Assembly (NCBI GenBank): GCA_965371665.1
Contig: CBDUZI010000001.1
Coordinates: forward strand, 9,411-73,410
Length of the DNA: 64,000 nucleotides
Reading direction: 5' to 3'
Origin: an uncultured bacterium
GTDB taxonomy: Bacteria; Oederibacteriota; JAAXVQ01; JAUVAV01
Part shown: one piece after another, positions 1 to 64,000 of the stretch
Position numbering within the stretch: position 1 is the first letter of the stretch
How the letters are laid out: the number at the start of each line of letters is the position of its first letter
Program-made: the position numbers and the translations under genes
The notes under the pieces: generated by a model
Told to the model about the DNA's origin: nothing
Database searches by the model: none
What the model saw: only the letters and a program-made list of their open reading frames with translations

Positions 1-81
1 AGTAAGTATGTTTTTACCCGGACCGGCCTGATCCGCCGTTTCTCCGCTGGAAGTCACAGATTCCAATTCCTTCAGCGCCAA
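1..81 (-). CDS. possible 5' end of another minus-strand gene continuing past the left edge (product unknown)
   Basis: Reverse strand: AGGAGG (87-92), 5-nt spacer, TTG (81-79), then 26 open codons (ALKELESVTSSGETADQAGPGKNILT) to the window edge. Not in the ORF track (TTG start, truncated). Weak support only. Confidence 0.25.
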   Translation of the reverse strand, partial: MALKELESVTSSGETADQAGPGKNILT

Positions 82-145
82 TCTTTCCTCCTGACTATTT
101 AATATCTGTTGTGGAAACCCTTTTTTATAGAAATTCTCTCGCTTT

Positions 146-263
146 GTCATTCCGAGCGAAGCGAGGAATCTCTAAAACCCCTGCTTTTCAAAGAGATTCC
201 TCGGTCGCTTCGCTTCCTCGGAATGACAAAAAAATTAAAATGGCCTTTCCGCAACAGAAACTA
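146..263. repeat. intergenic hairpin element, type B, copy 1
   Basis: Imperfect long inverted repeat GTCATTCCGAG..CGAGGAATCTCT (146-173) / AGAGATTCCTCG..CTCGGAATGAC (192-227), followed by the box CTTTCCGCAACAGAAACTA (245-263). The box contains the stop codon of the SBP gene. The same architecture recurs at 14443-14577. Confidence 0.7.
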
Positions 264-1571
264 TTTAGCCATTACTTTTTGTTTAGTCTTCCAAGCCTGT
301 TTAAGCACTTTTTCCGGATCAGACTTTCCGATTAAAATGGACTGCATGCCTTTTGAGATCACTTCCCGGACTTCATATTTTTCTTCCATTTTCAGGTCCG
401 GGGTAAGATTTCGCATGCCCTTGGCAAAATCCTTAAGCAAAGGATCAATCTCATCCATGGCTTGGAAATTCGCCGGTATCTGCTTGGATTCCTTGGCCAG
501 CCTGACTTGTTGCTCTTTGGACAAAAACCAGCGTAAAAAGGCTACTGCTTCCTCCGGATTTTCCGAATTGTTGGTCACCGCACAGCCTTTCCCCACCCCG
601 CCGATAAGGTACATGGGATGGGCCGCATCCTCCGGCTTGGGAAAAGGAAAAACACCCAATTCCAGTTCCGAATTCATCTCGAGATAGACATTTACCGCCC
701 AGGAACCATTCAACATCATGGCCGCCTTCTGATTGGCAAAATTGATTTCCGCGTCTTTGTTGGACATGGAAACCGCTCCGGGGTAGAGTATCTTTTTTTT
801 CTGCATATCCACCACGCGCTCGAGAACGCTTACACATCCCGGGTCAGTATAGGGCAAGGTTCCCGAGTATAACTTGCGCATTTTTTCTTCTCCCAGATAA
901 GTCCAGCAATAAGCATTAAAAAAGGTATAATCGATCCAAAGATCTCCGAAGCCCACCAGGAAGGGAGGAATGCCGGCACGGTTAAGCTGATCCCCGGCCT
1001 CCAGGAATTCGTCCCAGGTTGCCGGGGGTTTTTCGGGATCCAGACCGGCTTTTTTGAAAAGCTGCTTATTGTAATATATCTGAATATTCATTACGGAAAT
1101 CGGCACACCCCAGAAGGTATCGGGCTTAACCTCATAGGCATTGCCTTCCTCGTAATGAAACGCTTTTAAGGCCCGCGGAAAAAAGGTGTTACGCCAGGCA
1201 GAAGTATCCGCGTTCAATTTCCCGGTCATTTCATATATTCTTCCAGCCCGAATATAGCGGGCCAGAAGTTCTCCGCCTCCCGCCAAGCCAATGATATCCG
1301 GCAAGGTGTTGGCATTAGCCGAGGCTTGCAGCTTATTAAAGTAATCCGAACCGACCGGCGCCGAGAGTTCGAATGCCACCTTAACCCCGGTCTCTTCCTC
1401 ATATTCCTTGGCCATACTTTCAAACATGGATTGCTGATCCGCCCACCATTCCCAAAAAGTAATTTTTACCTCCCTCTTTTTCTCGGGGTGCTTCCCGCAC
1501 CCGAACAACAAGCCACCTACCATCAAACCGGTCAATGCCAATGTGAACAGTCTACTTCTTTGAAGCTTCAT
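261..1571 (-). CDS. ABC transporter extracellular solute-binding lipoprotein (carbohydrate type, family 1)
   Basis: 436-aa ORF. Lipoprotein signal MKLQRSRLFTLALTGLMVGGLLFGC (lipobox LFGC). Length and motifs (ITFWEWW, IQIYYNKQLFKKAGLDPEKPPATWDEF, MMLNGSWA) are typical of sugar-binding SBPs. Its ATG (1571-1569) overlaps the TGA (1570-1568) of the upstream gene. Confidence 0.9.
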   Translation of the reverse strand: MKLQRSRLFTLALTGLMVGGLLFGCGKHPEKKREVKITFWEWWADQQSMFESMAKEYEEETGVKVAFELSAPVGSDYFNKLQASANANTLPDIIGLAGGGELLARYIRAGRIYEMTGKLNADTSAWRNTFFPRALKAFHYEEGNAYEVKPDTFWGVPISVMNIQIYYNKQLFKKAGLDPEKPPATWDEFLEAGDQLNRAGIPPFLVGFGDLWIDYTFFNAYCWTYLGEEKMRKLYSGTLPYTDPGCVSVLERVVDMQKKKILYPGAVSMSNKDAEINFANQKAAMMLNGSWAVNVYLEMNSELELGVFPFPKPEDAAHPMYLIGGVGKGCAVTNNSENPEEAVAFLRWFLSKEQQVRLAKESKQIPANFQAMDEIDPLLKDFAKGMRNLTPDLKMEEKYEVREVISKGMQSILIGKSDPEKVLKQAWKTKQKVMAK

Positions 1572-4500
1572 TTAATTTCCTCCTTCCAATTATTATTGCC
1601 CACGATATAAAAAACGGTAAAATTCCGCTTTTCCCCAGGCTTTAGAGTGACTTCTTTGCCTAATAGTTCCATGGTATAAAAATTCGAGTCCTGCCAAACA
1701 CCGATTTGACCAATCTCCTCATGCTTGAATAATTGCATAAAATAATCTTTAGTAGCTTGGTTTAGCCCTACCACCCAACCCGCACGCGGTTCATAAGAAT
1801 CTTTATCGATTTTCGCAATAAATTTTTCAGTTACGAACTTGACTCTTTTCTTATTTTCAGGGTCAGAGATTGGCATAATCATCCTATGTTGCTCGTCCGC
1901 AAAATTATTTTTACCCGGAGCAAGATCAGGATGATTGAACCACTGATATTTCATGATGTCACCCGATAAGTTGGTAACTTGATAGTCTACCTGGAGGCGT
2001 CTTCCCTTAGCAGGTAGTATCATAGTTCTTTCGAGAAGGAGCCCCTTGCGGGTTTTAGTATACATTTTAACCGCTGCTTCATTCCCGTCATCAGTTACAA
2101 TCTCCGCCTCCCAATGATTATTCCAAACCACACCAGGCCAGCCCGATGGAAACCAGTCATTTATACCTCCGTATTCAATCCAGTCCCTATCACCTTTACG
2201 TTTCGCTATCTTAGGATAATTTTGATAAAGCATATTAGCACCGGTTTCGCGATGATAAAACGCCATTATTCTCCCGCCAATATCCTGAACGGCTTGAATT
2301 TCCACTTCGGCATTCGCTAAAATGACATCCTCGTCGCCACGCTTCATGATATCACCCATTAACACTTTAGCTTCCCCTTCAACCACAACTGGATATATTA
2401 ATTTAAATCGTTTTATTTCCTGGGGACATCTCAATTCAAAACCAAGGGTTTCTTTTCGAGCTTTCAAAGGCAATATGGAAAACTCCAACAGGACCTCCCC
2501 ACCTTTAGGAACGCTGAAGTTTAATTCTTGCGGTTCTACTTGCAAACCCTTTGAGGGGGTTAACATCACTGTTCCTTGGGTACTCATATTCCCACTAGCA
2601 ATCAGTCGAATAATACCTGTACTTTTCTTACCTTTCACCAGCACTCGTGGTCCTTCGCATGAAATAATTCGCCACACGGGCAAAACTTCAACTTTCTGAG
2701 GTTTAGACTTAAAAAAATTCTTCTTGACTCGAAAACTCGCAATAATGTCATAAGTTTTTTTCTTTTCAAGACTCGGTGGCAAAACAGAAAAAGTAAGTTT
2801 CTTTGTTTTCCCTGTATTTAGGTCCAACTTTTCTTCCTTTTTCCCTTTCCACGCTTTCGGCAGATTTAGCATCACCCTCCCTCTGACTTTTTCCGTGAAG
2901 TTATTCTTTACTTCCACTTCCAGTTTCGTCCATTTTCCCGCAGATACTGCTTGTTGGTCAGTCAGAATATCAACCTCAAAGGGCGAAATAACTTTAACAA
3001 TACCTTGGGATGAAACCGTTTTTACTTTTCTTCCCCGTGGAGTAATGAGTTCTCCTTTCAACCAGATAATATCTCCGGCTTCCGCGGTAGAAGGAATTTG
3101 AAAGGGGAAAACGGTTGAGATCACCTGGCCAGAAGCTAATTGGGGGATAGGACGCGTTTTCAACACGTGCTGAGGAGAAAGTGTGGCATAACCCGCCCGG
3201 GAATTAATCACAGGTTCGTTGCGTTTCACGAGCCATGCGGATAACGCTAAGCGAGCATTAGAAAGCACTTTCTGACTTAAATTCCTCGCTTCCAAACCAA
3301 TCTGAATCTCGGTATTAACTGTTGCACTTAACTTTGAAGCACGTACATTAATAAAATAATCCTGCTTATACTTTGCATTATATTCCATGACATATGTACT
3401 CGCTTCCGTAGCCGCCCCAACAGCATCCGGATAGAAGGAGATCGTCTGGGGTGTAGTTGCCACGAAGGTTATTGGTCTCCCCCCCTGCCGGACAGTAATG
3501 GCTTCATCGAATTTCCATTCCGCAGGACGCGGTAAGGTTAAGAGCGTTTTTTGATATTGCTGCAACTGGATAACCGTGATCCGGTTTTTTTCTCTTTCAA
3601 TGACGAGGTACTGGTCGCCGGTTAAATCAAATCCATAAAGACGGGAAAAGCGGCCGGCTAAAAAGGTCCCGGAATTATTTGTAGCTATAAAACCGTTTTT
3701 AGAAACTGTATGGTTTAATACCTCCAGTTCATGGACATTTGAAATATTCGCCAAAATACCCAGATCAGGATAGGCGGACCAGAAAATCCGGTTGGGCTCC
3801 GGCTGGGAATAATTCAGTAGTGGTTTGCCCACATATTTGGATACGACTCGTTTCTGTAATTGATCCGCCAGGGCAAACCATTTTTTTTGATTATGCCATC
3901 TAGAAACCCAGCGACCATTCAGCATATGGTAGCCATGGGCGAGATACCAGACTATTTTTTCATGACTCTCACAAAATACTTCATGGGCGAGGTCATGATG
4001 AAAAAAACAAACATGTTCGTGACCGAGATACTGCGCTATAGGAAAATATTCCCAGTTCCCTTCTCCGAAAAGGTTATTATAATCCACACTCTCCGGAACG
4101 GTAAAAGAAGCCAAGCCGCTGAAACCGCTCATCATGGGTATCAAGCGATCGTATCCCTGTTCAGTAAACAAAGGACCCAATTTCAGGTATGCTTCACAGT
4201 TTTCATACCAGGCTTGGCAATAACCGATCGGATTTTTTAATGTCGGATTTAAATCAAAATAAATAAAACGCGCACCAATCTGATCCAGGAATAATATATC
4301 GATACCATATTCTTTAAAAAATTTATTCGCAATATGATTCCCGGCTTTGACCACAGCGGGATGGCGAGGCGAAGCCGCCCAGCCTTTTCCGCCGGAAGGA
4401 TAGAATTCATATTTAAGATCATTCTTTAAATCCCGGCTCGCTATCTCTTCCGGACCACCTGCTCTTTCCAATGTCGGACTAATATTCCAGAAAGTCGGAT

Positions 4501-6784
4501 TGGTATAAGGCATAACCACCAGGTCATGCTTCTTGGCCAAAGCAATGCTTTTTTTAAAATCGGCATTCGTCCCAAAGGTCGGATCAACAGGCCAGAAGTC
4601 CGGCATATGCCGATCGAAGCCTTCCAACCACCAAGCTACAAAATGAACAATCGTCCCTTTGGGCAATTCTTTAAAATATTTATTAACATAACGAAAACTG
4701 CGATTCATATCCAAAGAAATTTTCAATAATACCCCTTGCCTAATTTTAGAAAATAAGGTTTTACCCAATTTATCAATCAAAAGCGGAGCCTTGGTCAGCT
4801 TATTGTCTTTTTTAAAACGTCGCAAAGCAGCCTCAACTTTTTCACCAAATACCATTCTCAACGGTTGGCCCTCCCAGCTGGTTTTCGGCTCAATATAGGT
4901 CGTCCAAACGTGTTCATAAACACCACGCCTGCCGCGAGCGTAACCAACATTAATTCGGGTCGATTCGATCGGCTTATCTGCCCAAAGCAGAAAAGAAGAA
5001 AATTGTCCCCCGTCAGTTAAAGACCAGTTGATAAAGTCTGAGAATAAAAAGGGATAAGTCGTTTTCCAACGCCGTTTATTCTTAAAAAATTGCTGATTAA
5101 ATGCTATTCCCATACGCCACGGTAAATAAAATCGTTCAAGTTTTCCATAATCAAAGCTCAACTTGGGCATTTCCACTCCAATAACCGTCTTATCCTCATG
5201 ATTTTGAAATTTGGCATACAAATCAAAGTAGTTATAGTTACTGAACACCAAATTGACAGCCATGACCGAAGAACCTCGTTGGGAGAGCAAACGAAGCGTA
5301 CGGCTACTCTCGATCCATCGATATGAAAATTTTGCTTCCTTATCTGCCAGAAACTCCTCGGAATTGAGAAAGGTTCCTTCTTTAAACATAATCCGCCAAA
5401 GGTAAGCATGTTCAAACCCTAATGAAACTCGGGAATTATTTATCCTATCTGTCAGAGATTCGAAAACCCCGGTTTTGCGGCTCAGAATCACCTGATAATA
5501 CTTATTTTGAATTGTAAGTTGATTTCCGGTTTCAGAAAATCCCGGGGGGCTACTCTCTTGGGAAACCGTTTGGGCCCTATGCTTCTCCCCAAAAACCTTT
5601 TGCAGGCCCCCTTGATCCAGAGATTTTTTTTGCTTTTTATAGGTAACCGGCAATGGTGCTTTAGTATAGGGTTGAGCGGCGATCAGAGACGGAAGCGGTT
5701 GAATTAACTGGGAGGGAACAAAGCCTGCCACCAATTTGATTTTTCTTTTCCCGATAAATTTGACCGAAGAAAACTCGATTTCGTGACCCCTATTAGGCTT
5801 TTTCTCATCCTCGGTTGTAACTCCTAATTTTAATATAAATGTCTGCGGACCTTTTAAATAATTAAACTTCCCAGCTAAATCATAAATATACCTCCCGGGT
5901 TTGGAAATGTACTCTAAGCGATGATACCCTCCGCGAAATTGAGGGCCACTAAAAATCACATACATATTGGCGGTTAAGCGACCAACCTTAATCTCTAATT
6001 TGGGATACTCCTCGAAATCGACTGTCAGCTCTTTGTTTACACAGCCATAGCACTGGTGCGGGTAATCGCCGATTAGCTTGATTTTTTCATCTTCGGTTTT
6101 TTGAAGATGAGCGCCTGAACTCCCGCCATTTTCAGCACGATTACTCCAACCTAAAACGCTGGTTTCCAAGGTGGCCTTTTCTAACGCCGCTTCCTCAGCT
6201 TCTGATAAACCCTTCTGGGCCACCACCTTTATCTTTTTTGCCCTGCTGGAGGATACCAATTTCAAACTGGAAAATGTAAAACTCAATCCTTTATTTGCAG
6301 GACGTTCGGAAGTGGCTATCCCTAATTCCAGACGTATTCTTCGGACCCCATTCAAGCCGGTTGCTTTTCGAATATTGTAAGCTCTTTTCCCGACCGCCTT
6401 GGTTCCTTTTTCGGGCTTAATATAATCATTTTTACTAAAACCATCCTCGATATTAGGATTTTGAATCACTAAATACCAAGCCGCATTACAAGCCGTAACT
6501 TCAATTTCCAAAATAGGATATTTATCCAGGTCCCATTCAATATTCTGATAAACCATACCGTAAAAGAGGCTCGTGGAGGTGCCGATCACCCGGGCCTGGT
6601 TTTCAAAGAGCTTAATCTTAGCGCCGGTTGGGGTGTCGTCAGGCCAGGCCACACGCCAACGTTCCAGCGATTTATGCTTGGCATCGAATAAAACATGAGC
6701 CTTAACCTTGGCCTCCACGTGATTAACCCCCCAGGCAGCGAATATAAAGGCAGTAAATATTATTCCACATAAAAAATTTTTCAT
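1568..6784 (-). CDS. 1738-aa secreted multidomain protein, putative glycan-active enzyme (2 shared modules + TIM-barrel-like block + Ig-like repeats + mutarotase-like C-terminus)
   Basis: AGGAGGG lies 9 nt upstream of the ATG; signal peptide MKNFLCGIIFTAFIFAAWGVNHVEA. Two shared-module copies at about 6697-6229 and 6172-5734 (TVDFEEYPKLEIKVG). Central block at about 4750-3900 with FVAWWLEGFDRHMPDFWP, LVVMPYTNPTFW, ILFLDQIG and FFHHDLAHE, resembling uncharacterised glycoside-hydrolase-like TIM barrels. CARDB/Ig-like repeats at about 3400-2330. Galactose-mutarotase-like block at about 2330-1571 (GGRIMAFYH, EYGGINDWFPSGWPG). The CDS call is strong; confidence in the function is only about 0.4. 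Confidence 0.85.
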   Translation of the reverse strand: MKNFLCGIIFTAFIFAAWGVNHVEAKVKAHVLFDAKHKSLERWRVAWPDDTPTGAKIKLFENQARVIGTSTSLFYGMVYQNIEWDLDKYPILEIEVTACNAAWYLVIQNPNIEDGFSKNDYIKPEKGTKAVGKRAYNIRKATGLNGVRRIRLELGIATSERPANKGLSFTFSSLKLVSSSRAKKIKVVAQKGLSEAEEAALEKATLETSVLGWSNRAENGGSSGAHLQKTEDEKIKLIGDYPHQCYGCVNKELTVDFEEYPKLEIKVGRLTANMYVIFSGPQFRGGYHRLEYISKPGRYIYDLAGKFNYLKGPQTFILKLGVTTEDEKKPNRGHEIEFSSVKFIGKRKIKLVAGFVPSQLIQPLPSLIAAQPYTKAPLPVTYKKQKKSLDQGGLQKVFGEKHRAQTVSQESSPPGFSETGNQLTIQNKYYQVILSRKTGVFESLTDRINNSRVSLGFEHAYLWRIMFKEGTFLNSEEFLADKEAKFSYRWIESSRTLRLLSQRGSSVMAVNLVFSNYNYFDLYAKFQNHEDKTVIGVEMPKLSFDYGKLERFYLPWRMGIAFNQQFFKNKRRWKTTYPFLFSDFINWSLTDGGQFSSFLLWADKPIESTRINVGYARGRRGVYEHVWTTYIEPKTSWEGQPLRMVFGEKVEAALRRFKKDNKLTKAPLLIDKLGKTLFSKIRQGVLLKISLDMNRSFRYVNKYFKELPKGTIVHFVAWWLEGFDRHMPDFWPVDPTFGTNADFKKSIALAKKHDLVVMPYTNPTFWNISPTLERAGGPEEIASRDLKNDLKYEFYPSGGKGWAASPRHPAVVKAGNHIANKFFKEYGIDILFLDQIGARFIYFDLNPTLKNPIGYCQAWYENCEAYLKLGPLFTEQGYDRLIPMMSGFSGLASFTVPESVDYNNLFGEGNWEYFPIAQYLGHEHVCFFHHDLAHEVFCESHEKIVWYLAHGYHMLNGRWVSRWHNQKKWFALADQLQKRVVSKYVGKPLLNYSQPEPNRIFWSAYPDLGILANISNVHELEVLNHTVSKNGFIATNNSGTFLAGRFSRLYGFDLTGDQYLVIEREKNRITVIQLQQYQKTLLTLPRPAEWKFDEAITVRQGGRPITFVATTPQTISFYPDAVGAATEASTYVMEYNAKYKQDYFINVRASKLSATVNTEIQIGLEARNLSQKVLSNARLALSAWLVKRNEPVINSRAGYATLSPQHVLKTRPIPQLASGQVISTVFPFQIPSTAEAGDIIWLKGELITPRGRKVKTVSSQGIVKVISPFEVDILTDQQAVSAGKWTKLEVEVKNNFTEKVRGRVMLNLPKAWKGKKEEKLDLNTGKTKKLTFSVLPPSLEKKKTYDIIASFRVKKNFFKSKPQKVEVLPVWRIISCEGPRVLVKGKKSTGIIRLIASGNMSTQGTVMLTPSKGLQVEPQELNFSVPKGGEVLLEFSILPLKARKETLGFELRCPQEIKRFKLIYPVVVEGEAKVLMGDIMKRGDEDVILANAEVEIQAVQDIGGRIMAFYHRETGANMLYQNYPKIAKRKGDRDWIEYGGINDWFPSGWPGVVWNNHWEAEIVTDDGNEAAVKMYTKTRKGLLLERTMILPAKGRRLQVDYQVTNLSGDIMKYQWFNHPDLAPGKNNFADEQHRMIMPISDPENKKRVKFVTEKFIAKIDKDSYEPRAGWVVGLNQATKDYFMQLFKHEEIGQIGVWQDSNFYTMELLGKEVTLKPGEKRNFTVFYIVGNNNWKEEIK

Positions 6785-7042
6785 TAAGCATAACCCTCCT
6801 AATTCGACTCTGCAATCAGCCTTTTACAGCCTCGGCTCTTCGTCTTATACTACCCACCCCAAACCGAAAGCAAAAACTGCTTTTTAGACACAGAAGCTCG
6901 AAGATTAAATCCCAAATCCGAAGCACCAAATCCGAAACAAATCCAAATTTCAAACTTCAAAATTCAAATAAAAAACAAGAAAAATCTTTGACCGGCTTTA
7001 CAGGATATACAAGATTTTATAAAAAATCATGTTCATCCTGTC

Positions 7043-7110
7043 AAAAAAATCACTATTTTCCTGCCACAAGCGGTTAATTACGTTTATCTGCGTCCATCGG
7101 CGGTTGTTAA
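7043..7110. repeat. intergenic repeat element, type A (internal part + right terminal core)
   Basis: AAAAAAATCACTATTTTCCTGCCACAAGCGGTTAATTACGTTTATCTGCGTCCATCGGCGGTTGTTAA. Near-identical units occur at 18592-18666 and 22486-22551. Confidence 0.75.
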
Positions 7111-7175
7111 TTTCTTGGTCATTCGAATTTCGATATTCGAATTTAATTACAATCTCTCTATGCCTCTGTGGCCCT

Positions 7176-8129
7176 CTAATATACCAAACCCACCGTAAAG
7201 AATTGAGTACCTCCAAAGCTGTCTGAGCTCCAAGTGGTAACCCGATAGGCATAGTCCAAACGAAAAGTGCACACCCCTATTGCTGTCCGAACACCGACGC
7301 CAAAGGTCATGCCTTCTGTCCCATCCGGGGCCAGGGCATACCCCAGGCGGGCCGCAAAAACACCGGCATAAAAAAATTCGCCTCCCATATGCAAGCTGGT
7401 TTCGGATTCCAGAGTCTGTTCAATATCCAGCGCCACAAAAAATTTTTCCAGTAAGCCTGACAACAAATCATATTTTGCGGAAAGAACAATACGCAGGGGC
7501 AGTGGATCCGCCTCATCGATGAATTTCAGGGGCAGGCCGAGATTTTTTACCGCCAGGCCGACCAGAGCCTCGGGCGCGGCTTCCCAGAGAACGCCGATGT
7601 CCGCCGCAAGGGTATTCGCGGAATATTCTCCCAGCGTGGAATTGAGAAACTTCAAGTTCAACCCGCAGGAGAAACCATCCAAAAATTTTGAGACCGGCCG
7701 GCCCAGGGAGATGATACCCAAAATATCTCTAACCTCAACGGACGACTGGCTGGTGCCGGCATCATTTAAAGACGGCATCCCGTGGTAGACAAAGGTAACT
7801 CCCAGTACTCCGAGGTGTGAGAACGGCATGGCAAAATTCAAGATCTCGGAATAGTCTTCCGCAATTCCGGTCTGATGCGTAAAAAGCCCGCTCACCCTCT
7901 GGACGGATTGCAAACCCGCCGGATTGTAAAATATAATCCCTGGATCGCCTGTTAGGGTACCACCAGCCCCACCCAAGGCACTGGCCCGGGCTGTGTTAGC
8001 CGTCACCAGCAACAGTCCTCCAGATGTATCGGCCGCATCGGCCTGCACCGCCAGGCAGATAACCGACATGCCGGCCACCACCAGACCAGTCGTTAGCATC
8101 AACATTTGAGAAATTCTTTTTGGGCTCAT
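7176..8129 (-). CDS. outer-membrane beta-barrel protein, PorV/PorQ/FadL-like
   Basis: The ORF track gives 7176..8234. The internal ATG at 8129-8127 gives a clean signal peptide (MSPKRISQMLMLTTGLVVAGMSVICLAVQADA) and an ATGA overlap with the stop (8128-8126) of the upstream gene. N-terminal motif ARASALGGAGGTLTGDPGIIFYNPAGL, alternating beta-strand pattern, C-terminal FFTVGLVY (terminal aromatic residue). Confidence 0.75.
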   Translation of the reverse strand: MSPKRISQMLMLTTGLVVAGMSVICLAVQADAADTSGGLLLVTANTARASALGGAGGTLTGDPGIIFYNPAGLQSVQRVSGLFTHQTGIAEDYSEILNFAMPFSHLGVLGVTFVYHGMPSLNDAGTSQSSVEVRDILGIISLGRPVSKFLDGFSCGLNLKFLNSTLGEYSANTLAADIGVLWEAAPEALVGLAVKNLGLPLKFIDEADPLPLRIVLSAKYDLLSGLLEKFFVALDIEQTLESETSLHMGGEFFYAGVFAARLGYALAPDGTEGMTFGVGVRTAIGVCTFRLDYAYRVTTWSSDSFGGTQFFTVGLVY

Positions 8130-9601
8130 TTTACTACCGCTACCCGAATATTCTTCTGGAATCGATTGCTTTCGAGCCTGATGATATAGACACCGCTGGC
8201 GACCCAGTCGCCGTTGGCATTCTTGCCATCCCACCGCACCTGGTCATCCACGGCTCCGGAAGCCGGGCCGTCGACTAAGGTACGTATTTTGCGGCCGGCT
8301 AAATTGTAAACCGTGATCCTCACCCGGCTGGCGTCTTCCGCACCGTAATGAATGGTTAATGACCCTTGCTTGGGCCGGAAGATGTTGGCAGAAGGCCGGA
8401 GTTCATTCACACCAACGATGGGCGTAGGGGTAGCGGTTGGCGGTTGGCTGGTTATCTCCAAGCAGTCGAATCCGAGCTTATCGCCATCGGCACTGCCGAT
8501 CCAGATAACAACGCGGAAAGTCTTTATCCCCGACCAACCGGTCGCAGAGGCATAATCGTAAACCAGAACCCCGGGCTGGGTAAGATTCGGAGACAAGGCG
8601 TGATAGTCTGTGCCATCATAAACATTGAGTAATTGGATTGTGGCCTGCGCGCTGCCTTCAGGCTCCACGGAATCCACCGTGGCAATGAAATACGGAAAGG
8701 CCGTTACATCCGTGGTAATAGGAGCGCTTTCCATCTTGTGCTCGCCCGTACCGGTAAAGGTCACCCAGCCGATGCCGGCTTGCGCATCCAGTTGCACGTT
8801 CGTCAACGTCCAATCGCTGGGAGGATCAAAATCCTCCACCCAGCCATTATTGACTCCAGTCGGTGTCGATGTTGGAGTATAAGATGTTGGAGTATAAGTA
8901 GCACTGTTTGTCGAAGTAGGTGTTATAGTTGGCGTATCTGTCATAGTCCAATCCGGAGTCTGAGTGGATGTGGGGCTCTTGGTTGGGCTGTCCGTAGGTG
9001 AACAGACCATAGTTTCCGTGGGAGTGGGTGATACTGTCGGCGTTGCGGTGGGGGTATAATCCACGTCATAAATGCGGACCGAATCAAAAGTAGCATAACA
9101 CCACTGCGGGCCGTACACTTTAAGCACAAAATAATAGAGCTGCGTTCCACTTTCTCCAGTAACCGAAGAAATATTATAGGAATAGGTGCCGGGTACGGTG
9201 GGAGTGCCAAACACAAAATATTCCCAGGTGGGCTTCTGCAGGGCTATTTCCACCTTGGTCGTACCCGCCTGGATGTCGCTGATGACGACCTCCATCCTGT
9301 TATATGTGCTTAAATCCACTGATTTAGTAATCGATGTGACATATCCGGCTCCGTCCATGCCGGTGACGGTAATATCTGCGTAACTGTCGCTCTGGCTATA
9401 AACCATCTCTGCCGGATTCGGCCCGCCGCCCCGGTCCGTGACATCGAACCAGCTTCCGGGCTTTTCTCCGGGCGTGCCGCCGGTAAAATCATCCATCCAG
9501 AGATTTGTTGCCTGGACCAAAGCAGCTGCACTCAGGCAAAGCCACCCGGCAGCCAGCCCTATCCGGCTGACCCGCAAAAAAGTACGTCCCCCTCTATGCA
9601 T
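8126..9601 (-). CDS. secreted protein: 2 shared modules, Pro/Thr-rich linker, C-terminal FlgD-Ig / T9SS-type sorting-like domain
   Basis: GGGGA lies 7 nt upstream of the ATG; signal peptide ..GLAAGWLCLSAAALVQA. Modules at about 9499-9061 and 8851-8446. PT linker at about 9070-8880 (TPTATPTVSPTPTE...TPTSYTPTSTPTG). The last 90 aa or so (8400-8129), RVRITVYNLAGRKIRTLVDG..VRWDGKNANGDWVASGVYIIRLESNRFQKNIRVAVVK, match the FlgD-Ig/Por-secretion-tail pattern. Confidence 0.8.
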   Translation of the reverse strand: MHRGGRTFLRVSRIGLAAGWLCLSAAALVQATNLWMDDFTGGTPGEKPGSWFDVTDRGGGPNPAEMVYSQSDSYADITVTGMDGAGYVTSITKSVDLSTYNRMEVVISDIQAGTTKVEIALQKPTWEYFVFGTPTVPGTYSYNISSVTGESGTQLYYFVLKVYGPQWCYATFDSVRIYDVDYTPTATPTVSPTPTETMVCSPTDSPTKSPTSTQTPDWTMTDTPTITPTSTNSATYTPTSYTPTSTPTGVNNGWVEDFDPPSDWTLTNVQLDAQAGIGWVTFTGTGEHKMESAPITTDVTAFPYFIATVDSVEPEGSAQATIQLLNVYDGTDYHALSPNLTQPGVLVYDYASATGWSGIKTFRVVIWIGSADGDKLGFDCLEITSQPPTATPTPIVGVNELRPSANIFRPKQGSLTIHYGAEDASRVRITVYNLAGRKIRTLVDGPASGAVDDQVRWDGKNANGDWVASGVYIIRLESNRFQKNIRVAVVK

Positions 9602-9611
9602 ACGCCATCCC

Positions 9612-12600
9612 CTAGAAAGTTACGGTTACCTGGGCCCAGACAGCGTTCTGACCCCAGTTTTTTTCATTTTCAAAAGGAAAATAAACTTTGTTCATTTCGC
9701 CATGCAGCCGTATGTAACCCCCGGCTAAATCCCGCAGCAGACCCACGGCCAGTTTGTCGCGTATCTCCTCCGCTTGTCCGTGTTTAGACATGCAGGAAAT
9801 TTCGCGACCGAAATCTAAGGAAAATTTATATTCATTGAAAAACAGCACCGAGTTTTGCAGGTAAAGCCCGTGGAAGATAGGTACATCCCAGTTCTCGTCC
9901 GGTTCATACCCCTGCGGCAAATAATAGGTATTGTGAATCGGGGCACTCGCATTGGCCTGCCTCCCGCCGAACCGACCGATATAGACTGGCTGCATGGCAA
10001 AGACCTCTTCCAGCAGATAATGCTTATAGCGGATATCCACCGTAGCTAAGTTGCCGTAATACCTCCTGCGTTCTCTATCCAGCTCCTGGTCCAGCCGGAA
10101 GCGATCCAAGAGAGTCATTTTCAATCCAAAGGGAGCATTGTATATAACTTTCAGCTCAGGAGTCACGGTTAAATTGTCGGTGTAATCCAAGGTGAGCGGG
10201 ATTTCCTCGTCATTGGCTGTGTAAAGGGCGTACTGATCCGAGATATCGTCTCGGATTCTCGCCCCATAAGCGCCGACTTCAAACACCCAATCGTCAATAT
10301 CTGTATTCTTATACTTTAGGGTCAAGGATACGGATTGGTTTCTGCCAGGCTTGGAAAGCCGTTTGATATAATGTCCGTCCAAGCGTATTTCCATATTAGA
10401 AGCATAAGTACCTTCCAACACCTGGCGAGGAATAATCGCCGAAAAGGAATATCCTCTTTGATCGCGACGATAAGGATAATCCGGCTCGTGGTCGTTTTCC
10501 CGGCTGTCAAGGATACCGTTGTGATTCAAATCCTCGCTTTCGTGGAAAAGGTAATCCTGCGGAATGTACAGACCGTTGACGTATTCCTGACTAGGCTGGC
10601 CCAGATTGTAAAAATCACCGAAAATGACCCCGTTTTTTTCCGTATCCCAGTCCGGAAGAAGCGCACAACTGTCATTATCCTCCACCACGTCATAATTCAG
10701 CAGCTTGGTGGAATAATCCTTAGACAAGTTGAAATAACTAGCCTTTAAAAGCGCACCCTCGATCCCGCGGGAAAGGGTAACGAAATAGGCATTGGCCATA
10801 CGGTTCACGCGGTCGCCAGTATAAGCTTGATTGTGCGCGATGGAAACTGCGTATTCGGCTGCCAGGTTGATGCCTAAAAGCTGGCCGCGTAAATCCGCTC
10901 CGAGTATGGAGCACGCCTGCGTACCTTCGTCCCTAAAGGTCCCGCTTTTCAGCCTCTCCAGCTGGTCTGCCGTAAGGGTATAGTCAACATCCACTACAGG
11001 CTCATGCGTTGTAAATGTGCTGTAACTTTCAATTAGCCGCCAGTTTTCGCCGTCCGAAGAAATACTGAAATCGATAGTGCCATCATCGGGGATATGCCAA
11101 CAGCTAAGCTCCAGGTGTCCGGAAACGGCTTGTATCTGGGAAGGTAGCACGCGTCCTCCGCTGTTGGCGCCTGTGGTTAGAACCAAGGGAACTCTTAAGA
11201 CCAGGTAACCGCCCTCATTGATACCCCGGGCGGCATTGTTCGGGTCGGTGTCGATCAGGTCTATGTAGGTGTTACTTTGGTCGGAGACGTATGCTATACT
11301 ACTGTCATCAACATCCGGGCTGAAATCCGGTGATATTGGATTTCCGGCAGAATTGGCGATGGTCATGTAATTAGTGTCTTCTGTCTTGAAATAAAGATTG
11401 GATTCATTGGGATGGGTGGTGTTGGTGGTATGATTCTCGATTTTAACGTAAACCGAAGGTACGAAATTTTGATAAACCTCGGGCGGCTCGTCTGGGCCCA
11501 TGAACAGGTTAGTATCCATCTCGCCGTTGCTTTTGGATAAATTGACGGCCGAAAGACCAAGCTGCACCGTGCCGATCCGGATGGAGAAATTCTTGGCCGC
11601 ACGCAGGCCGGTCATGAAAACGTTGGTTTTATTATAATCGCTACTGGAGGATGACAGCCGGGTTCCAAACAGCTTGAAACATATGTCCCCAAGCTTCGGC
11701 TGCCAGAGAATGCCTCGAAAAGTAGAGGCTTTCTTAAAAGTCAGGTCCGTGAACAGTGGTTCGTAAACCGTACCGAGCTGGGCCATATTTCCGATGTATA
11801 AATCCTGATATCTCAACAAGCCATAGTCGAGCTGGGGAGTAAGATAGCGGCCAGCTGGTTCTTCCCAGCGGACGTTATTTTTCTCGTTGATTATGTCGTA
11901 GCCCAAAGAGGCCCAGATATCGACATTTTCAAAAGGGTGAATATAGGAAATTAAATAAAATTTTTGCGTAATTTCATTGAACCCGATATCCTTCAAAGGG
12001 ATACCCCAGCGGTTCAGTCCGGTCCAGTCCTCGTTTTTGGCCACGCCGTCCAGCCACATAGCACGATAGGTTTGATAGGCTACGCCAGAAATTTTGAGAA
12101 TATCCGCATCTTTGGCAGGTGCAATGGCCTCGGGTTTCACTCCCGGGATTGGTAGCATAATCCCCTGGGCTGTCGCCATCTTGCTGGAGAAGCCGATGGC
12201 ATTTAAGGCAACTTGAGTGCCAGCGCCTTCCAGAAAAAACTCAATAAAAAAAGTCTGCTCAGTTTTCCAGCCTGTGAGATCAGGCACATTGGCCATATAG
12301 ACGCCGGCTCGGGAGAAGCGGGGAGTAATTATACGAAAATTATCCGGATTGCGGGCATGAATCAAATGCACCCTTACTTTTCCACGTTCTAATTCACGTC
12401 CCAATTCGATCTCCAAATAGGGATACTTGGAAAAATCCACGGTCAAAGGTTTTTTCGGAGACAAAAATCTGCCATATGTCACCTTTTCTTTTAATTTCAG
12501 CAGGATTTCCCCACCCTTTTGAACCTTTGCAATGGTATTCAAGCCCTTTTCAATTGAATTATCACGCCAGCCATTCAAACCTTTTGCCCAATTCTCAAAA

Positions 12601-13226
12601 TACTTATAAGATTTTGATTTATCTCCTCTAAAATCCTTTTTAACTTTTCGAGCCCCTTTGGCCAATAGACTTTTAGCGACTTTGGATTTTTCAGACTTTG
12701 CCAAACTCTGCGCAGGCTTATTGACCAGTGCCAGACCTTCCCCGATTCGCAACTGGGAAACCTTTGCCTCAGCACCAGAGCCTCCCAACCAGAGGGTGAC
12801 CCAGAAATCTTTAATTTCTTTCCACGGCGTTGATTTCATGATGCTCACGCTGTAGATTCCGGGTTGGGTAATTCCATTCAAAATCTTATACCCGGCATAA
12901 GGCCGATGCGCGTCCATAAGCTCCACGTCCATCGAGCCGTCCTCACTTATCTCATCTATAATAATCTGAAGAACCAAGCCAGAGGTAATATTCATGGCAA
13001 TGGCTTTTTCAGGAGTCATAACCTTACCATACTCGAAGCTGCCCGGCACAGAGATCAAGGCCTGTTTCTCATGCCTCTCCAGCAGCGCATGGAAGTCGGG
13101 ATTGGTCCGGTTATCCCGCCAACCCTTAAACTCGGCTTGGTAAAAATCCTGTACCGCCAACGAGGGAATAACCGATATCACTAAGGCTAGCAGCAGAAAA
13201 CATGTGCCGAAACGAAACTGCTTCAT
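9612..13226 (-). CDS. 1204-aa outer-membrane protein: 2 N-terminal shared modules + very large C-terminal beta-barrel-like region
   Basis: AGGAGGGGAGAG lies directly upstream of the ATG; signal peptide MKQFRFGTCFLLLALVISVIPSLA. Modules at about 13151-12735 (FKGWRDNRTNPDF) and 12608-12189 (TVDFSKYPYLEIELG), joined by a Lys-rich linker. The remaining 850 aa or so are rich in alternating aromatic/polar strands and end in NAVWAQVTVTF (a C-terminal Phe, as in OMP signatures). Confidence 0.8.
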   Translation of the reverse strand: MKQFRFGTCFLLLALVISVIPSLAVQDFYQAEFKGWRDNRTNPDFHALLERHEKQALISVPGSFEYGKVMTPEKAIAMNITSGLVLQIIIDEISEDGSMDVELMDAHRPYAGYKILNGITQPGIYSVSIMKSTPWKEIKDFWVTLWLGGSGAEAKVSQLRIGEGLALVNKPAQSLAKSEKSKVAKSLLAKGARKVKKDFRGDKSKSYKYFENWAKGLNGWRDNSIEKGLNTIAKVQKGGEILLKLKEKVTYGRFLSPKKPLTVDFSKYPYLEIELGRELERGKVRVHLIHARNPDNFRIITPRFSRAGVYMANVPDLTGWKTEQTFFIEFFLEGAGTQVALNAIGFSSKMATAQGIMLPIPGVKPEAIAPAKDADILKISGVAYQTYRAMWLDGVAKNEDWTGLNRWGIPLKDIGFNEITQKFYLISYIHPFENVDIWASLGYDIINEKNNVRWEEPAGRYLTPQLDYGLLRYQDLYIGNMAQLGTVYEPLFTDLTFKKASTFRGILWQPKLGDICFKLFGTRLSSSSSDYNKTNVFMTGLRAAKNFSIRIGTVQLGLSAVNLSKSNGEMDTNLFMGPDEPPEVYQNFVPSVYVKIENHTTNTTHPNESNLYFKTEDTNYMTIANSAGNPISPDFSPDVDDSSIAYVSDQSNTYIDLIDTDPNNAARGINEGGYLVLRVPLVLTTGANSGGRVLPSQIQAVSGHLELSCWHIPDDGTIDFSISSDGENWRLIESYSTFTTHEPVVDVDYTLTADQLERLKSGTFRDEGTQACSILGADLRGQLLGINLAAEYAVSIAHNQAYTGDRVNRMANAYFVTLSRGIEGALLKASYFNLSKDYSTKLLNYDVVEDNDSCALLPDWDTEKNGVIFGDFYNLGQPSQEYVNGLYIPQDYLFHESEDLNHNGILDSRENDHEPDYPYRRDQRGYSFSAIIPRQVLEGTYASNMEIRLDGHYIKRLSKPGRNQSVSLTLKYKNTDIDDWVFEVGAYGARIRDDISDQYALYTANDEEIPLTLDYTDNLTVTPELKVIYNAPFGLKMTLLDRFRLDQELDRERRRYYGNLATVDIRYKHYLLEEVFAMQPVYIGRFGGRQANASAPIHNTYYLPQGYEPDENWDVPIFHGLYLQNSVLFFNEYKFSLDFGREISCMSKHGQAEEIRDKLAVGLLRDLAGGYIRLHGEMNKVYFPFENEKNWGQNAVWAQVTVTF

Positions 13227-13272
13227 CTCTCCCCTCCTGATATGAGTGGTTATTTAAGGCTGAAATATAAGA

Positions 13273-14313
13273 TTAATTTCGGATGTGAATATATTTGATG
13301 CCCGCCCCGGCCTCGGTCTCCGGAGCTCCGGTAGTTCCCATCCAAATTTGAATCCAAAAAACTTTAGCGCCTCTCCATTTGGTCTTTTCGTTAATATTTA
13401 CCGTATATACCCCAGGGCGGGTAACAAAAGGCATGAGAGTGTAGTTAGTGTAAGGTGCCTGCGCAAGCATAAGTTCAACTTTTACTTTGCTCGTCCCCAT
13501 ATCCCCAAAAGCAATCTCAAATTTTGTGGAAGGGGTAATCTTGGCTTTAATCCCGCTTGAATCTGACATCAACTTACAATATTTTCTGCCAGGAATTATT
13601 TTTAGCCGCGGAACATCTCCTTCAAAATTCAACTCACTCCCGAATTCCGGGTCGGTTTCAGCCGTTCTCCACCCCCCAACTCCATTCCTGAAATCTTCAA
13701 AAAAGATACTGTTTGGGGGCATAGGCGCAAACTTTTTCAAGGTAAACGCTTTTATGGCCGCCAGCTTTCTTTGTTTTTCTAAAATATTAGCATCCTGAAA
13801 AAAAACCTCCTTGATAATCACACTTTTTTTTTCACCTTCCAGCCAGACCTTGATCCACATGCTGGTAACACCCTTCCAGCCTGTCAACTCATGAACATTT
13901 GCTTTATATTCTCCTGATTTTCCTTGAAGTTTGGCAACCCGATAGGAATTATAAGGTTCATAAGCATGCATTAAATAAACCGTTGCTATTGTGTCCGGAG
14001 CAATTCGGTCAACCTTGATGACAATCTCGGTTTTCCGGGTAATATTAATGGTAATCGGGTCGGCTTTTGACATCGCTTTACCGTAGGCCACGTTAGGGGT
14101 CGAAATCTTTAGTCTTCTTCCCTGTACCTGTACCTGCGTATTAAAACCAAGATCAGTAGAATTATCCCGCCAATTTTTAAAGTCTTCCTGATAGACAATC
14201 CCTAACCCTTCATTATCATTACTTTTTTTTGCGAATGAAGTCCGAAGAAGTAAGAAGGAAAAAAGCATCACTATAATAATAGTCGGACAAAAAAACATTT
14301 TTGAAGGGTGCAT
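13273..14313 (-). CDS. secreted protein made of two shared modules
   Basis: The ORF track starts at 14349. The ATG at 14313 has AAAGGAAA 6 nt upstream and gives the signal peptide MHPSKMFFCPTIIIVMLFSFLLLRTSFA. Modules at about 14205-13794 (DFKNWRDNSTDLGF ... TGWKGVTSMWIKVWLEG) and 13706-13276. Confidence 0.8.
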   Translation of the reverse strand: MHPSKMFFCPTIIIVMLFSFLLLRTSFAKKSNDNEGLGIVYQEDFKNWRDNSTDLGFNTQVQVQGRRLKISTPNVAYGKAMSKADPITINITRKTEIVIKVDRIAPDTIATVYLMHAYEPYNSYRVAKLQGKSGEYKANVHELTGWKGVTSMWIKVWLEGEKKSVIIKEVFFQDANILEKQRKLAAIKAFTLKKFAPMPPNSIFFEDFRNGVGGWRTAETDPEFGSELNFEGDVPRLKIIPGRKYCKLMSDSSGIKAKITPSTKFEIAFGDMGTSKVKVELMLAQAPYTNYTLMPFVTRPGVYTVNINEKTKWRGAKVFWIQIWMGTTGAPETEAGAGIKYIHIRN

Positions 14314-14442
14314 ACAAATTTCCTTTCTCAAAACTAAATTTGGAGACAAACCGACTATTAGGGAGTTGTCCCGAATGGTACTAACTTAAGAGTTTTATTT
14401 GGCATTATCACTAATTTACGTAATTAAATTTAAAATCACAAT

Positions 14443-14577
14443 GTCATTCCCGAATGTATTTATCGGGAATCCAGGTGTAATGCTAAATAAAGAATATTAT
14501 TATACCTCTGGTTCCCCGATTAAAGCATTCGGGTATGACAACCCTTTCAGAAAACACTCTTTCCGCAACAGAAACTA
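14443..14577. repeat. intergenic hairpin element, type B, copy 2
   Basis: Long imperfect inverted repeat GTCATTCCCGAATGTATTTATCGGGAATCCAGG (14443-) / CCTCTGGTTCCCCGATTAAAGCATTCGGGTATGAC (-14539), followed by CTCTTTCCGCAACAGAAACTA (14557-14577). Same stem ends (GTCATTCC/GGxATGAC) and same 3' box as 146-263. Confidence 0.7.
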
Positions 14578-14705
14578 ACTAAATATTTATTTGTTACTTC
14601 TTGTTATAGGGGGTTGCTTGTGATCAAATAACCGCGTAAAGAAAATACTCTTGTTTCCGAGAAATTCTTCTTTTTCCCGGAAACAAGAGAAATATTTTTC
14701 ATCTA

Positions 14706-15329
14706 TTATTTTTTTACTTTTTCAGCGCTTTTTACTTTTACCTTACTTTTTACTTTGTCACTTTTCTTCTTTATTCTACTTTTCTTCTTAATTTTACTTT
14801 TTCTTCCTTTTTCCTTTGCGACTATTTTTTTGCCATCTGTAATGCATACATCCGATATCTTCGCAACGGGATTTTCCTCCCCGCCTATCCAGATTTCTAT
14901 CCAAAAAGTATGTTCCTCCTGCCCCGGCCATGGCGTCTTTTCAGCCAGCTTCGCGGTATAAACTCCTTTGTCACTTGCTTCGGCAATGAGTTTATGGGAA
15001 TCATAAGGGTCACCAGCTGTCATAAGTTTAACTGTAATGGAGCCTTGGGAAATATCATCAAGCAATTTCAGGGAAAGCTCTGTGTTTTCTTCGATATTAA
15101 TTGTAATTCCAGCTTCAGATGACATAACCTTTCCAATTTTTTTCTCAGGAATAGCAGTTATAATCCCGATTTCATTCTTCTCATCCAATTCAAACTTGGC
15201 CTTAAATCCTGGATTGGTACTCTCATCGCGCCAATCGGAGAAATCATCCTTATACAAATTTTTTCCCTGCACAGAAGCAACGATACCCAGAGCGAATACA
15301 GCCGTTAAAAATACTTTTAAAAATTTCAT
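14706..15329 (-). CDS. secreted single-module protein with poly-Lys C-terminal tail
   Basis: GGGGAGGGAAG upstream of the ATG; signal peptide MKFLKVFLTAVFALGIVASVQG. One module at about 15260-14835 (DFSDWRDESTNPGF ... HTFWIEIWIGGEENPVAKISDVCI). Tail at 14834-14709: KEKGRKSKIKKKSRIKKKSDKVKSKVKVKSAEKVKK. Confidence 0.8.
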   Translation of the reverse strand: MKFLKVFLTAVFALGIVASVQGKNLYKDDFSDWRDESTNPGFKAKFELDEKNEIGIITAIPEKKIGKVMSSEAGITINIEENTELSLKLLDDISQGSITVKLMTAGDPYDSHKLIAEASDKGVYTAKLAEKTPWPGQEEHTFWIEIWIGGEENPVAKISDVCITDGKKIVAKEKGRKSKIKKKSRIKKKSDKVKSKVKVKSAEKVKK

Positions 15330-15613
15330 TTTCTTCCCTCCCCATCAAAAATTTTAAACTTACTTTTTTTGGGGTAACTGAAAACCCCTAAAAATGGACG
15401 CTTATAATAAAATAAGTTATTTCACTTTAAAAGTCAAATAAATTATCCATCCCGCCTAAAAAATTCCCTCCTTTCTTTATGATTTTCATCGAGATATGTG
15501 GGTTCTTTCCTTAAATATTAGTTAAGACCTCGGCAAGAGCAAAAATATTACATAACTAATGTGAGTTACTTAAACAAAATATAGCATATTTCCGAAATAT
15601 ACTGCGCTCCGGG

Positions 15614-16618
15614 TTACTCGCCGGCTGGACCGATCTTGATCTCATCATAACGTGTGCCGGTAGCCGGGCCGGCCGTGCCTTGCTCTACTATCAGCTCAAT
15701 TATAAATTCCTTGCTGCCTTCCCAGCCTGTGATACTTTTAATGTCATAATTATAGATGCCGGGTCCAAAATACTGGCTAATCAAAATACTATCCTGGCCG
15801 GTCTCTTTCAGAAAAATCTTGTTGCCTGTACCAGAATCAACTCCGGTCACCACCACTCGCATATTATTATTCCCATCCACATCCAATGTTATGGTATCCG
15901 AGTATACAATGCCCCAGACATCGCCGGCCCCAAAGGTTACCTTGGCGGAATCATCTCCATTTGTGAGGATTTGCCCATTATGGCCAGTGTACCATCCCCC
16001 GGGCTGGCCGGGGTCTTCTTCATAATGCTCGACATAGCCATCAGAACCGGAGTTATAAATCCAGATCTCATCGTAACGCGTGCCGCCCGAATTTGGACCA
16101 CCTGTTCCTTTTTCCGCCACCAACTCGATAAGAATTTCCTTGGTGCCGGTCCACGGTATACTAAAATTGTAAATCCCCGCCCCAAAATATTCGGCAATTG
16201 TAACCTTTTCCTCGGTTACGACATTTTTTAGAATTATTTTGTTGTTGGTGTCAGAATCCACATCAGTTACCACCATGCGCATACTGTTATTTTCATTTAG
16301 ATCGATTTCAAAAGGGTCGCAGTACACAACACCCCAAACATCGCTTGCACTGTAAATGGCCTTGGCCGAACCGGTTCCGTTAGTCGTTATCTGGCCATTA
16401 TAGCCTGGGTTCCATCCCCCGGGTTGGCTGGTAGTGGTTTCCTCAAAATGCTCTAAATAGGGATCAGCTACATCCCCTGCCATTTTCACGGTGAGAGTAT
16501 AATTTAGCGCTTCGGCTGCAAATATCTGGCTGCTGCAGAAGAACAACAATGTCAAGCCTAAAGAGGCTGCGCGCATATCCTGCCAATAATTTCTCTGCCG
16601 GCAGCTAATTGTTTTCAT
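15614..16618 (-). CDS. secreted protein made of two tandem shared-module copies
   Basis: The ORF track starts at 16672. The ATG at 16618 has GGGGGA 7 nt upstream and gives the signal peptide MKTISCRQ..SLGLTLLFFCSSQIFA. Internal tandem duplication: YLEHFEETTTSQPGGWNPGYNGQITTNG...RYDEIWIY versus YVEHYEEDPGQPGGWYTGHNGQILTNG...RYDEIKI (about 16465-16057 and 16045-15640). Confidence 0.8.
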   Translation of the reverse strand: MKTISCRQRNYWQDMRAASLGLTLLFFCSSQIFAAEALNYTLTVKMAGDVADPYLEHFEETTTSQPGGWNPGYNGQITTNGTGSAKAIYSASDVWGVVYCDPFEIDLNENNSMRMVVTDVDSDTNNKIILKNVVTEEKVTIAEYFGAGIYNFSIPWTGTKEILIELVAEKGTGGPNSGGTRYDEIWIYNSGSDGYVEHYEEDPGQPGGWYTGHNGQILTNGDDSAKVTFGAGDVWGIVYSDTITLDVDGNNNMRVVVTGVDSGTGNKIFLKETGQDSILISQYFGPGIYNYDIKSITGWEGSKEFIIELIVEQGTAGPATGTRYDEIKIGPAGE

Positions 16619-16655
16619 ACTCTTTCCCCCTGCTTTATAAAAAACCGGAACCAAA

Positions 16656-16789
16656 CTTAACCGCAGATGCACGCCGATTAAGAATCTTTTTTAAATCCCC
16701 CCCTCCTCCCCCCTTGAAAAAGAGGGATAGAAGAAGCACCCTTAGTAAAGGGATGATTCGGGGAATTTATCTGCGTTCATCGGCGGTTA
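16656..16789. repeat. intergenic repeat element, type A, full MITE-like unit with terminal inverted repeats
   Basis: Left end TTAACCGCAGATGCACGCCGAT (16656-16677) is the inverted copy (19/22) of the right end ATCTGCGTTCATCGGCGGTTAA (16768-16789). The spacer is about 90 nt. The right-end TTA provides the stop codon of the OmpA-fusion gene (16789-16787). Confidence 0.7.
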
Positions 16790-18556
16790 AAGAGTTTCGG
16801 CCGGTGGTGGCTGCTTGTTGTTTTGGCGATGCTGCTGCTCGAACATTTTCTCGATCTCATCCGGCTTCAACTGCATCTCATAAACTTTTAATTTTTCCCT
16901 GAGTCTTTCGAGATCATCATAACGGATGATGTCCTCCGGGCTGATCTGCTCCCTGACCAAATCCGCGGCTGCGGGTCCTGGCTTCGCAGTGGGCGTTATG
17001 GTTTCCGCAGCCCCTTTCTCTTGTCTGGGAGCGGTCGTGGAGGTTACTATTCCAGCCGGGATCAAAACCTTGAATTCTACGCGCCGATTGGTCGCGCGGC
17101 CTTTGGTCGACTTGTTGCTCGCAATCGGCCGGGTCTCGCCGAACCCGACCGGGATAAGGTTGAAGGAATTTAATTTAAACCTGCCTGCCAGGTATTCCTT
17201 GACCGATTCCACCCTCCGCTGTGAGAGCCGCTGGTTGTACTTGGCTTTGCCTACTGAATCCGTGTGCCCCTCGAGCCTCACTTTAATCTGGAGATATTTT
17301 TCCAGGATGGCACCAATCTGATCCATGGTTTTGAATGACCTCCGCGTAAGCGTGGCCTTGCCGGACTGGAACTGGATGGGCGGCGCCTTACCCAGTTTGA
17401 TAAGTTCGTCTACCTGATTCAATTCCGTCCGGACCTGCTGGATTTCCATCCTTAACTTGTCCACCATGGCCTTGAGCCTGGCTTCATCGCGGGCACGCTG
17501 CTCGGCCAGCTCCTGCTCGCGCTTGGCTGCCAGGTTTTCCTCTGGCGCGATCATTGCGGTCGGGGCCGGAGTGGGTTTGGGTTCAGGCCGTTGGCTCCAA
17601 CTGGCGGTCAAGGCCAGGCGGTGGGTGCCATAGGTCTTCTGGATATAGAATGGCAGGGCAAAGGCATAGTCGATCTTCAGCCGAGTCATGTTCAACTGCG
17701 GGAAGGTGTATTGCCCGCTGAAGCCGACGGTGAATTCGGTGGAATTCACTCCTGTACGGGCTGCTATCAGACCGTTTAAAAACCAACTCTCAGCGCCAAA
17801 CCGGACCGTGTTTTTATTCTGCGCGTAATTGCGGTTGACCAGTTCGGCAGAGAGCAGGATGTCATCGACCACAGAGTTGATGGGTTTTAAATCATGGCTC
17901 CAGGACACGCCCAAACGGAAGATGCAGGGTACCTCCTCATAGGTGGTAACCCCTACATCTGTTGGGATTAGATTTTCCAAGCACATGCCGACCACGAATT
18001 TTTCCGGAAGCGGATAGAGCACAGCCAGATCCGCGGTAAAACCGGTCTTGGAAAGCGCCTCGGTGTAATCATTGGCATCTACTGACCAGTTCAATATCTT
18101 AAGGTTCGCACCTACATGCAAGGTTTCGGTCTCATACTTTAAACTGCGGGCATACCCTATATTAAAGGTATTCTCGCGGTAAAAATATGAATTGAACTGG
18201 GACCAGGAAGCGCCAAAATACCCTATTTCCGGATTAACCGGTATAGCCGCGGAAATAAAACTATATCCCAAAGAGTCTCGTTGGCCCGTGAATAAACGTC
18301 CCTCAAATCCCGAAAAGAGACTGGCATACATAGAAGTAATTTCATAGCGGTCCATTAAAACCAAGCCCGCCGGATTCCAGTTGACAGCATTGGCATCATC
18401 AGCCACTGCCACAAAGGCCCGTCCCATACCACAGGGCCGCACCCCGGCGCCATAGTCAAAAAAGTAAGCCCAACCGTCAGCCGCAAGCAGACTCAAGCCC
18501 AGGCTGACAACAGCCAGGCAGAACCTAAACCTATAATGTCTTGTCTTAAGTTTCAT
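16787..18556 (-). CDS. outer-membrane beta-barrel (PorV/PorQ/FadL-like) fused to coiled coil and OmpA/MotB-type peptidoglycan-binding domain
   Basis: The track start is a GTG at 18565. The ATG at 18556 has GGGGTG 6 nt upstream. Signal peptide ..CLAVVSLGLSLLAADGWA. Barrel at about 18470-17590 with CGMGRAFVAVADDANAVNWNPAGL. Coiled coil at about 17560-17390. OmpA-like domain at about 17385-17060 (QFQSGKATL...VRLEGHTDSVGKAKYNQRLSQRRVESV...NRRVEFKVL). An 85-aa tail follows. Confidence 0.85.
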   Translation of the reverse strand: MKLKTRHYRFRFCLAVVSLGLSLLAADGWAYFFDYGAGVRPCGMGRAFVAVADDANAVNWNPAGLVLMDRYEITSMYASLFSGFEGRLFTGQRDSLGYSFISAAIPVNPEIGYFGASWSQFNSYFYRENTFNIGYARSLKYETETLHVGANLKILNWSVDANDYTEALSKTGFTADLAVLYPLPEKFVVGMCLENLIPTDVGVTTYEEVPCIFRLGVSWSHDLKPINSVVDDILLSAELVNRNYAQNKNTVRFGAESWFLNGLIAARTGVNSTEFTVGFSGQYTFPQLNMTRLKIDYAFALPFYIQKTYGTHRLALTASWSQRPEPKPTPAPTAMIAPEENLAAKREQELAEQRARDEARLKAMVDKLRMEIQQVRTELNQVDELIKLGKAPPIQFQSGKATLTRRSFKTMDQIGAILEKYLQIKVRLEGHTDSVGKAKYNQRLSQRRVESVKEYLAGRFKLNSFNLIPVGFGETRPIASNKSTKGRATNRRVEFKVLIPAGIVTSTTAPRQEKGAAETITPTAKPGPAAADLVREQISPEDIIRYDDLERLREKLKVYEMQLKPDEIEKMFEQQHRQNNKQPPPAETL

Positions 18557-18591
18557 CGTTATCACCCCGGTCCAGCCGGAACCAAAAATGC

Positions 18592-18666
18592 GAAAAAATC
18601 ACTATCTTCCTGCCACAAGTGCTTAATTGCGTTCATCTGTGTGCATCGGCGTTCATCGGCGGTTAA
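18592..18666. repeat. intergenic repeat element, type A (internal part + duplicated right core)
   Basis: GAAAAAATCACTATCTTCCTGCCACAAGTGCTTAATTGCGTTCATCTGTGTGCATCGGCGTTCATCGGCGGTTAA, located between the 316-aa gene stop and the OmpA-fusion start. Confidence 0.75.
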
Positions 18667-18675
18667 TTTTCCACA

Positions 18676-19626
18676 TCATTTAATAACCACTACCGTTCCG
18701 GAAATCACGCGCCCCTCAACCTCGATCTGGTAGAGGTACAACCCGCCCTCCACGAAATGATGCCTCGAATTCCGGACATTCCAAAAACGGGTATCTTCCA
18801 GGGTAACCACCGGATAGCCGGTGGGATCGTAAATTCTGATTTTGATTTTCGAGTCCGGGTAGTTGGTATAAAAGTTGAAATACACCTGCTCTCCACGTAT
18901 GGGTTTGACCGGGTTGGGTGTGGCATAACAGCCGGTGTTAAAGTCAAAAGGATAATGGAAGAAATCCAGATTTAGCTGGCCCACGTATTCCTGTTCCGGT
19001 CTGCCCTCTACTGTTCTCATATCCGCGCCGATATAGACATAAAGCGGGGGCACTGGCACCGGTTGGCCTGCAGTAGGAAAATCGCCTAATCCCTCCGCCG
19101 TCACCATCACCCGTTCGGGCCGCTTCGCATCCCAGATTTGAACCCGGTCCCCGTCCGAACGGTCGTAAATCATACCCCAGTAGTGCATTGTATTGGGATA
19201 AAATCCCAGACCGCTGGCCACGGTCGTGACGGAATTGGGAGTTCCCCAGGTCCTGGCCACATTCAAATCGTAGCTATAAACCTGCCAATGCAGGGGAATG
19301 TTATCGTCCACGTTCAGTCGGGCTCGCAGGCCGCGGTAAAGGCCGTCCGTGGACTCGACCCCAAAACCCATCTTGCGATTGTCCGAATAGAGTTCGATGC
19401 CCCAGTTCGTATTGTTATGCCCAGGAAAGGTAATCTGAAAATAAAATGGTAGAAGCGCCGGCTCTGGGGGTTGAAGTATTCTCGGAAGATTCAAATCCGG
19501 CAGGCTATAGGCCGGGATAGTCAGGCTCAGGACATCTACGGTCATTAAAGCCCGGGCCGGGAAACTATTGACCAGTAGCAACAGGCTGATCGCTCCCAAG
19601 ATTTTCCAGGCCCGAATACACATCAT
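18676..19626 (-). CDS. secreted protein with C-terminal FlgD-Ig / T9SS-type sorting-like domain
   Basis: AGAGGGGG upstream of the ATG; signal peptide MMCIRAWKILGAISLLLLVNSFPARA. The last 85 aa or so (18935-18679), NPVKPIRGEQVYFNFYTNYPDSKIKIRIYDPTGYPVVTLED..GGLYLYQIEVEGRVISGTVVVIK, are the same tail type as the 491-aa protein. Confidence 0.8.
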   Translation of the reverse strand: MMCIRAWKILGAISLLLLVNSFPARALMTVDVLSLTIPAYSLPDLNLPRILQPPEPALLPFYFQITFPGHNNTNWGIELYSDNRKMGFGVESTDGLYRGLRARLNVDDNIPLHWQVYSYDLNVARTWGTPNSVTTVASGLGFYPNTMHYWGMIYDRSDGDRVQIWDAKRPERVMVTAEGLGDFPTAGQPVPVPPLYVYIGADMRTVEGRPEQEYVGQLNLDFFHYPFDFNTGCYATPNPVKPIRGEQVYFNFYTNYPDSKIKIRIYDPTGYPVVTLEDTRFWNVRNSRHHFVEGGLYLYQIEVEGRVISGTVVVIK

Positions 19627-19639
19627 AAACCCCCTCTAC

Positions 19640-19709
19640 TTAGACAGGATTAACAGGATTTTTTAAGGCATTTTTTTTATTCATTACCATCCGCTTTATC
19701 CTGTCTAAA
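19640..19709. repeat. intergenic inverted repeat TTAGACAGGAT..N..ATCCTGTCTAA
   Basis: Left arm 19640-19653 and right arm 19695-19709 pair over about 11-13 bp around an AT-rich loop of about 40 nt, between the 261-aa gene stop and the 316-aa gene start. A similar ACAGGAT..ATCCTGT pair sits at about 7001-7042. Confidence 0.45.
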
Positions 19710-19719
19710 TTGCCTTTTA

Positions 19720-20478
19720 TCAGTACGCAGTAAAAGGAACTTTAAGTTCGGCGCTTTGGGGCTTGCCTAATTTTTCCACGCCGTAAAGCGTGCCCCAAAA
19801 CAGCCGCACGCCCAGCTTCCTCCCCTTGCCACCGGCTGCCGGTCCCTGGCCCTGCCAGACCAGCTCGTGGGTCTGCCCTGGGAAAACCGGCTTGTCAGGC
19901 CGCAATTCCACCTGCCAGAGCCTCTTTCCGGCTGAATCTTCCACCCAGGCCACGCCATAGGGTGTCAGGTGCAAAGTACCGGTGTTTTTGACCTGCACCG
20001 CGAGTTTAAAAAATCCGTCTTTTAAAAAACTCTGCTCAATTCCGGCTATTTTGCCATTAACCCTGGTTTCCCGGTTAATTCGCACAAAAACCGGCATGCC
20101 CATTCTTATATTTAGCGGAATCCTGCTTTCCTTTCTTTCGCCGGCAAAAAGCGAAAGCACGCACTCACCGCAAACCCTCTTGTCCATTCCTTGCAATTCC
20201 AGCCGGACTTTTTTGCTTTCACCTTTTTTCAGCCGCAGCCGCTTCGGTTCAAGCGAAGCCCACTCTCCAATCTTTAATTGGCACGGCCCAGAACGGCGAT
20301 ACTCGATCTCCATCCTGAATTCTTTGGCCTTGTCAGACTCGTTCTTGACAAGTACCCCGGCCGTGGTTCTTCGCTCAGCTTCATTCTCCAACACCAGCAT
20401 CTCCGGCTCAAACGAGACTTGAGACCAGGAGAAGGCGGCGAAAAGCAGAATGAGTAAAGTACAAACCAAAGTGCGCAT
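19720..20478 (-). CDS. secreted two-Ig-like-domain protein, possibly chaperone-like
   Basis: The track start at 20505 (MHRRLKRLF) lies inside a type A repeat. The ATG at 20478 has AAAGG 7 nt upstream and gives MRTLVCTLLILLFAAFSWSQ. Two beta-rich halves (VLVKNESDKAKEFRMEIE..., LAVQVKNTGTLHLTPYG...) are loosely reminiscent of PapD-like or DUF-type periplasmic Ig folds. Functional assignment is weak. Confidence 0.7.
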   Translation of the reverse strand: MRTLVCTLLILLFAAFSWSQVSFEPEMLVLENEAERRTTAGVLVKNESDKAKEFRMEIEYRRSGPCQLKIGEWASLEPKRLRLKKGESKKVRLELQGMDKRVCGECVLSLFAGERKESRIPLNIRMGMPVFVRINRETRVNGKIAGIEQSFLKDGFFKLAVQVKNTGTLHLTPYGVAWVEDSAGKRLWQVELRPDKPVFPGQTHELVWQGQGPAAGGKGRKLGVRLFWGTLYGVEKLGKPQSAELKVPFTAY

Positions 20479-20492
20479 AAAAAGCCTTTTCA

Positions 20493-20604
20493 GCCGCCGA
20501 TGCACGCCGATTAACGCTGATTAAAAATCTTTTTTCATAAATATCTGCGTTTATCGGCGTCCATCGGCGGTTATCCGTATTTATCTTTGTTCATCGGCGG
20601 TTAA
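20493..20604. repeat. intergenic repeat element, type A, full unit with triplicated right core
   Basis: Inverted left end GCCGCCGATGCACGCCGATTAACGCTGATTAA (20493-20524). Right cores ATCTGCGTTTATCGGCG, TCCATCGGCGGTTAT and ATCTTTGTTCATCGGCGGTTAA (20543-20604). The element overlaps the last 8 codons and stop of the 328-aa gene (..WRKLTADEQR*). Confidence 0.7.
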
Positions 20605-21549
20605 TTTTCTCCAGTGAGCCGGTCTTTCTCCGGCCCAGAGATAAACGTTAATATACTTAGTAATGCCCTGACGAACACCACTAGTCACCGAGATCAGATA
20701 AAATAGCGGGCCTTTTTCAAAATCAACATCCTTTGGGACATTAATTTCCAATTCTATTTTTTTACTTTTACCTGGATTGAGTTTTATCTCATCCGGCTTG
20801 ATTTTCACCTCATCCGGGTTGCCGCTGAACTGGCTTCCCTGGTCTGGCGTTACATCAGTATCTGCAGGATCCACAGAAGATAATAAATACCTTTGTTTTT
20901 TGGATGTGTTATTTGTCAACACGATTTCTTTATTTTCCTCGGTTAATACCTGGATTTCTTTGCCAGGTACAATCTCAAACATATCCACGCGCGGTGGATC
21001 GAGGGCATACGCCGCATCTGCCGGATTTTTCAAGGCTCGCGCGAGCCCCTGTTCATTGCGGCCCGGAGCTACTGAAAATAAAAAGTGACCATCGATCTTG
21101 AACCCATACTTGAAACCTCTGGCACTGGGATCGCCTGTGGTACTCATTATAATATTAGCTTGAAACTTACGGCCCAGCAAGGACTCATCATCCGGCAGAT
21201 TTACTTTCACATCCATCTGAATTTTGCCTTTTGCCGGAATCGTGGCTGCTCGGGAATCCAGCACAATCCAGTTGGCATCAGGAATAGCTTCATATCCCGG
21301 CTTGGGTGTTTCCGGTCTCTGCGGATAAACCGATACCGCGATCGGAATAGCATAGTTATTGCCCATAACCAGGGGAAAATTTGCCAATTCCTTCATGCTG
21401 ATGGTCTTTCCAATAGGGAGATTGCCCACATTAATCTTCGTATAATTCATACTAATTCCCGAATATTTTTCGGCTTTTTTAGCGGCCCAGAGGGAAAATG
21501 GAAAAATAAAATTCAGGATAATACCGAGAATGATTGCTTTTTTTAACAT
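20581..21549 (-). CDS. secreted protein of unknown function (Ig-like beta-sandwich repeats)
   Basis: The track start is 21567. GGGGAG lies 9 nt upstream of the ATG at 21549, giving the signal peptide MLKKAIILGIILNFIFPFSLWA. No recognisable catalytic motif. Confidence 0.75.
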   Translation of the reverse strand: MLKKAIILGIILNFIFPFSLWAAKKAEKYSGISMNYTKINVGNLPIGKTISMKELANFPLVMGNNYAIPIAVSVYPQRPETPKPGYEAIPDANWIVLDSRAATIPAKGKIQMDVKVNLPDDESLLGRKFQANIIMSTTGDPSARGFKYGFKIDGHFLFSVAPGRNEQGLARALKNPADAAYALDPPRVDMFEIVPGKEIQVLTEENKEIVLTNNTSKKQRYLLSSVDPADTDVTPDQGSQFSGNPDEVKIKPDEIKLNPGKSKKIELEINVPKDVDFEKGPLFYLISVTSGVRQGITKYINVYLWAGERPAHWRKLTADEQR

Positions 21550-21650
21550 GGCATAATCTCCCCACAAAAATTTCTAAGCTGAAACTTTATTAAAAAACCA
21601 GGAAGTACGTAAGTCGAATCAGTCTTACGCACTTCCCGGTTAAAGAGAAA

Positions 21651-22298
21651 TTATACTGCATTTGCTCCAATAATGATCGTGATGGTCTGTTCTGCGCCGG
21701 CTGTAGTATCGCTAGAAGGCGCCTGGAAAAAATAACGCATAGACCGAAGCGAGCTAGCCGCTGGAACACTGAAGCCCTTAAACGCATCAGGATCATCTGG
21801 GTCAGCAAGAGCATTATTCCGGGCTAAATTATCCGTAGTCGCTACGATGTCTGTTCCTATTACTTTTAAAACGTCCTCCGTACCAAAATCTCCCTTCACA
21901 AGATTCCTCCCATCCTCATACGGGTTTTCACCAACAAGAGTCGTGTATGTGAAAATCGCCGCAAGCACAAATTGATCTGCCCCTATAGCATCTATATCAT
22001 TACCCAATCCCCAGCCGCCTGCAATAGCAGAAACCTGAGCTTTATAAGCAATCGTTGCATAGCCATTATTCTGAAGCGTGGAACGGGGCTTACCATCGGG
22101 ATTATTGGACAAATGTTCCGTGCTAACTGCTACGGCTCCAAACCCAATGGCAGCATCCCCTACCATCTCCAGATCGATCGGGTCTGAAGAAATCTTAACT
22201 GTAATATTCCAACTCTGCGTCGGTAAAGCAGCAAAACCGGAAACAGCCATCCCGCCTAAAAACGCGATTCCAACTAAAGCACCAAGAATTCTTTTCAT
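21651..22298 (-). CDS. small secreted protein, possible surface-fibre/fimbrial-type subunit
   Basis: Three in-frame ATGs (22316, 22304, 22298) follow GAGAGG. MKRILGALVGIAFLGGMAVSGFA is a signal peptide. The mature part is Gly/Ala/Thr/Asp-rich and beta-type and ends TITIIIGANAV. The start choice is uncertain by 6-18 nt; function is a guess. Confidence 0.7.
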   Translation of the reverse strand: MKRILGALVGIAFLGGMAVSGFAALPTQSWNITVKISSDPIDLEMVGDAAIGFGAVAVSTEHLSNNPDGKPRSTLQNNGYATIAYKAQVSAIAGGWGLGNDIDAIGADQFVLAAIFTYTTLVGENPYEDGRNLVKGDFGTEDVLKVIGTDIVATTDNLARNNALADPDDPDAFKGFSVPAASSLRSMRYFFQAPSSDTTAGAEQTITIIIGANAV

Positions 22299-22434
22299 AA
22301 CCATTTTACCTCTCATTTTTTTATTTTTGTTTCTGTAGGCATGGAGATAAATGTCGTCAAATTACAAAACTGCACAATTATTATAGCCCCCCTTTCGCTG
22401 GAATTTTCCTAACCCGGCCAAACCAAAACCAAAT

Positions 22435-22551
22435 TTAGCCGCAGATACACGCCGATATACGCAGATTACAAATCAATTATCCTCTCAAAAAAATCACTAT
22501 TTCCCTGCCTCAAGCGGCTAATTACGCTCATCTGCGTTCATCGGCGGTTAA
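22435..22551. repeat. intergenic repeat element, type A, full MITE-like unit
   Basis: Left end TTAGCCGCAGATACACGCCGAT (22435-22456) is inverted relative to the right end ATCTGCGTTCATCGGCGGTTAA (22530-22551). The internal part AAAAAAATCACTATTTCCCTGCCTCAAGCGGCTAATTACGCTC matches the copies at 7043 and 18592. Confidence 0.7.
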
Positions 22552-23495
22552 ATCCTTGTCGAATTTAACTTTGCGTCCTTTGCGTCTTTGCGGTAAATAA
22601 AAAAAATTTCAAACGCAAATTAGTTAATCGTTAGCCCTTCTTTATTTTGGACAACAAAATTCGCTTTTTATTACAAAAAAAAATGAACTTTTTTTAGGCG
22701 TCTACACAAACGCTTTTCTTAATCCTATCCCGTTTTTCGCATGTTTCCTGCTATGGCCAGCCATACTCCATCCCTCTGTGACTTGAGCGGTCGGTACAAT
22801 TAGCATGAAACATCTTCTTTTGGACTTTCTTTAATCCTCCTTCTTTATTGCCCCCCTTTAAATATCCCCCCTTTCATGCCGAAATAAATGTAATAAAAGT
22901 CGTTTTAAGGTAAACGAACCAGGATTACATCCCCTATTCATCGAATAACTGTTCGAAAAAAAGTTTACATGACGATAAAATAGGGATGTTAATATAATCC
23001 AAAATTAATTGGATGTCAATTTTTTTTTTTATCTTTCTAGTTTTTTGACCCAACTTTATCAAATACACTTTCAACCTTTTTTATAAATTTTGCGAAATAT
23101 TGGCAATTCAATTAAGGTAGAAAGAGATAAATTTTAAAAAACAGGGCATCCTAACATTTTATTATTATTTTATTTGACTTATTTAGCTTATGTTGTATTT
23201 TAGTATATCACAAATAATAAAAAAAAGCAAATACAATTTCTGCCTTTTTTTAAGCACAAAATTAAACGAATTCCCCGGTTTATGTCCTGGAATTTCTACA
23301 ATCTGTTGAAATAATAGGCTTTTTCTGGAACTACTGTTTCTTGCCTCACGAATGAATGAAGTAATGGAATGGTGAAATAATGCTTTTAAAGCAAAGCTAA
23401 GTTCTATATAAGTTCTATATAGGTGGATAACATTCAAACGGGTCCGCCATGGAGAAATAGTGAAAGCAGAGCAAAGCTAAGTTCAGGAGTGGTGG

Positions 23496-24344
23496 TTATC
23501 CCTTCACCGCCCCGGCTGTAAGTCCTTTAATAATATATTTGGATAGGAAAAAATAAATAATTAATAAAGGAATAGTCGCAATCGTGAGACCGGCCATAAG
23601 TAAGGCATAATCCGTAAGGTGTTCTCCCTGAAATACCATGAGTCCCCGTTGAATCGGCATCAGGGCCCGGTTATTAATAATAATCAGCGCCAAAAGAAAC
23701 TCATTCCATACCGCCAGGATAGTAAATATGGCTACCGTGGCAATCGCCGGGGTAGACAAGGGCAGAAATATCCGCCAATATAAGTTGAATTTGTTGCACC
23801 CGTCAATAATTGCCGCCTCTTCTATCTCCTTAGGCACATTTTCAAAGAAAGTTTTAAGAATAAAAATTGCCAGGGCTAACCCGGCATTAGTATAGGGAAG
23901 AATCAGTCCCAAGCGGGTATCGGCTAACCCTAATTTAATTAATAAAATATAAAGCGGAATAAAAGCGCCGGGTATGGGTATCATGAGCGAGCCAATAAAC
24001 AATAAGTATAAAAGGTTATGTCCCACAAATTTAAAGCGAGCAAAGGCATATGCCGCCATGGAGGCCAGGAATAGTACTAAACCCAGAGTAATGGCAGCAT
24101 AAAGAATGCTATTAAAAAAATAAATACCAAACGAGCCGACTTCCCAGGCAGTTATATAATTAGCGAATTTCCAAGCTTGCGGAATCAGGGAAATATTAGA
24201 AAATACTTCATTCTTGTCCTTGAGGGATGAAGCGAACATCCAGAGCAGTGGAAATACACTCGCAAACGCCCATAAAATAAGCGTACTATGTACGGGAATA
24301 TTGGCAAACGCCTTACGCCTGATTCTCATATCTTCCAGCCACAT
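23496..24344 (-). CDS. carbohydrate ABC transporter permease (MalG/BPD_transp_1 type)
   Basis: 282 aa, six hydrophobic segments, EAA-loop motif EEAAIIDGCNKFNLYWRIFLPLSTP. The start could instead be the ATG 15 nt downstream (MRIRRKAF). Confidence 0.9.
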   Translation of the reverse strand: MWLEDMRIRRKAFANIPVHSTLILWAFASVFPLLWMFASSLKDKNEVFSNISLIPQAWKFANYITAWEVGSFGIYFFNSILYAAITLGLVLFLASMAAYAFARFKFVGHNLLYLLFIGSLMIPIPGAFIPLYILLIKLGLADTRLGLILPYTNAGLALAIFILKTFFENVPKEIEEAAIIDGCNKFNLYWRIFLPLSTPAIATVAIFTILAVWNEFLLALIIINNRALMPIQRGLMVFQGEHLTDYALLMAGLTIATIPLLIIYFFLSKYIIKGLTAGAVKG

Positions 24345-24435
24345 CCTTTCATACTTAATTCGCCGTTTACCTTAGGTTTGCATTCTTGCAGCCTGTAAAG
24401 AAGTTTATATTTATTCCGCTCCAGATAATTTTTTT

Positions 24436-25338
24436 TCAACGAGTGTCTAATCTTTTACTAAGTTTCAATTGCCCCAGCGATAAAATCAGAAGCATAATCC
24501 CCAGTATAACGGCTTGAGCCGTAGCATAACCAAAATGGTATGACTCAAAAGCCATCTTATAGATACGCGTTACCGGCACCTCGGTATGGAATCCGGGACC
24601 ACCATTGGTCATGGCAATTACCAGGGGAAAAGTCTGCATAGTTCCCAACAGGGTTAAAATGAAGACTAAAGTCGCAACGGGTATCAGAGAGGGAATCGTA
24701 ACATGAAGAAATCTTTTCCAGGCATTAGCGCCGTCAACCTGGGCCGCCTCATACAATTCAACCGGTATTACTTGCAGACCCGCTAAAAACAACAAAAAAG
24801 CATTACCCAAACCCTGCCAGCTCTGAACAATCGCCACTGCAATCAGCGCAGTATTTGGATCCGCCAGCCAGGGACGGGTAATATTTTCCAGGCCAATAAG
24901 GCGCAGCCAATAATTTAAAATCCCATATTCATAATTAAATATGAAACGCCAAATCAGGCCAACTACAATCAGCGAAAGTACCGGAGGAATATAGAATATC
25001 AGCCGGTAAAAATTTTTGGCACGAATATCCCGGTCAACCAAAACTGCTAGAAATAATGCCAGGATATTCTGTCCCACCAGGGCAAAAACCGCGATAAAGA
25101 GCGCATGACCTACTGAATTCCACCAGACTTTATTTTGGGTAAAAATATCAACATAATTATTCAGTCCTACCCAAATAGGGTTGGAGGATATTCCATCCCA
25201 TTCGAAAAAACTGATTCTAAAGGTTTCCAGAAACGGATAAAGTCCGAAAATCAGAAAAATAGTCAGCGCCGGTAGCACAAAAAAGTAGGCTTCCCAGTTC
25301 CGCTTGGTTTCTTTCCAGTACAAATTCCATCCCGGCAT
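24436..25338 (-). CDS. carbohydrate ABC transporter permease (MalF/UgpA type)
   Basis: 300 aa, GGGAGG 7 nt upstream of the ATG, six hydrophobic segments, EAA-loop motif YEAAQVDGANAWKRFLHVTIPSLIP. Confidence 0.9.
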   Translation of the reverse strand: MPGWNLYWKETKRNWEAYFFVLPALTIFLIFGLYPFLETFRISFFEWDGISSNPIWVGLNNYVDIFTQNKVWWNSVGHALFIAVFALVGQNILALFLAVLVDRDIRAKNFYRLIFYIPPVLSLIVVGLIWRFIFNYEYGILNYWLRLIGLENITRPWLADPNTALIAVAIVQSWQGLGNAFLLFLAGLQVIPVELYEAAQVDGANAWKRFLHVTIPSLIPVATLVFILTLLGTMQTFPLVIAMTNGGPGFHTEVPVTRIYKMAFESYHFGYATAQAVILGIMLLILSLGQLKLSKRLDTR

Positions 25339-25620
25339 TTAGTTACCTCCCTAGTTTCAGCCTAACCTGTAAAACTACTTAGCCACAGAGGCGCAGAGAT
25401 TAAATTCCAATCCCCCCTTCACCTGAACCAAGCCGGCCAAACACAATGTGAAATAAAATTAGCTTATCACTCACGAAAAGTCAAGAAAAATTCCCCTTAC
25501 GCGGTAACCTTTCAGTTATGGTACTAAAATCGCATTGTGATAAAGTAAGCGTTGAGAATAGAAAATCGAAAATTGACCGCATTTGAATATTATTATCTAT
25601 GTTTAAGGTTCAAATGCTTT

Positions 25621-25661
25621 GTAACTTGTCAGTCACATTAGTACCGTGACTGACAAGTTAC
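25621..25661 (-). terminator. perfect 16-bp stem-loop immediately 3' of the giant gene (candidate attenuating terminator / mRNA 3' stabiliser)
   Basis: GTAACTTGTCAGTCAC (25621-25636), 9-nt loop, GTGACTGACAAGTTAC (25646-25661). It begins 1 nt after the TAA stop (25665-25663). No U-tract follows on the coding strand (AAAGCAUUUGAACC), so it is not a canonical intrinsic terminator. Confidence 0.4.
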
Positions 25662-25662
25662 C

Positions 25663-28600
25663 TTACGCGGCCATGGCGGTGCTGCGGAATATCCTCCGCC
25701 TGTATTTCTCAAACGCATCGCGGTCGATGCTCACGGGCAGCAAATTCAGGATGTCCCGGAATGCGCCCAAAGCTCCGCTGTTTCCGGGCTGCAGGAGCAG
25801 CCCAGGTACCAGGATGTCTTTATGCTTCACGCCCCGCGGGGTCGAATCCCATGCAGCCAGGCTCTGCGCCTCGAGGCTGGCCATGCTTCTGCACAGTTCG
25901 CTGAAAGTGGCCACAGATCGCTCGTGGTCTTTGATTAACGCCCGGGCCTCGGCAATGTGCCCCCTGGTTCGCAAGCGCCTGATCTCGACCCGCTGGGCTT
26001 TGAGCATGCGGATCATGGCTTTTACAAAACGCTGCGTGTTCTGTGTGCTTGGATTCAGGCTGAAACGCAGGTAAGCCTGGCCGAGTGCGCTTTCCGGATT
26101 ACGCAGCAGATCCGCTAGCGTTGAGTTCACTCCTACCTGGTTGAGCACTACATCAATATAACCCATGGGATTCTGACTCCTCATATTTTTGAGCACAGGC
26201 TGCGCAATCCCTAGGGGCAGGATGAACGCGGCTAGGCGCATGGCCTGCAGGCCTAGCGTGCTCCGGACAGGCAAAGCCGGGATGGCCTCCTCGACCTGGC
26301 CGTCAAATACTCTGGCCTTCACACCCACAGGCAGTTTGTCTGCAGCCACCATAGCCGGCGTGATCTTGGTATTGAGTGGGCTGGAGAGCTTAAAAACCAT
26401 TTGGGCGGACATGACAATCTTAACGTCGCCAACCTCAAACTCATGGGTGCTGACCTGGCCGGTAGCGACCGCGCGTATAAACCGCTTTTTGATTAATTCT
26501 TCTCCGATATCCCAAATCTTGTCGTTCTGATTTTTAAGTCTGGCCAGCCGCACAGACTCTGCCCGTTCGGCCTCGGCCAGCAAGACAGGTCCGATTTCGG
26601 AATCCAAGGGAACCAAAGTGCCGGCAGCTACAGGAGTTCCGTCTGCGGCTGACCAAGCAGCAGTCAGGAGCTTATTCAGGAACTGCAGCCGCTTGCTCAC
26701 GCCTGTGTCCTGGCAGGATTTCTTCTTTAAATCATAGAGGGCCTGCTGCACCCGATTCTGGAGGTTCTTATAGGAAGCAGGCATAGTCATCAGGTAGACT
26801 TTTTGGGCCTTGACGTCCTCGTCCGGTTGTGCTAGCTCACGTTCAGGATCGCCAACAGGCAATTCCGCCTGGCTCTGAATCAGGAGCGAGAGCAGGTCAT
26901 TGAAGACCATGGCCTGGAGCTCGGACGCCAAGCTGCGGCTCTCCCTGGCCAGATCGCGTAATCTTGCAGCCTGACCGCCTTCCTCTACGCCCTCTACGGA
27001 TTCCATTACCTTCAACAAGGTTTCCAGGTTCGGTTCAGCGCCCTCCTGCAAAGCGGTCTGCAATTGTTCGCGTATCTGAGTTAAGCTGAGATCTTGTTGT
27101 GCTTCTGTAAGGTTTTGGGCGGCGGTCAGCCAAATTTCTGCCAAGCGAATAATTGAATGCACACCTAAGGCAACAGGTTTTCCTGTCTGTTTTTTGATCC
27201 AGGTTAATGCTGGTGTCCCAATTTTGAGCGAATCCGATCCCTGTTCAGGTTGCTCCTCGTCCAGTTCCCTGGTCCCAACCCCGAAGCCCATGGCCATGGC
27301 CAGCGGATCCAGCCGGGTTTTGGCGTAATACCGCTCAGCCTGGTAGCCCGCGATTACTGCAAAGAGGAAAGCATTGATGCGGTAAACCAAACGGTCCAGG
27401 CGCGAACGCAGGCTGTTGTCCAGTTCTGGCACCTGCTGAGAAAGAGCCTGGAGCAGGCGGTCTGGCACATAAATCGTAGGCCGTTGCGCGCCCTTACTGT
27501 CCAGGTCTCCGTACTCAAGATACGCGCCCAAAGCCTGGCCATGCACCAGCCGGCTAAACCCGTTCGCCTGGAGAGCGGAGAGTGGTCTAAACAGCACCTG
27601 CTGAATCTTGAACTTACGCGCTGCGGCTGCATCTGGAATCAACAGCAGGCGTTTCATCCGGTTGAGCAACGGATTGTTATCATCTACGACCACAGGCTCG
27701 GCCGTACGAGGGTTGAGGAAGATCAAAGTCGCAGCCTGCAGGAGGGCCAGCACTGGCATTAAAAGTCCTGTTAGGGCGCCGAGTGGTGCTCTCAAATTCA
27801 GGTTCCCGGCCTGGCTGCTGTCATTAAAGAATAGGGCTGAAGTCAAGCCGTAGCGCAAAAGCCTTAAGGGCCAGAACCGGATGCCGCGATAAGGCAGATT
27901 CATGTCCTCCCCGGCCGGCAGGATCTGGTGCAGACGCTGCAATTTGCGGACTAATGTTGAGGGGCCGGCCGTATCCCCTGTAGGATGAGCCTCTCGCCTG
28001 CCAGTAAGCACGGCATCCTGCTGTTTTTCAGACAGGCGAGACGCCTGTTCTAATAATAACTGAATAGTTAACTTGTGGATCGAGCACACCTGCGACCAGT
28101 AGGCAAGCAGCTCTGCAGCCATGCGAGTGCGCGGTTCCAGGCCTTTTTTCCGGCGTGCCTGGTGATCGCAGCGGTGGGCATCCTCATGCTCGAAGATCGA
28201 GCGCTGTTCTGCAGGTGTGAGATAGGAGAGCCGCACCAAATTGGCTATGATCTTGCCGCTGCCAGGATCGTAGAAAGTGATTTTGTTCAGGTCAGTGGCA
28301 GAAAAGCCGGCGCGCTGCTCTAGGGGCAAGACCGCCATGTCCACAACATTGGGATTTTTCACGAATTGCGCGATGACTGTCTGCTGAACATCGCCCCGAG
28401 GCCGGCCATCTGCAGCCCTGCGGCCACTCCACCAGATGCGGGCAGATTGCAACAGGAAGAAGCCGGCTATGGCCGGCATCAAGACTACACCCAGCCCTCC
28501 CAGGATGAAGCCGGCCGCACCCAGGCCCAGGCCTAAGCCAGTGAGCCCGACCAAGGACGCATAGCCGAATACCAGGGTTGCGTAAGCGCCCATGGCGCCA

Positions 28601-31600
28601 AGGGCTGCCAGGGCAGCGGCTGCCAAGCTGCCAATGCTCGAGACCAGTTGGACGCCTTCTCTGGGCAGGACCTGCCGCCAATGTTCCAGATATTCCAAAA
28701 TTTCTTCGGTCGGCGGCAAGCCTCGCAGGAAATCAGCCGTATCCGCAAATCCGAAATACTGCGCGTAGAAATTTAAATCCTTCTGATCGGTTGGAGATAA
28801 TTCATCATACGTGTATTCGTTGATCGCCGGCAGGTCTAGCTCAGGCAGATGATTCGTCGAATAGAGATACACTCCAGCATAAGAATCAACCAGATCGTAC
28901 AATTGTCCATAAGTCTGAAGCTCGTTCACATTGCCGATGTCTTCGATCCGGTAGCCGGCTTTGGCTAATATCCGCCGGAAGTCTCCCTCGGAAAACTCGT
29001 AACAGAAATATCCTCCGCCCCGGTATTGGTGCAGTTCCTGATTAAGGACATTGACCCAATTTCTCCAGTCACGGGCATCCAGGGTCTGCTGTCCGAGAAA
29101 CTCAGGCAGGGTCTGGGTTCCCGGGAAGGGCTGGGTAAGCAGCTGATCACCATAGGAGGCGAGAAAGAAAGCTAACTGGTCAAAGCGTAAATTTAAAGTA
29201 TTGACGAAGTTCTCAAAATCCCGATAGCCCATATTCTGCGCGATTTGATTGTATTCTTCCAGGGTGTAATCGCGGCCCAAAACGTGGTTTAAAGCACCTG
29301 CCAGACGCCCGACATTATCCAAAGTGATGGTTTCCTTGCCTCCCTGCTCCACATAAACCCGCTGACCGTCCTCACCTCTAAGATTCAAGGCGTAGAGCAG
29401 GTTTTCAAACAGGGCGTTAGTCTTACCGGACAAGGGATGGTAATAACCTGTTTTCCCAAAGTGGAAGGGACTGTCTCCCAGGAACTGGCTGAGCTGCGGC
29501 GGATAAACTTGCTGGTTTTTATATGTGGCCAGGTCCCAGATATAGTTCCAACTGCGGCTGGTTACATGGATGCCGCTCCAGATCACAAAGGCCGCGAAAA
29601 CGCTTAATTTTGAGCTGCGTGATACCCGATACAGGAAATTATTGAATCTTTTGGTCTTGGCCAGCGCCACCATCAGTGATAGAAAAAACACCGTACCAAG
29701 CTGTAATCCCCAGGTGTTGTACCACATCCGGCTGAAGTTGGCGATAATCTGGAGTTGTTTGGGTACTTCTTGGCTACCGGACAAATCCCGCAAAAATTCA
29801 CGGATCAGCGCCTGTTGCAGAGCCCGGTCCTCTGCCTGTACCGGGTAATTTTGGAGAGCCCGGGCATCGGGGTTGACAGAATCCAGCAGGGTAGACCGGG
29901 TCGGCTTTTCCCATACCGTCATTCCGCCCCGCAGGAAATCCAGGCCTGGCAGGACGCCAATCTGCTTCCAACCCGTGGCCACCAGCAGCCGGTTATATCC
30001 CGCATTTCCACTGATGACACGGTCTAAGCCGTATTGCTCATTATTTATTAAAATATCAATCAAGGGTGTCATGGAATTCATGCCGCGCTCAAAACCCAGG
30101 GTCGCAGCATCGTATCTGACTTCTGAAGGCGTTCCTTTGAAGCGCTGGTTGTACTGAATGGTATCCGCCATACGGCCCAGGGAAACGCTTGGAATGCTTG
30201 TGATAATCGGGAACTCCGCTCCTACGACCAGATAGCGGGTGTTCACCGTTCCCAGGCCTCTTAAACTGTTCGTATCTAAAAGCATGTTCAGATCCGGATA
30301 TCCAGACGGATGCAGGGGAACGATCTCTTGGCCGAGTTGCAGTTCTCCTGGTCCTGGAAATGCCTCTGGCACTCCTTCGGCGCCAGCCTCGATTTTAATA
30401 ATCCGTCTTCTCATATCTTGAGTCTGGGCGCCGATCACCAGGTTTGGCGTCGACCCTGTCTCCTGCAGAGCTATGTTTGCCGGTATTTCACCTTCCCATT
30501 CATAAACCGCTTCCAATCTTTCGCTCAAGGTTTCACCTTGAGCGGTGATTCCTTCCAAGTCAGACGAAACAATAGTTTTGACTACAAATTCATAATACTC
30601 ATCGGTTTCTACATCTTTTAAAAGCAGTTTTCTGACCTCCGGGGTATCCAGGTTGTAAACCATCACTCCTGGGGCATAAGCCGGGGTAAGCCGAACCCAG
30701 GTCTCTGGCTCCCCAGCGCGGTTCGCCATATCCCGAGACACCTCGATAATGATGTTGGAGTTGGCGCTCGGCGTGCGGCTGTGTACTCGGGCAATCAAAA
30801 ATTTAGGCAATTCCCGCAAGCGAAGTCTCCGGCTGGCAAATCCATATTCCTCGATTTGAGTTGTTGTAATTAGTTCCCCACCCTCGACCCGGGTCGATGT
30901 AAACCAATCCTCGGGATTTATTGGAATATTAACTTTCGGGCGAGGTAGTTGTCCGGGTTTGATTTTTTCCATAACCAAGGCTGGAACCCGGATAATGTAA
31001 AAGTCAAACCAGGCTCGGGCAGACCGGTTTTCAGTCTCGCTGAACTGATCGACTACGCCTAATGAAACTTCGAAGGATTGGTTTCCAGATAAACCCCATT
31101 CCCGGAGCAGATCTGCCAGATTAATCCTCTCCTGGTTACTCTGGCTGTTGAATGCAGCATAAACGTATCCGTCTGGCAGGGACGGATGATGAATGGCGAC
31201 ATAGTACGTGCGGGTTATGTCACTGATCTCCATATTCAGCCAGACATTTTCGCTGTCCAGATCCACGCGGATAGGCTCGGGCATGCGCACGCTGGCCCGA
31301 TTGGCGCCGGAAGTATTCGCGCCGCGAACTAGCAGGCCTCCCTCTTCATTCCAGTCTACCCGCGCATCCTGGAGGTGTGCCTCCTGCAGCTTCACAGAGG
31401 TATAATAGTCATCGATTATCTTGTGCGGTTCAATATCGCTTTTGTCGGCGTAAACATGCATGACCCGGTCTGCGCCCGCGGGATCGGACAAAGCCGCAGT
31501 GTTCTCCTGCCCTATCTCTCCAAAGCCAGCAGCTTCGACTTCAGGCGATTGCGAAACTTGCCCGGCCTCGAACGAGCCGAATCCTCCGCTGATATCATGC

Positions 31601-34600
31601 TCCGTGAATACCGCGCGGCCGATTTGGCGTACGTAATCATCGCCAGCTTCAGCCGGAAAATTCCCGAGCATCAAGAAACAGTTCAAGTTGTATTCATGCA
31701 GCATATTTTTGATTCTTTCGATCTGCGGGCCGACCGGTTGGTGCATGTCTTGCACCTGGATGGAGATACCATCGACCTGCGCCAGGGTAAGAGGTCTAAA
31801 CAGGATATTATGGAAGGCATCTGCATAGTCGAGCTGAAGAATGAGCAGATGTTTGTCACCGTCGATTTCTTTGAGGAAAGGAATCATTCGGTCATACCAT
31901 TTAATCAAGTCTTGTCTGAGATTGATTCTCTGCCAGTCCGTCTCGGGGGTGTTTCTCAACAGGACATCGGGTCTGTCGGACAGACTATAAACAATATTAG
32001 GATAACTATGCAGCCTTTCCACTATCGTCCGGACGTAATTTTTATTCTCTTTATAACTTTTTGCTATTTCGTCTGGGTAAATCGTATGTAACAACGCTCG
32101 ATTGAGGCTTATAATATCTTCTTCTGCCAGGATCTTTTGGGAAGCTGCCGCTTCTTTCGCTTTTGTTAATAATTGCTCAACTGCTGGAGATAGTTTGAGC
32201 TTGTCAGCATCCACTTTGGTATATAAATCAGGCATTTTCAGGACGGCATTGAATGCTTCAACCGCCTGTTTTTCTGTAAGGGTTGGCAGTTCCTCGATAC
32301 CCATGTCAAGTTCTGCAAGCAAAATAATATCGGCTTTACTTTCCCCTTTTAGTATGTACTTTAATCCCTCGACATCTAAATCGCCTTCGCGAAACACCGA
32401 AGAGGACTCAATGTCTCCCCCAAAATCCTGGTAATTTTCAAACAAGCTGACCACAACCATGATGTTTGCATCCTGGGCTAGCTGTATAAAATTTTCTAAC
32501 TTGTCCAAGTAGCTGATGTTGACATTGGGGCCGCCGAATTCAGTGTAGGGAATCTGCATAATGACACTGTTGGCATTCTTATCTCGCAGGCCTTGCACGA
32601 GTTGGCCCAGGGATTCCGGTGTAGCATTTTCCCACCAGCCCGGCTGGGAAGTGTCTAGATTAAATCCCCAAAGCTTGACCACGTTGCCCTGGTCATCGGT
32701 AATTTGTCCGTAGCCCATGGCCGGAGCTCCGCGCACCTGGTAAGCACCTCGTCCGCCCATTTCGATGGTTTGCAAGGACGGCACTTCATAGTCGAAGATC
32801 GCCTGCAGCTGTCCGGTCCCGGTAACCTGCAACCAGTAGTTACCTTCACGATCCTCCACCTCCCTGTAGTCCACGCCCACGTATAGTCCCTGACGGTTAC
32901 TCGGCATGGAAAATTCACTTCGCCAGGAGCCGATGTCGATGCCTGCCTCAGGATAAACAAAACCTAATCGAGACCCCCAATCCATGCTATTACCCTTAGA
33001 GTCAAGCATGGCTTGGATTTCAGGCGGACACTGGTCCGGCCGCAACGTCTCAATGCCCCGAATGTGCGCACCCATGCCGGCTACAGGGGAAACACCTCCC
33101 GTAGGCAACGTTTTGCGCGAAGACTCCGGGTCCCTTTCTATTTGGAGCGGTGATTCCTGCCATTGGCCGGTTATACCCATATCAAAGCGTATGGCCCCTC
33201 CCATCTTTGCCAGTTTCTCCGGAGATAACACGATGTAATAAGTACTGGGAGCAGGGATATCCCAAGTAGCTAAGGGTTTGGGAACACCCAACATAGATTT
33301 CCTGGACATTGCTTGTCCGCGGGTTTCTATGCGCGATATGGCCAGCCTGTCCGCTTCCTCGGTCGCCAGTATTTTAGCCTCGGCTATTTTCTCCTCTGTT
33401 TCCGCACCCTGCATGAATCTTTCCAGGGCGGTTTCATAATCGGCTCGCCAGGCGCGCATTTCTACATCGTTCCCAAACTGTTCCTCACTAGGATCTAGTT
33501 TAAAATACAATTGCGCATTGGGGGAAAGTTGATCCACCTGGATGGCAATAATATTGTAGCCCTCTGGCAGAACCATCTTCCGGCTGACATAGCCCCGGCT
33601 ATGCCGCGGGCTGGTTCCGATCAGCGTCAAGCCCTCGGAGTCGGCGCTGAATTTTAAACCGTATGGCTCCCACTCCCAAACCCGCACTCCCTTTACAGAT
33701 ACGTCGTACCGGTCCCCGGCTAGGGGAACACTCAAGCGGCCGCTGTCCAGATTATCGGGTACGCCAGGATCATACGGCAGGATTTCGGGAGCCGGCCGCT
33801 CGGTGTAGTCTACATTCAAACCCTGCTGGTAGGCGCGCATGATATTCATGGCAATACTATTATCTAAAGTTTCATCCTCGCCTATTCGGTTCCGGAAAAA
33901 GAGAGTTTGCAGATAGCTAGCTGCCCGCAACCGATCCCAGCCTTCAATATTAGTCCACTCCGTGGCCAGATCCGGGTTCAGGCTGAGGAAGGGATCGAAT
34001 CCGGCAAGGAGCGCTTCATCGGATAACGCCGGGTTTTTCTTCCAAAAGTTGATTCCCATCCTTTCTTCGTGTCTAATAAGATCGGTAGATGCCAGGAAAT
34101 AATTCAGGGCAGACGCGGGAACAACGGAGAGATTCGGGAATCCGGGAATAGTTATCTTTCTCCAGCGCAAAGCTTCCCGGGTTTTTTCGGCGTGGGCATC
34201 CACCATGCCGAAAAAGTTTTCTATGGTAAGCTGATTAGGCTCATAGGCCACGAATAATTCCGAATGCTGGATCGGCAGAGGCCTATGTATGCCTTTTAAG
34301 GGCTGAAATCGATCGACCATCCATTCCAGACTACGGAGGAAGATGTTCGAGCCTTCTGTAGCAATATTTTCATATTCTCCGGACTCAAAACGCCCCAGCC
34401 CGACCTTCACGTCCGCCAGGGGACTCTGGCCGCCGGCCACAGGCTCAGGCCGAATAAAATGGGCTTCTGGTCCATACCACAATTGCCGGGCATGGATCAT
34501 ACCGTCCAAAACTACATGCGCATCCTCCAGCGAATTAATTCCGTACTCTTTCAGCCGGCCTTCATCGATCAATCGTTGCAAAACCAGCTCGAAATTTTCT

Positions 34601-37600
34601 TCGTAAATCACGCCTTGGGACCACATAGCCTCGACATCAAATATCAGCTCTAAAACGTCCTTCAGACCTTCAAAGCCGTAATCCCTGAGTATTCCGTTGT
34701 GATGGAGGTAGATCACCAGCAGTAAGTCTTTGGCTCGGCCGCGCGCCGCATAAAAGTTCTGCTGATTATCCAGCAAAGCACACGCCTCGTTAATGTCTAT
34801 ATCGTAGTTTTCCAGGACACCACCGGCTTCCAGGTCATTTAGTACCTCCTCGAAGGGCGTGTCCTGTAAAACGTCCCAAAGGACATCGATATTGTCGTTG
34901 ACAAATTCCATCTCATGGAAAGGCAAAAGCCTGACGTCTTGCCGTTCCAGCAAATAGGCCGGATGCCGCGTCCAGACATAGCGATAAAGAATCTCGGGAG
35001 TCCAGTACTTAGAGAAGAAATACTTGGGCCAAGGCAGCAGTGTCTCCCCGTTCATGCCTGAGTCTTCTCTTAAAAGCCGCTCGAACTCCGCATAGGTAAG
35101 CGGATCATAACCATTCTGTTCAACGAGATGATTCAATTCAAGCAAGATGGCCCGCATGGCCACCTTCTGGTCAGAGCGCTCCACACCCCTTCCGATATTC
35201 GTTCTTTTCAGTTCCGGCATGAACGTGGATTTCAATTCATGCTGCAGGCGGTCGCCAGGATAAAAATTGAAAATCTGCCAGAGGTACTGCGTGACTCTCG
35301 ATTCCAGTTCCCGGGCAGAATACCTGGCCAAAATATCGTTCCGGTACGGCTCCCAAAGGCCGTGAGCCTGCAGAAGTCTCATTTTCTCCTGGGGTGAAAT
35401 CGTACCGGCCTGAAACCGCCGCAGGGCGATGATGTCCCTGACGTCGAACCGGCCTTCCTTTTGCAGGGCGTTCAATTGCACGAGCAATCTGTCCGCTTCG
35501 TCGGGAAAAGCCCATTGCTCGGTTAGCAGGTTATCGAAACCGGCCGGGGAAAAACCCATGAGGCTTAAAAAATCTTCCAGTTCAATGCCATTTTTCGGAA
35601 GAGACCGCTCAACGGCTGGAATACCGCAAAAGTCGAAGACCCGCGATTGTTCGGTGAACCCGGTTACTGTCGGCCCGACCAGCGGATTGCCAGAAGCGCT
35701 AATGGCAAACTCAAATCCACCTGCTTCGGCCACCATGAATTCCCGGTATTCCTGTTCAAAATTATCCGGCCGAAAGACCGCTTCATCCGGAACAATGTAG
35801 TTCCAGTAATATCGTTCATCCCAGCCATCGGCTTCAAAGGCTGCCCAGCGAAGACGGGTTTTTCTCTCCAACTCGGCCACGATCCATTGCTCATCCTGGA
35901 TTACGTTCTGCACGTTTTTGGCATTCACCTGGGAAGGCTTGAGGAAGCGGGCAATTTCATTCTGGATTCTGAGGTACCAGTTATACCTGGCCAGTTCGGA
36001 AACATTTGGATTATTCGGATCATAGCCGTAATTAATATCCCGCACCGTTCGGATGAAAAAGGTAAAACTGATGCCCATGTCCTGGCAGAAAGCCCTGATG
36101 CTCTGGTAGTCGCTTAAGTCCAGATGCTCCATTTTCCACACTTCAGTCTGCTCCGATTCCAGCCGGACATCTTCCAACGTTCCGCAACTATCTTCCGGGC
36201 TGGGATGGGTAGTTAAGCTAATTCTTGTTTCCACGACATCCTCGATGGGTATTTCCGCCTTTTCAATTACCATCAGGAGGTCCACCTGGCTGTAGCCGTG
36301 GATAAACCACGGTCTGACTTTTACAGTAACCTCATCCTTGGTAGTGGTTTTTACCGTTAGGATGATGTCAAGGTAGCCTTGCCTGCCCATATAATTACCA
36401 GTAGAATTGTAGCGTAAAAACCGGGTGGCCTGGATTTGTTCTCCGGATACGATCCAGCTGATTCCTGCTGCGGGTTGGTCAGCCAGGGATTCAAAGGCGT
36501 AATGATTCTCGACGCCTTGCTGTGTGGCGGTGAACCGGGTCGGGTCGGTGGCATCCTGCGCCAGCATCACCACGTCGCCGGTGATCTCTGCCGTCGCGCT
36601 GGTTAAAGGCATAACCATGGTCGGAAAAGGCTCGGCCCGAACCTGGTTCGCTGACCGGTAAAGCACCTCTTTGGTGCTTTGAGAAAGTAGATGGGAATCG
36701 ATGTAAGCAGGAATTTCACCCTCTTGCTGCGTTACCGGAGTAAATATGGTTTTTAAAGCTCCGGGAAAACCGCCTGTCTGTCGCTCCTCAGCTTTACGGG
36801 CGGCGGCTTGTGGTTTGCCCACTTCGCTGGTGGTTGAGCCAGAAGATGCGAAATCCGTTGCAGGCTTTCTGGAATCCGGACCGGTATAATAGATCAGGTA
36901 ATCCAGACCCTGTTGCAGGCTGGGTATGCGCAGCGGTCCGATTCGCATTTCTGGCGTCAGCATGGCAAGTCCTTCCGAATATAAATAACCTGATAGGCGG
37001 GGGGATTGTCCTAGCCAGGTAAGTACACTAAGGATAACCGGCGTGAAAAACCACATCAGTCTCCACGCTGCCTTAGAGCGCCAGCTTGCTTCCTCAGGCA
37101 GCTTCTGATTTCGCGCCTTTTCTTTGCTCGCTCTCCAGAAATCCGGACGTTCTGGCAAGATAGCCCGCAGCTTCTGCTTGTCCCGGAAAATCCAGAACAA
37201 TCCAGCAATCATCGAAACAAGCACTCCCGCGCTGACCGCAAACAGAAGAGGAGCGATAAAGTTGCCCATAAGAAAAGCAATAATGCAGAAAACCAGGGTC
37301 AGGCTGAAAATAATTTTCCCAAAAACACGCGCAGTGGATTTGCCCATGACACCGGTTTTTTCTGCAGCCACTAAGCCGAGCGCTGCCAGAATACTGATCA
37401 TTAGTGCAGCCAGGATATCTAAAAATGCAAAATGGATTGCTCCGAAAAGGACAACCGTAAGGACGAATCCGAATAAGAAGAAATAGCTGAATTTAAACAG
37501 GCCCTTGGTAATATCCCCGGCCACCTTCCAGGTGGCCCAGTTCAAAGGCATCTGGCGTAAATGCTGCACATACTGCCTCAGATTCCTGATGGAGCCGCGG

Positions 37601-40600
37601 ATCTCTCCCACCAGTTTTTCCAGCACCAGCAACAGCAGGAACAAGGCGATGACGGGCACGATCAGCGACAAGTTGAAAATTATTGATAGGATGATCATTA
37701 CCACGGCAGCCATGGCGACGACTTTCCAGCGGCTGCGGAGAAGTTGCTTTAATCCGAAGTAATTGAAATATTTGAATAAGACTGCGAGAAGAATAATTGT
37801 CGGCACTGTATAGACTATACTCATGGGATCGGCAGATAAAACCGTTATCACATTCTGGTAGGTGGAGATAAAAGCGGTAATTATCCAGTCGATAATATTT
37901 AGAATAATTTCAACTATTGGAGCAGGAACATATGGGACCACAATATTTCTCCAGACCCATATGCTAATTGGGACCGGCAGCATGAGTACGATCGCCCGGA
38001 TGATGGCCACGAAGAGGTCCTTGGTTAGCAAGACCGGGATTTTAAGCCGTTCCGGCATCTTTTGGACAACTCGCTGGTTAAATACCCAGGATATTCCAGC
38101 TCCCACCAGAGTGGTTTCCAGCATCCGAAGCAAGGCTTCACTAAATGGAATAGCGGTAATGATGCCCAGGCCAGGGACCATGAACAAAACCGCAACCTGG
38201 TACATCAAGGTCGGAATCACGCCATAGGCCATCTGGGACAGGGATTTCAAGCTACTGTGGCGGAAAACCCGTTCGATTAAGACTTCCAGGATATAGGCGC
38301 TCAAGGGGGCCAGGATGATAATCAAATTAACGGTGAGGATGGTTTGCCAGACATTATACTCCACGCCGACTTTGGCTAGATTGGTGATATTTTGACCCAA
38401 AAAATCAGAAATACCCGTGAAGAAGGCGAATACCAAAACATTCGCAAAAAACATTCCACTTATAGGCATCTTGAACCGGATAAAGTAATCTGCACCGTAC
38501 TTCCCGGATACTACAATGGCGGCCTTGACGGGTATCAAGATTTGTTGCTTAACACATTGCCACAGAGGCTGGTAATACCTTTCCCAAAGCTCAATCAGCC
38601 GATCTTTGAGCTTTATCAAAATATCCTTCACCCGACGCAATATATCCAAAATCTTCTTCTTCACCCACTTAAGCCCGTCGCTAATTTTCGTAATTGCCGT
38701 TTTCACAAAGCGGATCATTCGCTGGACGAACTCGATTCGCAGGATCAGAAACAGGAGATTTTTGACGAACCTGATGGCAGCTTTGACGCGATTAACGATT
38801 TTGATGACGATATTATCTTTAATCCAGATAAGAAAATTCACAATAATGGGACGGATGATCCGGACAAAGGGACTGACGATCTCCTCGTAAATCCTTTTCG
38901 GCAGGGTAATTGGCAGGACGAGGGCCAGCTGTTTGACCACGTGTCCGATCTCGTGAACGGTTATACGTACAAAGCCATGGGGATCTAATCCGATATCGGC
39001 CAGGATCCGGCCGATGGGGTTGACCTTCCAGACCCACTGTGCCCATCTCTGGTACCAGGGCAGCTCTCTTTGCAAGGTCTCCGCAACTTGCAGCATCATG
39101 TTGCGCATGACCCGGCTCGGCGTGCCCTGTCTGGATTGGAGGGCGCGGTTGAGCAAGGCCGTCTCGGTCAGGGCGCGTTTGCCTGCCTCGGTCTCGAAAA
39201 AGGCATAATAGTTTTCGAATTCCTGGGCAATTTTTAAGATATTGGGCGGAATGAGGTCTTTAAGTTCGTTTCTGGAGGGTTCACTGACTGCCATTTCCAC
39301 CGGTACTTCAACCGCCTGCTTTAATCCCAGGTACCGACCAAGCACACCTAAGACTATCAAGAGTCCCAGGCCCATGATGCTTCCAGCGAGGATGGCTGCT
39401 CCACCCATGAGCATGGTAACCATCCCGCCAGCCAGCAGAGCCAAGCCAGTAATACCCGCAATAATCATCCGCGTACTTACACGAATGGGGGTATCCACCT
39501 GGCCCTCCCCAGGCGCCATGGTTTCCGGTGGAGAGGTTTCCCTGGGCGGAACCTTATCCTGCGCGAATGGATACAGGGCCTCCAGGAAATCCCCCATCAT
39601 GGCCTCACGTGCCTGGTCAGAGGTAATGGCGTCGATAAACTTCAGCAGATCCGTAGTATATTTATTAGCCTGCATGGCTTCGGAATCCGATTCCACCACG
39701 TCCGTGCCCAAAAAGGTGATTCTTCCACCGAGCTCCTGATTAATCTTGATGGCTATTTTTTTGATTTCCAATTTTCCCCGCGACGTTTGGGCCAATTCCC
39801 GGATTTCATCGGCGATTTTGACCAAATCAATCGTGGTGCCTTTTTCGAGATAGAAACGCCGCTTGAAAAGCTGGAATAGTTGTTCCGCCGTGATCTCGAC
39901 CGCTTTGCCCGCGAAAAACGTCCGGTTTAAATGCCAGGCAAACAACTTCATGCCGTTCATGCGCATTTTAGCGACATCTTCCCTCATGATGGCTTCATAA
40001 CCGCCCAGAAAGAAGAAGCGTAGGCCTTCGGCCAAATGCACACGGTAAATATCCGGGATCGAGCGCAAAGCCATGGGCGGAGCTCCTGCGAAATTGGCCA
40101 GCGGTCCCGGCCGTCCGGTTCCGAAAGTATGGGACATTATGTGGATGGGACCCTGCCCCTCGATGACTCCCTGGTATTTGGCCAGATCCTCCTCCTCGAC
40201 CCAGCCGGTATGAAGTATCGAGCCGTACAACAGTCCCATGATGTATTTGGCATAGGCTTCACCCGCATATTTATCCCCGGCAAACATAGGACTCGGGTGA
40301 TCACCACCGGTAAAATGAATTTTCGGAATCACGCCAGGCAAGGCTTCTTCCACCGCCCGCTTCAGTTCTGCTTCCAGTTCATTCAAGCGCTCCTCTGCAG
40401 TCAGCCGGGCTTCCACCTCAGGACGTAGCTGAGCACGAAGTTCTCCCCGTTTTCTTTCGATTATGCGCACCATGGCGGGGTAATAAATGTCGGTAAATTT
40501 GTAGCTTCCCAGCTTGCCAAAGGTGAAAAATATCCATTTCTCTATTGGCACCCGCGTAAAGTCCACCGGTGGAGTGACCTCGGCCATGTCCAGCAGGTGG

Positions 40601-43600
40601 TGAGTAACCGCGCCGGTCCGGCCTTGGAAATTAAACCAGGGATTATAATCGGCGATTGCCCGGGCGTATTCCGGCTGAAGGAAAATGAGTTTGTTCAGGT
40701 AAAGGTAAATCAACTGGGAGAGTCCCCAGGTGCCTAATTCCTCTTTGGTCCCGGCCTTCACCTGGGTGGCCTGCAAATCCACTCTTTCAATCACGTGGTG
40801 ATAAGGCGCGCCGATATGGGGGGTTCCGATCACCAAGGAATTGAACAGGCGGGAAACATGTCCCACCACGGCGCCCATCGGACTCTTATCGCCTTGACTG
40901 GTGAAGAGCATGTTAATCATTTCCGCATCCGAACCGGGTTTCCAACTCTCGGTCAGGTTCCGGGCAAAATTGTAAAGCCCTCCCATCTCATCCCAGGTCT
41001 GGATTAAGCTGACATTATCATGTTCCAAGGCGGCTGAAGTGACTACGCCGAATTCATTTCGGCATTCAGGACATAGACTATGCAGGCGAATCACTCCAGG
41101 ATAACGCCAATGTCCGTAGTTCACCAGCAAGCGCAGCTCCACATCCGGCCCCGCCGCATTGGCCAGTGGGATAATGGTATTTTGCATGTATTCGGACACG
41201 CCTCCGCTCTTTCCCAGTCTGCCCATTTCCCCACCAACATCTATCAACTGCCCGTCCGGATTATCTTCGAGTCTCATCCCAGGAATAACCTTTGCCTCAT
41301 CATCCACAAAACTGGAAAGGGTAGCCACAACCCCGGTACCCAGTTTGGAGGCTAATCCGGATTTCACTTCAGCCTCGGATGTCATAAGGCCTTTAACCGT
41401 ACCGACCATATCCGACAATTCAAACCCATTCGCATCGATTCGCCCCAGTTCGGCTACCGAGTTACAAACTGTTTGCAAATAAGTTAGACACTTTAAGGCA
41501 TAAGTCCGATTAGTGTGATCGGTTAAATTACTGATGTATCCTTGGCTGGCCAATTCATAATATAATCCTTGCACGCGCTGGTCGGTAAAAGCGATGGGCA
41601 CGCCGGCTTCAACATGCGCTTTGAGGGCTTGATAAATCACTTCAATATCATCTCCCAGTTGCTGCATCTGAGAACGCATATTCTTAGCCACATAAGTATC
41701 CCTAACCCTTAACCGCTCAGCAACCAAGGTAATGTCATGTTGAGCTTCGGGTATTCTCTCTGAAACGCGCAACAAATAAATCAAGTCCTCCATGCTTTCC
41801 GGGTCAGAGAGATTTAGGTTCTGCAGAAGCTCCCACACGGCCTGAAGTTTCTGAATTTTCTCAGGGGTAAAGGTCTGCCCGTCCCGAACTTTTTTAAAGA
41901 TTTCATGCAATTTGGCGATTTCCGACGGCTGCATCCATTTTTCCAGCAAAATGTCATCGCGGCCACGGGATTTAATCTGATCAACCAGAGCCCTTAAGCC
42001 TTCGTCTTCCTCACGGTAACCCGGCCCCATGGCATCCAAAGGAAGCCTGCTGGCCTGTCTTCTCTCCCGGCTGATGTCCTGGCGCACCTCCTCGGCCACC
42101 AGATCCGCGCGTATGTCACCCTTCCACTGCTGGATTTCATATAGAATTTTTAACAATTCGATCTGGCTCGGATCCTGCCGCAAGGTTTGCAGGGCAGCCA
42201 GTTTTTGCCCTATCCGATCGGGAAGAATCCTGCCCTGGACGATCAAATTGTCGGATAAGCCGGCCGCCTCGGAAGCCAAACCGTACTCTGGCATATGGAT
42301 TAAAATCTGATCAATGCTTCTTACTGCGCGGGGCAGGTCATTACGCTGATATATCCCAATGCCCGGACCCATAGTGGTGCTGACAGTCAGGACAATTTTT
42401 TCTCCGGGTTTCTTTCCCAAGCGCCTCCGGACTTGGGTAATGGCCTCTCTGAGTTCTTCTTCCGTGATCTCTTGGTTTAAGATGGCCTGGTCCTGGATCA
42501 TCGTGTCTATATCATGCCACATCACATTAAGCTCGTGCGCCATCTGCCCCATAGTACCGTAGAAGCGGTGCCGGCCCTGGCGATGGATTTGTTCGTCCTC
42601 TGCCCGGAATTCGTGCTGGTCGCCAATTTTGGCTCTCTGCCCTAAATAATCGAGATCACCTTGATCGCGGGCCAGGACAGTTTCCTGATAAGCGACGGTA
42701 GCAAGGATAAGGGCCAAACCGACAGCGGCAACTAACATTAAAGTTGGCGCAATAATGCTGAAGACGACTATAGCCGGCAACATAACCAGCGCGCAGGCAA
42801 CGGTAGTTCCGCTCTTACCCGGTATGCGAGCCGTTAAATAAAACCCGACTAGAGCAATAAAAAAAACCGCAAGAACGACCATCAAAGCCGGGGTAGCAGT
42901 CATGGCTGCCAGGGCAATGCCGGCCAAACCCATCACACCCAAGGCAACGCCGAATACGAAAAATGTTTTTCCCAGGAAGCCTAAATTCCCGAAGCTTCTG
43001 GCAGCCTGATAATGCTCGACGGCTACACTGCTCCTGCGGCTTTTTTCAATCATGTTTTCATACTTACGCAGGTTGTAATTAAACTCAGAGTAAAAATACT
43101 GCTCCCGCAGCATTTCGATGGTACGGCTCGCCTCTTCAGCGCACAGACGGGCCTGTTCTACCGCCTCGGGAGGCTGCCGACCGGCCGCAATCGCGACTTC
43201 AGCTTGTTCCATGGCCTGTTGCGCCTCCGCTTCCTGCTGTTTCGCAATCACTATTTGTTCCTGTAAAAAATCATTATAACTTTGGGCATCGTAACCCAAA
43301 ACCGGTTGATCATTGGCGTTGGTGATCAGATGTTCCATAAAATCAGCCTGAGTCAAAATGTTGGTTTTATTTCTTTGAGTAGGCTGTAAATCAAAAAGAA
43401 TCGTCCGTATCTTAGTGAAAAAACCATAGTCCGGACTGGATTTAAGCTCTGCCTGGTAATAATCCGTTATGTGTACATTGCCCTCGGCATCGATCATGAC
43501 TCCTGAAAAATCTTCGGTCCCATGATAATTCAAGCCGTGGATATCGAAGACATTTATTGCGGTCTGGAACTTTTTGGCCAGGCCTATTATCCGGTTAAAA

Positions 43601-46600
43601 TATGCTTTTTTCAGCCGGTCATGCTCAACATAGACCTCTCCCAGCCGATCATAGGCTGTCCGAATCTGTTGGCCTAATTCAAACAGATGCTGCTCCAGGG
43701 ATATCGATGGATTCAAGGATGCTGCCTGCATGGTTGTTACTAATGCCCGTGCCTCAAGGTCGACTACGTCCCGGGCCTGGGTTATAAGGCCGGGTAATTC
43801 CCGCCGGCGCTGCAGATTATCCTTTGTTTGTACGTTTTCTTGCCGTAAAGCTTCCAGTTCTTGAATCAGCCGATCCTGCTTGTGTCGTGCATGTTGCAAC
43901 TGCTGATACTGATGGTTAAGGGAATCTTTACACTCAAGCAGTCCGTCTTTTTGCGCCTCCAGTTCTGCAATCTTTTGTTTTACCGTCTGAAGTTCTCCGA
44001 GGTCTGGAGCTAAATAATCTTCTGCGCTCATACCAAAGGGTTCTTTCATGATCAGGAATCCAACATCTGATACCTTAACGTCTTGGGAACTTCGCGCAGG
44101 GAAGATGCGGCCGGTGGGAATACGCGCCTTGGCGCTCCCGGCGTAATATTTCAACTGAGCCAGGCCGGGCGTGCGGGAGCGTGTGAAATAGCGCTGCAGT
44201 TTTCTGGCAAGTCTGGAACTCAGCGGGCGGGCGCTGACGACGATGCGGTCGATGCTGCCGGTATGTGCATCCACGCCCAGAGCATAATTTTCATGGATTT
44301 CCGTAATGTAATAAGTCCGGGTTTTTCCGTCGTCGCCGGTCATCACGAAGGGAGTGTCATGCGCCAGGCAGGCGTTTAAAAGCTCCCTTCCGCTGGAGAC
44401 TTCAGGAAATCCGCTTTCAGGCGAGGCCTTGACCTGGACGACTTGCTCAATGACAGGAGCCAGTTTTCGTTGAAGGATTTGTAAAGAAGTTATGGTTTCC
44501 AACTCGAGATTTGCTAAGTGCTGTTGATATACGGGATTTTCGGCCATGCTGGCCAGCAAACGTTCCAGCACGGCGCCTTCGTAACCAGCCGATCGCACCC
44601 AGCTGAGTTCTGCGAATTGAATATCCAACAAGATTTTACTCAAAACGGATAAACGCGTCTCGGTGCTTAACATTTTGCAAATCATGTCGAGTTTATATTG
44701 CTGTTCGCTATCCCTGGGGCTGGGACTGGATAAAAGCTCAGCGAGCTTTGCTTGCCGGTTTTCGGTATTATCCTCTTTAATGCCTTTAATATATTCAACC
44801 ATCTCTTGGTACGCCTGCTGCCTGGCTTGAGTTTGGCTGTCCTTGGCTCCTGTCATTTGGCGGGTTTTCTCCTTAATGGCCTTGCGCTCGCCATTTTTGA
44901 AAATATAGAAAAGCAGCGAACCTGCTTTGATTAAAACCAGGATTCCGGCCAGGGCAATGACTACACCGGCTATGATGGCTAAAGGCAGGGAAAAGACTTG
45001 CAACAGCATTACCAGGGAAACGGCCAGGCCGGCCGTGGTCCCGATCAGGATCGATTTCATCGGCAGCGAGAGCTTGGTCAGAGGATAAAAAGAATTGAAT
45101 TCAAAGGTGGCATTCTTCCAGATGCCAGGATGTTTTTGATTTGCATAGGTGAGAAACGCGTCATTATCAATAATCCCGGCTTTATCGAAACCGGATAAGC
45201 CGTGGATTAAAAATTCACTTAAACTCTGCAGCTTGAGAGGGTGGTTACTAATATGAATTCTTCCCACCAGAGTACGGGTATCCTCCACTGCCTGATCATA
45301 AAACCGGTTAATTCGTGCCGATAACTCAGCCTGGACCTCGGCAGGAGTTTTTCCCTCAGCCTTCCAGGTTTCAATTTCGGCAAAATAGAGTTCGCTCACA
45401 TGATAGGGGTTGAAACCGAGCATAAGCGGACAAGTTTGGCCTCGATTTTCTTTTTGCCATTCGGTTCTTAAGCTTTTCACCTTATCGATTACGGCTGTCA
45501 GCCGTTGTTCCCCCCGGCTAGCAAGAATATGGCCGGTGGCATCATCGCGCAAATTGTACTTCCAGGCTTCTTCCTTCGCTATCACCATTTCAATAACCAG
45601 GTTGATATGATTTCGTGCTGCCAAAGTCACTAAATTCATTTCCGCCGACCTGCGATCGAGAAGATTATGTTTTGCCATATATAAGCCGATGTATTTTTCC
45701 CACTCATAGGGATGAAAAACAACATCCACCGGTTCAGGATGTCTCTCCTCCAGGATCGGCGCTATATCAGCCGTTTTATCTCCAAAGGCCACATGATAGG
45801 CGGCTACCTTCAGTCTTAAGCATTTAGCCGCTTTAATCTGTTCGCGGGTGGTATAAAGTTCATACTTTTTGCTGCCCATAAATAATGTTATATAAACCGA
45901 ATAAGCAATCATGGTGAGCAGGATTATGAGATTGGACAGCCAGCGTATTTTCATGATTTTCGAAATCCCAGGTATAAATTCGGGCAAATTTATTATCGTC
46001 GAAGCTATGGCGGCATTTCGAACAAATTTCTCGGGTGTGTACATCCGGTCTTCAGGCTTTTTCTCGACCGAGATTTCGGCCTCGACACTGCGCGTTTCGC
46101 GAATTTCCGCGCCTGCCTCGGGATATTTTAATTCATCGAAAAATGCCAGCACCTCTTGGGAAAATCCCTCTACGTTCTGGGGACGGTATAATCTGGCTTT
46201 TATTTCTGGGCTGTCCAGGGATATATAGCCGAGTTTTTCAGCAGGATAATCCGCAGCCTGAATCTCAGTCCGAATTTCCAGGGCCTCGACATCTTCGCCC
46301 AAACGAATCTCGAAATTGTGACCAGCGGCTTGCAATTGATCCTGGAGGGCATAAATATAATGCATCTCTTCGCGAGGCGCCATTTCTTCGGAAAGCATAA
46401 TCGCTACCACGGGTACAACGGCTATACGTTTACGCCCGGCTTCGGCTATTATTTCCTTAATTTCCCGAACCAGGGTCGCGATCTGCTCTTCCCGATTGGC
46501 TTCCGTCTGGGATGAAGGCAGCAATATCTCTGCCTCGGGATTAAAGGCGCCGGTCGCTTTCGTGAGCCTTACCCCCCCCATACCGAAGCCTTGAGAAGAT

Positions 46601-49600
46601 AGGCGCACGGCCGGCAGGATGACTTCATCGCCGCTTAAAGCGGCAAGGTCTTGGGGAGAAATCAAACCTGCGCTGGCGCCTAATTTTTGGGGATCCAAAT
46701 GAGAAGCCAGAACTATACCAGCAGCATAGCCTTTATCGGCAAGCCATTGATTTGCTTTGGCGATAATGAGTTCACCGTTGGGTTGACTTAAAGCTTCACT
46801 ATTAATCATAAATCTTTTGGTCCCGGACCATTGGCTGATATCCGACCGGGTTTCTTTGTCTCCTTGCAAGGCAAAATAGATTTTTATTCCATAAAGCAGG
46901 ATCGGTGGCACCAGTATAGCCAGTAAGGGATTTATCACTGAAATGCTCAGGATACCTAAGCCGCTTAAAGTTTCGGCCAGGTTAGCAACCGCATCTAAAC
47001 CTAAAAAGCGAGTGTACACCCAGAAGCCCAGCCCCATTCCGGCAATGATTAATCCGCCCCCCGCGGCTTTGCCTGCCATTCCAATTTTACCCTCTAATTT
47101 AAAAAGGCGGAGTATTTCGGCGAGTTTTTTCGCTCGCACGCCAAACAATTCAATAAATAGAATGGCGCCGAGCCACCACAACAAGTGCACCAGTTCAAAT
47201 CCCATGATCGTCTCTATCAAGCCAGACCAAAATACGACGTAGGCTGCAAAGGCACTACTGCCTAAAAAGCTTGCTATTCCCAGAAATTTATTCCTGGTTA
47301 TTCCATATACAATAAAATAACCCATAACCAATGCAGTCAATGCAACAGCACTTCCCAACATGATTTGAGTTCCAAAGAAAAGCAATCCCAACCCAAGGGC
47401 AATGGCTCCCAGGGATGCTAGAACCTTGTTCTCCAGGGCGCTCCGGATTTTCGAGGATTTAAAGGCAGGCGTATCCTTGCCTTGCAAGAGGGAAATGACG
47501 GTCTGTCCCAGATTTTTACCTAGAGCGTCGATTTGTTCCGAACGCAATGGGGTTGAGCTCTTCTGGATAATTAGTTCCAAAAGTTTATTTAAAGGCGTAT
47601 TTTTTCGGCCTGGATTTATGCCTTTGGCCGTGCCTAACGTCAAAGTGCTGCCTTCGGAAAATTCGGCGGGTTGATAGGGATTCGGACATAGATTCAAATT
47701 CCCTTGCCCAGCCTGACCTGTCAAAACAAAATGTTTCTCGACTAACTGCTTTATGGCTCCGTAGTCAGAATGACGCAAGACGGTTTCCAGAAGGCCATTT
47801 TTAAGTTTACTTATAACTTCATCTGGTTCCTGTCTCGGCCAAAGATAAGCCGCAGCACCTATGGCGAAAAGCAGAGCCCGGGGGGACTTCGCTGCAGCCA
47901 GCGAAACTCGCAAAGCTTGAAGTCTTTTCTCTTGGTCTGCGTCTAAAGTTTGGGCACCAGCCAGATCAATAATCTCCTGGTCCAGCCTATGTATCTCTTC
48001 ACGCTCTTTTTCCTCTGCCTGGGAACCCAATGTTTCTGCCAAAGTCTGAAGCATATGTTGGTTTTTTGCTTGAATACTCTGAGTATCGCGTTGTACCGGT
48101 TTAGCTTTTTCAGTTTTTTTAGCCGTCATGAGTACGTTTAAATTCGCTTCGAATATTTCCGGCTTGCTTCTGTCCAGTTTTAAGGCCACGTTTAAAAGGT
48201 TTTCCGCTTCCTCGCCCTTGAATCCAGCAGCTTGGATTTTCTGACGCAACTGCTCTTCAAACTTATCAATCTTTACCTCTTTTGGCTTTTCATCTTCATA
48301 CAGCTCTTCCTGCTTCTTCAATTCTTTTTCGGCCCAGGCCTTGGCCTTTTCCTCGCTGAGAACCGGGCCGATCAGGGTTTTATATTCCTCGCGAAGATCC
48401 GGATAATCCTTGCTAAGAATCATGCCGGCAAAAATTTCCAGGAAGCTGAACCATTTCCAGCGATTCGGCTTATCGAAGAGTGTGCCCGGGTATTGGGTGA
48501 CATCATGACCCGTGACATGGAAGAGTCTTTGCTTAATCGCGGCCAATAAAAATTCTCCCGGCTCCCGTCCGCCCACTCTGGTCTCGGCCTCGGATTCAAT
48601 CCAGGGAATATCCTTGCCCATGACCTTATGACCCGACATCAGAGCCAGGGTAATGAGTTCGGTTTCGAATTCCATCTTGACGCTGCTGGCAAGTTCAAGC
48701 GCTTTCTTGACAACCTCCGGCCGAAAAGCCTTAAATCCGGCCTGCGTATCCGGCACTCCTCCCAGCGGGACAATCGCCCGGACCATGAGATTAAATCCCA
48801 GGCTCAGGATATGCCGCGCAAGCGGCTTGGCAAAAACCACGGATTCCGGGCCTACGCGCGACCCGTAAACCAGTCCGACATCCGCATTCTCAGGATTGGT
48901 CAGCGGTTCTGTGAGCTTGCCAAAAAGCCCGGCATTGGTGGAAACATCGGCATCTATATAGCCGGCTATATCCACCTCGTCTTCTTCCACCATTATTTTA
49001 TAGGCCTCGTACAAGGCTCCGCCTTTTTTTTCCTGCCTGGCGAATTTCAAGCCTTTGCGGTCGAAATAATACTCGACCCTGATCTGGTCTGCCCGGTGTT
49101 CAAAATCGCTTTCGATCACATTCTGCGCCAGCCGGGCTGAAGCGTCATCGTCTGTGGTAAAAAGAATCCTGGGGCCTAAATGTCCGGCCTTTTTATCAGG
49201 ATCACTTGAATAAGCTACTCCCTCTTCTACAATAGTAATCGTCATCACATCCAGCTTTTCCACACCCTCTTTTTCAGCCTTATCCAGCTTTTCTTTAGCC
49301 TCTTCGGCGTCTTTCTTGGCATCTTCCACCTTTTTTTCAAGGTTTGGGTCCTGCTTAGGAACTAACAGGTTAAGCTTTTTTAATATAGCCGGCAGACTGA
49401 ATATCAACCCGCCCAAGCCGGCCAGCCCGATACCTGTCCAGGAACCCAATATCAAGGCCGCTGGAAAGAAAAAAGTCATGACCACTCCGGCGATGATTAG
49501 AAGAATGCCGATAATCCCGGCAGCAAGCACAGTGTTTTCATCCCAGGCATTCAAGGCTTTACGCTTTTTGCTCAAGTCTTCGTGGTTTTTACGCGCCTCT

Positions 49601-64000: not shown

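Follow-up and report, generated by a model that had tools for sequence, protein, structure and literature searches.

Seven proteins encoded in one locus, from a 207-aa product to a giant of 12,729 residues, contain the same module of about 140 residues, which raises the question of what a common domain would do in proteins so different in size and architecture. The window that we analyzed is a 64,000-nucleotide stretch from an uncultured bacterium, and all genes of the locus lie on its minus strand. The original prediction held that 17 or more copies of a beta-sandwich module of no named family define a gene array, and that small module-only proteins are binding subunits cooperating with the giant. 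This interpretation is partly supported. We think it probable that the module is a carbohydrate-binding module (CBM)-like family providing shared glycan recognition in a locus for glycan capture, degradation and import.

Homology and number of the modules

The predicted segments translate as open frames and contain the motifs quoted for them, among these TVDFSKYPYLEIELG for the 1204-aa protein and TVDFEEYPKLEIKVG for the 1738-aa one. Pairwise BLASTP linked a core of copies at 1e-12 to 1e-26 (both from the 1204-aa protein, both from the 346/358-aa protein and that of the 207-aa protein), and an iterative HMM search of the window's own proteins picked up each of the 11 copies that lie outside the giant, the best of the reversed and locally shuffled decoys reaching an E of about 3. 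Profile-profile comparisons connected the small-protein with the 1738-aa copies (95.7%, E 8.5e-9), the giant with the 1738-aa copies (97.6%, E 4e-12) and, collinearly, the small-protein with the giant copies (77%, E 2e-5). Three N-terminal copies and one C-terminal copy of the giant form a sub-family with the two 1738-aa copies. They were also matched, at E 1e-15 to 2e-7 and with 0 decoy matches, by a family HMM of 306 domain instances from which the giant's copies had been excluded; when hhalign was slid along the full length of the giant, no copy beyond these four emerged.

The modules of the seven minus-strand proteins are thus homologous, as predicted, and their firm count is 15, 11 outside the giant and 4 within it (Table 1). 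The figure of 17 or more was too high, as two of six copies proposed in the giant fell below support. The three at 62475-61225 and one of the two within 31480-30500 were recovered, but two are not established: that at 33720-33170 (aa 10045-10228), for which hhalign gave a probability of 27-32% and HMMER an E of about 1, and the second within 31480-30500 (aa about 10960-11118), with a probability of 16%. Identity is 14-36% among paralogous modules versus 44-56% among orthologues, which suggests that the paralogues are old and position-specific.

Table 1. Modules, associated domains and neighboring genes of the locus (window positions)
Feature	Coordinates	Strand	Basis
Solute-binding protein, sugar-type ABC	261..1571	-	SBP_bac_1 E 1.9e-38
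1738-aa protein, remainder: DUF6259 (putative catalytic), NPCBM_assoc-like, C-terminal beta-supersandwich-like region	1568..5749	-	DUF6259 E 1.3e-12 (Pfam)
1738-aa protein, module copy 2 (aa 202-345)	5750..6181	-	HMM, profile-profile
1738-aa protein, module copy 1 (aa 32-178)	6251..6691	-	HMM, profile-profile
PorV/PorQ-family outer-membrane protein gene	7176..8132	-	NF033709 117.5 bits (cut-off 90)
491-aa protein, T9SS-type C-terminal sorting domain	8141..8362	-	TIGR04183 27.4 bits (cut-off 23); FlgD_ig 30.1 bits (cut-off 27)
491-aa protein, module copy 2 (aa 244-385)	8447..8872	-	HMM
491-aa protein, module copy 1 (aa 40-179)	9065..9484	-	HMM
1204-aa protein, C-terminal ~850 aa, SlpA_C-like outer-membrane beta-barrel region	9615..12176	-	Pfam SlpA_C E 1.6e-6
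1204-aa protein, module copy 2 (aa 209-348)	12183..12602	-	HMM
1204-aa protein, module copy 1 (aa 25-163)	12738..13154	-	HMM
346/358-aa protein, module copy 2 (aa 216-358)	13276..13704	-	HMM
346/358-aa protein, module copy 1 (aa 49-186 of 358-aa ORF)	13792..14205	-	HMM
207-aa protein, polybasic Lys-rich C-terminal tail	14709..14834	-	Seen in sequence
207-aa protein, sole module copy (aa 22-165)	14835..15266	-	HMM E 4e-32; reference copy for structure model
334/352-aa protein, module copy 2 (aa 216-349)	15626..16027	-	HMM
334/352-aa protein, module copy 1 (aa 76-207 of 352-aa ORF)	16052..16447	-	HMM
Two ABC permease genes	23496..25338	-	Domain matches
Giant, module copy 4 (aa 10816-10955)	30988..31407	-	HMM, hhalign scan
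Giant, module copy 3 (aa 747-880)	61213..61614	-	HMM, hhalign scan
Giant, module copy 2 (aa 601-734)	61651..62052	-	HMM, hhalign scan
Giant, module copy 1 (aa 460-593)	62074..62475	-	HMM, hhalign scan
Giant, divergent GH5-like (clan GH-A) domain (aa 170-407)	62632..63345	-	Pfam Cellulase 26.4 bits (cut-off 23.5)

Fold and classification

The AF2 model of the 207-aa module (pLDDT 96.8, pTM 0.91) shows a predicted beta-sandwich/jelly-roll of CBM type with about 11 strands, the kind of fold that had been proposed. Foldseek aligned it at TM 0.5-0.65 to CBM4, 16, 17, 22, 27, 30 and 61, with an identity of only 4-18% in the structural alignments and no single CBM family standing out. Assignment to a named family failed here as well. 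Searches of Pfam-A with 86 diverse modules gave scattered chance matches (best E 0.0056, no family matched by more than two members), NCBIfam gave zero matches, and the best hit of the family HMM among PDB sequences was an unrelated Ig protein (E 0.044). By these searches, the module is a previously unclassified family, absent from Pfam, NCBIfam and PDB sequences.

In the CAZy sense of a CBM, we find a discrete, non-catalytic beta-sandwich/jelly-roll module in the predicted structure, and it occurs within carbohydrate-active enzymes whose catalytic assignments are weak or putative. The closest known beta-sandwich modules are CBM29, CBM86, CBM22, CBM11, CBM4, CBM16 and the module of the GH9 xanthanase 6FHN. 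As in CBMs, glycoside-hydrolase-like domains and secretion or sorting domains carry the module as an attachment, frequently in tandem copies. Unlike them, it has no detectable sequence relationship to Pfam, NCBIfam or PDB entries, its carbohydrate binding is putative, and many of its copies lie in module-only proteins rather than enzymes. The most conserved residues, a Trp (99%) and three Gly (93%, 97% and 91%), look structural rather than ligand-specific, which we count against glycan binding.

Architecture of the module proteins

Three genes encode a signal peptide and modules only, in agreement with the original prediction: those for the 207-aa (one copy), 346-aa (two) and 334-aa (two) products. 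The first adds a polybasic tail, and its orthologues P0002-P0005 also have a K/R-rich tail. The module proteins of the window begin with hydrophobic signal-like sequences, and most copies come with a Sec-type signal only; by inspection, the three module-only proteins have no lipobox Cys where cleavage is predicted. In the 491-aa protein, a Thr/Pro-rich linker joins the two copies. This protein resembles type IX secretion system (T9SS) cargo in its TIGR04183/FlgD_ig-type C-terminal domain and in the PorV/PorQ-family gene that follows it, with a likely ATG 1 nt past its stop codon. In contrast to T9SS cargo, the sorting domain is confined to this protein and absent from the other six module proteins. 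A 316-aa neighbor scores 18.5 bits for this domain, below cut-off, and Por_Secre_tail was found in nine other family members tested. Among core T9SS components, only PorV/PorQ-family genes were seen in the window, and the lineage here appears FCPU426-like rather than Bacteroidota. The non-module part of the 1738-aa protein has no relative among PDB sequences.

The giant is a polytopic membrane protein that bears SecA DEAD-like domains and an almost complete SecY-like domain as well as segments of carbohydrate-active and CBM-like type, with solute-binding proteins, transporters and hydrolases encoded downstream. Its GH5-like domain lies directly upstream of module copies 1-3, and a hydropathy scan places hydrophobic segments on both sides of this cassette (aa 79-97 and 900-918). 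The assignment to GH5 is barely above cut-off, and the catalytic assignments of the module's other partners likewise appear weak. The same cassette also exists as stand-alone secreted enzymes: giant residues 134-720 share 33% identity over 630 aa with P0023, and a further homologue of the segment, P0133, shows a GH5 match and a sorting domain.

Giants of Omnitrophota are SecA-domain membrane proteins (West-Roberts et al., 2023, bioRxiv 10.1101/2023.11.21.568195), and the present one is similar in exceeding 10,000 aa, in its polytopic topology, SecA DEAD-like domains and carbohydrate-active/CBM-like segments, and in its downstream solute-binding, transport and hydrolase genes. It differs in its near full-length SecY-like domain, its closest labelled genome, which is FCPU426, and its 140-aa module, where the Omnitrophota giants have helix-flanked CBM35-like barrels of ~200 aa; a module common to a giant and neighboring genes is not described in that preprint (10.1101/2023.11.21.568195).

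Gene neighborhood and wider family

The array combines one-module and two-module proteins, a two-module protein with an SlpA-like barrel, a two- to three-module protein with a sorting domain, a PorV-like protein, an ABC importer and a large two-module enzyme. The stop of the 1738-aa gene and the start of the solute-binding protein gene overlap, and genes nearby specify fusions of PorV-like barrels with OmpA domains of the peptidoglycan-binding kind. An AT-rich, ORF-free gap of 1.18 kb separates the array from the unit formed by the giant and the permeases. The array, with its module positions, is conserved in four other genomes (L001, L006-L008), accompanied by the ABC importer, a homologue of the 1738-aa enzyme and, directly upstream, a TonB-ExbB-ExbD cluster; there the permease genes are part of the array itself, with the PorV-like gene on one side and the homologue of the 1738-aa enzyme on the other.

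The module is present throughout the array, as claimed, but is not confined to it: an exhaustive search yielded 532 cluster representatives. At least two copies occur in 95% of 149 family representatives, and 26% of representatives are module-only. Fusion partners include GH5, GxGYxYP putative hydrolases, DUF6259, F5/8 type C, a 3-keto-disaccharide hydrolase domain and CHB_HEX_C. In an Elusimicrobiota MAG, the gene order is LacI, a four-copy module-only protein, GH99/71, a solute-binding protein, two permeases, GH65 and GH130. Elsewhere, a six-copy module-only protein adjoins two GH99-like genes, GH130, an SSF transporter and AraC regulators, and a 4789-aa protein with 11 copies, the longest tandem run, has four LacI genes and one GH99/71 gene in its flanks. 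In other loci of this kind, with module-only or module-plus-enzyme proteins, no giant gene was seen within the 10-kb flanks.

Possible role of the module

In favor of glycan recognition, we count the homology of the copies, their fold, the catalytic fusions, the giant-free contexts, the conservation of the array, the lineage and the context within the window (solute-binding protein, two permeases, PT-rich linker and signal-like N-termini). Carbohydrate binding is what we infer for the module, as are its ligand, its surface or periplasmic site and any functional link to the giant; a binding role would fit its fusion partners as well as its gene contexts in other loci. The module would then be attached to every extracytoplasmic component of a putative glycan system: three Sec-exported module-only proteins, the sorting-domain protein, the SlpA-like barrel protein, the 1738-aa putative enzyme and the GH5-like segment of the giant. 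Its paralogues would bind a polysaccharide or fragments thereof and retain the glycan at the cell envelope beside catalytic domains, with products passed on to the adjacent ABC importer, and the module-only proteins may act as non-catalytic surface or periplasmic glycan-binding proteins. We count the weak catalytic assignments of the partners (GH5 marginal, DUF6259 uncharacterized) against this proposal.

That one module is common to seven co-located proteins, giant included, could also mean that the modules are cohesin-like assembly units, through which the small, barrel and sorting-domain proteins dock mutually or onto the giant. Such an envelope-spanning machine would match the suggestion of subunits cooperating with the giant, and the near-universal tandem copies and old, position-specific paralogues would suit it. 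We nevertheless consider it rather unlikely: unlike in cellulosome scaffolding, neither cohesin nor dockerin has a Pfam match in any array protein or in the giant, a long non-coding gap parts the array from the giant, the GH5-plus-modules cassette exists in ordinary secreted enzymes, and module-only and module-plus-enzyme proteins also occur in other loci, beside LacI/AraC regulators and glycoside hydrolases, with no giant gene seen in the 10-kb flanks.

Many copies may be periplasmic because of their Sec-only signals without a lipobox, the position of giant copies between membrane segments and the analogy with SlpA, on which the 1204-aa protein would have its N-terminus on the periplasmic side. 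This site fits less well with the classical CBM role on insoluble substrates and is counted against glycan capture. In Deinococcus SlpA, an SLH domain lies ahead of the barrel; two modules take this place in the 1204-aa protein, and SlpA_C was matched in six of its seven orthologues (best E 8.9e-12). The modules might accordingly replace SLH as periplasmic tethers or scaffolds whose ligand is a glycan of the cell's own envelope, either peptidoglycan or a polymer associated with it. The nearby PorV-like barrels and OmpA domains, the Sec-only signals, the Ton cluster of the related genomes and the conserved polybasic tail of the 207-aa protein, which suits anionic envelope polymers, are consistent with this idea. 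It is unlikely to hold, however, as it leaves unexplained both the fusions to GH5, GxGYxYP, F5/8-C and T9SS-sorted cargo (exported enzymes/adhesins) and the module-only genes that have a LacI regulator on one side and GH/ABC genes on the other. A role as inert structural spacers (X-modules) extending or stabilizing large secreted proteins would suit the failure to define a ligand site, the structural look of the conserved residues and the long tandem runs (up to 11 copies per protein). We consider it very improbable, as spacers in such proteins usually have Ig, FN3 or PKD folds, a jelly-roll being atypical, and the module-only products (26% of representatives, three genes here) and the gene order conserved across genomes would go unexplained.

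For the preferred role in glycan capture and import, a parallel is found in SusE/SusF of Bacteroidota, which are also non-catalytic, tandem CBM-like beta-sandwiches whose locus also encodes outer-membrane proteins, hydrolases and importers; sugar regulation at comparable module loci elsewhere extends the likeness. In contrast to SusE/SusF, the module-only proteins have no lipoprotein signal, belong to another sequence family and another phylum, and are accompanied by an ABC importer in place of the SusC/SusD pair, neither a TonB-dependent receptor nor SusD having a match within the window. The closest labelled genome with the array belongs to candidate division FCPU426, whose 16S cluster has been identified with Goldbacteria, a lineage that was obtained using cellulose as bait (PMC7031533).

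Homology and copy number of the module

A module of about 140 residues, in 17 or more copies, had been proposed to link at least seven proteins of the window. Homology across seven proteins stands, with a firm count of 15 copies by hhalign and HMM. The coordinates first given translate without stop codons, and the quoted motifs are present. Eleven copies lie outside the 12,729-aa giant protein. Five of them, the 207-aa copy and the pairs in the 1204-aa and 346-aa proteins, form a core set in which BLASTP values range from 1e-12 to 1e-26. The 334-aa pair matches at 5e-48, and the copies of the 491-aa and 1738-aa proteins are tied in by weaker links. When an HMM seeded with the five core copies was iterated across the window proteins, with reversed and block-shuffled decoys, it picked up all eleven non-giant copies, the best decoy reaching only E ~3.

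The three N-terminal copies of the giant are mutually related (1e-15 to 1e-53) and are matched by a fourth near residues 10,800-10,950; giant and 1738-aa copies match reciprocally. Collinear profile-profile comparisons gave 95.7% for the small proteins against the 1738-aa copies, 97.6% for the giant against the 1738-aa copies and 77% (E 2e-5) for the small proteins against the giant. Trained on 306 instances from databases and the window, with the giant excluded, a family HMM detects all four copies of the giant (1e-15 to 2e-7) and matches no decoy, and sliding hhalign over all 12,729 residues exceeds 50% probability at these four only. Four of the six copies originally claimed in the giant are thus supported. 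The other two, at residues 10045-10228 (27-32%) and as the second copy within nucleotides 31480-30500 (16%), were not accepted and may be degenerate copies.

A new sequence family with a common fold

When the 15-copy profile was run exhaustively with HMMER against 1.84 billion cluster representatives, defined at 50% identity, 532 proteins passed E ≤ 1e-3; of these, 310 reached ≤ 1e-10 and 99 reached ≤ 1e-30. Among the best 149 proteins from outside the window, 95% have at least two copies, the most being 11 in one of 4789 aa; 26% consist of little but modules, and 13 are at least 2000 aa long. Those members that have a name are called "hypothetical protein" or are named after a FlgD_ig-like sorting domain, and source labels, where given, point to an Elusimicrobiota MAG or to unclassified bacteria. 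Word-indexed protein searches with module alignments recovered only orthologues of the 207-aa protein.

The hallmark positions of the family agree with the consensus first drawn by eye: an N-terminal Trp (99%), the Gly of a YGK strand (93%), a D/N (93%) followed by a Y/F-P-x-L-E motif, a Gly (97%) preceding Y-x-Y-D/N, a TGW-x-x-x-G loop whose final Gly is 91% conserved, and a Phe (72%).

The module had been described as unassignable to a named family, and our searches bear this out. No Pfam or NCBIfam model matches the module regions of the window proteins or of the several multi-copy homologues scanned; 86 diverse modules scanned singly gave scattered, chance-level Pfam matches and none in NCBIfam; and the family profile matched no PDB sequence. 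Literature searches found no paper describing the family. At the level of sequence it is therefore new, lying outside Pfam-A (2025 copy), NCBIfam release 20 and the sequences of solved structures.

For the module of the 207-aa protein, AlphaFold2 with an 86-sequence family alignment predicts an all-beta fold of about eleven strands and one short helix (pLDDT 96.8, pTM 0.91), and Foldseek gives concordant matches to CBM families 4, 16, 17, 22, 27, 30 and 61 (TM 0.5-0.65). The suggestion of a CBM- or lectin-like beta-sandwich was thus correct. Sequence identity to the structural matches is 4-18% and no one family stands out, which makes the module a new sequence family on the common CBM jelly-roll fold. 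This fold and its logic, tandem CBM-like modules on enzymes and non-catalytic binding proteins, are already well known. Such a well-populated unannotated family, with a high-confidence predicted fold and clear boundaries, could become a Pfam or CAZy entry.

Conservation of the gene array

Three species-representative genomes, one labelled candidate division FCPU426, turned out in a genome scan to encode an orthologue of the 1204-aa protein, and a fourth related locus was reached via the 207-aa orthologue MCD4814480.1. The 16S cluster of FCPU426 has been treated as equivalent to Goldbacteria, which were recovered with cellulose as bait (PMC7031533). All four loci share one order: homologues of the 316-aa and 592-aa proteins; a TPR protein, a 295-aa protein, ExbB, two ExbD and TonB; a one-module protein, a two-module protein and a two-module protein with the SlpA-like barrel; a sorting-domain protein with two to three modules, a PorV-like gene and two permeases; and finally a two-module homologue of the 1738-aa protein and a solute-binding protein. 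Module positions are kept throughout. Orthologues share 44-65% identity and the permeases ~80%, compared with just 14-36% among paralogous modules, which indicates an old duplication with each position maintained since.

The 64-kb window differs in that the Ton cluster is absent, with the 334-aa two-module gene in its place. The position of this cluster in the related loci hints that the array is linked to an energy-driven step at the outer membrane. In the window the permeases adjoin the giant gene; in the four loci (L001 17951-19821) they follow the PorV-like gene and precede the 1738-aa homologue, which is a local rearrangement.

Array proteins and their location

The C-terminal ~850 residues of the 1204-aa protein match Pfam SlpA_C below the cut-off, and six of its seven orthologues match this family of Deinococcus S-layer/outer-membrane barrels (best E 8.9e-12). 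On these Pfam matches the protein is a putative outer-membrane barrel; AlphaFold2 modelling of its mature form with six sequences gave a mean pLDDT of 34, and ~25 across the barrel region. If it is arranged like SlpA, its modules would lie on the periplasmic side. Of the seven module proteins in the window, a sorting domain is present in the 491-aa protein alone, and none has a lipobox. Inner-membrane segments lie either side of the module copies of the giant. The module proteins may sit at the surface or in the periplasm.

The 207-aa protein ends in a Lys-rich tail of ~40 residues, and K/R-rich tails of 20-25 residues end all of the orthologues P0002-P0005. Such a tail may hold the protein electrostatically to an anionic polymer of the envelope or to an anionic substrate. 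As a small soluble target with a single module, this protein is suited to ligand screening and crystallography. For the 1738-aa protein, PDB sequences gave no informative relative.

Directly ahead of its three N-terminal modules, the giant protein has a GH5-like domain of divergent sequence (Pfam Cellulase, 26.4 bits; cut-off 23.5), whose single weak match among PDB sequences is to a DUF5060 protein with a W..NE motif (E 0.004). Hydrophobic segments at residues 79-97 and 900-918, of ~52 such segments in all, bracket this stretch, which from hydropathy is probably an extracytoplasmic loop. Two ordinary-sized proteins (P0023 and P0133), both ending in a T9SS-type sorting domain, share 33% identity with it over 630 residues. 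Given this homology, the first ~900 residues of the giant resemble a conventional secreted enzyme with appended modules, set as a cassette within a very large membrane protein, and offer a testable way into part of the function of such giants. A word-indexed search with the first 3300 residues found no homologous giant, and metagenome scans with the last 1000 residues or the 316-aa neighbour gave nothing or only contigs below 3 kb. The repeats of Omnitrophota giants are different (CBM35-like, ~200 aa), and their downstream genes are described as encoding binding proteins, transporters and hydrolases, with no mention of a module shared with neighbours (West-Roberts et al., 2023; bioRxiv 10.1101/2023.11.21.568195).

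Possible functions of the module

Across the family, fusion partners include GxGYxYP putative hydrolases, DUF6259, F5/8 type C, 3-keto-disaccharide hydrolase, CHB_HEX_C and SLH domains and several beta-propellers; Por_Secre_tail occurs in nine of the family proteins tested. Module-only proteins elsewhere occupy sugar-regulated loci. In the Elusimicrobiota MAG, PorV-like and CHU_C genes are followed by LacI, a four-copy module protein, GH99/71, a solute-binding protein, two permeases, GH65 and GH130. A six-copy module-only protein adjoins two GH99-like genes, GH130, a sodium-solute symporter and AraC regulators, and the 4789-aa protein with 11 copies has four LacI genes and a GH99/71 gene on its flanks.

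The best-supported reading, which we infer with some confidence, is glycan binding by the module. Through their paralogous copies, the soluble, sorted, barrel-linked and enzyme components would then share an affinity for a polysaccharide or for fragments of one. Binding would keep substrate beside the catalytic domains and supply the ABC importer, and module-only proteins would act like the non-catalytic glycan-binding proteins of polysaccharide-utilisation loci. The cooperation of these proteins with the giant that had first been suggested is hypothetical.

The uncertain location keeps three other explanations in play. That the modules mediate protein assembly is unlikely, as the fusions and sugar-regulated contexts are better explained by glycan capture. 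Periplasmic binding of the cell's own envelope glycan seems quite unlikely to us, and falls short of glycan capture on the same fusions and contexts. Inert spacers, which explain both observations less well than glycan capture does, are highly improbable.

Within glycan binding, it is a long shot that the array forms a new type of envelope-spanning uptake machine or relay in FCPU426/Elusimicrobiota-like diderms. Glycan would cross the outer membrane through the SlpA-like barrel protein, which has two modules at its N-terminus and would be energised by the TonB-ExbB-ExbD cluster found directly upstream in the four related genomes; soluble module-only proteins would pass it across the periplasm to the ABC importer and to the GH5-plus-modules loop that belongs to the giant inner-membrane protein. 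The module would then be a common relay handle and not a simple enzyme-targeting CBM. If glycan binding is shown, a recurring protein set becomes interpretable in poorly known polysaccharide-associated phyla (FCPU426/Goldbacteria-like, Elusimicrobiota). The domain family is solid, sizeable and unannotated, in an unusual genomic setting and with a clear experimental route.

Layout of the window and side features

All substantial ORFs of the window are on the minus strand, and several abut or overlap: the PorV-like gene starts 1 nt past the stop of the 491-aa gene, and the solute-binding gene overlaps that of the 1738-aa gene.

Features of the window, numbered in transcription order where applicable, and Ton clusters of the four related loci
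Feature	Coordinates	Strand	Remark
1. Giant gene, 12,729-aa ORF	63852-25663	-	
2. Two ABC permease genes	23496-25338	-	directly downstream of giant gene
3. ORF-free AT-rich gap, 1.18 kb	22317-23495		
4. Small genes, 221, 328 and 261 aa	19720-22316	-	exported-looking; between permeases and array
5. 316-aa gene			ahead of 592-aa gene
6. 592-aa gene			PorV-like barrel fused to OmpA domain
7. 334/352, 207, 346/358, 1204 and 491 aa, PorV/PorQ-family gene, 1738 aa			in that order
8. Sugar-type solute-binding protein			last gene
Giant, hydrophobic cluster, aa 28-97	63562-63771	-	N-terminal
Giant, hydrophobic cluster, aa 1061-1136	60445-60672	-	near-verbatim recurrence
Giant, SecY-like domain	56734-57669	-	Pfam E 6.5e-40; profile positions 1-304 of 306
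Giant, SecA_DEAD	55708-56430	-	
Giant, SecA P-loop	54130-54789	-	
1204-aa protein, SlpA_C-matching region	9615-12176	-	
207-aa protein, Lys-rich tail	14709-14834	-	
PorV/PorQ-family barrels, one OmpA-fused, and T9SS-type sorting domains	7176-8132; 16787-18565; 18676-19626	-	
TPR-295 aa-ExbB-ExbD-ExbD-TonB cluster	L001 3131-9768; L006 2336-9479; L007 1551-7887; L008 2873-9753		directly upstream of 207-aa orthologue

The 1.18-kb gap has no ORF of at least 100 aa and lies within the part of the window with the lowest GC (~0.38 vs ~0.5 elsewhere). Rfam matched no RNA family in the window, the gap included. It is probably a regulatory or promoter region dividing the giant-plus-permease unit from the downstream array. 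The 261-, 328- and 221-aa proteins have no family assignment apart from a Fn3-like domain in the 328-aa protein.

The PorV/PorQ-family barrels and T9SS-type sorting domains occur in a genome whose nearest labelled relative, FCPU426, is outside the Bacteroidota; no core T9SS genes were seen within the window.

Within the giant, a near full-length SecY-like domain is directly followed by the SecA domains. In previously described giants, SecA domains lie inside the protein and SecYEG is encoded elsewhere, non-syntenically (10.1101/2023.11.21.568195). A SecY-SecA fusion within a giant, in an apparently FCPU426-like genome, may be unreported. The two hydrophobic clusters of the giant (for example AVVITTGLVLSIPVLVLFV vs VAVIITTGLVLSIPVLLLF) point to an internal duplication bracketing the GH5-plus-modules loop.

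GC is also 0.38 at 14001-16000, covering the 207-aa and 334-aa genes, against 0.45-0.53 in neighbouring segments; the 334-aa gene in this low-GC stretch is the array member absent from the four related loci.

What the first reader, a model, noticed from the sequence alone, without database searches (positions are those of the whole stretch)
9612..13226. 1204-aa outer-membrane protein combining two shared modules with an unusually large barrel-like region
After the signal peptide come two modules separated by a Lys-rich linker. The remaining 850 aa or so have strand-like periodicity, many Tyr/Asp/Asn/Gly turns and an OMP-type C-terminus (VTVTF). That size is in the LptD/BamA/usher range, yet I see no POTRA, LptD or usher motifs. 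It may be the outer-membrane conduit or docking site for the module-bearing proteins or for exported parts of the giant protein.
Basis: inference. Interest (0 to 1): 0.5.

Follow-up and report, generated by a model that had tools for sequence, protein, structure and literature searches.

The report
Large SlpA-like outer-membrane barrel with shared modules
This gene encodes a real, very large outer-membrane beta-barrel protein of an uncultured bacterial phylum (FCPU426); it belongs to an unstudied barrel family that sits, in several phyla, next to surface sugar-binding proteins, small PorV-type barrels and a proton-driven motor, so it is probably the outer-membrane gate of a nutrient-capture system and has no special link to the neighbouring giant gene.

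Summary
The ORF is real but lies on the minus strand (9612-13226, 1204 aa). It has a strong ribosome-binding site, a signal peptide and a C-terminal beta-signal (…VTVTF). It has full-length orthologues of 44-57% identity in candidate division FCPU426.

- **Modules:** two ~145-aa modules (aa 25-170 and 206-350) are joined by a Lys-rich linker. Five neighbouring genes share them, and the giant gene does so transitively.
- **Context:** the string 1-module protein, 2-module protein, barrel, CTD protein, PorV-like barrel, sugar ABC permeases, DUF6259 enzyme and binding protein recurs in five other FCPU426 contigs, usually after TPR-ExbB-ExbD-ExbD-TonB.
- **Distant relatives:** these barrels (17-20% identity; Latescibacteria, Elusimicrobia and others) keep CTD proteins, PorV-like barrels, a ~1100-aa TPR protein and ExbBD beside them.
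- **Giant gene:** it is not conserved next to the barrel.

Best reading: the outer-membrane channel of an energised glycan capture and uptake system. An export or anchoring role remains possible.

The parts
9612..13226 (-). Whole gene: 1204-aa outer-membrane protein (stop codon at 9612-9614)
   Evidence: ORF list and translation; full-length orthologues at 44-57% identity
13227..13238 (-). Shine-Dalgarno-like AGGAGGGGAGAG directly upstream of the ATG
   Evidence: Sequence read
13155..13226 (-). Signal peptide, aa 1-24 (…IPSLA then VQ)
   Evidence: Read from the translation; a hydrophobic N-terminus is conserved in the family consensus. Inference; not scored with a predictor.
12717..13154 (-). 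Module 1, aa 25-170: beta-sandwich, best-predicted part of the full-length model (pLDDT about 77-89)
   Evidence: phmmer and HMM matches to paralogous modules; AF2 secondary structure
12612..12716 (-). Lys-rich linker, aa 171-205; predicted disordered; not conserved in sequence among orthologues
12177..12611 (-). Module 2, aa 206-350
9615..12176 (-). Beta-barrel region, aa 351-1204: about 26 long antiparallel strands (the first six or so at low confidence)
10977..11456 (-). Beta-rich domain, aa ~591-750, inserted between barrel strands 9 and 10 (an odd-to-even loop, so inferred to be extracellular)
   Evidence: DSSP of the model; the same region is conserved in distant relatives (SDDSP…G, …DY.I… motifs)
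10461..10724 (-). Acidic loop, aa ~835-922, with DNDxxxxxPD and D-x-N-x-N-G-x-x-D-x-R-E-N-D-x-x-P-D-Y-x-Y motifs; the most conserved part of the wider family; inferred Ca2+-binding
   Evidence: D850 N851 D852 D859 D899 D907 D916 (full-protein numbering) are invariant across 40 sequences at 17-20% identity. This stretch plus the four strands before it and the strand after it is what matches Pfam SlpA_C.
9615..9644 (-). C-terminal beta-signal, …AVWAQVTVTF
   Evidence: F invariant
14706..15329 (-). Partner: 207-aa secreted protein with one module and a Lys-rich tail
   Evidence: orthologues of 176-188 aa occupy the same position in relatives
13273..14349 (-). Partner: 358-aa secreted protein with two modules, the same layout as the barrel protein's N-terminus
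8126..9601 (-). Partner: 491-aa protein with two divergent modules, Pro/Thr linkers and a T9SS type A C-terminal sorting domain; starts 10 nt after the barrel gene
   Evidence: TIGR04183 27.4 bits (cut-off 23) and FlgD_ig 30.1 bits (cut-off 27); module hits
7176..8234 (-). Partner: PorV/PorQ-family small barrel. The true start is probably the ATG at 8129, which gives 317 aa and abuts the preceding stop codon.
   Evidence: NF033709 117.5 bits (cut-off 90); orthologues of 314-315 aa. The start site is an inference.
1568..6784 (-). Partner: 1738-aa secreted DUF6259 / NPCBM_assoc / DUF5107 protein, glycosidase-like, with two N-terminal modules
   Evidence: conserved downstream of the barrel in relatives
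261..1571 (-). Partner: sugar-type ABC solute-binding protein
   Evidence: SBP_bac_1 E 1.9e-38

Best explanation
The gene encodes a large outer-membrane beta-barrel of about 26 strands. Its barrel is a distant relative of the SlpA-type barrels of Deinococcus-Thermus. In place of SlpA's SLH domain and coiled coil it has two ~145-aa beta-sandwich modules of a family shared with its operon partners.

I propose that it is the outer-membrane channel of a conserved, polysaccharide-utilisation-like surface system:
1. Surface proteins that carry binding-type beta-sandwich domains and a T9SS-type C-terminal domain are held at the surface by a cognate PorV/PorQ-like barrel and capture a glycan.
2. The DUF6259 enzyme cuts the glycan.
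3. The products cross the outer membrane through this barrel, possibly energised by the adjacent ExbB-ExbD-ExbD-TonB/TPR set.
4. The co-transcribed ABC transporter takes them across the inner membrane.

Shown here: the gene, its architecture, the predicted barrel fold, the SlpA similarity and the conserved gene neighbourhood.

Inferred: the direction of transport, the substrate, any dependence on TonB, the side of the membrane on which the N-terminal modules sit, and the oligomeric state.
For: Fold:
- AF2 model at pLDDT 74.8, pTM 0.69.
- Pfam SlpA_C matches 9 of 10 family members, best E 5.6e-11.
- The terminal F of the beta-signal is invariant.

Operon in FCPU426:
- In L003/L004, L006, L007, L010 and L011 the order is 1-module protein, 2-module protein, barrel, CTD protein, PorV-like barrel, two ABC permeases, DUF6259 enzyme, solute-binding protein. 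Gaps are a few to tens of nucleotides, and ExbB-ExbD-ExbD-TonB lies directly upstream.

Distant relatives also sit in glycan loci:
- L015 has a LacI regulator, three PF10091 glucanase-like genes, a GH3, and CBM11/CBM30 proteins next to the barrel.
- L012 has a DUF6259 enzyme next to the barrel.

In 78 metagenome loci of the distant clade:
- 33 of 38 testable loci have a CTD protein within two genes upstream of the barrel.
- 28 of 36 have a ~1100-aa TPR protein directly downstream.
- 9 of 12 have ExbB/ExbD.
- Of 11 CTD partners scanned, 8 carry an F5/8 type C (galactose-binding-like) domain and none a recognised catalytic domain. That fits binding partners better than enzyme cargo.

An analogous proposal exists for Fibrobacter: an unidentified beta-barrel importing cellodextrins with an ExbB/ExbD/TonB operon (PMC6851124).
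Against: - No TonB box or plug domain was found, so TonB dependence would need a new mechanism.
- The partners that never fail to co-occur are CTD proteins and PorV-like barrels, which are secretion-system parts. Glycosidases and ABC genes were seen in only 2 of the 4 distant loci whose genes carry Pfam labels.
- In the window itself the TPR-ExbBD-TonB block is not adjacent, and the permeases lie elsewhere.
- SlpA itself is thought to be a scaffold rather than a pore (PMC9388160).
- The N-terminal six or so strands of the model are at low confidence, and I could not inspect the coordinates for barrel closure or pore occlusion.
Confidence: 0.4

Rival explanations
1. Export or anchoring platform. 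The barrel is a compact translocon or docking site for the neighbouring CTD-bearing and module-bearing proteins. It would work with the PorV-like barrel as shuttle or anchor, the large TPR protein in the role of SprE/PorW, and ExbBD as the motor in the role of GldLM/PorLM. That would make it a T9SS-like pathway without SprA.
For: - CTD proteins are the most constant neighbours: 33 of 38 testable metagenome loci, all 4 distant loci with annotation, and all FCPU426 loci.
- PorV-like barrels are frequent neighbours. The order barrel, CTD protein, PorV-like recurs in FCPU426, L012 and L015.
- TPR plus ExbBD lie next to the barrels.
- The module occurs in many proteins that carry Por_Secre_tail, so it is normally extracellular.
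- Foldseek on the full-length model lists SprA among its hits.
- The 1738-aa enzyme has no CTD and would need some route out if it acts outside the cell.
Against: - No sequence similarity to SprA/Sov or to any T9SS core protein.
- Secretion machinery is rarely encoded inside substrate-specific operons together with ABC importers and a LacI regulator.
- 8 of 11 scanned CTD partners carry a lectin-like domain and none a recognised catalytic domain.
- FCPU426 and Latescibacteria may well have a canonical T9SS elsewhere; this was not tested.
Confidence: 0.25
2. Structural outer-membrane protein or tether, like SlpA or OmpM. It would be an abundant scaffold barrel, perhaps trimeric, whose periplasmic N-terminal modules bind a wall or periplasmic polymer in place of SLH domains. 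The adjacent ExbBD-TonB, TPR and PorV-OmpA genes would then be a Tol-Pal-like envelope-integrity set.
For: - The closest solved structure and the only Pfam match are SlpA.
- With an even strand count, the N-terminus of the barrel is periplasmic, as in SlpA and OmpM. This follows from general OMP topology.
- Conserved acidic loops recall the metal sites that stabilise SlpA (PMC9388160).
- One to three tandem paralogues in the distant clade would fit a hetero-oligomer.
- The upstream genes (an OmpA-domain fusion, a TPR protein with YfiO-like hits, ExbB/TolQ-like, ExbD/TolR-like) resemble envelope housekeeping genes.
Against: - No SLH domain and no coiled coil.
- The module is otherwise found in T9SS-type extracellular proteins.
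- The gene is tightly co-operonic with a sugar ABC importer and a glycosidase-like enzyme.
- Distant relatives have no N-terminal extension at all.
Confidence: 0.12
3. Lpt-like bridge. The shared modules of the small soluble proteins (one and two modules), of the barrel's N-terminus and of inner-membrane or large proteins stack head-to-tail across the periplasm. They would hand a substrate to or from the barrel, as LptC, LptA and the N-terminal domain of LptD do for the 26-stranded LptD.
For: - The same module occurs in a ~185-aa soluble protein, a ~350-aa soluble protein and at the N-terminus of a ~26-strand barrel, all adjacent and conserved.
- The module also occurs in extracytoplasmic parts of the membrane-embedded giant protein.
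Against: - No sequence match to the OstA/LptA/LptD families.
- The non-barrel Foldseek hits of the full-length model are closed jelly-roll sandwiches, not the open Lpt groove.
- The module is common in T9SS cargo, that is, in extracellular proteins.
- There is no direct evidence for module-module contacts.
Confidence: 0.07
4. One reading: the barrel is the outer-membrane exit or docking site for exported parts of the adjacent 12,729-aa giant protein.
For: - The two genes lie in the same window.
- The giant carries module-like repeats and its own SecY and SecA domains, so parts of it are exported across the inner membrane.
Against: - No giant gene lies within 10 kb of any orthologue.
- Homologues of the giant's N-terminal part are separate ~1150-1380-aa proteins in relatives.
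- A 1.2-kb non-coding gap separates the two gene strings in the window.
Confidence: 0.04

Closest known systems
SlpA of Deinococcus radiodurans / Thermus (Pfam SlpA_C, PF21620; PDB 7zgx, 8ae1) and the wider SlpA/OmpM connector proteins
   Same: - A very large single-chain outer-membrane beta-barrel with a C-terminal beta-signal.
- A local Pfam SlpA_C match in 9 of 10 family members.
- Acidic, probably metal-binding, loop insertions.
- An N-terminal non-barrel region that precedes the barrel.
   Different: - About 26 predicted strands, against 28-30 in SlpA.
- No SLH domain and no coiled-coil stalk. Two novel beta-sandwich modules take their place.
- The target scores below the Pfam cut-off (27.2 against 35 bits).
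- Profile searches of the PDB sequences do not reach SlpA.
- The gene context is a sugar-import and CTD/PorV locus, not a cell-wall tether context.
SusC/SusD-type polysaccharide utilisation loci and TonB-dependent transporters (functional analogy)
   Same: - An operon that combines an outer-membrane barrel, surface binding proteins, a large glycosidase-like enzyme and an inner-membrane sugar importer.
- ExbB-ExbD-TonB genes lie next to it.
   Different: - No Plug, TonB_dep_Rec or TonB-box signatures.
- A larger barrel (about 26 strands against 22).
- The binding partners are CTD-anchored proteins paired with PorV-like barrels, not SusD lipoproteins.
Type IX secretion: SprA translocon, PorV shuttle, CTD cargo, and PorQ-PorZ or PorP/SprF-type B CTD pairs
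   Same: - The neighbours pass the curated cut-offs for a T9SS type A sorting domain and for the PorV/PorQ family.
- The adjacency of a CTD protein and a PorV-like barrel mirrors cognate anchor pairs in T9SS (from established knowledge of T9SS).
- A large TPR protein and a MotA/ExbB-type motor lie nearby.
   Different: - The barrel is half the size of SprA (about 26 against 36 strands) and has no sequence match to it.
- No PorK, PorL, PorM or PorN genes are seen in the loci read.
LptD
   Same: - A predicted ~26-strand barrel preceded by N-terminal beta-sandwich domains that are homologous to small soluble proteins encoded nearby.
- LptD is among the structural hits.
   Different: - No LptD or OstA family match.
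- The context is sugar import, not LPS assembly.

Membership tests
SlpA / SlpA_C barrel family (PF21620) | Match to the SlpA_C profile at or above Pfam's gathering score (35 bits) | tested here: inconclusive
   The target scores 27.2 bits, E 1.6e-6, over profile positions 233-332 of 656 only. 9 of 10 family members match, best E 5.6e-11, and 6 homologues carry a precomputed PF21620 hit.
SlpA / SlpA_C barrel family (PF21620) | Large (28-30 strand) outer-membrane beta-barrel fold | tested here: met
SlpA/OmpM OM-cell-wall connectors | N-terminal SLH domain | tested here: not met
   No SLH hit in Pfam or NCBIfam at E up to 0.1-1.
SlpA/OmpM OM-cell-wall connectors | Coiled-coil stalk between the N-terminal domain and the barrel | tested here: not met
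   The AF2 secondary structure shows two beta-sandwich modules and a disordered Lys-rich linker, with no long helix.
SlpA/OmpM OM-cell-wall connectors | Homotrimer | not testable with these tools
   No multimer prediction was available.
TonB-dependent transporters | Plug domain (PF07715), TonB_dep_Rec barrel (PF00593), TonB box | tested here: not met
   No Pfam or NCBIfam match. The N-terminus after the signal peptide is VQDFYQAEFKGWRD, which is not TonB-box-like when read by eye.
LptD | OstA/LptD N-terminal domain and LptD C-terminal barrel profiles | tested here: not met
BamA/TamA (Omp85) | POTRA repeats and the Bac_surface_Ag barrel | tested here: not met
   No match.
Chaperone-usher ushers | Usher profile (PF00577) with plug and N/C-terminal domains | tested here: not met
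T9SS translocon SprA/Sov | SprA profiles; a ~2400-aa, 36-strand barrel | tested here: not met
Type V autotransporters | 12-16-strand autotransporter barrel profile with an N-terminal passenger | tested here: not met
   No Pfam match. The barrel is far larger.

The most novel reading that the evidence does not exclude
This barrel family is the outer-membrane core of an undescribed, proton-motive-force-driven envelope machine. The machine would comprise one to three large barrels, a ~1100-aa TPR protein, ExbB and two ExbD, a PorV-like barrel, and lectin-type proteins with T9SS-style C-terminal domains. It is found in FCPU426, Latescibacteria, Elusimicrobia and other uncultured lineages.

It would be one of two things:
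- a new class of plug-less, TonB-system-linked glycan importers that use CTD-anchored binding proteins as their SusD equivalents; or
- a compact T9SS-like exporter that works without SprA and PorKLMN.

In FCPU426 the barrel has additionally captured two copies of the system's own binding module.
Probability: 0.3. Interest if true: 0.8.

Novelty: new variant of a known kind. Interest (0 to 1): 0.58.

Why it matters
How large glycans cross the outer membrane outside Bacteroidota and Proteobacteria is poorly known. For Fibrobacter, an unidentified beta-barrel working with ExbBD-TonB has been postulated (PMC6851124).

Here a large, unannotated barrel family is tied by conserved gene order, across several uncultured phyla, to four things:
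- lectin-type proteins with T9SS-style tails;
- PorV-like barrels;
- a giant TPR protein;
- an ExbBD motor.

That gives a concrete, testable candidate for such a gate, or for a T9SS-independent route for CTD proteins. It also extends the SlpA-type barrel beyond its role as a wall connector. Every member with a source name is called 'hypothetical protein', so annotation pipelines miss the family entirely.

Tried and rejected
- **PDB sequence searches:** the protein alone and profiles A1 and A2 gave no meaningful hit. The SlpA relation therefore rests on Pfam and on fold comparison.
- **Full-length AF2 model:** with only 10 sequences it was poor (pLDDT 56, pTM 0.38). I used it only for the module secondary structure and a first Foldseek pass.
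- **Homologue search with A2:** The search for homologous proteins returned only the close family, so that search was wasted.
- **afdb50 fold library:** not available.
- **Metagenome scan with A2:** I repeated it with 12 sequences of the distant clade (A3).
- **Module family:** Pfam and NCBIfam gave no family for the 207-aa and 358-aa module proteins. The 1738-aa enzyme has no solved relative by sequence.
- **Literature:** searches for FCPU426 and for T9SS/PorV outside Bacteroidota found no description of this protein or locus.
- **Rfam:** nothing in the window.
- **Rejected as family assignments:** TonB-dependent transporter, LptD, BamA, usher, SprA and autotransporter, because no defining signature was found (see the membership table).
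- **Rejected as partner:** the giant protein as obligate partner.


Full report
**1. The observation**

The stated interval holds a single 1204-codon ORF, but on the minus strand. The plus-strand translation is broken by many stops, while the minus strand reads through from an ATG at 13226 to a stop at 9612-9614. AGGAGGGGAGAG lies directly upstream of the ATG.

The product starts with a typical signal peptide (MKQFRFGTCFLLLALVISVIPSLA, then VQ; read by eye). It ends in AQVTVTF, and the final F is invariant among homologues. A search of 5.8 billion proteins found only ten relatives. All are 1202-1239 aa long, are 44-57% identical over 99-100% of the length, and come from candidate division FCPU426 or unnamed bacteria. 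Only 4 of 185,579 species genomes hold the gene. It is therefore a real, conserved and rare gene.

**2. Anatomy**

Residues 25-170 and 206-350 are two copies of one ~145-aa module (phmmer E 1.4e-11 between them). The same module occurs:
- twice in the 358-aa protein encoded just upstream, and once in the 207-aa protein before that (E 1e-21 to 1e-27);
- in diverged form in the 491-aa and 352-aa neighbours, and more weakly in the 1738-aa one;
- transitively in the giant protein, which the 1738-aa protein's modules hit.

The linker between the two copies has 11 Lys in 42 residues, but it is not conserved as such in orthologues. The module has no Pfam or NCBIfam family.

An exhaustive HMMER search of 1.84 billion cluster representatives found 171 hits. 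About 110 of the 150 listed are module-only proteins, often with several copies (up to 4789 aa). Three of seven such proteins scanned carry a T9SS sorting tail.

**3. The barrel**

The full-length AF2 model was poor (pLDDT 56). It did show two beta-sandwich modules followed by long hairpins. Its best Foldseek hits were D. radiodurans SlpA (E 3e-8), then MtrB, SprA, LptD and FimD.

I remodelled aa 351-1204 with an alignment that includes 28 distant relatives. This gave pLDDT 74.8 and pTM 0.69. DSSP of that model shows:
- about 26 strands of 10-17 residues in a strict hairpin meander;
- short turns after even-numbered strands and long loops after odd-numbered ones, which is the pattern of a transmembrane barrel;
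- a beta-rich domain (aa ~591-750) inserted between strands 9 and 10;
- a long acidic loop (aa ~835-922) between strands 13 and 14.

The first six or so strands are at low confidence.

By standard barrel geometry, 26 strands give a C-alpha diameter near 45-50 Å. That figure is an inference, and loops or the insert may narrow the pore.

**4. Family relations**

Pfam gives one hit, SlpA_C. It is below threshold in the target (27.2 against 35 bits), but it is present in 9 of 10 family members (best E 5.6e-11). The matched stretch covers four strands, the acidic loop and the strand after it.

No SLH, coiled coil, POTRA, LptD, usher, Plug/TonB receptor, SprA or autotransporter signature was found.

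About 35 more distant barrels align to the central part of the barrel. They are 660-1020 aa long, 17-20% identical and have no Pfam family. They share invariant acidic motifs, DNDDxDxxPD and DxNNNGxxDxRENDxxPDYPY. I read these as thrombospondin-type-3-like calcium sites; this is an inference. SlpA has metal sites in its insertions (PMC9388160).

The named members come from Elusimicrobia, Latescibacteria and a Pirellulaceae bin, and all are labelled 'hypothetical'. These distant relatives start the barrel right after the signal peptide. The two N-terminal modules are therefore an FCPU426-specific addition. Their layout copies the adjacent 358-aa protein.

**5. Gene context in FCPU426**

Five other FCPU426 contigs carry orthologues at 46-55% identity. 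They share this order, with very short gaps:

| Position | Gene |
|---|---|
| 1 | PorV-OmpA fusion |
| 2 | ~1000-aa TPR protein |
| 3 | ~300-aa protein |
| 4-7 | ExbB, ExbD, ExbD, TonB |
| 8 | ~185-aa one-module protein |
| 9 | ~350-aa two-module protein |
| 10 | the barrel |
| 11 | 612-686-aa module protein with a CTD |
| 12 | 314-aa PorV-like barrel |
| 13-14 | two ABC permeases |
| 15 | ~1730-aa DUF6259 enzyme |
| 16 | solute-binding protein |

In the window, the 491-aa neighbour passes the curated cut-off for a T9SS type A sorting domain. The next gene passes the cut-off for the PorV/PorQ family.

The window differs from its relatives in three ways:
- the TPR-ExbBD-TonB block is replaced by a 352-aa two-module protein;
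- the two permeases lie next to the giant gene;
- a 1.2-kb non-coding gap separates those genes from the string that contains the barrel.

**6. Gene context of distant relatives**

Four annotated loci:
- L012: DUF6259 enzyme, barrel, a second barrel, CTD protein, PorV-like barrel.
- L013 (Elusimicrobia): several PorV-like barrels and CTD proteins around the barrel.
- L014: F5/8C-CTD proteins and three barrels.
- L015: a LacI-regulated locus with three PF10091 glucanase-like genes, a GH3, CBM11/CBM30-CTD proteins and a PorV-like barrel.

A metagenome scan with the distant clade found at least 383 loci, of which 78 were read. Local ORF calling and HMM searches gave the following:

| Feature | Loci with it / loci with enough flanking sequence |
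|---|---|
| CTD protein within two genes upstream of the barrel | 33 / 38 |
| PorV-like barrel within two genes upstream | 12 / 38 |
| ~1100-aa TPR protein directly downstream | 28 / 36 |
| ExbB/ExbD further downstream | 9 / 12 |

Each locus has one to three tandem barrel paralogues. Pfam confirmed TPR (with YfiO-like hits), DUF5683, ExbB, two ExbD and DUF4159 in L070. Of 11 CTD partners scanned, 8 carry an F5/8 type C lectin-type domain and none a recognised catalytic domain.

**7. The giant gene**

The 12,729-aa ORF contains SecY, SecA DEAD and SecA P-loop domains and a GH5 domain. Giant genes with SecA domains have been described (bioRxiv 10.1101/2023.11.21.568195).

It is not found next to any orthologue of the barrel. 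The only homologues found for its N-terminal GH5+module part are stand-alone proteins of 1137-1379 aa. One is annotated as a T9SS type A cargo of FCPU426, and another lies about 100 kb from the barrel on the same contig. The barrel is therefore not specifically a partner of the giant protein.

**8. Mechanism**

The most economical reading is an outer-membrane channel in a polysaccharide-utilisation-like system:
1. Lectin-type surface proteins, anchored through CTD/PorV-like pairs, capture a glycan.
2. The DUF6259 enzyme cuts it.
3. The products enter through the barrel, perhaps with energy from the ExbBD-TonB/TPR set.
4. The ABC system imports them.

I give this 0.40.

The main rival, at 0.25, is that the barrel exports or anchors the CTD and module proteins in a compact T9SS-like way. 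CTD and PorV-like genes are its most constant neighbours. A SlpA-like structural role (0.12), an Lpt-like module bridge (0.07) and the giant-protein conduit (0.04) are less likely.

Still open: the direction of transport, the substrate, TonB dependence, the oligomeric state, and the side of the membrane on which the modules sit.

**9. Novelty**

The fold class is known and SlpA is a detectable relative, so this is not a new kind of protein. Three things are new:
- the architecture: a novel module twice, then a ~26-strand SlpA-like barrel with an inserted domain and acidic loops;
- the family, which is unannotated;
- the conserved association with CTD proteins, PorV-like barrels, a TPR protein and ExbBD across phyla, which I did not find described in the literature searched.

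I rate it a new variant of a known kind, with moderate to high interest.

Noticed in passing
window 25663-63852 (-): The 12,729-aa ORF carries SecY (E 6.5e-40, aa 2062-2373), SecA_DEAD, a SecA P-loop domain and an N-terminal GH5 cellulase domain. It also has module-like repeats and, read by eye, many membrane-spanning stretches. Giant genes with SecA domains are described in bioRxiv 10.1101/2023.11.21.568195. In that preprint SecYEG is mentioned only as separate genes (its one mention of SecY), so an embedded SecY may be unusual.
   Followed up: partly
L017-L094 (metagenome loci), e.g. L070 3696-20236: A conserved operon in marine and sediment metagenomes. Order: one to three F5/8C proteins with a CHU_C/FlgD_ig tail, an optional PorV-like barrel, one to three tandem large barrels of this family, a ~1100-aa TPR protein, DUF5683, a ~143-aa protein, ExbB, ExbD, ExbD, DUF4159. 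At least 383 loci exist.
   Followed up: partly
window 16787-18565 (-) and 18676-19626 (-): A second CTD/PorV pair. A 316-aa protein has a weak T9SS-type tail (TIGR04183, 18.5 bits, below cut-off). It is followed by a 592-aa fusion of a PorV-like barrel (NF033709, 67 bits, below the 90-bit cut-off) with a C-terminal OmpA peptidoglycan-binding domain. The same pair recurs in L011.
   Followed up: partly
window 7176-8234 (-) vs 8126-9601 (-): The listed PorV-like ORF (GTG start, 352 aa) overlaps the upstream gene by 109 nt. An internal ATG at 8129 gives 317 aa, abuts the upstream stop codon and matches the 314-315 aa of the orthologues. The annotated start is probably too far upstream.
   Followed up: partly
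window 22317-23495: A 1.2-kb stretch with no ORF of 100 aa or more (the longest is 84 aa) and no Rfam match. It lies between the giant-gene/permease unit and the gene string that contains the barrel. It is probably a promoter or regulatory region and marks the site of a rearrangement relative to other FCPU426 genomes.
   Followed up: partly
window 19720-22316 (-): Three secreted proteins of 221, 328 (Fn3-like fn3_5 domain) and 261 aa with no clear family. By eye, the 261-aa protein looks like a PapD-type chaperone and the 221-aa protein like a small pilin or coat subunit.
   Followed up: no
window 1568-6784 (-): A 1738-aa DUF6259 / NPCBM_assoc / DUF5107 protein with two N-terminal modules. It has no solved relative by sequence. 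A DUF6259 enzyme is also adjacent to a distant barrel relative in L012, so DUF6259 may be the catalytic partner of this system.
   Followed up: partly
distant barrel relatives P0063, P0079, P0097, P0103, P0116, P0130, P0132 and others: Many distant family members have a conserved mature N-terminus: A, then QFL(N/S/T)R…YENYG, directly after the signal peptide. An N-terminal Gln fits the Bacteroidota-type 'Q-rule', which I recall from memory. The conserved peptide could be a periplasmic interaction motif.
   Followed up: no

Follow-up and report, generated by a model that had tools for sequence, protein, structure and literature searches.

Gene content of the locus and identity of the host

The window, by which the whole stretch of 64,000 nucleotides under analysis is meant, contained a giant open reading frame on the minus strand and, downstream of it, two ABC sugar-permease genes, a gene pair encoding a 316-residue protein and an OmpA-containing protein, and the genes of a 1,738-residue protein and a solute-binding protein (Table 1). 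The hairpin following the stop codon of the giant gene had a free energy of -29 kcal/mol (z-score -6.0). Relatives of both proteins of the gene pair, one of which carries a UPF0164 domain that we take to be a beta-barrel, were found at another locus (L090) directly upstream of its fused SecY-SecA gene. In relatives, the DUF6259 protein and the solute-binding protein share an operon with the permeases. Neither tRNA genes nor Rfam matches were found in the window.

Table 1. Features of the giant gene and its neighbours, with positions in the window and residues of the visible part of the giant protein
Feature	Position	Strand	Residues	Basis or remarks
Giant open reading frame	25663-63999	-	1-12,778	12,778 codons visible plus TAA stop at 25663-25665; open at window edge
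Membrane-helix module A, copy 1	63547-63999	-	1-151	about 3-4 helices; cut by window edge; hydrophobicity
GH5 glycoside hydrolase, copy 1	62590-63417	-	~195-470	Pfam Cellulase PF00150
Three tandem beta-sandwich domains of ~142 residues, CBM-like	61189-62487	-	505-937	putative CBM-like fold
Membrane-helix module A, copy 2, and further helices	60226-60897	-	1035-1258	hydrophobicity, self-comparison
Two tandem units of ~155 residues	58015-58926	-	1692-1995	44% identity; rich in helix-forming amino acids
Complete SecY channel domain	56692-57852	-	2050-2436	all 10 membrane helices
Extra hydrophobic hairpin after SecY helix 10	56449-56667	-	~2445-2517	hydrophobicity, alignment
Complete SecA motor	53200-56430	-	~2524-3600	NBD1, preprotein-binding domain, NBD2, scaffold with two-helix finger
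Domain of ~310 residues, copy 1	51187-52119	-	3961-4271	paralog of residues 6021-6333 (28% identity, E 6e-26)
Domain of ~310 residues, copy 2	45001-45939	-	6021-6333	paralog of residues 3961-4271
Largest helix cluster outside SecY	37186-39468	-	8178-8938	about 11-16 helices, hydrophobicity
Degenerate GH5-like copy 2	31840-32706	-	~10432-10720	33% identity to copy 1
Fourth CBM-like beta-sandwich copy	30967-31422	-	10860-11011	profile E 4e-9, then 4e-58 after one iteration
Perfect 17-bp hairpin	25621-25661	-		begins 3 nt after giant-gene stop; no U tract after it
Two ABC sugar-permease genes	23496-25338	-		just downstream of giant gene; BPD_transp_1 in both
Gene pair: 316-residue protein; protein with N-terminal UPF0164 and C-terminal OmpA	16787-19626	-		domain search
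1,738-residue protein with DUF6259 and NPCBM_assoc; solute-binding protein	261-6784	-		domain search

The flanking ABC operon was 52-84% identical to the corresponding genes of four genomes, two of which are labelled FCPU426. The permeases reached 76-84% identity to FCPU426 genomes, and the next best match to the first permease was only about 35% identical. Comparison of these flanking genes showed that the host belongs to the candidate division FCPU426, not to Omnitrophota; the initial annotation, which had pointed to the giant genes of Omnitrophota-type bacteria, provided a good analogy but not the right lineage. In relatives, no giant gene was present at the corresponding position by the ABC operon. 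At the junction of giant gene and operon, three assemblies broke 155 nt past the stop, and no independent readable contig spanned it.

An uninterrupted reading frame of more than 38 kb

The frame ran from position 63999 to 25666 through 12,778 codons without a stop, whereas the remaining minus-strand frames held 604 and 712 stops. A stop-free run of this length would arise by chance with a probability of about 1e-293. When scored by codon-usage log-odds, with the flanking genes as training set, 42 of 42 consecutive blocks of 300 codons favoured the giant frame. Codon usage and GC content were even along the frame, and the codon usage matched that of the neighbouring genes. Since the flanking genes end in TAA, TAG and TGA, reassignment of a stop codon was ruled out as the cause of the open frame. 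The single open frame of more than 38 kb claimed on first reading was thereby borne out, with a coding signal in every block.

It is very improbable that the frame is an artefact, whether through chimerism or mis-assembly of the contig or through sequencing errors that fused a row of genes. The short-read assemblies of the same population were fragmented, with short contigs confined to the flank, and in one relative (L115) the homologous region was split over three frames. However, the frame switches of L115 fell at adjoining residues of the window protein and therefore look like indel errors or the decay of a once-continuous gene. Sequencing errors create stops and cannot remove the roughly 650 that would be expected. 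Two internal DNA repeats, named in the initial annotation as a possible source of mis-assembly, were real; their copies lie 423 nt apart in one case (85% identity) and 3,102 nt apart in the other (78% identity), and are too diverged for assembly collapse. In addition, an independent genome from another site (FCPU426 assembly GCA_016929575.1, which also holds locus L008) encoded an ortholog, P0001, that fills a 9.5-kb contig open at both ends and aligned colinearly and almost without gaps over residues 1061-3960 (about 2,900 residues). At the level of sequence, the 38-kb frame was confirmed as a genuine, uninterrupted coding gene of an uncultivated FCPU426 bacterium.

The true N-terminus very probably lies beyond the window edge, as had been proposed, since the first 49 codons have a paralog in the middle of the protein (residues 1035-1083, window positions 60751-60897) with 44 of 49 residues identical. 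The earlier translation of positions 63853-63999 was exact, and this stretch contained neither ATG nor GTG; the first start-like codon had been placed as a GTG at 63852, but the codon there is TTG and the next one, at 63849, is GTG.

We assumed that the frame is read as one frame-long polypeptide. A polyprotein, or internal starts yielding a free SecY-SecA unit, free glycanases and other products in place of a single 12,778-residue chain, would be an unlikely arrangement. In the giant Omnitrophota proteins, the presence of C39 and S8 peptidases has raised the same question (West-Roberts et al. 2023, bioRxiv 10.1101/2023.11.21.568195), and the helix clusters and linkers between the domain blocks could serve as cleavage sites here; however, no peptidase domain was detected anywhere in the frame by Pfam and NCBIfam searches, even at relaxed thresholds. 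Internal translation starts were rejected since Shine-Dalgarno-plus-start sites were not enriched in frame (19 in the giant frame versus 22 and 2 in the other two), in an organism that does use clear GGAGG sites. Moreover, 38 kb without stops and an ortholog without gaps would be costly to maintain unless continuous translation matters.

Overall architecture of the giant protein

The predicted product spans the inner membrane many times and has at least 12,778 residues, with helix clusters alternating with large soluble blocks. By a crude hydrophobicity method, 39 uncharged hydrophobic stretches were identified, from which 55-60 membrane helices in 17 clusters were estimated. Between the first copy of membrane-helix module A and residues 1035-1181, identity was 69%. 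For about 70% of the protein there was no known match. The two tandem units of residues 1692-1995 matched no family, and neither did the helix cluster of residues 8178-8938 in relaxed Pfam scans, SecY and SecA profile searches and a homolog search. When every helix cluster and unannotated block was scanned against Pfam at relaxed thresholds, only noise was returned, and the matches to ORF6C, YaeQ and HI1420, which were short and at or below the cut-offs, were dismissed. Profile searches found no second SecY-like or SecA-like domain elsewhere in the protein. Modelling of residues 7085-8180 with AlphaFold2 without an alignment gave a mean pLDDT of 34.6. A word-indexed homolog search, which returned nothing for the SecY-SecA region or the helix cluster at residues 8140-8960, was judged uninformative; when run with the family profile, it recovered only short fragments of canonical SecA and missed the source sequences of the profile itself.

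The content had been described as a mosaic of enzymes, translocon parts and helix clusters. The GH5 domain, full SecY, full SecA and helix clusters agreed with this description, but the plural "enzymes" was an overstatement, as only GH5 and the SecA ATPase were recognisable. A repeat adhesin, RTX, RHS or NRPS/PKS protein, already doubted on first reading, was rejected because no such Pfam or NCBIfam family matched.

The first GH5 copy matched PF00150 with an E-value of 9e-7 (29.1 bits against a cut-off of 23.5) over profile positions 12-269 of 272. It retained both catalytic motifs, TNE for the acid/base and FEEMG for the nucleophile, and gave weak PDB matches to GH5 beta-mannanases, and judged by its motifs it is probably a catalytically intact glycanase domain. 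The second copy satisfied neither the GH5 profile (Pfam Cellulase E 0.12) nor the motifs, its catalytic motifs having been lost. This degenerate copy and the fourth CBM-like domain were located in a stretch of about 2,500 residues devoid of membrane helices. The GH5/CBM-like blocks are predicted to be built for work outside the cell; the count of helices from the GH5 block to SecY was too crude to confirm an outward-facing GH5 together with a SecY N-terminus on the inside.

The SecY domain and the extra hairpin

The SecY domain covered nearly the whole Pfam model (PF00344, profile positions 1-304 of 306) with an E-value of 2e-40 and 139.6 bits against a cut-off of 32.2, and aligned to residues 14-418 of E. 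coli SecY (E 1e-34) and to positions 14-421 of a custom profile of 134 canonical SecY sequences (E 2e-64). Its identity to the best canonical SecY proteins was about 30%. The match to the NCBIfam model TIGR00967 (E 9e-43, 146.7 bits) lay below the equivalog cut-off of 253.6, and the domain was treated as a probable divergent paralog, not as the equivalent of the housekeeping SecY. The plug and pore-ring segment GGAL..SIFGLGLAPFFLASLII was conserved, and at I82 and I86, the two positions of the pore ring that were examined, hydrophobic residues (F and L) were kept. The position of E. coli R357, the C5-loop arginine that matters in that species for the functional interaction of SecA with SecY, was occupied by proline.

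In addition to the ten canonical helices, a hydrophobic hairpin was present after helix 10, at the same site in four of the four family members aligned. Arg and Lys were abundant on either side of it, as would fit a pair of helices that begins and ends in the cytoplasm. The hairpin may be a stand-in for SecE or SecG, neither of which was identified. Within the SecY-hairpin-SecA unit, a linker of about 60 residues preceded SecA.

The SecA domain

In the SecA region, SecA_DEAD was matched with an E-value of 1e-14 and P-loop_SecA also matched, while the matches to SecA_PP_bind (E 0.0016) and the scaffold family SecA_SW (E 5e-4) were below their cut-offs. The NCBIfam SecA model was matched with an E-value of 1e-30; the best NCBIfam score, 106 bits, was below the housekeeping cut-offs of at least 800. 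With the scores of both SecY and SecA far below the NCBIfam equivalog cut-offs, the activity of the pair may have diverged. The ATPase motifs were present, namely Walker A TGQGKT, Walker B IDDEG, motif III SAT and motif VI GRVARQG with its arginines, and were conserved in the orthologs. Alignment with T. maritima SecA gave five colinear segments spanning its residues 90-821, each with a modest score. The finger region of this protein lined up with the motif LRMFLKNRDPLMRYK, and its finger tip LRSY with LRMF, so that the giant protein has a Phe at the tip position.

Conservation of the fused module and its family

Over the alignment with P0001, the SecY-SecA module was shown to be the most conserved part of the protein, with 56-68% identity compared with 31-40% in its flanks. 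The higher conservation of the module speaks for selection on what it does. Six fused SecY-SecA proteins, the giant protein among them, were recovered when 1.84 billion representative proteins were searched exhaustively and one metagenome scan was added. The order SecY, hairpin, SecA recurred in all six, each of which carried a long tail after SecY-SecA. The members are all fragments labelled "hypothetical" or unnamed, so that the family is effectively invisible to current annotation. In a SecY tree, five fusion SecY domains formed one clade against the canonical SecY proteins, and the family appears to be small and deep-branching. A natural SecY-SecA fusion, or SecY within a giant protein, was not found in the literature, where only an engineered construct was met; an unremarked entry in a supplementary table is possible.

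Proposed working of the protein

The domain content is consistent with a surface-anchored, glycan-degrading megaprotein equipped with a private translocon that moves the large external segments of its own chain, a reading to which we assign a probability of about one half. A more specific version, which we put forward tentatively, is that the built-in SecY, helix hairpin and SecA could thread the thousands of downstream residues of the same chain across the membrane, with the hairpin possibly replacing SecE/SecG. That this translocon would act on its own chain and not on other proteins is something we purely infer.

According to this proposal, the earliest segments would be inserted by the ordinary Sec machinery of the cell. 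More than 2,000 residues, including the first GH5/CBM block, precede the built-in translocon; this block would be made before the translocon and therefore cannot use it during its own translation. Once made and inserted, the built-in SecY-SecA would be a private translocon tethered to its own cargo, pushing the later, very long hydrophilic segments across the membrane. The housekeeping translocons would thereby be spared a chain whose translation probably lasts many minutes. Once exposed, the GH5 and CBM modules would bind and cut a polysaccharide, which may be a plant or algal glycan or the wall of another cell, and the neighbouring ABC sugar importer would take up the cleavage products.

Some bacteria reserve an accessory Sec system for very large surface proteins, and the fused SecY-SecA might likewise export other proteins, as an accessory channel resembling SecA2/SecY2 for large cargo such as the neighbouring surface or outer-membrane proteins, with the giant chain serving mainly as anchor or scaffold. 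Genes resembling those of surface or outer-membrane proteins recurred beside members of the fused family: OmpA/UPF0164, SlpA_C and Por_Secre_tail proteins in the window, an OmpA-like protein at L090 and an OEP-like protein at L115. The concept of a second, divergent SecY/SecA pair for very large surface proteins is shared with the Gram-positive accessory systems, and the NCBIfam SecY2 and SecA2 models did match the giant protein (E 1e-26 and 2.5e-25); however, the canonical SecY and SecA models scored better, domain searches of the window brought up neither Asp nor glycosyltransferase partners typical of such systems, and the lineage is unrelated. In the present protein, moreover, the components are fused to each other and to their presumed cargo, and the covalent fusion with a long tail in every member is more simply explained by self-action. 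Export of other cargo seems to us rather improbable.

The self-acting translocon has an engineered counterpart in SecYAEG, a SecY-SecA fusion built for single-molecule work, which translocates protein in vitro (Sugano et al. 2017, PMC5562318). In both, SecY is followed by SecA in one polypeptide (the order in SecYAEG being taken from its name), and the activity of SecYAEG indicates that the fusion geometry is workable. The present fusion differs in being natural, in containing the conserved two-helix hairpin and the linker, and in lying inside a chain of more than 12,778 residues. Furthermore, SecYAEG needed separate SecE and SecG, no counterparts of which were recognised here.

Comparison with giant proteins and surface glycanases

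Giant Omnitrophota proteins with SecA domains have been described as the "Archaeovorin" and "Dockerin" types (West-Roberts et al. 2023, bioRxiv 10.1101/2023.11.21.568195; Nielsen & Lui 2026, bioRxiv 10.64898/2026.06.07.730766). In the size classes of West-Roberts et al., "large" begins at 10,000 codons and "giant" at 30,000 (bioRxiv 10.1101/2023.11.21.568195); the present frame, with 12,778 codons visible and still open, lies above the former mark. In both cases a single frame exceeds 10,000 codons, its product has numerous membrane helices and is mostly unannotatable, and it includes a glycoside hydrolase domain and an internal divergent SecA with a DEAD domain and a preprotein-binding domain, the latter matched weakly here. 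The neighbourhood is also similar, since solute-binding proteins, ABC permeases and glycan-related genes were reported downstream of the giant Omnitrophota genes (West-Roberts et al., bioRxiv 10.1101/2023.11.21.568195), and the SecA part has been suggested there, too, to export the giant protein itself. The differences concern the host and the channel: here a complete SecY is fused directly upstream of SecA, whereas in Omnitrophota SecYEG was reported to be separate and not syntenic, and SecY is nowhere mentioned by Nielsen & Lui 2026 (bioRxiv 10.64898/2026.06.07.730766). In addition, the SecA of the present protein keeps the scaffold and two-helix-finger region reported as lacking there, with SecA_SW matched below its cut-off.

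Predation or episymbiosis has been proposed in the literature as the role of the giant Omnitrophota proteins, and the present protein could by analogy be a contact weapon that attaches to and digests the wall of another cell instead of free polysaccharide. The giant size, the many helices, the SecA domain, the glycoside hydrolase and the downstream sugar importers all resemble those of the Omnitrophota giants, and the best SecA-only match outside the fused family was a protein fragment labelled Omnitrophica (P0044). However, Pfam and NCBIfam searches of the giant protein, relaxed thresholds included, detected none of the domains by which the Omnitrophota types are defined (glycosyltransferase, methyltransferase, NUDIX and peptidase for one, dockerin and TSP3 for the other), and the weak structure-sequence matches of GH5 were to beta-mannanases, not to wall-lytic enzymes. 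The 16S rRNA cluster of FCPU426 includes Goldbacteria, for which cellulose binding and cellulase activity were shown experimentally (Doud et al. 2020, PMC7031533), which also speaks against a weapon. We therefore hold such a role to be of low probability.

A glycan-degrading surface protein also has parallels in modular surface glycanases and in systems of the cellulosome kind, among them the Goldbacteria GH5 cellulases (PMC7031533), with which the present protein shares a GH5 domain followed by tandem CBM-like modules, a surface location (predicted here) and a nearby sugar importer. Unlike in those systems, the modules would be loops of one giant polytopic membrane protein, not secreted or assembled through dockerins.

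Implications

For bacteria with proteins tens of thousands of residues long, synthesis, membrane insertion and export pose an unsolved problem. Published surveys of giant genes note divergent pieces of SecA but no channel. The present locus adds a complete channel and motor in one chain, conserved more strongly than the rest of the protein, which makes the idea of a private translocon directly testable. The natural SecY-SecA fusion also raises the question of whether a translocon can do without SecE and SecG, or whether the extra hairpin takes their place.

The giant protein with its fused SecY is a variant within the known giant SecA-bearing proteins, and it extends the genes of this class to FCPU426, a phylum named in neither giant-gene survey. 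With cellulose degraders in the 16S rRNA cluster of this phylum, the finding suggests that giant proteins may serve glycan foraging as well as predation. If the proposal is true, a self-carried translocon would represent a route of export or insertion that has not been described before for giant proteins.

Integrity of the giant gene

The giant frame proposed in the initial annotation was found to be uninterrupted on the minus strand from 63999 to 25666, comprising 12,778 codons without a stop, and ended with a TAA at 25663-25665. The other two minus-strand frames of the same DNA contained 712 and 604 stops, and the probability of such an open stretch arising by chance was about 1e-293. The fifteen flanking genes used TAA, TAG, and TGA as stops, which implied that the standard code operates in the host. 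With a codon-usage score trained on these flanking genes, the giant frame was favoured in 42 of 42 consecutive 300-codon blocks, and the GC content was even along the gene. On the plus strand, a 338-codon open stretch (62497-63510) lies antisense to the giant gene; it was assumed to be a side effect of coding-strand composition.

The translation of the window edge given in the initial annotation was exact. A GTG was indeed among the start-like codons there, but at position 63849, since the codon at 63852, where it had been placed, is TTG; ATG was absent from the first 200 codons of the frame. The first 49 codons were identical at 44 of 49 positions to residues 1035-1083 in the middle of the protein, the paralogy that had been claimed, and therefore the true N-terminus very probably lies upstream, beyond the window. 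The two internal nucleotide repeats, which had been raised as a possible source of misassembly, were present with spacings of 423 nt (85% identity) and 3,102 nt (78% identity), and assembly collapse was discounted because the repeats are too diverged. The reading of one giant frame is supported, and we put the probability that the giant gene and its architecture are real at about 0.9.

The SecY-hairpin-SecA module

The predicted giant protein contains a complete SecY, a hydrophobic hairpin, and a complete SecA in succession. The SecY domain aligned with residues 14-418 of E. coli SecY (E 1e-34) and with positions 14-421 of a profile from 134 canonical SecY proteins (E 2e-64), and this profile detected no second SecY-like domain in the giant protein. 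Five colinear segments of the SecA domain aligned with residues 90-821 of T. maritima SecA, with the Walker A (TGQGKT), Walker B (IDDEG), motif III (SAT), and motif VI (GRVARQG) sequences intact. The tip of the two-helix finger carries Phe (“LRMF” versus “LRSY”).

Features of the giant protein, with residues counted from the codon at the window edge
Feature	Residues	Characteristics
Internal paralogs	1-151 and 1035-1181	
GH5 domain	~195-470	Pfam Cellulase, 29.1 bits (cut-off 23.5), nearly full profile
142-residue domain, three tandem copies	505-937	
Internal paralogs	1692-1848 and 1848-1995	
Complete SecY	2050-2436	Pfam SecY, E 2e-40, profile positions 1-304 of 306
Hydrophobic hairpin	~2445-2517	Arg/Lys-rich on both flanks; helical linker after it
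Complete SecA	2524 to ~3600	SecA_DEAD, preprotein-binding domain, NBD2, and scaffold recognisable
Internal paralogs	3961-4271 and 6021-6333	
Second GH5-like domain	~10432-10720	Catalytic motifs lost
142-residue domain, fourth copy	10860-11011	
Membrane helices	Whole protein	39 uncharged hydrophobic stretches; estimated 55-60 helices in 17 clusters (simple hydrophobicity count)

In the C5 loop of the SecY domain (residues ~2368-2380, window ~56860-56900), the sequence “PGIPEGE” corresponds to “PGIRPGE” of E. coli, with Pro at the position equivalent to R357. This position is occupied by Pro or Ala in the related proteins P0001 and P0002 and by Arg in the related protein P0005; with SecA covalently tethered, the Arg may have become less necessary. 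No SecE or SecG was identified. An identity of the module as an accessory Sec system was not borne out by the available tests.

Conservation of the fusion

When residues 2050-3249 served as the query in an exhaustive phmmer search of 1.84 billion representative proteins, only a handful of members of the fusion family were recovered, and the hits from the seventh onward were almost all ordinary SecY proteins of ~400-470 residues with ~30% identity. The closest relative, P0001 (MBN1596347.1, [quoted passage not shown]), comes from an FCPU426 genome and has 3,157 residues with 51% identity. P0002, from an unclassified bacterium, and P0005, from a metagenome contig, have real N-termini ~600 and ~320 residues before SecY, respectively, and P0003, P0004, and P0006 are three fragments of one homolog on a single 26.8-kb contig (L115). 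One further member, with a frame of more than 2,816 residues, was found in one metagenome scan (L090, a JGI metagenome locus).

Pfam SecY was followed by SecA_DEAD in every listed member, and the extra hairpin after SecY was common to four aligned sequences. A neighbour-joining tree grouped the five fused SecY domains in one clade against 60 canonical SecY proteins. P0001 was colinear and nearly gap-free with the window protein over residues 1061-3960, and the identity reached 68% in SecA NBD1, 63% in NBD2, and 56% in the C-terminal half of SecY, compared with 31-40% in the flanks, which implied that the translocon is the most constrained part.

The L115 homolog (8107-13519), the sixth family member, is colinear but lies in three frames, with the two switches at adjoining residues of the window protein, and its homology ends near window residue 3816. 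The switches look like indel errors in an assembly with a contig name suggestive of long reads, or like the marks of a decayed copy or pseudogene. A faint OEP-like gene follows this homolog.

Domains outside the translocon

Searches of overlapping tiles of the giant protein against Pfam, NCBIfam, and PDB sequences revealed few recognisable parts, and ~70% of the protein had no match. The first GH5 copy keeps the acid/base motif “TNE” and the nucleophile motif “FEEMG”, and its PDB matches, which were weak, were to GH5 beta-mannanases. The 142-residue domain was modelled by AlphaFold2, with the four copies as the alignment, as a nine-strand beta-sandwich (pLDDT 70.4) for which the Foldseek agreement was weak; the model suggests that these repeats are CBM-like modules. 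Many of the membrane-helix clusters are hairpin-like. Residues 7085-8180 gave a pLDDT of 34.6 with AlphaFold2 run without an alignment.

Host lineage and comparison with other giant proteins

No tRNA gene or Rfam RNA-family match was found within the window, and the lineage was therefore placed by proteins. Relatives of the first permease downstream of the giant gene with 76-79% identity were present in only four species-representative genomes, two of which are titled “candidate division FCPU426 bacterium”, and the next best match was ~35% identical. The second permease, the binding protein, the 1,738-residue DUF6259 protein, and five more flanking genes matched the same loci with up to 84% identity, and P0001 shares its assembly with one of these loci. 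Judged from these protein matches, the host of the giant gene is FCPU426 and not Omnitrophota. The FCPU426 16S rRNA cluster takes in Goldbacteria, for which experiments have shown binding to cellulose and cellulase activity (Doud et al., PMC7031533). Contigs identical to the window occur in the samples ERZ23498918 (names beginning ZORZ22-1_SAMN30647028), ERZ25748485, ERZ25748748, and SRR21487743.

Among described proteins, the nearest are the giant proteins of Omnitrophota that are rich in helices and bear SecA (West-Roberts et al. 2023, bioRxiv 10.1101/2023.11.21.568195; Nielsen & Lui 2026, bioRxiv 10.64898/2026.06.07.730766). They resemble the present protein in size, in their many membrane helices and divergent SecA domains, and in having a glycoside hydrolase and downstream sugar-uptake genes, and the present protein is a member of this class of SecA-bearing membrane giants. 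Among matches with SecA only, the best one outside the fusion family was P0044 (MCX5713210.1), a 462-residue fragment labelled Candidatus Omnitrophica, which was 33-35% identical to residues 2867-3339 and ranked ahead of all canonical SecA proteins in the exhaustive search; this match hints at a kinship of the module with the SecA clade of the Omnitrophota giants.

However, the host phylum differs, and a complete SecY is fused here, whereas the papers on the Omnitrophota giants place SecYEG elsewhere in the genome or, in one case, do not mention SecY. The SecA scaffold and finger region, reported missing in those giants, are kept. The domain sets by which the two Omnitrophota types are defined (glycosyltransferase, methyltransferase, NUDIX, peptidase, and dockerin) were not detected. 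In full-text literature searches, the only SecY-SecA fusion to appear was a laboratory construct. The giant protein stands apart through its FCPU426 host, a phylum named in neither of the two giant-gene surveys cited here, and through the SecY-hairpin-SecA fusion.

Genomic surroundings

A perfect 17-bp hairpin (25621-25661; -29 kcal/mol, z-score -6) begins 3 nt past the stop of the giant gene; as it has no U tract behind it, it does not qualify as a classical intrinsic terminator. Two ABC sugar permeases are encoded downstream after a gap of ~300 nt, and the genes for a DUF6259/NPCBM_assoc protein and a solute-binding protein lie farther along. In the FCPU426 relatives, the two permease genes, the DUF6259 gene, and the binding-protein gene are contiguous and no giant gene lies upstream of them; in the window, a block of ~16 kb, with a copy of a 71-nt intergenic repeat at either end, separates the permeases from the DUF6259 gene. 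Independent short-read assemblies of this population are 99.9-100% identical and have common end points at 25498-25508, 22188-22353, and 21217; at the first of these, 155 nt beyond the giant-gene stop, three assemblies break. Thus none of the independent contigs examined reaches from the giant gene into the ABC operon, and the placement of the giant gene next to the sugar importer is less certain than any other part of the reconstruction.

Gene order in window 6785-23495 differs from that in three related loci (L007, L009, L010). There, a five-gene block precedes the genes for permease 1, permease 2, DUF6259, and the binding protein; in the window, where the products of the block have 207, 358, 1204, 491, and 352 residues, the permeases lie upstream of this block plus six extra genes. 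The 71-nt copies of the intergenic repeat (core “CCGCCGATGAACGCAGATAA”), at 22479-22549 and 7035-7105, are 90% identical and bound the relocated block, and shorter copies occur at 18593-18651, 16766-16791, and 20543-20573. The repeat has no Rfam match and may be a recombination site, a REP-like element, or a regulatory element. The 207-, 358-, and 1,204-residue proteins (9612-15329) have a common repeated domain of ~150 residues, with a weak SlpA_C (S-layer) match in the 1,204-residue protein, and this family is expanded in the relatives.

Within the ~16-kb block, a gene pair (16787-19626) encodes a 316-residue protein and a UPF0164+OmpA protein. In the distant member L090 (982-2751), relatives of this pair immediately precede the fused SecY-SecA gene; this may point to an outer-membrane partner.

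Proposed mechanism

SecA is necessarily cytoplasmic, as are both ends of SecY, while GH5 and CBM modules act outside the cell, and the long hydrophilic loops of membrane proteins need SecA for crossing the membrane. An engineered SecY-SecA fusion was active in vitro (PMC5562318). The module would be a private translocon tethered to its own cargo, moving later long external segments such as the ~2,500-residue helix-free stretch in which the second GH5-like domain and the fourth CBM-like domain lie. Once exposed, the modules would attach to a polysaccharide and cleave it, and a sugar importer would take up the products.

The module is located well towards the visible N-terminal end, with ~9,200 residues after it, and this position, together with SecY at ~320 and ~600 residues in the relatives, fits an order of translocon first and cargo after. 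Against the mechanism, the module is preceded by more than 2,000 residues, the first GH5 block among them; the Pro in place of R357 and the lack of an identified SecE or SecG also argue against it. As a whole, self-acting translocation coupled to glycan foraging is a tentative proposal, with even odds at best. The natural, conserved SecY-hairpin-SecA fusion makes the idea of self-export testable.

What the first reader, a model, noticed from the sequence alone, without database searches (positions are those of the whole stretch)
25663..64000. About 17 TM clusters alternate with cytoplasmic-type and exported-type domains, implying a polytopic 'assembly line' or a polyprotein
Hydrophobic clusters by eye: 63852-63570, 61190-61080, 60790-60230, 57850-56460, 52640-52330, 51232-51160, 49530-49390, 47440-46870, 45960-45880, 45070-44930, 42990-42700, 39480-39310, 38470-37160, 37075-37010, 29730-29570, 28650-28430 and 27790-27715.

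The soluble blocks between them include domains that must be cytoplasmic (SecA-like, GT2, possible GT-B). Others are normally extracytoplasmic (GH5-like domains, beta-sandwich modules shared with signal-peptide proteins). This alternation is what one would expect of a membrane-anchored machine that both synthesises and degrades glycans on opposite faces. It would also fit a precursor that is cut into many pieces.
Basis: inference. Interest (0 to 1): 0.65.

Follow-up and report, generated by a model that had tools for sequence, protein, structure and literature searches.

The report
Giant membrane protein with built-in SecY–SecA
One bacterial gene of more than 12,700 codons encodes a protein that crosses the membrane about 55 times, carries sugar-cutting modules outside and long blocks inside, and contains its own copy of the protein-export channel SecY fused to the SecA motor; giant proteins of this general kind are already described, but I found no description of the embedded channel.

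Summary
Window 25663-64000 (minus strand) is one open reading frame of 12,729 codons that runs off the window edge.

A home-made predictor (hydrophobicity plus K/R bias) puts the catalytically intact GH5, the beta-sandwich repeats and a degenerate second GH5 in exported blocks, and SecA in the cytoplasm. However, most clusters are Gly-rich two- or four-helix hairpins that join two cytoplasmic blocks and do not switch sides.

Cluster 57850-56460 is not an anchor. It is a full-length SecY homologue (Pfam E 6.5e-40; predicted fold TM-score 0.74-0.80 to solved SecY), joined by a conserved hairpin to a SecA-like ATPase. Only about five relatives of this fusion appear among 1.84 billion representative proteins, from candidate division FCPU426, Firestonebacteria and unassigned metagenome contigs.

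No GT2 or GT-B domain was found, so the "synthesis" half is unsupported. Processing into pieces is untested; one internal signal-peptide-like segment carries a lipobox in the FCPU426 homologue.

Giant multi-TM proteins with SecA domains next to sugar importers are published for Omnitrophota. This is a new variant of that kind.

The parts
25663..64000 (-). Single giant ORF, at least 12,778 codons in the window. The N-terminus is off-window and the stop codon is at 25663-25665.
63562..63777 (-). TM cluster 1 (aa 26-97): a hairpin plus a third helix that leads out of the cell. Together with the 49 codons upstream it is an 80-90% identical duplicate of aa 986-1150.
61147..63561 (-). Exported block B1 (aa 98-902), predicted outside in 108/108 parameter sets. 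Low K+R (7.3%), net charge -45.
62632..63345 (-). GH5 (Cellulase, PF00150) domain, aa 170-407. Carries AWGVTNE (N275/E276) and LIFEEMG (E366/E367) motifs.
61231..62472 (-). Three tandem modules of about 140 aa (aa 461-874), similar to modules of the signal-peptide neighbour ORF 1568-6784 and to aa 10822-10938.
61072..61146 (-). Single stop-transfer TM (aa 903-927) that returns the chain to the cytoplasm.
60235..60672 (-). TM cluster 3 (aa 1061-1206): two hairpins with both ends in the cytoplasm.
57853..60234 (-). Cytoplasmic block B3 (aa 1207-2000). Rich in helix-forming residues, with a tandem repeat at aa 1644-1945. Conserved in the FCPU426 homologue.
56677..57852 (-). Full-length SecY homologue (aa 2001-2392) with 10 TM helices and both ends in the cytoplasm. 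The six pore-ring positions are L, F, T, L, I, I. E. coli R357 is replaced by Pro.
56482..56652 (-). Conserved two-helix TM hairpin (aa 2401-2457) that links the SecY C-terminus to SecA.
53215..56430 (-). SecA-like ATPase (aa 2475-3546). Domains in canonical order: SecA_DEAD, PPXD (weak), P-loop/NBD2, scaffold-wing (weak). Walker A TGQGKT at aa 2616-2621, IDDEG at 2728-2732, GRVARQG at 3202-3208.
52351..52620 (-). TM cluster 5 (aa 3745-3834): a hairpin plus a third helix that leads out.
52339..52416 (-). Internal signal-peptide-like element (aa 3813-3838): KSKH, then LTLLLPFALLSVLTL, then TAGA|W. The homologous site in P0001 carries a lipobox (LTAC).
51223..52350 (-). Exported block B5 (aa 3835-4210), predicted outside in 107/108 sets. 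A Pro/Ala/Gln-rich linker is followed by a TIM-barrel-like domain (core about aa 3935-4145).
51172..51222 (-). Single stop-transfer TM (aa 4211-4227), followed by KKRR.
49381..49533 (-). TM hairpin, cluster 7 (aa 4774-4824), with cytoplasm on both sides.
47017..47424 (-). TM cluster 8 (aa 5477-5612), 4-6 helices. Whether the count is odd or even is uncertain.
45931..47016 (-). Block B8 (aa 5613-5974), predicted outside in 98/108 sets. The alternative is that B9 is the exported block instead.
45052..45930 (-). TM at aa 5975-5992 plus block B9 (aa 5993-6267). B9 is a paralogue of the B5 TIM-barrel-like domain (28% identity) and is predicted inside, which conflicts with B5.
44929..45051 (-). TM hairpin, cluster 10 (aa 6268-6308).
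42691..42963 (-). Double TM hairpin, cluster 11 (aa 6964-7054).
39340..39468 (-). TM hairpin, cluster 12 (aa 8129-8171).
37186..38463 (-). Multi-pass domain, cluster 13 (aa 8464-8889), about 10 TM helices. No known family matches and it is not SecY-like.
37009..37059 (-). Signal-anchor-like TM (aa 8932-8948) that follows a very K/R-rich stretch and leads out.
29710..37008 (-). Largest exported block B13 (aa 8949-11381; 2,433 aa), predicted outside in 94/108 sets. K+R 9.3-10%, net charge -120.
31573..32766 (-). Degenerate GH5-like region (aa about 10363-10760). Its N-terminal part is similar to GH5 #1, but the catalytic Glu motifs are not conserved (SDRP and LDYAD).
29659..29709 (-). Weak TM (aa 11382-11398), followed by KTKR.
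28450..28626 (-). Gly-rich TM hairpin, possibly three helices, cluster 15 (aa 11743-11801).
25666..27765 (-). Weak TM (aa 12030-12046) plus C-terminal block B16. Sidedness is uncertain: predicted outside in 76/108 sets, but the composition looks cytoplasmic.
23496..25338 (-). Two ABC permease genes (BPD_transp_1) directly downstream. No terminator-like site was found on the minus strand between them and the giant ORF.
261..1571 (-). Extracellular solute-binding protein (SBP_bac_1) of a carbohydrate-type ABC importer.

Best explanation
This is one real gene for a giant polytopic cytoplasmic-membrane protein. It belongs to the class of giant multi-TM genes described for Omnitrophota, but comes from a lineage whose nearest detectable relatives are in candidate division FCPU426 (Goldbacteria) and Firestonebacteria.

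Shown or directly computed:
- About 55 helices lie in 17 clusters.
- Most clusters are Gly-rich hairpins that staple successive blocks to the membrane. These blocks are K/R-rich, rich in helix-forming residues, and predicted cytoplasmic.
- Single signal-anchor and stop-transfer helices bracket 4-5 exported blocks.
- One cluster is a complete SecY-type channel. A conserved hairpin fuses it covalently to a SecA-type ATPase with intact Walker A, Walker B-like and motif VI sequences.

Inferred:
- The fused SecY-SecA acts as a private translocon. It would thread the protein's own very large extracytoplasmic blocks across the membrane, and possibly the dozen signal-peptide proteins encoded downstream.
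- Four of the five exported blocks in the window lie C-terminal to the module.
- The exported hydrolase modules would cut polysaccharide at the cell surface or in the periplasm, and the adjacent ABC importer would take up the products.

The confidence of 0.55 is for the whole statement. My estimate is about 0.85 for the architecture and about 0.4 for the private-translocon function.
For: ORF reality. In addition, independent assemblies carry co-linear open frames that fill whole contigs (L004, L005) or run to a contig end (L006).

TM clusters.

Topology:
- The unconstrained model recovers the known 10-TM, N-in/C-in SecY topology in 82/108 parameter sets and places SecA inside in 107/108.
- Short outside loops hold 3 K+R in 239 residues, against 76 in 340 for short inside loops.
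- Exported blocks have K+R of 7.3-10% and are net acidic, whereas most inside blocks have 11-17%.

Domains:
- SecY: Pfam E 6.5e-40 over profile positions 1-304 of 306; E. coli SecY residues 18-423 aligned co-linearly; NCBIfam SecY 149 bits; AF2 model with mean pLDDT 73.9; Foldseek TM-score 0.74-0.80 to SecY chains.
- SecA: sub-domains in canonical order, plus ATPase motifs.
- GH5: catalytic motifs present.
- Repeat modules shared with a secreted neighbour.

Conservation of the fusion: SecY, hairpin and SecA are present in P0001, P0002 and P0005; the L006 ORF has SecY and SecA, with only one intervening helix called.

Context: two ABC permeases, a solute-binding protein and many signal-peptide proteins lie downstream.

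Precedent: giant multi-TM proteins with SecA_DEAD domains near carbohydrate importers.
Against: - The topology comes from my own crude predictor. In a control it gave the wrong orientation for 6 of 11 N-terminal signal peptides of neighbouring proteins, and found only 4 helices in ABC permeases where I expected about 6 (from my own knowledge of the family). Sidedness therefore rests on helix-count parity.
- Two paralogous TIM-barrel-like domains are placed on opposite sides, B5 outside and B9 inside.
- The C-terminal 1,350 aa are ambiguous. B14 looks exported by composition and B16 looks cytoplasmic.
- SecY and SecA both score far below the NCBIfam equivalog cut-offs (149 against 253.6 bits; 108 against about 800 bits).
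- E. coli SecY R357, which I recall as important for SecA-driven translocation, is replaced by Pro.
- SecY lies 2,000 residues into the chain, so it cannot help export block B1 of the same molecule.
- No functional data exist.
- About 60% of the protein has no detectable homologue or domain.
Confidence: 0.55

Rival explanations
1. Polyprotein. The giant precursor is inserted into the membrane and then cut into separate proteins. Signal peptidase I or II would cut at internal signal-peptide-like helices, and a protease in the unseen N-terminus might also act. One product would be a free-standing SecY-SecA fusion; others would be released or lipid-anchored glycan-active modules.
For: - The helix at aa 3818-3836 has the n-h-c layout of a signal peptide (KSKH, a 15-residue h-region, then AGA|W) and is followed by a disordered Pro/Ala/Gln linker.
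- The homologous site in P0001 has the only lipobox (LTAC) in a 3,157-aa protein with 11 Cys.
- aa 97-99 read ATA|F after the first helix that leads out.
- The shorter relatives P0005 and the L006 ORF start with classical AXA signal peptides.
- West-Roberts et al. propose cleavage of Omnitrophota giants by C39 or S8 peptidase domains.
Against: - No peptidase domain was found in the 12,729 residues visible.
- Only 2 of 5 helices that lead out have a -3/-1 small-residue motif, which is near chance expectation.
- The window protein lacks the lipobox Cys.
- Most module boundaries are hairpins within the cytoplasm and have no obvious cleavage signal.
- There is no proteomic evidence.
Confidence: 0.25
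2. The embedded SecY-SecA is a degenerate relic or a structural or regulatory module, for example a membrane anchor or an ATP-driven remodeller of the scaffold. Export of the outside blocks would be done entirely by the housekeeping SecYEG/SecA/SRP system.
For: - Scores are far below the equivalog cut-offs and branches are very divergent.
- R357 is replaced by Pro, and one pore-ring position is Thr.
- The linking hairpin has low pLDDT.
- West-Roberts et al. report that Omnitrophota genomes with giant genes also keep canonical SecA and SecYEG.
- B1 lies upstream of SecY and must use another translocon.
Against: - All ten SecY helices, the plug region and 5 of 6 hydrophobic pore-ring positions are kept.
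- The fold matches solved SecY at TM-score 0.74-0.80.
- SecA keeps Walker A, the DDEG/GTPR segment and motif VI.
- The fusion is conserved at 30-52% identity across at least two named candidate phyla, which argues for selection on function.
Confidence: 0.2
3. One reading: cytoplasmic GT2 or GT-B glycosyltransferases synthesise a glycan, which the same protein exports and trims outside.
For: - A 10-TM domain of unknown family (aa 8464-8889) precedes the largest exported block. It could in principle be a glycan-handling channel.
- Omnitrophota 'Archaeovorin'-type giants do carry glycosyltransferases.
Against: - No GT2 or GT-B hit appeared in any block with Pfam at E<=1 or with PDB sequence search at E<=5; NCBIfam, run on four segments only, also gave none.
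- No QxxRW or DDGS-type motifs were found.
- The only cytoplasmic domain identified is SecA.
Confidence: 0.05
4. Artefact: an assembly chimera, a pseudogene, or a non-coding stretch that merely lacks stop codons.
For: Only the fact that most of the protein has no homologues.
Against: - The frame is open for 38 kb (chance about e^-611).
- The codon-position GC signature is uniform.
- Real domains are spread along the frame.
- Co-linear homologous open frames occur in three independent assemblies.
- Neighbouring genes have normal lengths under the same genetic code.
Confidence: 0.02

Closest known systems
Omnitrophota giant proteins, 'Archaeovorin'-type and SecA_DEAD-bearing long proteins (West-Roberts et al., bioRxiv 10.1101/2023.11.21.568195; Nielsen & Lui, bioRxiv 10.64898/2026.06.07.730766)
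   Same: - A single ORF above 10 kaa with many TM helices.
- A divergent SecA_DEAD domain flanked by TM regions.
- Glycoside-hydrolase and binding modules.
- A neighbouring carbohydrate import system.
- The same open question of single chain versus processed pieces, and the same acknowledged ambiguity of the topology.
   Different: - The nearest relatives are FCPU426 and Firestonebacteria, not Omnitrophota.
- TM density is about four times higher (about 8% against about 2% of residues).
- No peptidase, GT, methyltransferase or NUDIX domains are visible.
- A complete SecY domain sits directly upstream of SecA. Neither preprint mentions one: one says SecYEG is encoded elsewhere and that SecA lacks an anchor and the scaffold/wing domain, and the other does not contain the word SecY.
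- Here a weak scaffold/wing match is present.
Canonical bacterial SecYEG-SecA translocase
   Same: - The ten-helix SecY fold with plug and hydrophobic pore ring.
- SecA with NBD1, PPXD, NBD2 and scaffold in the same order, and the ATPase motifs.
- The cytoplasmic location of SecA relative to SecY is preserved by the topology of the fusion.
   Different: - Channel and motor are one polypeptide joined by an extra TM hairpin, and lie inside a giant protein.
- No SecE or SecG was identified.
- Scores are far below the equivalog thresholds.
- R357 is replaced by Pro.
- The module is not in a ribosomal-protein operon context.
Accessory Sec system (SecA2/SecY2) of Gram-positive bacteria
   Same: A second, dedicated and divergent SecA/SecY pair, presumed to serve one very large surface protein. 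This is a functional analogy drawn from established knowledge of the aSec system.
   Different: - SecY2 models score lower than canonical SecY (97 and 90 bits against 149) and below their cut-offs. SecA2 models also score below general SecA models.
- No Asp1-3 or GtfA/B were detected.
- The components are fused to each other and to the presumed substrate rather than encoded as separate genes.
Membrane-threaded viral polyproteins (flavivirus type) cut by signal peptidase
   Same: A long chain with alternating sidedness, and internal signal-like helices with small residues at -3/-1 on the exoplasmic side. The comparison itself comes from established knowledge.
   Different: The system here is bacterial and chromosomal, no protease domain is seen, and cleavage is not demonstrated.

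Membership tests
Giant multi-TM proteins with SecA-like domains (as described for Omnitrophota) | Single ORF of at least 10,000 aa | tested here: met
   12,729 codons listed, at least 12,778 open in the window, and still open at the window edge.
Giant multi-TM proteins with SecA-like domains (as described for Omnitrophota) | Numerous TM helices distributed along the chain | tested here: met
   About 55 helices in 17 clusters; 38 strong segments against 2.8 in shuffles.
Giant multi-TM proteins with SecA-like domains (as described for Omnitrophota) | Divergent SecA_DEAD domain | tested here: met
   PF07517, E 1.6e-15, 57.6 bits against a cut-off of 24.6.
Giant multi-TM proteins with SecA-like domains (as described for Omnitrophota) | Carbohydrate-active or binding modules, with a carbohydrate importer or T2SS nearby | tested here: met
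   GH5 is present, and two BPD_transp_1 permeases and an SBP_bac_1 protein lie downstream. No T2SS genes are in the window.
Giant multi-TM proteins with SecA-like domains (as described for Omnitrophota) | Omnitrophota origin | tested here: not met
   The only genome-collection relatives are FCPU426 (52% identity) and Firestonebacteria (39%). The window's own taxon was not determined.
SecY (PF00344 / TIGR00967) | Pfam gathering score over the full-length profile | tested here: met
   137.8 bits against a cut-off of 32.2, profile positions 1-304 of 306.
SecY (PF00344 / TIGR00967) | NCBIfam equivalog cut-off (that is, the housekeeping SecY) | tested here: not met
   149 bits against a cut-off of 253.6.
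SecY (PF00344 / TIGR00967) | Ten TM helices with N-in/C-in topology and the SecY fold | tested here: met
   The DP model gives 10 TM helices in 82/108 sets. AF2 helices match these, and Foldseek TM-score is 0.74-0.80 to 5aww_Y and 5gae_g.
SecY (PF00344 / TIGR00967) | Hydrophobic pore ring and C5-loop Arg (E. coli R357) | tested here: inconclusive
   Pore ring reads L, F, T, L, I, I (5 of 6 hydrophobic). R357 is replaced by P2320.
SecA (PF07517, PF01043, PF21090, PF07516) | NBD1 and NBD2 above the Pfam cut-offs, with Walker A, Walker B and motif VI | tested here: met
   SecA_DEAD 53.7 bits against 24.6; P-loop_SecA 29.8 against 27. TGQGKT, IDDEG and GRVARQG are present.
SecA (PF07517, PF01043, PF21090, PF07516) | PPXD and scaffold/wing domains | tested here: inconclusive
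   Both are in the canonical order but below cut-off: 18.7 bits against 23.5, and 20.2 against 26.7.
SecA (PF07517, PF01043, PF21090, PF07516) | NCBIfam equivalog cut-off | tested here: not met
   Best score 108 bits against cut-offs of 800-862.
Accessory Sec system (SecA2/SecY2) | Best match to the SecY2 and SecA2 models, above cut-off | tested here: not met
   SecY2 models score 97 and 90 bits, below canonical SecY at 149 and below their cut-offs of 353 and 249.6. SecA2 models score at most 94 bits against cut-offs of at least 725.
GH5 (PF00150) | Pfam cut-off and the two catalytic Glu residues (NE acid/base and the nucleophile) | tested here: met
   Copy 1: 29.7 bits against 23.5, with N275-E276 and E366/E367. 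Residue roles were inferred by eye, not from a structural alignment.
GH5 (PF00150) | Second copy (aa about 10363-10760) is a GH5 | tested here: not met
   Pfam E 0.038, 13.9 bits against 23.5, covering only profile positions 2-83. The NE and nucleophile motifs are replaced. The region is related to copy 1.
GT2 / GT-B glycosyltransferases | Any profile, sequence or motif match | tested here: not met
   No hit at Pfam E<=1, NCBIfam (four segments only), PDB phmmer E<=5, or by motif search. Fold-level tests of the cytoplasmic blocks were not possible.

The most novel reading that the evidence does not exclude
The conserved SecY-hairpin-SecA segment is a functional, covalently fused channel and motor: an 'autotranslocon' carried by giant membrane proteins to export their own kilobase-scale extracytoplasmic blocks. 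It would be a naturally occurring single-chain Sec machine, and would answer how proteins of multi-thousand-residue length are inserted. Nielsen & Lui state explicitly that this insertion has not been experimentally validated. If the internal signal peptide or lipobox is cleaved, the module would also be released as a free-standing SecY-SecA fusion protein.
Probability: 0.3. Interest if true: 0.85.

Novelty: new variant of a known kind. Interest (0 to 1): 0.62.

Why it matters
How bacteria insert and export proteins of 10,000 to 150,000 residues is an open question, raised in both preprints on giant genes. Here the divergent SecA domain common to such proteins sits directly behind a complete SecY channel in the same polypeptide, and this arrangement is conserved across at least two named candidate phyla. 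That turns the question into a testable hypothesis, because a defined segment of about 1,750 residues can be expressed and assayed.

A natural SecY-SecA fusion would also interest the translocation field, where as far as I know such fusions have only been engineered. The result extends giant multi-TM proteins to the FCPU426 (Goldbacteria) / Firestonebacteria neighbourhood; FCPU426/Goldbacteria members are known cellulose degraders (PMC7031533). It also links these proteins to surface glycan degradation and sugar uptake.

Tried and rejected
- The search for homologous proteins on the SecY-SecA segment, block B11 and the B5 domain returned nothing. The word pre-filter appears unable to reach this family, because the exhaustive search did find relatives.
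- PDB sequence searches of aa 4501-12729 at E<=0.01, and of B10-B12 and B13 at E<=5, gave only noise.
- Pfam on every soluble block at E<=1 added only weak SecA sub-domains and the second GH5 piece.
- NCBIfam gave nothing for B1 or for the 10-TM cluster 13.
- hhalign of cluster 13 against the SecY profile gave probability 0.7%, so it is not a second channel.
- The afdb50 fold library was unavailable.
- No usable supplementary domain tables were held for the two preprints, so I could not check whether PF00344 occurs in Omnitrophota giants.
- I considered and rejected an alternative genetic code or an artefactual ORF: neighbouring genes are of normal length, codon statistics are uniform, and independent homologous ORFs exist.
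- My own topology predictor failed a control on single N-terminal signal peptides. I therefore rely only on parity anchored by hairpins and by the SecY-SecA segment.


Full report
**1. What is there**

The ORF listing gives 25663..63852, 12,729 aa. The frame stays open for the remaining 49 codons up to base 64000, so the true N-terminus is outside the window. Chance cannot give 38 kb without a stop. Codon-position GC is uniform over the whole length (GC1 about 0.58, GC3 about 0.56, GC2 about 0.39). Recognisable domains occur near both ends and in the middle. Co-linear homologous open frames fill whole contigs, or run to a contig end, in three independent assemblies. The gene is real.

**2. The observation**

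They appear with a Kyte-Doolittle window and with a Hessa-type apparent free-energy sum. The scale values were taken from memory of the published table. There are 38 non-overlapping 19-mers with dG<1, against 2.8 on average (maximum 9) in 200 shuffles of the same residues.

**3. Domain content**

Pfam on 5,000-aa pieces and then on every soluble block gave the following:
- GH5 (aa 170-407).
- SecY (aa 2062-2373; E 6.5e-40; profile positions 1-304 of 306).
- SecA_DEAD, then a weak PPXD, P-loop_SecA and a weak scaffold/wing match, in the canonical SecA order (aa 2475-3546).
- A sub-threshold second GH5 piece (aa about 10386-10471).
- Nothing else.

PDB sequence search aligned E. coli SecY residues 18-423 co-linearly with aa 2005-2381 (E about 1e-34), and SecA chains with aa 2815-3301. 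Five of the six pore-ring positions are hydrophobic (L, F, T, L, I, I). E. coli R357 is replaced by Pro.

The SecA part keeps TGQGKT, IDDEG...EAGTPRAI and GRVARQG. These correspond to SecA Walker A, the DEVD/EARTPLII segment and motif VI (the correspondence is from my knowledge of SecA).

An AF2 model of aa 2001-3200, built on a 42-sequence alignment, has mean pLDDT 73.9. It shows ten SecY helices, the beta-hairpin of the 6/7 loop, and two further long helices. Foldseek returns SecY chains first (TM-score 0.74-0.80 normalised to the target) and SecA chains over 730-800 columns.

NCBIfam ranks canonical SecY (149 bits) above SecY2 (97 and 90 bits). General SecA models rank above SecA2 models. 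All scores are far below the equivalog cut-offs. These are highly divergent paralogues, not the housekeeping proteins and not the accessory Sec system.

GH5 copy 1 has AWGVTNE and LIFEEMG, which fit the acid/base and nucleophile motifs. Copy 2 has lost both.

No GT2 or GT-B signal was found by any method.

**4. Rarity and relatives of the SecY-SecA fusion**

An exhaustive HMMER search of 1.84 billion representative proteins used aa 2001-3200 as query. Only two proteins cover the whole query: P0001 (3,157 aa, 51% identity) and P0002 (2,037 aa, 41%). P0005 (1,527 aa, 30%) matched mainly through its SecA part in that search, and there were a few fragments. Every other top hit is an ordinary SecY of 400-470 aa at 24-33% identity.

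P0005 carries SecY, a hairpin and SecA behind a classical signal peptide and a small exported block. P0001 is the translation of a 9,474-nt contig of a candidate division FCPU426 MAG that is open from end to end. A Firestonebacteria contig behaves the same way. A JGI contig has an ORF of at least 2,808 aa with a true N-terminal signal peptide.

P0001 is co-linear with aa 1149-3878 at 44.5% identity. The conserved core is therefore: hairpin, helical block B3, SecY, hairpin, SecA, and the three-helix cluster 5.

FCPU426 corresponds to Goldbacteria, which are cellulose degraders and sisters of Firestonebacteria and Elusimicrobia (PMC7031533).

**5. Topology test**

No published predictor was available, so I wrote a dynamic-programming model. 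It uses helix hydrophobicity plus the K/R difference between the two flanks of each helix. I ran it without constraints over 108 parameter combinations.

It recovers the known SecY topology (10 TM helices, N-in/C-in) in 82 of 108 runs. It places the SecA block inside in 107 of 108. Since the model knows nothing about these domains, this is an internal validation.

| Block | Residues | Runs predicting outside (of 108) |
|---|---|---|
| B1 | 98-902 | 108 |
| B5 | 3835-4210 | 107 |
| B8 | 5613-5974 | 98 |
| B13 | 8949-11381 | 94 |
| B16 | 12047-12729 | 76 |

All other blocks are predicted inside.

Both GH5-type regions, and the repeat modules shared with the signal-peptide protein of ORF 1568-6784, fall in outside blocks. 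Short outside loops contain 3 K+R in 239 residues, against 76 in 340 for short inside loops. Over their whole lengths, which is information the model does not use, B1, B5, B8 and B13 have 7.3-10% K+R and are net acidic. Most inside blocks have 11-17% K+R.

The domain types that can be recognised sit on the expected sides.

**6. Where the interpretation changes**

- Strict alternation is wrong. Clusters 7, 10, 11, 12 and 15, and parts of 1, 3, 5 and 8, are Gly/Ala-rich helical hairpins. They have 2-7 residue uncharged turns and basic outer flanks, and they join two cytoplasmic blocks. About 6,300 soluble residues are predicted inside and about 4,700 outside.
- The largest cluster is the SecY channel.
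- The synthesis half of the proposed machine has no support.

**7. Caveats**

- My predictor is crude. It mis-orients 6 of 11 N-terminal signal peptides of neighbouring proteins. It also finds 4 helices in the ABC permeases where I expected about 6. Its value lies in parity anchored by many hairpins.
- B5 is preceded by a signal-peptide-like helix and a disordered Pro/Ala/Gln linker, which favours export. Either B8 or B9 is the exported block in that region.
- The last 1,350 residues are ambiguous.
- West-Roberts et al. report the same kind of ambiguity for Omnitrophota giants.

**8. Processing**

The helix at aa 3818-3836 reads like a signal peptide: KSKH, then LTLLLPFALLSVLTL, then TAGA|W. 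At the homologous position, P0001 has LTAC. That is the only lipobox match in a protein with 11 Cys. The sequence ATA|F follows the first helix that leads out.

This makes cleavage by signal peptidase at one or two sites plausible. However, small-residue motifs at two of five such helices are near chance. No peptidase domain is visible, and nothing was measured.

**9. Mechanism proposed**

Shown:
- The architecture.
- The SecY and SecA homology and fold.
- The conservation of the fusion.
- The GH5 motifs.
- The gene context: two ABC permeases directly downstream with no terminator-like site between them, a solute-binding protein, an OmpA-like protein, and about a dozen proteins with signal peptides.

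Inferred:
- The fused SecY-SecA works as a dedicated translocon for the large exported blocks of the giant protein. In E. coli, SecA is needed for large periplasmic loops of membrane proteins (established knowledge). Here, four of the five exported blocks lie downstream of the module.
- It may also export the co-encoded secreted proteins.
- The exported hydrolase and binding modules would process polysaccharide outside, and the importer would take up the products.
- The hairpins would hold the long cytoplasmic blocks against the membrane.

**10. Comparison and novelty**

Giant multi-TM proteins with divergent SecA_DEAD domains, glycan-active modules and nearby carbohydrate importers are described for Omnitrophota. 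The idea that they may be cleaved is also published there.

What I did not find in the searchable literature is a SecY domain inside such proteins. West-Roberts et al. mention SecYEG only as encoded elsewhere, and wonder how the SecA domains are anchored. Nielsen & Lui do not mention SecY. A search for 'SecY domain' plus 'giant' found nothing. I could not check their domain tables.

I rate this as a new variant of a known kind, with moderate-to-high interest because it makes the export question directly testable.

Noticed in passing
window 63490-64000 versus 60400-60897 (minus strand; aa -49..120 versus aa 986-1150): A TM module of about 170 aa (WAQ.AA.LVLGR.NRS.AQYAQAAEKGNK.IGYIFWNVIFCEFLAH.WDL...LFVSVPLGIPALLITLSLIAPLWISL) is duplicated at 80-90% identity. 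This is far higher than for any other internal repeat, which suggests a recent duplication or gene conversion. It also suggests that further B1-like modules lie upstream of the window.
   Followed up: partly
window 8126-15329, minus strand (ORFs 8126-9601, 9612-13226, 13273-14349, 14706-15329): Four neighbouring signal-peptide proteins share a motif just after the signal peptide, roughly (Q/K/E)DF...W(R)D..TNP.F. They look like a paralogous secreted family, and the shared region has no Pfam match.
   Followed up: no
[not shown]
   Followed up: partly
window 37186-38463 (aa 8464-8889): A domain of about 10 TM helices with no Pfam, NCBIfam or PDB match, and not SecY-like (hhalign probability 0.7%). 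It sits immediately before the K/R-rich segment and signal anchor that start the 2.4-kaa exported block.
   Followed up: partly
L004 (JAFGIQ010000284.1) nt about 9003-9014; P0001 aa 3001-3004: The FCPU426 homologue has a perfect lipobox (LTAC) at the end of an internal signal-like helix, about 3,000 residues into the visible chain. This implies a possible internal lipoprotein-type processing site.
   Followed up: partly
   Followed up: partly
window 14001-16000 and 22001-24000: GC content drops to about 0.38, against 0.45-0.55 elsewhere in the window.
   Followed up: no
window 53215-53560 (aa about 3431-3546): There is a weak match to the SecA scaffold/wing domain (E 6.8e-4). West-Roberts et al. 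report this domain as missing from the SecA parts of giant proteins.
   Followed up: no

Follow-up and report, generated by a model that had tools for sequence, protein, structure and literature searches.

The window analysed here, that is, the whole stretch of 64,000 nucleotides, contains a giant ORF (25663..64000), which like every other feature described below lies on the minus strand. It holds at least 12,778 codons up to the window edge. A listed TTG at position 63852, which would give 12,729 codons, was rejected as the start codon, as the frame stays open upstream to the window edge. The ORF is open to the right end of the window, and thus the protein is N-terminally incomplete and its N-terminus lies beyond the window. 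The visible part contains about 45 or more hydrophobic, transmembrane-like segments. The protein (>12,778 aa) is a polytopic membrane protein that carries two paralogous modules, each with a GH5-like (beta/alpha)8 barrel and, behind it, X domains of about 140 aa. The two barrels, here D1 and D2, are encoded in one uninterrupted reading frame; they belong to one protein at the ORF level, and cleavage of the finished chain is possible. The only close relatives of the giant protein were found on MAG contigs of candidate division FCPU426, and an Omnitrophota origin was rejected on this basis.

Two CUT1-type ABC permease genes, MalF/G-, UgpA/E- and GlcT/U-like, are located directly downstream of the giant gene (23496..25338), and a carbohydrate-type ABC substrate-binding protein (SBP_bac_1) is encoded about 22 kb downstream of them (261..1571). 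The adjacent sugar ABC importer genes of the preliminary description were therefore recovered. Neither a PilZ nor a T2SS gene turned up in the 25 kb on the downstream side of the giant gene, where small ORFs were also scanned for PilZ, nor did the window yield any domain of the PilZ, T2SS, peptidase, glycosyltransferase or methyltransferase kind. In the giant protein itself, Pfam gave no dockerin, TSP3, GT, methyltransferase or peptidase domains. There was no match in Rfam.

There is a full-length SecY-like channel domain in the giant protein (56734..57669; aa 2062-2373 by Pfam, aa ~2009-2382 by BLAST). It matches PF00344 (138 bits) from position 1 to position 304 of the 306-position profile and is 27% identical to residues 19-418 of a 442-aa SecY; the relatives retrieved with it were stand-alone SecY proteins only. 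It is followed by a SecA-like ATPase region (54130..56430), composed of SecA_DEAD (aa 2475-2715), which includes the Walker A motif ATGQGKT (aa 2615-2621), and P-loop_SecA (aa 3022-3241).

The two GH5-like modules

D1 (aa 147-436, 62545..63414) was recognized by Pfam, AF2, Foldseek and a family profile. Its score against PF00150 (Cellulase) is 32.7 bits, with a gathering score of 23.5, over profile positions 12-269 of 272, and its AF2 model has eight strands (pLDDT 84.4, pTM 0.87). The best Foldseek matches are GH5 mannosidases and mannanases (E 1e-12, TM ~0.7), and the family profile matches 7bob (Op5Man5) with an E value of 1.8e-13. The nearest solved relatives of D1 act on beta-mannosides. 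NCBIfam gave no match for either barrel. Both barrels match clan GH-A in structure and profile comparisons, and Pfam, Foldseek and profile matches agree with the earlier proposal that two such GH5-like barrels are present in one ORF.

The hallmark residues of GH5 include Arg on beta2, His on beta3, His and Tyr on beta6 and Trp on beta8. D1 has Arg197, Asn275-Glu276, His335, Tyr339, Glu367 and Trp404. The beta3 His of classical GH5 is absent in D1 (FTFFP) and also in its closest homologues (LFD). By alignments and predicted strands, Asn275-Glu276 (63025..63030) is the acid/base motif directly after beta4, and Glu367 (62752..62754), with which beta7 ends, corresponds to the nucleophile. They lie in the motifs VTNEIDLH (aa 273-280, 63013-63036) and IFEEMG (aa 364-369, 62746-62763), located where the preliminary description had put them, and its proposal that D1 keeps both catalytic elements is borne out by their alignment with solved GH5 motifs. 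In the profile alignment Asn275-Glu276 pairs with GNE of ScGH5_18, and Glu367 pairs with the E of EIG, EVG or ETG motifs in homologues and of QEVG in ScGH5_18. The NE and the nucleophile E are invariant among the D1 relatives retrieved, and the motifs also occur in three full-length metagenome ORFs. A JGI metagenome scan with the D1 alignment yielded distant stand-alone enzymes only, none of them a D1 orthologue in a sister giant protein. Judged by these alignments and the model, the retaining clan GH-A active site of D1 is complete, and D1 is most likely a working beta-glycanase or beta-glycosidase.

The paralogy of D2 to D1 is real. Self-BLAST aligned aa 202-244 with aa 10436-10478 (35% identity, E 6.5e-6), and hhalign, comparing the D2-orthologue alignment with the D1-family alignment, gave 98.8% probability and an E value of 9e-17 over 159 columns. 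FGGPNV is found in both barrels, as first noted by eye. The relationship is not confined to the first half of the barrel, as had been supposed, since it covers the whole barrel and the following domain of about 140 aa. Overall identity between D1 and D2 is only about 22%. A family HMM detected exactly two barrels within the 12,778 visible codons. Three tandem X domains follow D1 (aa 453-886, 61195..62496), as seen by self-comparison and a family HMM, and two X domains paralogous to these follow D2 (aa 10803-10945 and 10965-11110, 30523..31446). The X domain has no match in Pfam or PDB.

Catalytic residues and helical insert of D2

D2 is split by an insert. Its N-terminal part, beta1-beta3 (aa 10394-10483, 32404..32673), was identified by Pfam, profile comparison and the model, and its C-terminal part extends from alpha3 to alpha8 (aa 10602-10789, 31486..32049). 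The score against PF00150 is below the gathering score (18.5 vs 23.5 bits) and covers profile positions 2-84 only. The fold is nevertheless that of a clan GH-A (beta/alpha)8 barrel: the model has eight strands, which are confident outside the insert (mean pLDDT 69.7, with 31-46 in the insert), and all of the top 50 Foldseek matches are GH5.

All seven hallmark positions compared are changed in D2: Ile10431 stands in place of the Arg, Gln10699 of the His, Met of the Tyr and Gly10759 of the Trp, and the two catalytic motifs are altered as well. By alignments and model, Asp10626-Arg10627 (31972..31977), at the end of beta4, takes the place of the acid/base Asn-Glu, and Asn10731 (31660..31662), at the end of beta7, that of the nucleophile Glu. 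The motifs containing them, LSDRPD (aa 10624-10629, 31966-31983) and LMLGNFP (aa 10727-10733, 31654-31674), are present as previously described. The by-eye pairing of LSDRPD was reproduced by profile-profile comparison, in which hhalign sets SLSDRPD of D2 against GVTNEID of D1, and in comparison with solved GH5 cellulases YEICNEPN pairs with YSLTDRPD of D2. HMMER aligned D2 on 8gf3 in another register, with N-T-P under N-E-P; this was rejected in favor of D-R-P, because the profile-profile comparison, two other solved GH5 structures, MAFFT and the modelled strand end agree on the latter. Neither register, N-T or D-R, puts a Glu at the acid/base position. Both catalytic Glu residues are missing from D2 under every alignment tried and at the modelled strand ends.

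Relatives of D2 were obtained by exhaustive HMMER search, while a word-indexed protein search with D2 gave none, and the D2 alignment had no match when JGI metagenomes were scanned. Three orthologues, P0004, P0005 and P0006 (L004-6), come from FCPU426 MAGs, and together with D2 they make up the four known sequences of the D2 clade. All three lack both catalytic Glu residues and the Asn, His and Trp; the hallmark Arg is kept in two and replaced by Lys in one. Their acid/base regions read TDQPD, TDRPD and GDRPD and their nucleophile regions GSFP, ADFP and ADYP, respectively. D2 is 52% identical to P0004, and the flanks are 48-49% identical. Two more distant relatives, P0016, a complete stand-alone gene with the same X domains as the D2 module, and P0043 (547 aa), keep six of the seven hallmarks, the Tyr being missing; NEP and WGEFG are present, and both exceed the gathering score of PF00150. 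The loss of the catalytic machinery is common to the four D2-clade sequences, whose pairwise identity is 37-60%. Because the orthologues share this loss and the distant relatives keep six of seven hallmarks, D2 appears to be an old, maintained pseudo-enzyme and not a case of recent decay. Judged from the alignments and the model, D2 is a long-maintained pseudo-glycosidase, predicted to be hydrolytically inactive. Its role is most probably non-hydrolytic, either in putative glycan or ligand binding or structural.

The large helical insertion noticed earlier in D2 is real, as seen in both alignments and model. It is a helical domain of 118 aa in the beta3-alpha3 loop (aa 10484-10601, 32050..32403), delimited by alignments, GC3 and the model. 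It is missing from all three D2 orthologues, and its GC3 (0.364) is the minimum of the whole gene, which has a mean of 0.562. More than 60 proteins have matches over the insert, 49 of them strong and full-length. This family is widespread and unannotated, often occurs in tandem and co-occurs with PilZ, RDD or DUF4330; one of its members is a PilZ (c-di-GMP-binding) protein. By its composition and distribution, the insert is a foreign domain acquired in this lineage only. Its predicted position is the former catalytic face of D2, where substrate would bind.

Interpretation of the paired barrels

The explanation that we consider probable is that D1 is active and D2 is a long-maintained pseudo-glycosidase with a lineage-specific foreign insert. 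The D1 barrel would hydrolyse a beta-glycan, and D2 would have kept the fold, replaced its hallmark residues and taken on a non-hydrolytic role. Later, in this lineage alone, the beta3-alpha3 loop of D2 would have gained the helical domain.

A possible alternative, to which we give less credit, is that D2 neither catalyzes nor binds glycans, being a structural spacer or a protein-protein scaffold in a loop of 2,870 aa, and that the helical insert is the functional part. An insert carried by a beta-alpha loop where substrate once bound could occlude that face, the usual sugar contacts (Trp on beta8, His on beta6 and Arg on beta2) are also gone, and the insert family is spread over many unrelated architectures. 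However, the three orthologues without the insert conserve the barrel equally well, and the module shares its X domains with the active paralogue and with the catalytically intact P0016.

It is rather unlikely that D2 grasps the polymer that D1 cleaves, with the two cooperating within one molecule as the preliminary description suggested. The modules are paralogous with X domains in both, sugar importer genes adjoin the giant gene and, by analogy, giant Omnitrophota proteins have been proposed to act on prey envelopes by binding and digesting them. Nevertheless, about 10,000 residues and some 45 or more hydrophobic segments, a count whose parity is ambiguous as to whether the barrels face the same side of the membrane, separate D1 from D2. 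D2 also lacks the hallmark residues that contact sugar, and since D1 and D2 are so weakly identical their ligand preferences need not match.

A wider reading, which we offer as speculative, takes the whole protein as an export-and-harvest machine. Its own SecY, fused to a SecA-like motor, would thread the extracytoplasmic loops across the membrane in cis, these loops would display D1 as a working glycanase and D2 as a re-purposed glycan or ligand sensor rewired by the insert, and the products would pass to the CUT1 importer. If true, no SecY-SecA fusion would be known from nature before this one, and the idea of giant predatory proteins would extend to candidate division FCPU426.

That D2 is still an enzyme is improbable. 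It would then use non-canonical residues, such as Asp10626 and Asp10629 (D-x-P-D) with a different nucleophile, or substrate-assisted or lyase-like chemistry. In favor of this, conserved Asp residues lie near strand ends and two orthologues, P0005 and P0006, have Asp at the nucleophile position. Asp10626 and Asp10629, numbered D242 and D245 in the D2 alignment, and Asp10678 are near strand C-termini and conserved in all four D2-clade sequences, and Aspeborg et al. (PMC3526467) allow "alternate mechanisms" for such GH5 groups. However, every D2-clade sequence departs from the hallmarks at six or seven of the seven positions and not at just one or two, the acid/base site holds Arg, and the nucleophile position varies among the orthologues (N/S/D/D), unlike a catalytic residue. 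Finally, although the sequence is metagenome-derived and the giant gene itself had no match in the protein databases searched, it is very improbable that a chimeric assembly produced the ORF and that its barrels do not occur in one functional protein, as its 38 kb are free of stops and near-uniform in composition at the 2-kb scale, three independent MAG contigs with orthologous sequence are collinear with aa 7522-12301, each as a continuous open frame, and an identical copy of the downstream permease is present in independent assemblies (ENA ERZ23498918 and ERZ25748485) and in SRA run SRR21487743.

Comparison with known systems

Non-catalytic groups of GH5 have been described by Aspeborg et al. 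2012 (PMC3526467), namely GH5_30, a Xanthomonas offshoot of GH5_1 and lipoproteins related to GH5_8. Like these modules, D2 is a GH5-homologous barrel on a long branch and in a larger multi-domain protein whose catalytic machinery, as far as this barrel is concerned, is incomplete, and this incompleteness is conserved within its clade. It differs from them in that it lies in a giant membrane protein, shares its ORF with a catalytically intact paralogue and has a foreign domain in its beta3-alpha3 loop.

West-Roberts et al. 2023 (bioRxiv 10.1101/2023.11.21.568195) reported giant and "large" proteins of the Archaeovorin type in Omnitrophota. The protein described here resembles them in its length, which exceeds 10,000 aa, in its many TM segments, divergent SecA DEAD domain and glycoside-hydrolase-like domains, and in the genes for binding-protein-dependent sugar transport downstream. 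However, its relatives belong to FCPU426, a division unmentioned in that work, and a full-length SecY precedes the SecA part, whereas SecYEG is reported there as separate, non-syntenic genes only. The Omnitrophota-type neighborhood comprises PilZ, solute-binding, ABC transporter and T2SS genes; in the downstream part that the window covers, ABC permeases and a binding protein are present here. The giant protein is set apart from the Archaeovorin and Dockerin types by the lineage of its relatives and by Pfam domain content.

In structure and profile comparisons, both barrels match GH5 beta-mannosidases and mannanases best (Op5Man5, PDB 7BOB; GH5_18, PDB 7LR7/7LR8). D1 shares their NE and nucleophile-E motifs, while D2 lacks the catalytic residues. 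Identity to these enzymes is about 13-21%, and the D1 family, which has an NYYPS...W.R.W motif, differs from them in lacking the beta3 His. Klotho and beta-Klotho also carry tandem pseudo-glycosidase domains in a membrane protein, which is an analogy and not family-level homology, as they are eukaryotic, GH1-like instead of GH5-like, and consist of two adjacent domains that each lack one Glu.

The system varies two themes that are already known, giant "predatory" proteins and non-catalytic GH5 modules, and the variation, though real, is incremental; it does not overturn current understanding and adds testable cases to it. A maintained pseudo-glycosidase and its intact paralogue in one frame, with a sister clade that still has the catalytic residues, offer a natural experiment on the re-purposing of GH5, and the insert is an example of a compositionally foreign domain that a TIM barrel took up, in frame, in one of its beta-alpha loops. 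Giant SecA-bearing membrane proteins, described mainly for Omnitrophota and PVC relatives, are extended to the almost unstudied FCPU426, and the embedded SecY channel bears on how such giant proteins cross the membrane.

The giant ORF and its two barrels

The whole span of the earlier finding lies in one giant ORF on the minus strand, listed at window positions 25663-63852 (12,729 aa). When the final 150 bases of the window were translated, its frame proved to be open up to base 64000. Therefore, the protein has at least 12,778 aa and its N-terminus lies outside the window; the listed TTG was rejected as start for the same reason. A Kyte-Doolittle scan gave 67 windows over threshold, or about 45 or more hydrophobic segments. 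On the whole protein Pfam detected only Cellulase (PF00150, aa 170-407), a full-length SecY (aa 2062-2373, 138 bits), SecA_DEAD (aa 2475-2715) and P-loop_SecA (aa 3022-3241), all on the minus strand.

The preliminary description reported two paralogous GH5-like barrels, here called D1 (aa 147-436) and D2 (aa 10394-10789), and a position check located every motif it quoted. Their paralogy was confirmed by self-comparison of the protein (aa 202-244 against aa 10436-10478, 35% identity, E 6.5e-6) and by profile-profile comparison of the D2-orthologue and D1-family alignments (98.8% probability, E 9e-17). With a family HMM, the visible protein gave two barrels and no others. Self-comparison also matched a domain of about 140 aa behind D1, present in three tandem copies, to the domain behind D2. 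The family HMM counted five copies of this unannotated accessory domain, named X, in the visible protein: D1 is followed by three of them and D2 by two. A hydrophobic module (...AQYAQAAEKGNK.IGYIFWNVIFCEFLAH.WDL...ITTGLVLSIPVL.LFVSVPLGIPALLITLSLIAPLWISL) occurs on both sides of the D1 module, at window positions 63553-64000 and 60457-60900 (minus strand; aa -49 to 100 and 985-1132), with a core of about 40 aa nearly identical. At the sequence level this repeat suggests tandem duplication of a unit, and there may be a further unit upstream, outside the window.

Catalytic residues of D1 and D2

D1 alone scored 32.7 bits against PF00150 (gathering score 23.5), covering profile positions 12-269 of 272. 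Its AlphaFold2 model, run on a shallow alignment, is an eight-stranded barrel (pLDDT 84.4, pTM 0.87) in which Asn275-Glu276 come after beta4 and beta7 reads LIFEEM. The best PDB matches in Foldseek were GH5 beta-mannosidases and mannanases (7bob, 1rh9, 1qnp and GH5_18; E about 1e-12, TM about 0.7), with other clan GH-A families ranking next. A profile of D1 and its three database homologues matched Op5Man5 (7bob) at E 1.8e-13 and aligned end to end with ScGH5_18, with NE opposite GNE and E(I/V/T)G opposite QEVG. The NE and E motifs do not vary among these homologues and are also carried by three related full-length metagenome ORFs. The further hallmarks Arg197, His335, Tyr339 and Trp404 are present; the beta3 His is missing from D1 and its closest relatives alike. 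On this Pfam, model, Foldseek, profile and residue evidence, D1 is a GH5-like retaining enzyme that is probably active. All relatives of D1 found were stand-alone proteins of about 500 aa (26-34% identity).

D2 scored 18.5 bits against PF00150, under the threshold and over the first 84 profile positions alone. Its AlphaFold2 model (mean pLDDT 69.7) has eight strands in canonical order, with pLDDT of 85-97 for the greater part of its first 90 residues and in further barrel blocks, and 31-46 in the insert. The top 50 PDB matches in Foldseek were all GH5. By profile and model, D2 is a GH5-like barrel, and the Foldseek matches to GH5 place both barrels in clan GH-A, as proposed. The modelled strands end at IVYSLSD/RPD (beta4) and FLMLGN/F (beta7). 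Asp10626-Arg10627 occupy the Asn-Glu position in MAFFT, in hhalign and against two GH5 cellulases of solved structure (YEICNEPN aligned with YSLTDRPD), and Asn10731 the nucleophile position in MAFFT and at the modelled strand end. The sole alternative register gives Asn-Thr at the acid/base site, likewise not Glu. Neither catalytic position of D2 has Glu in any alignment tried or at the modelled strand ends. The replacements from D1 to D2 are Arg197 to Ile10431 (beta2), Asn275 to Asp10626 and the acid/base Glu276 to Arg10627 (beta4), His335 to Gln10699 and Tyr339 to Met10703 (beta6), the nucleophile Glu367 to Asn10731 (beta7) and Trp404 to Gly10759 (beta8).

An exhaustive HMMER search with D2 against 1.84 billion representatives gave 72 matches. 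The three top matches (52, 44 and 43% identity) come from FCPU426, a candidate division: each is a giant-ORF fragment on a MAG contig, and all are collinear with our protein over aa 7522-12301. They show TDQPD, TDRPD and GDRPD at the acid/base motif and GSFP, ADFP and ADYP at the nucleophile motif; therefore both Glu are absent in all three. Between orthologues, D2 (52%) and its flanks (48-49%) are conserved to the same degree. Two more distant relatives, P0016 (1,701 aa, encoded by a complete, stand-alone gene) and P0043 (547 aa), share the downstream architecture of D2 and pass the PF00150 threshold. Of the seven hallmarks they lack only Tyr and retain the other six, in Arg, NEP, His, WGEFG and Trp. 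The claim that one barrel is intact and the other dead has good support from sequence, profile and fold, and the orthologues and this sister clade strengthen it. The simplest reading of these sequences is that D2 is a pseudo-enzyme, with ancient catalytic loss followed by maintenance; we infer that its replacement role might be binding or scaffolding.

Carot_N and DUF3531 are domain families typical of cyanobacteria. Genes of both flank the P0016 gene (L012, JGI Ga0654421_0007274, 1270-6375), which hints at a different phylum for the catalytically intact sister clade. One orthologous fragment, P0005 (DAOWGI010000097.1), has the NCBI name "phage tail tape measure protein, partial", which is almost certainly a wrong label for a giant ORF that is long and rich in helices.

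The helical insert and the downstream genes

The large helical insertion described in D2 is confirmed as 118 aa (aa 10484-10601, window 32050-32403, minus strand). In all three orthologues the alignment skips from aa 10483 to about 10592-10602; the insert is therefore specific to this lineage. Sixty-odd other HMMER matches cover this segment alone, often as tandem copies, in proteins that sometimes also bear PilZ, RDD or DUF4330. The family is an unannotated helical domain of about 120 aa in 60+ database proteins (P0007-P0075), with the motifs GDLD, TE..V.AFN.IL.M.DF and LNRALL..IYP.E. An HMM made from the insert and 49 strong full-length matches gave the insert 135.7 bits and found no second copy in the window; Pfam and NCBIfam gave no match to it. 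GC3 is 0.364 in the insert and averages 0.562 across the gene, with an sd of 0.065 for equally sized windows; the lowest GC3 anywhere in the 12,729 codons occurs inside the insert. The model places it between beta3 and alpha3. Beta-to-alpha loops build the substrate face of TIM-barrel enzymes. Given its absence from orthologues, low GC3 and position, the insert is a compositionally foreign domain on the former active-site face of D2, and it apparently arrived late. A second stretch with the same GC3 (window about 47490-48300, minus strand, aa about 5185-5455) may be another foreign insertion; it has no Pfam match itself and adjoins a weak, sub-threshold ORF6C match (aa about 5431-5472).

The proposal that D2 would grasp a polymer which D1 cuts is weakened, since the barrels are about 10,000 residues apart, D2 has lost the sugar-contacting residues and the insert occupies its binding face. 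The adjacent sugar importer genes were verified as two CUT1-type ABC permease genes directly downstream of the giant gene, and the permease sequence is identical in independent metagenome assemblies. Beyond them lie genes for an OmpA-like protein, a DUF6259/NPCBM_assoc protein (1,738 aa, window 1568-6784, minus strand) and a carbohydrate-type substrate-binding protein; no ABC ATPase, PilZ or T2SS genes were found in the window. The DUF6259/NPCBM_assoc protein gave weak but significant matches to domain X (full-sequence E 1e-10), and for this reason it and the giant protein appear to have this domain in common. An ORF-poor, AT-rich stretch (22340-23180) with no Rfam matches separates the second permease gene from the gene that follows. 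GC of 22001-24000 is 0.379 versus about 0.45-0.55 across most of the window, only 14001-16000 (0.381) being comparable.

The embedded SecY-SecA region and known giant proteins

Of the loose ends, the most interesting is the SecY-SecA pair embedded in the giant protein, delimited by Pfam and BLAST identity (window 54130-57855, minus strand, aa about 2009-3241), in which SecY directly precedes the SecA_DEAD and P-loop_SecA domains. The SecY part is 27% identical to residues 19-418 of a canonical 442-aa SecY, and the SecA part has an intact Walker A (ATGQGKT). Relatives retrieved for this SecY were stand-alone SecY proteins only. An engineered SecY-SecA fusion is described as functional (PMC5562318). 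West-Roberts et al. (10.1101/2023.11.21.568195) ask how the SecA-like parts of giant proteins get to the membrane and have SecYEG as separate genes only; a SecY domain inside giant proteins is unreported by them, and a 2026 Omnitrophota survey makes no mention of SecY.

For GH5, non-catalytic subfamilies and modules have been described before (PMC3526467). The large and giant Omnitrophota proteins of West-Roberts et al. have many TM segments, divergent SecA DEAD and carbohydrate-active domains, with solute-binding and transporter genes downstream, and our giant protein is of this general kind. However, its relatives occur in FCPU426, a division these authors do not mention, and Pfam finds in it neither of the domain sets by which they define their two classes. 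It also differs from the Omnitrophota proteins in carrying a full-length SecY right before its SecA part.
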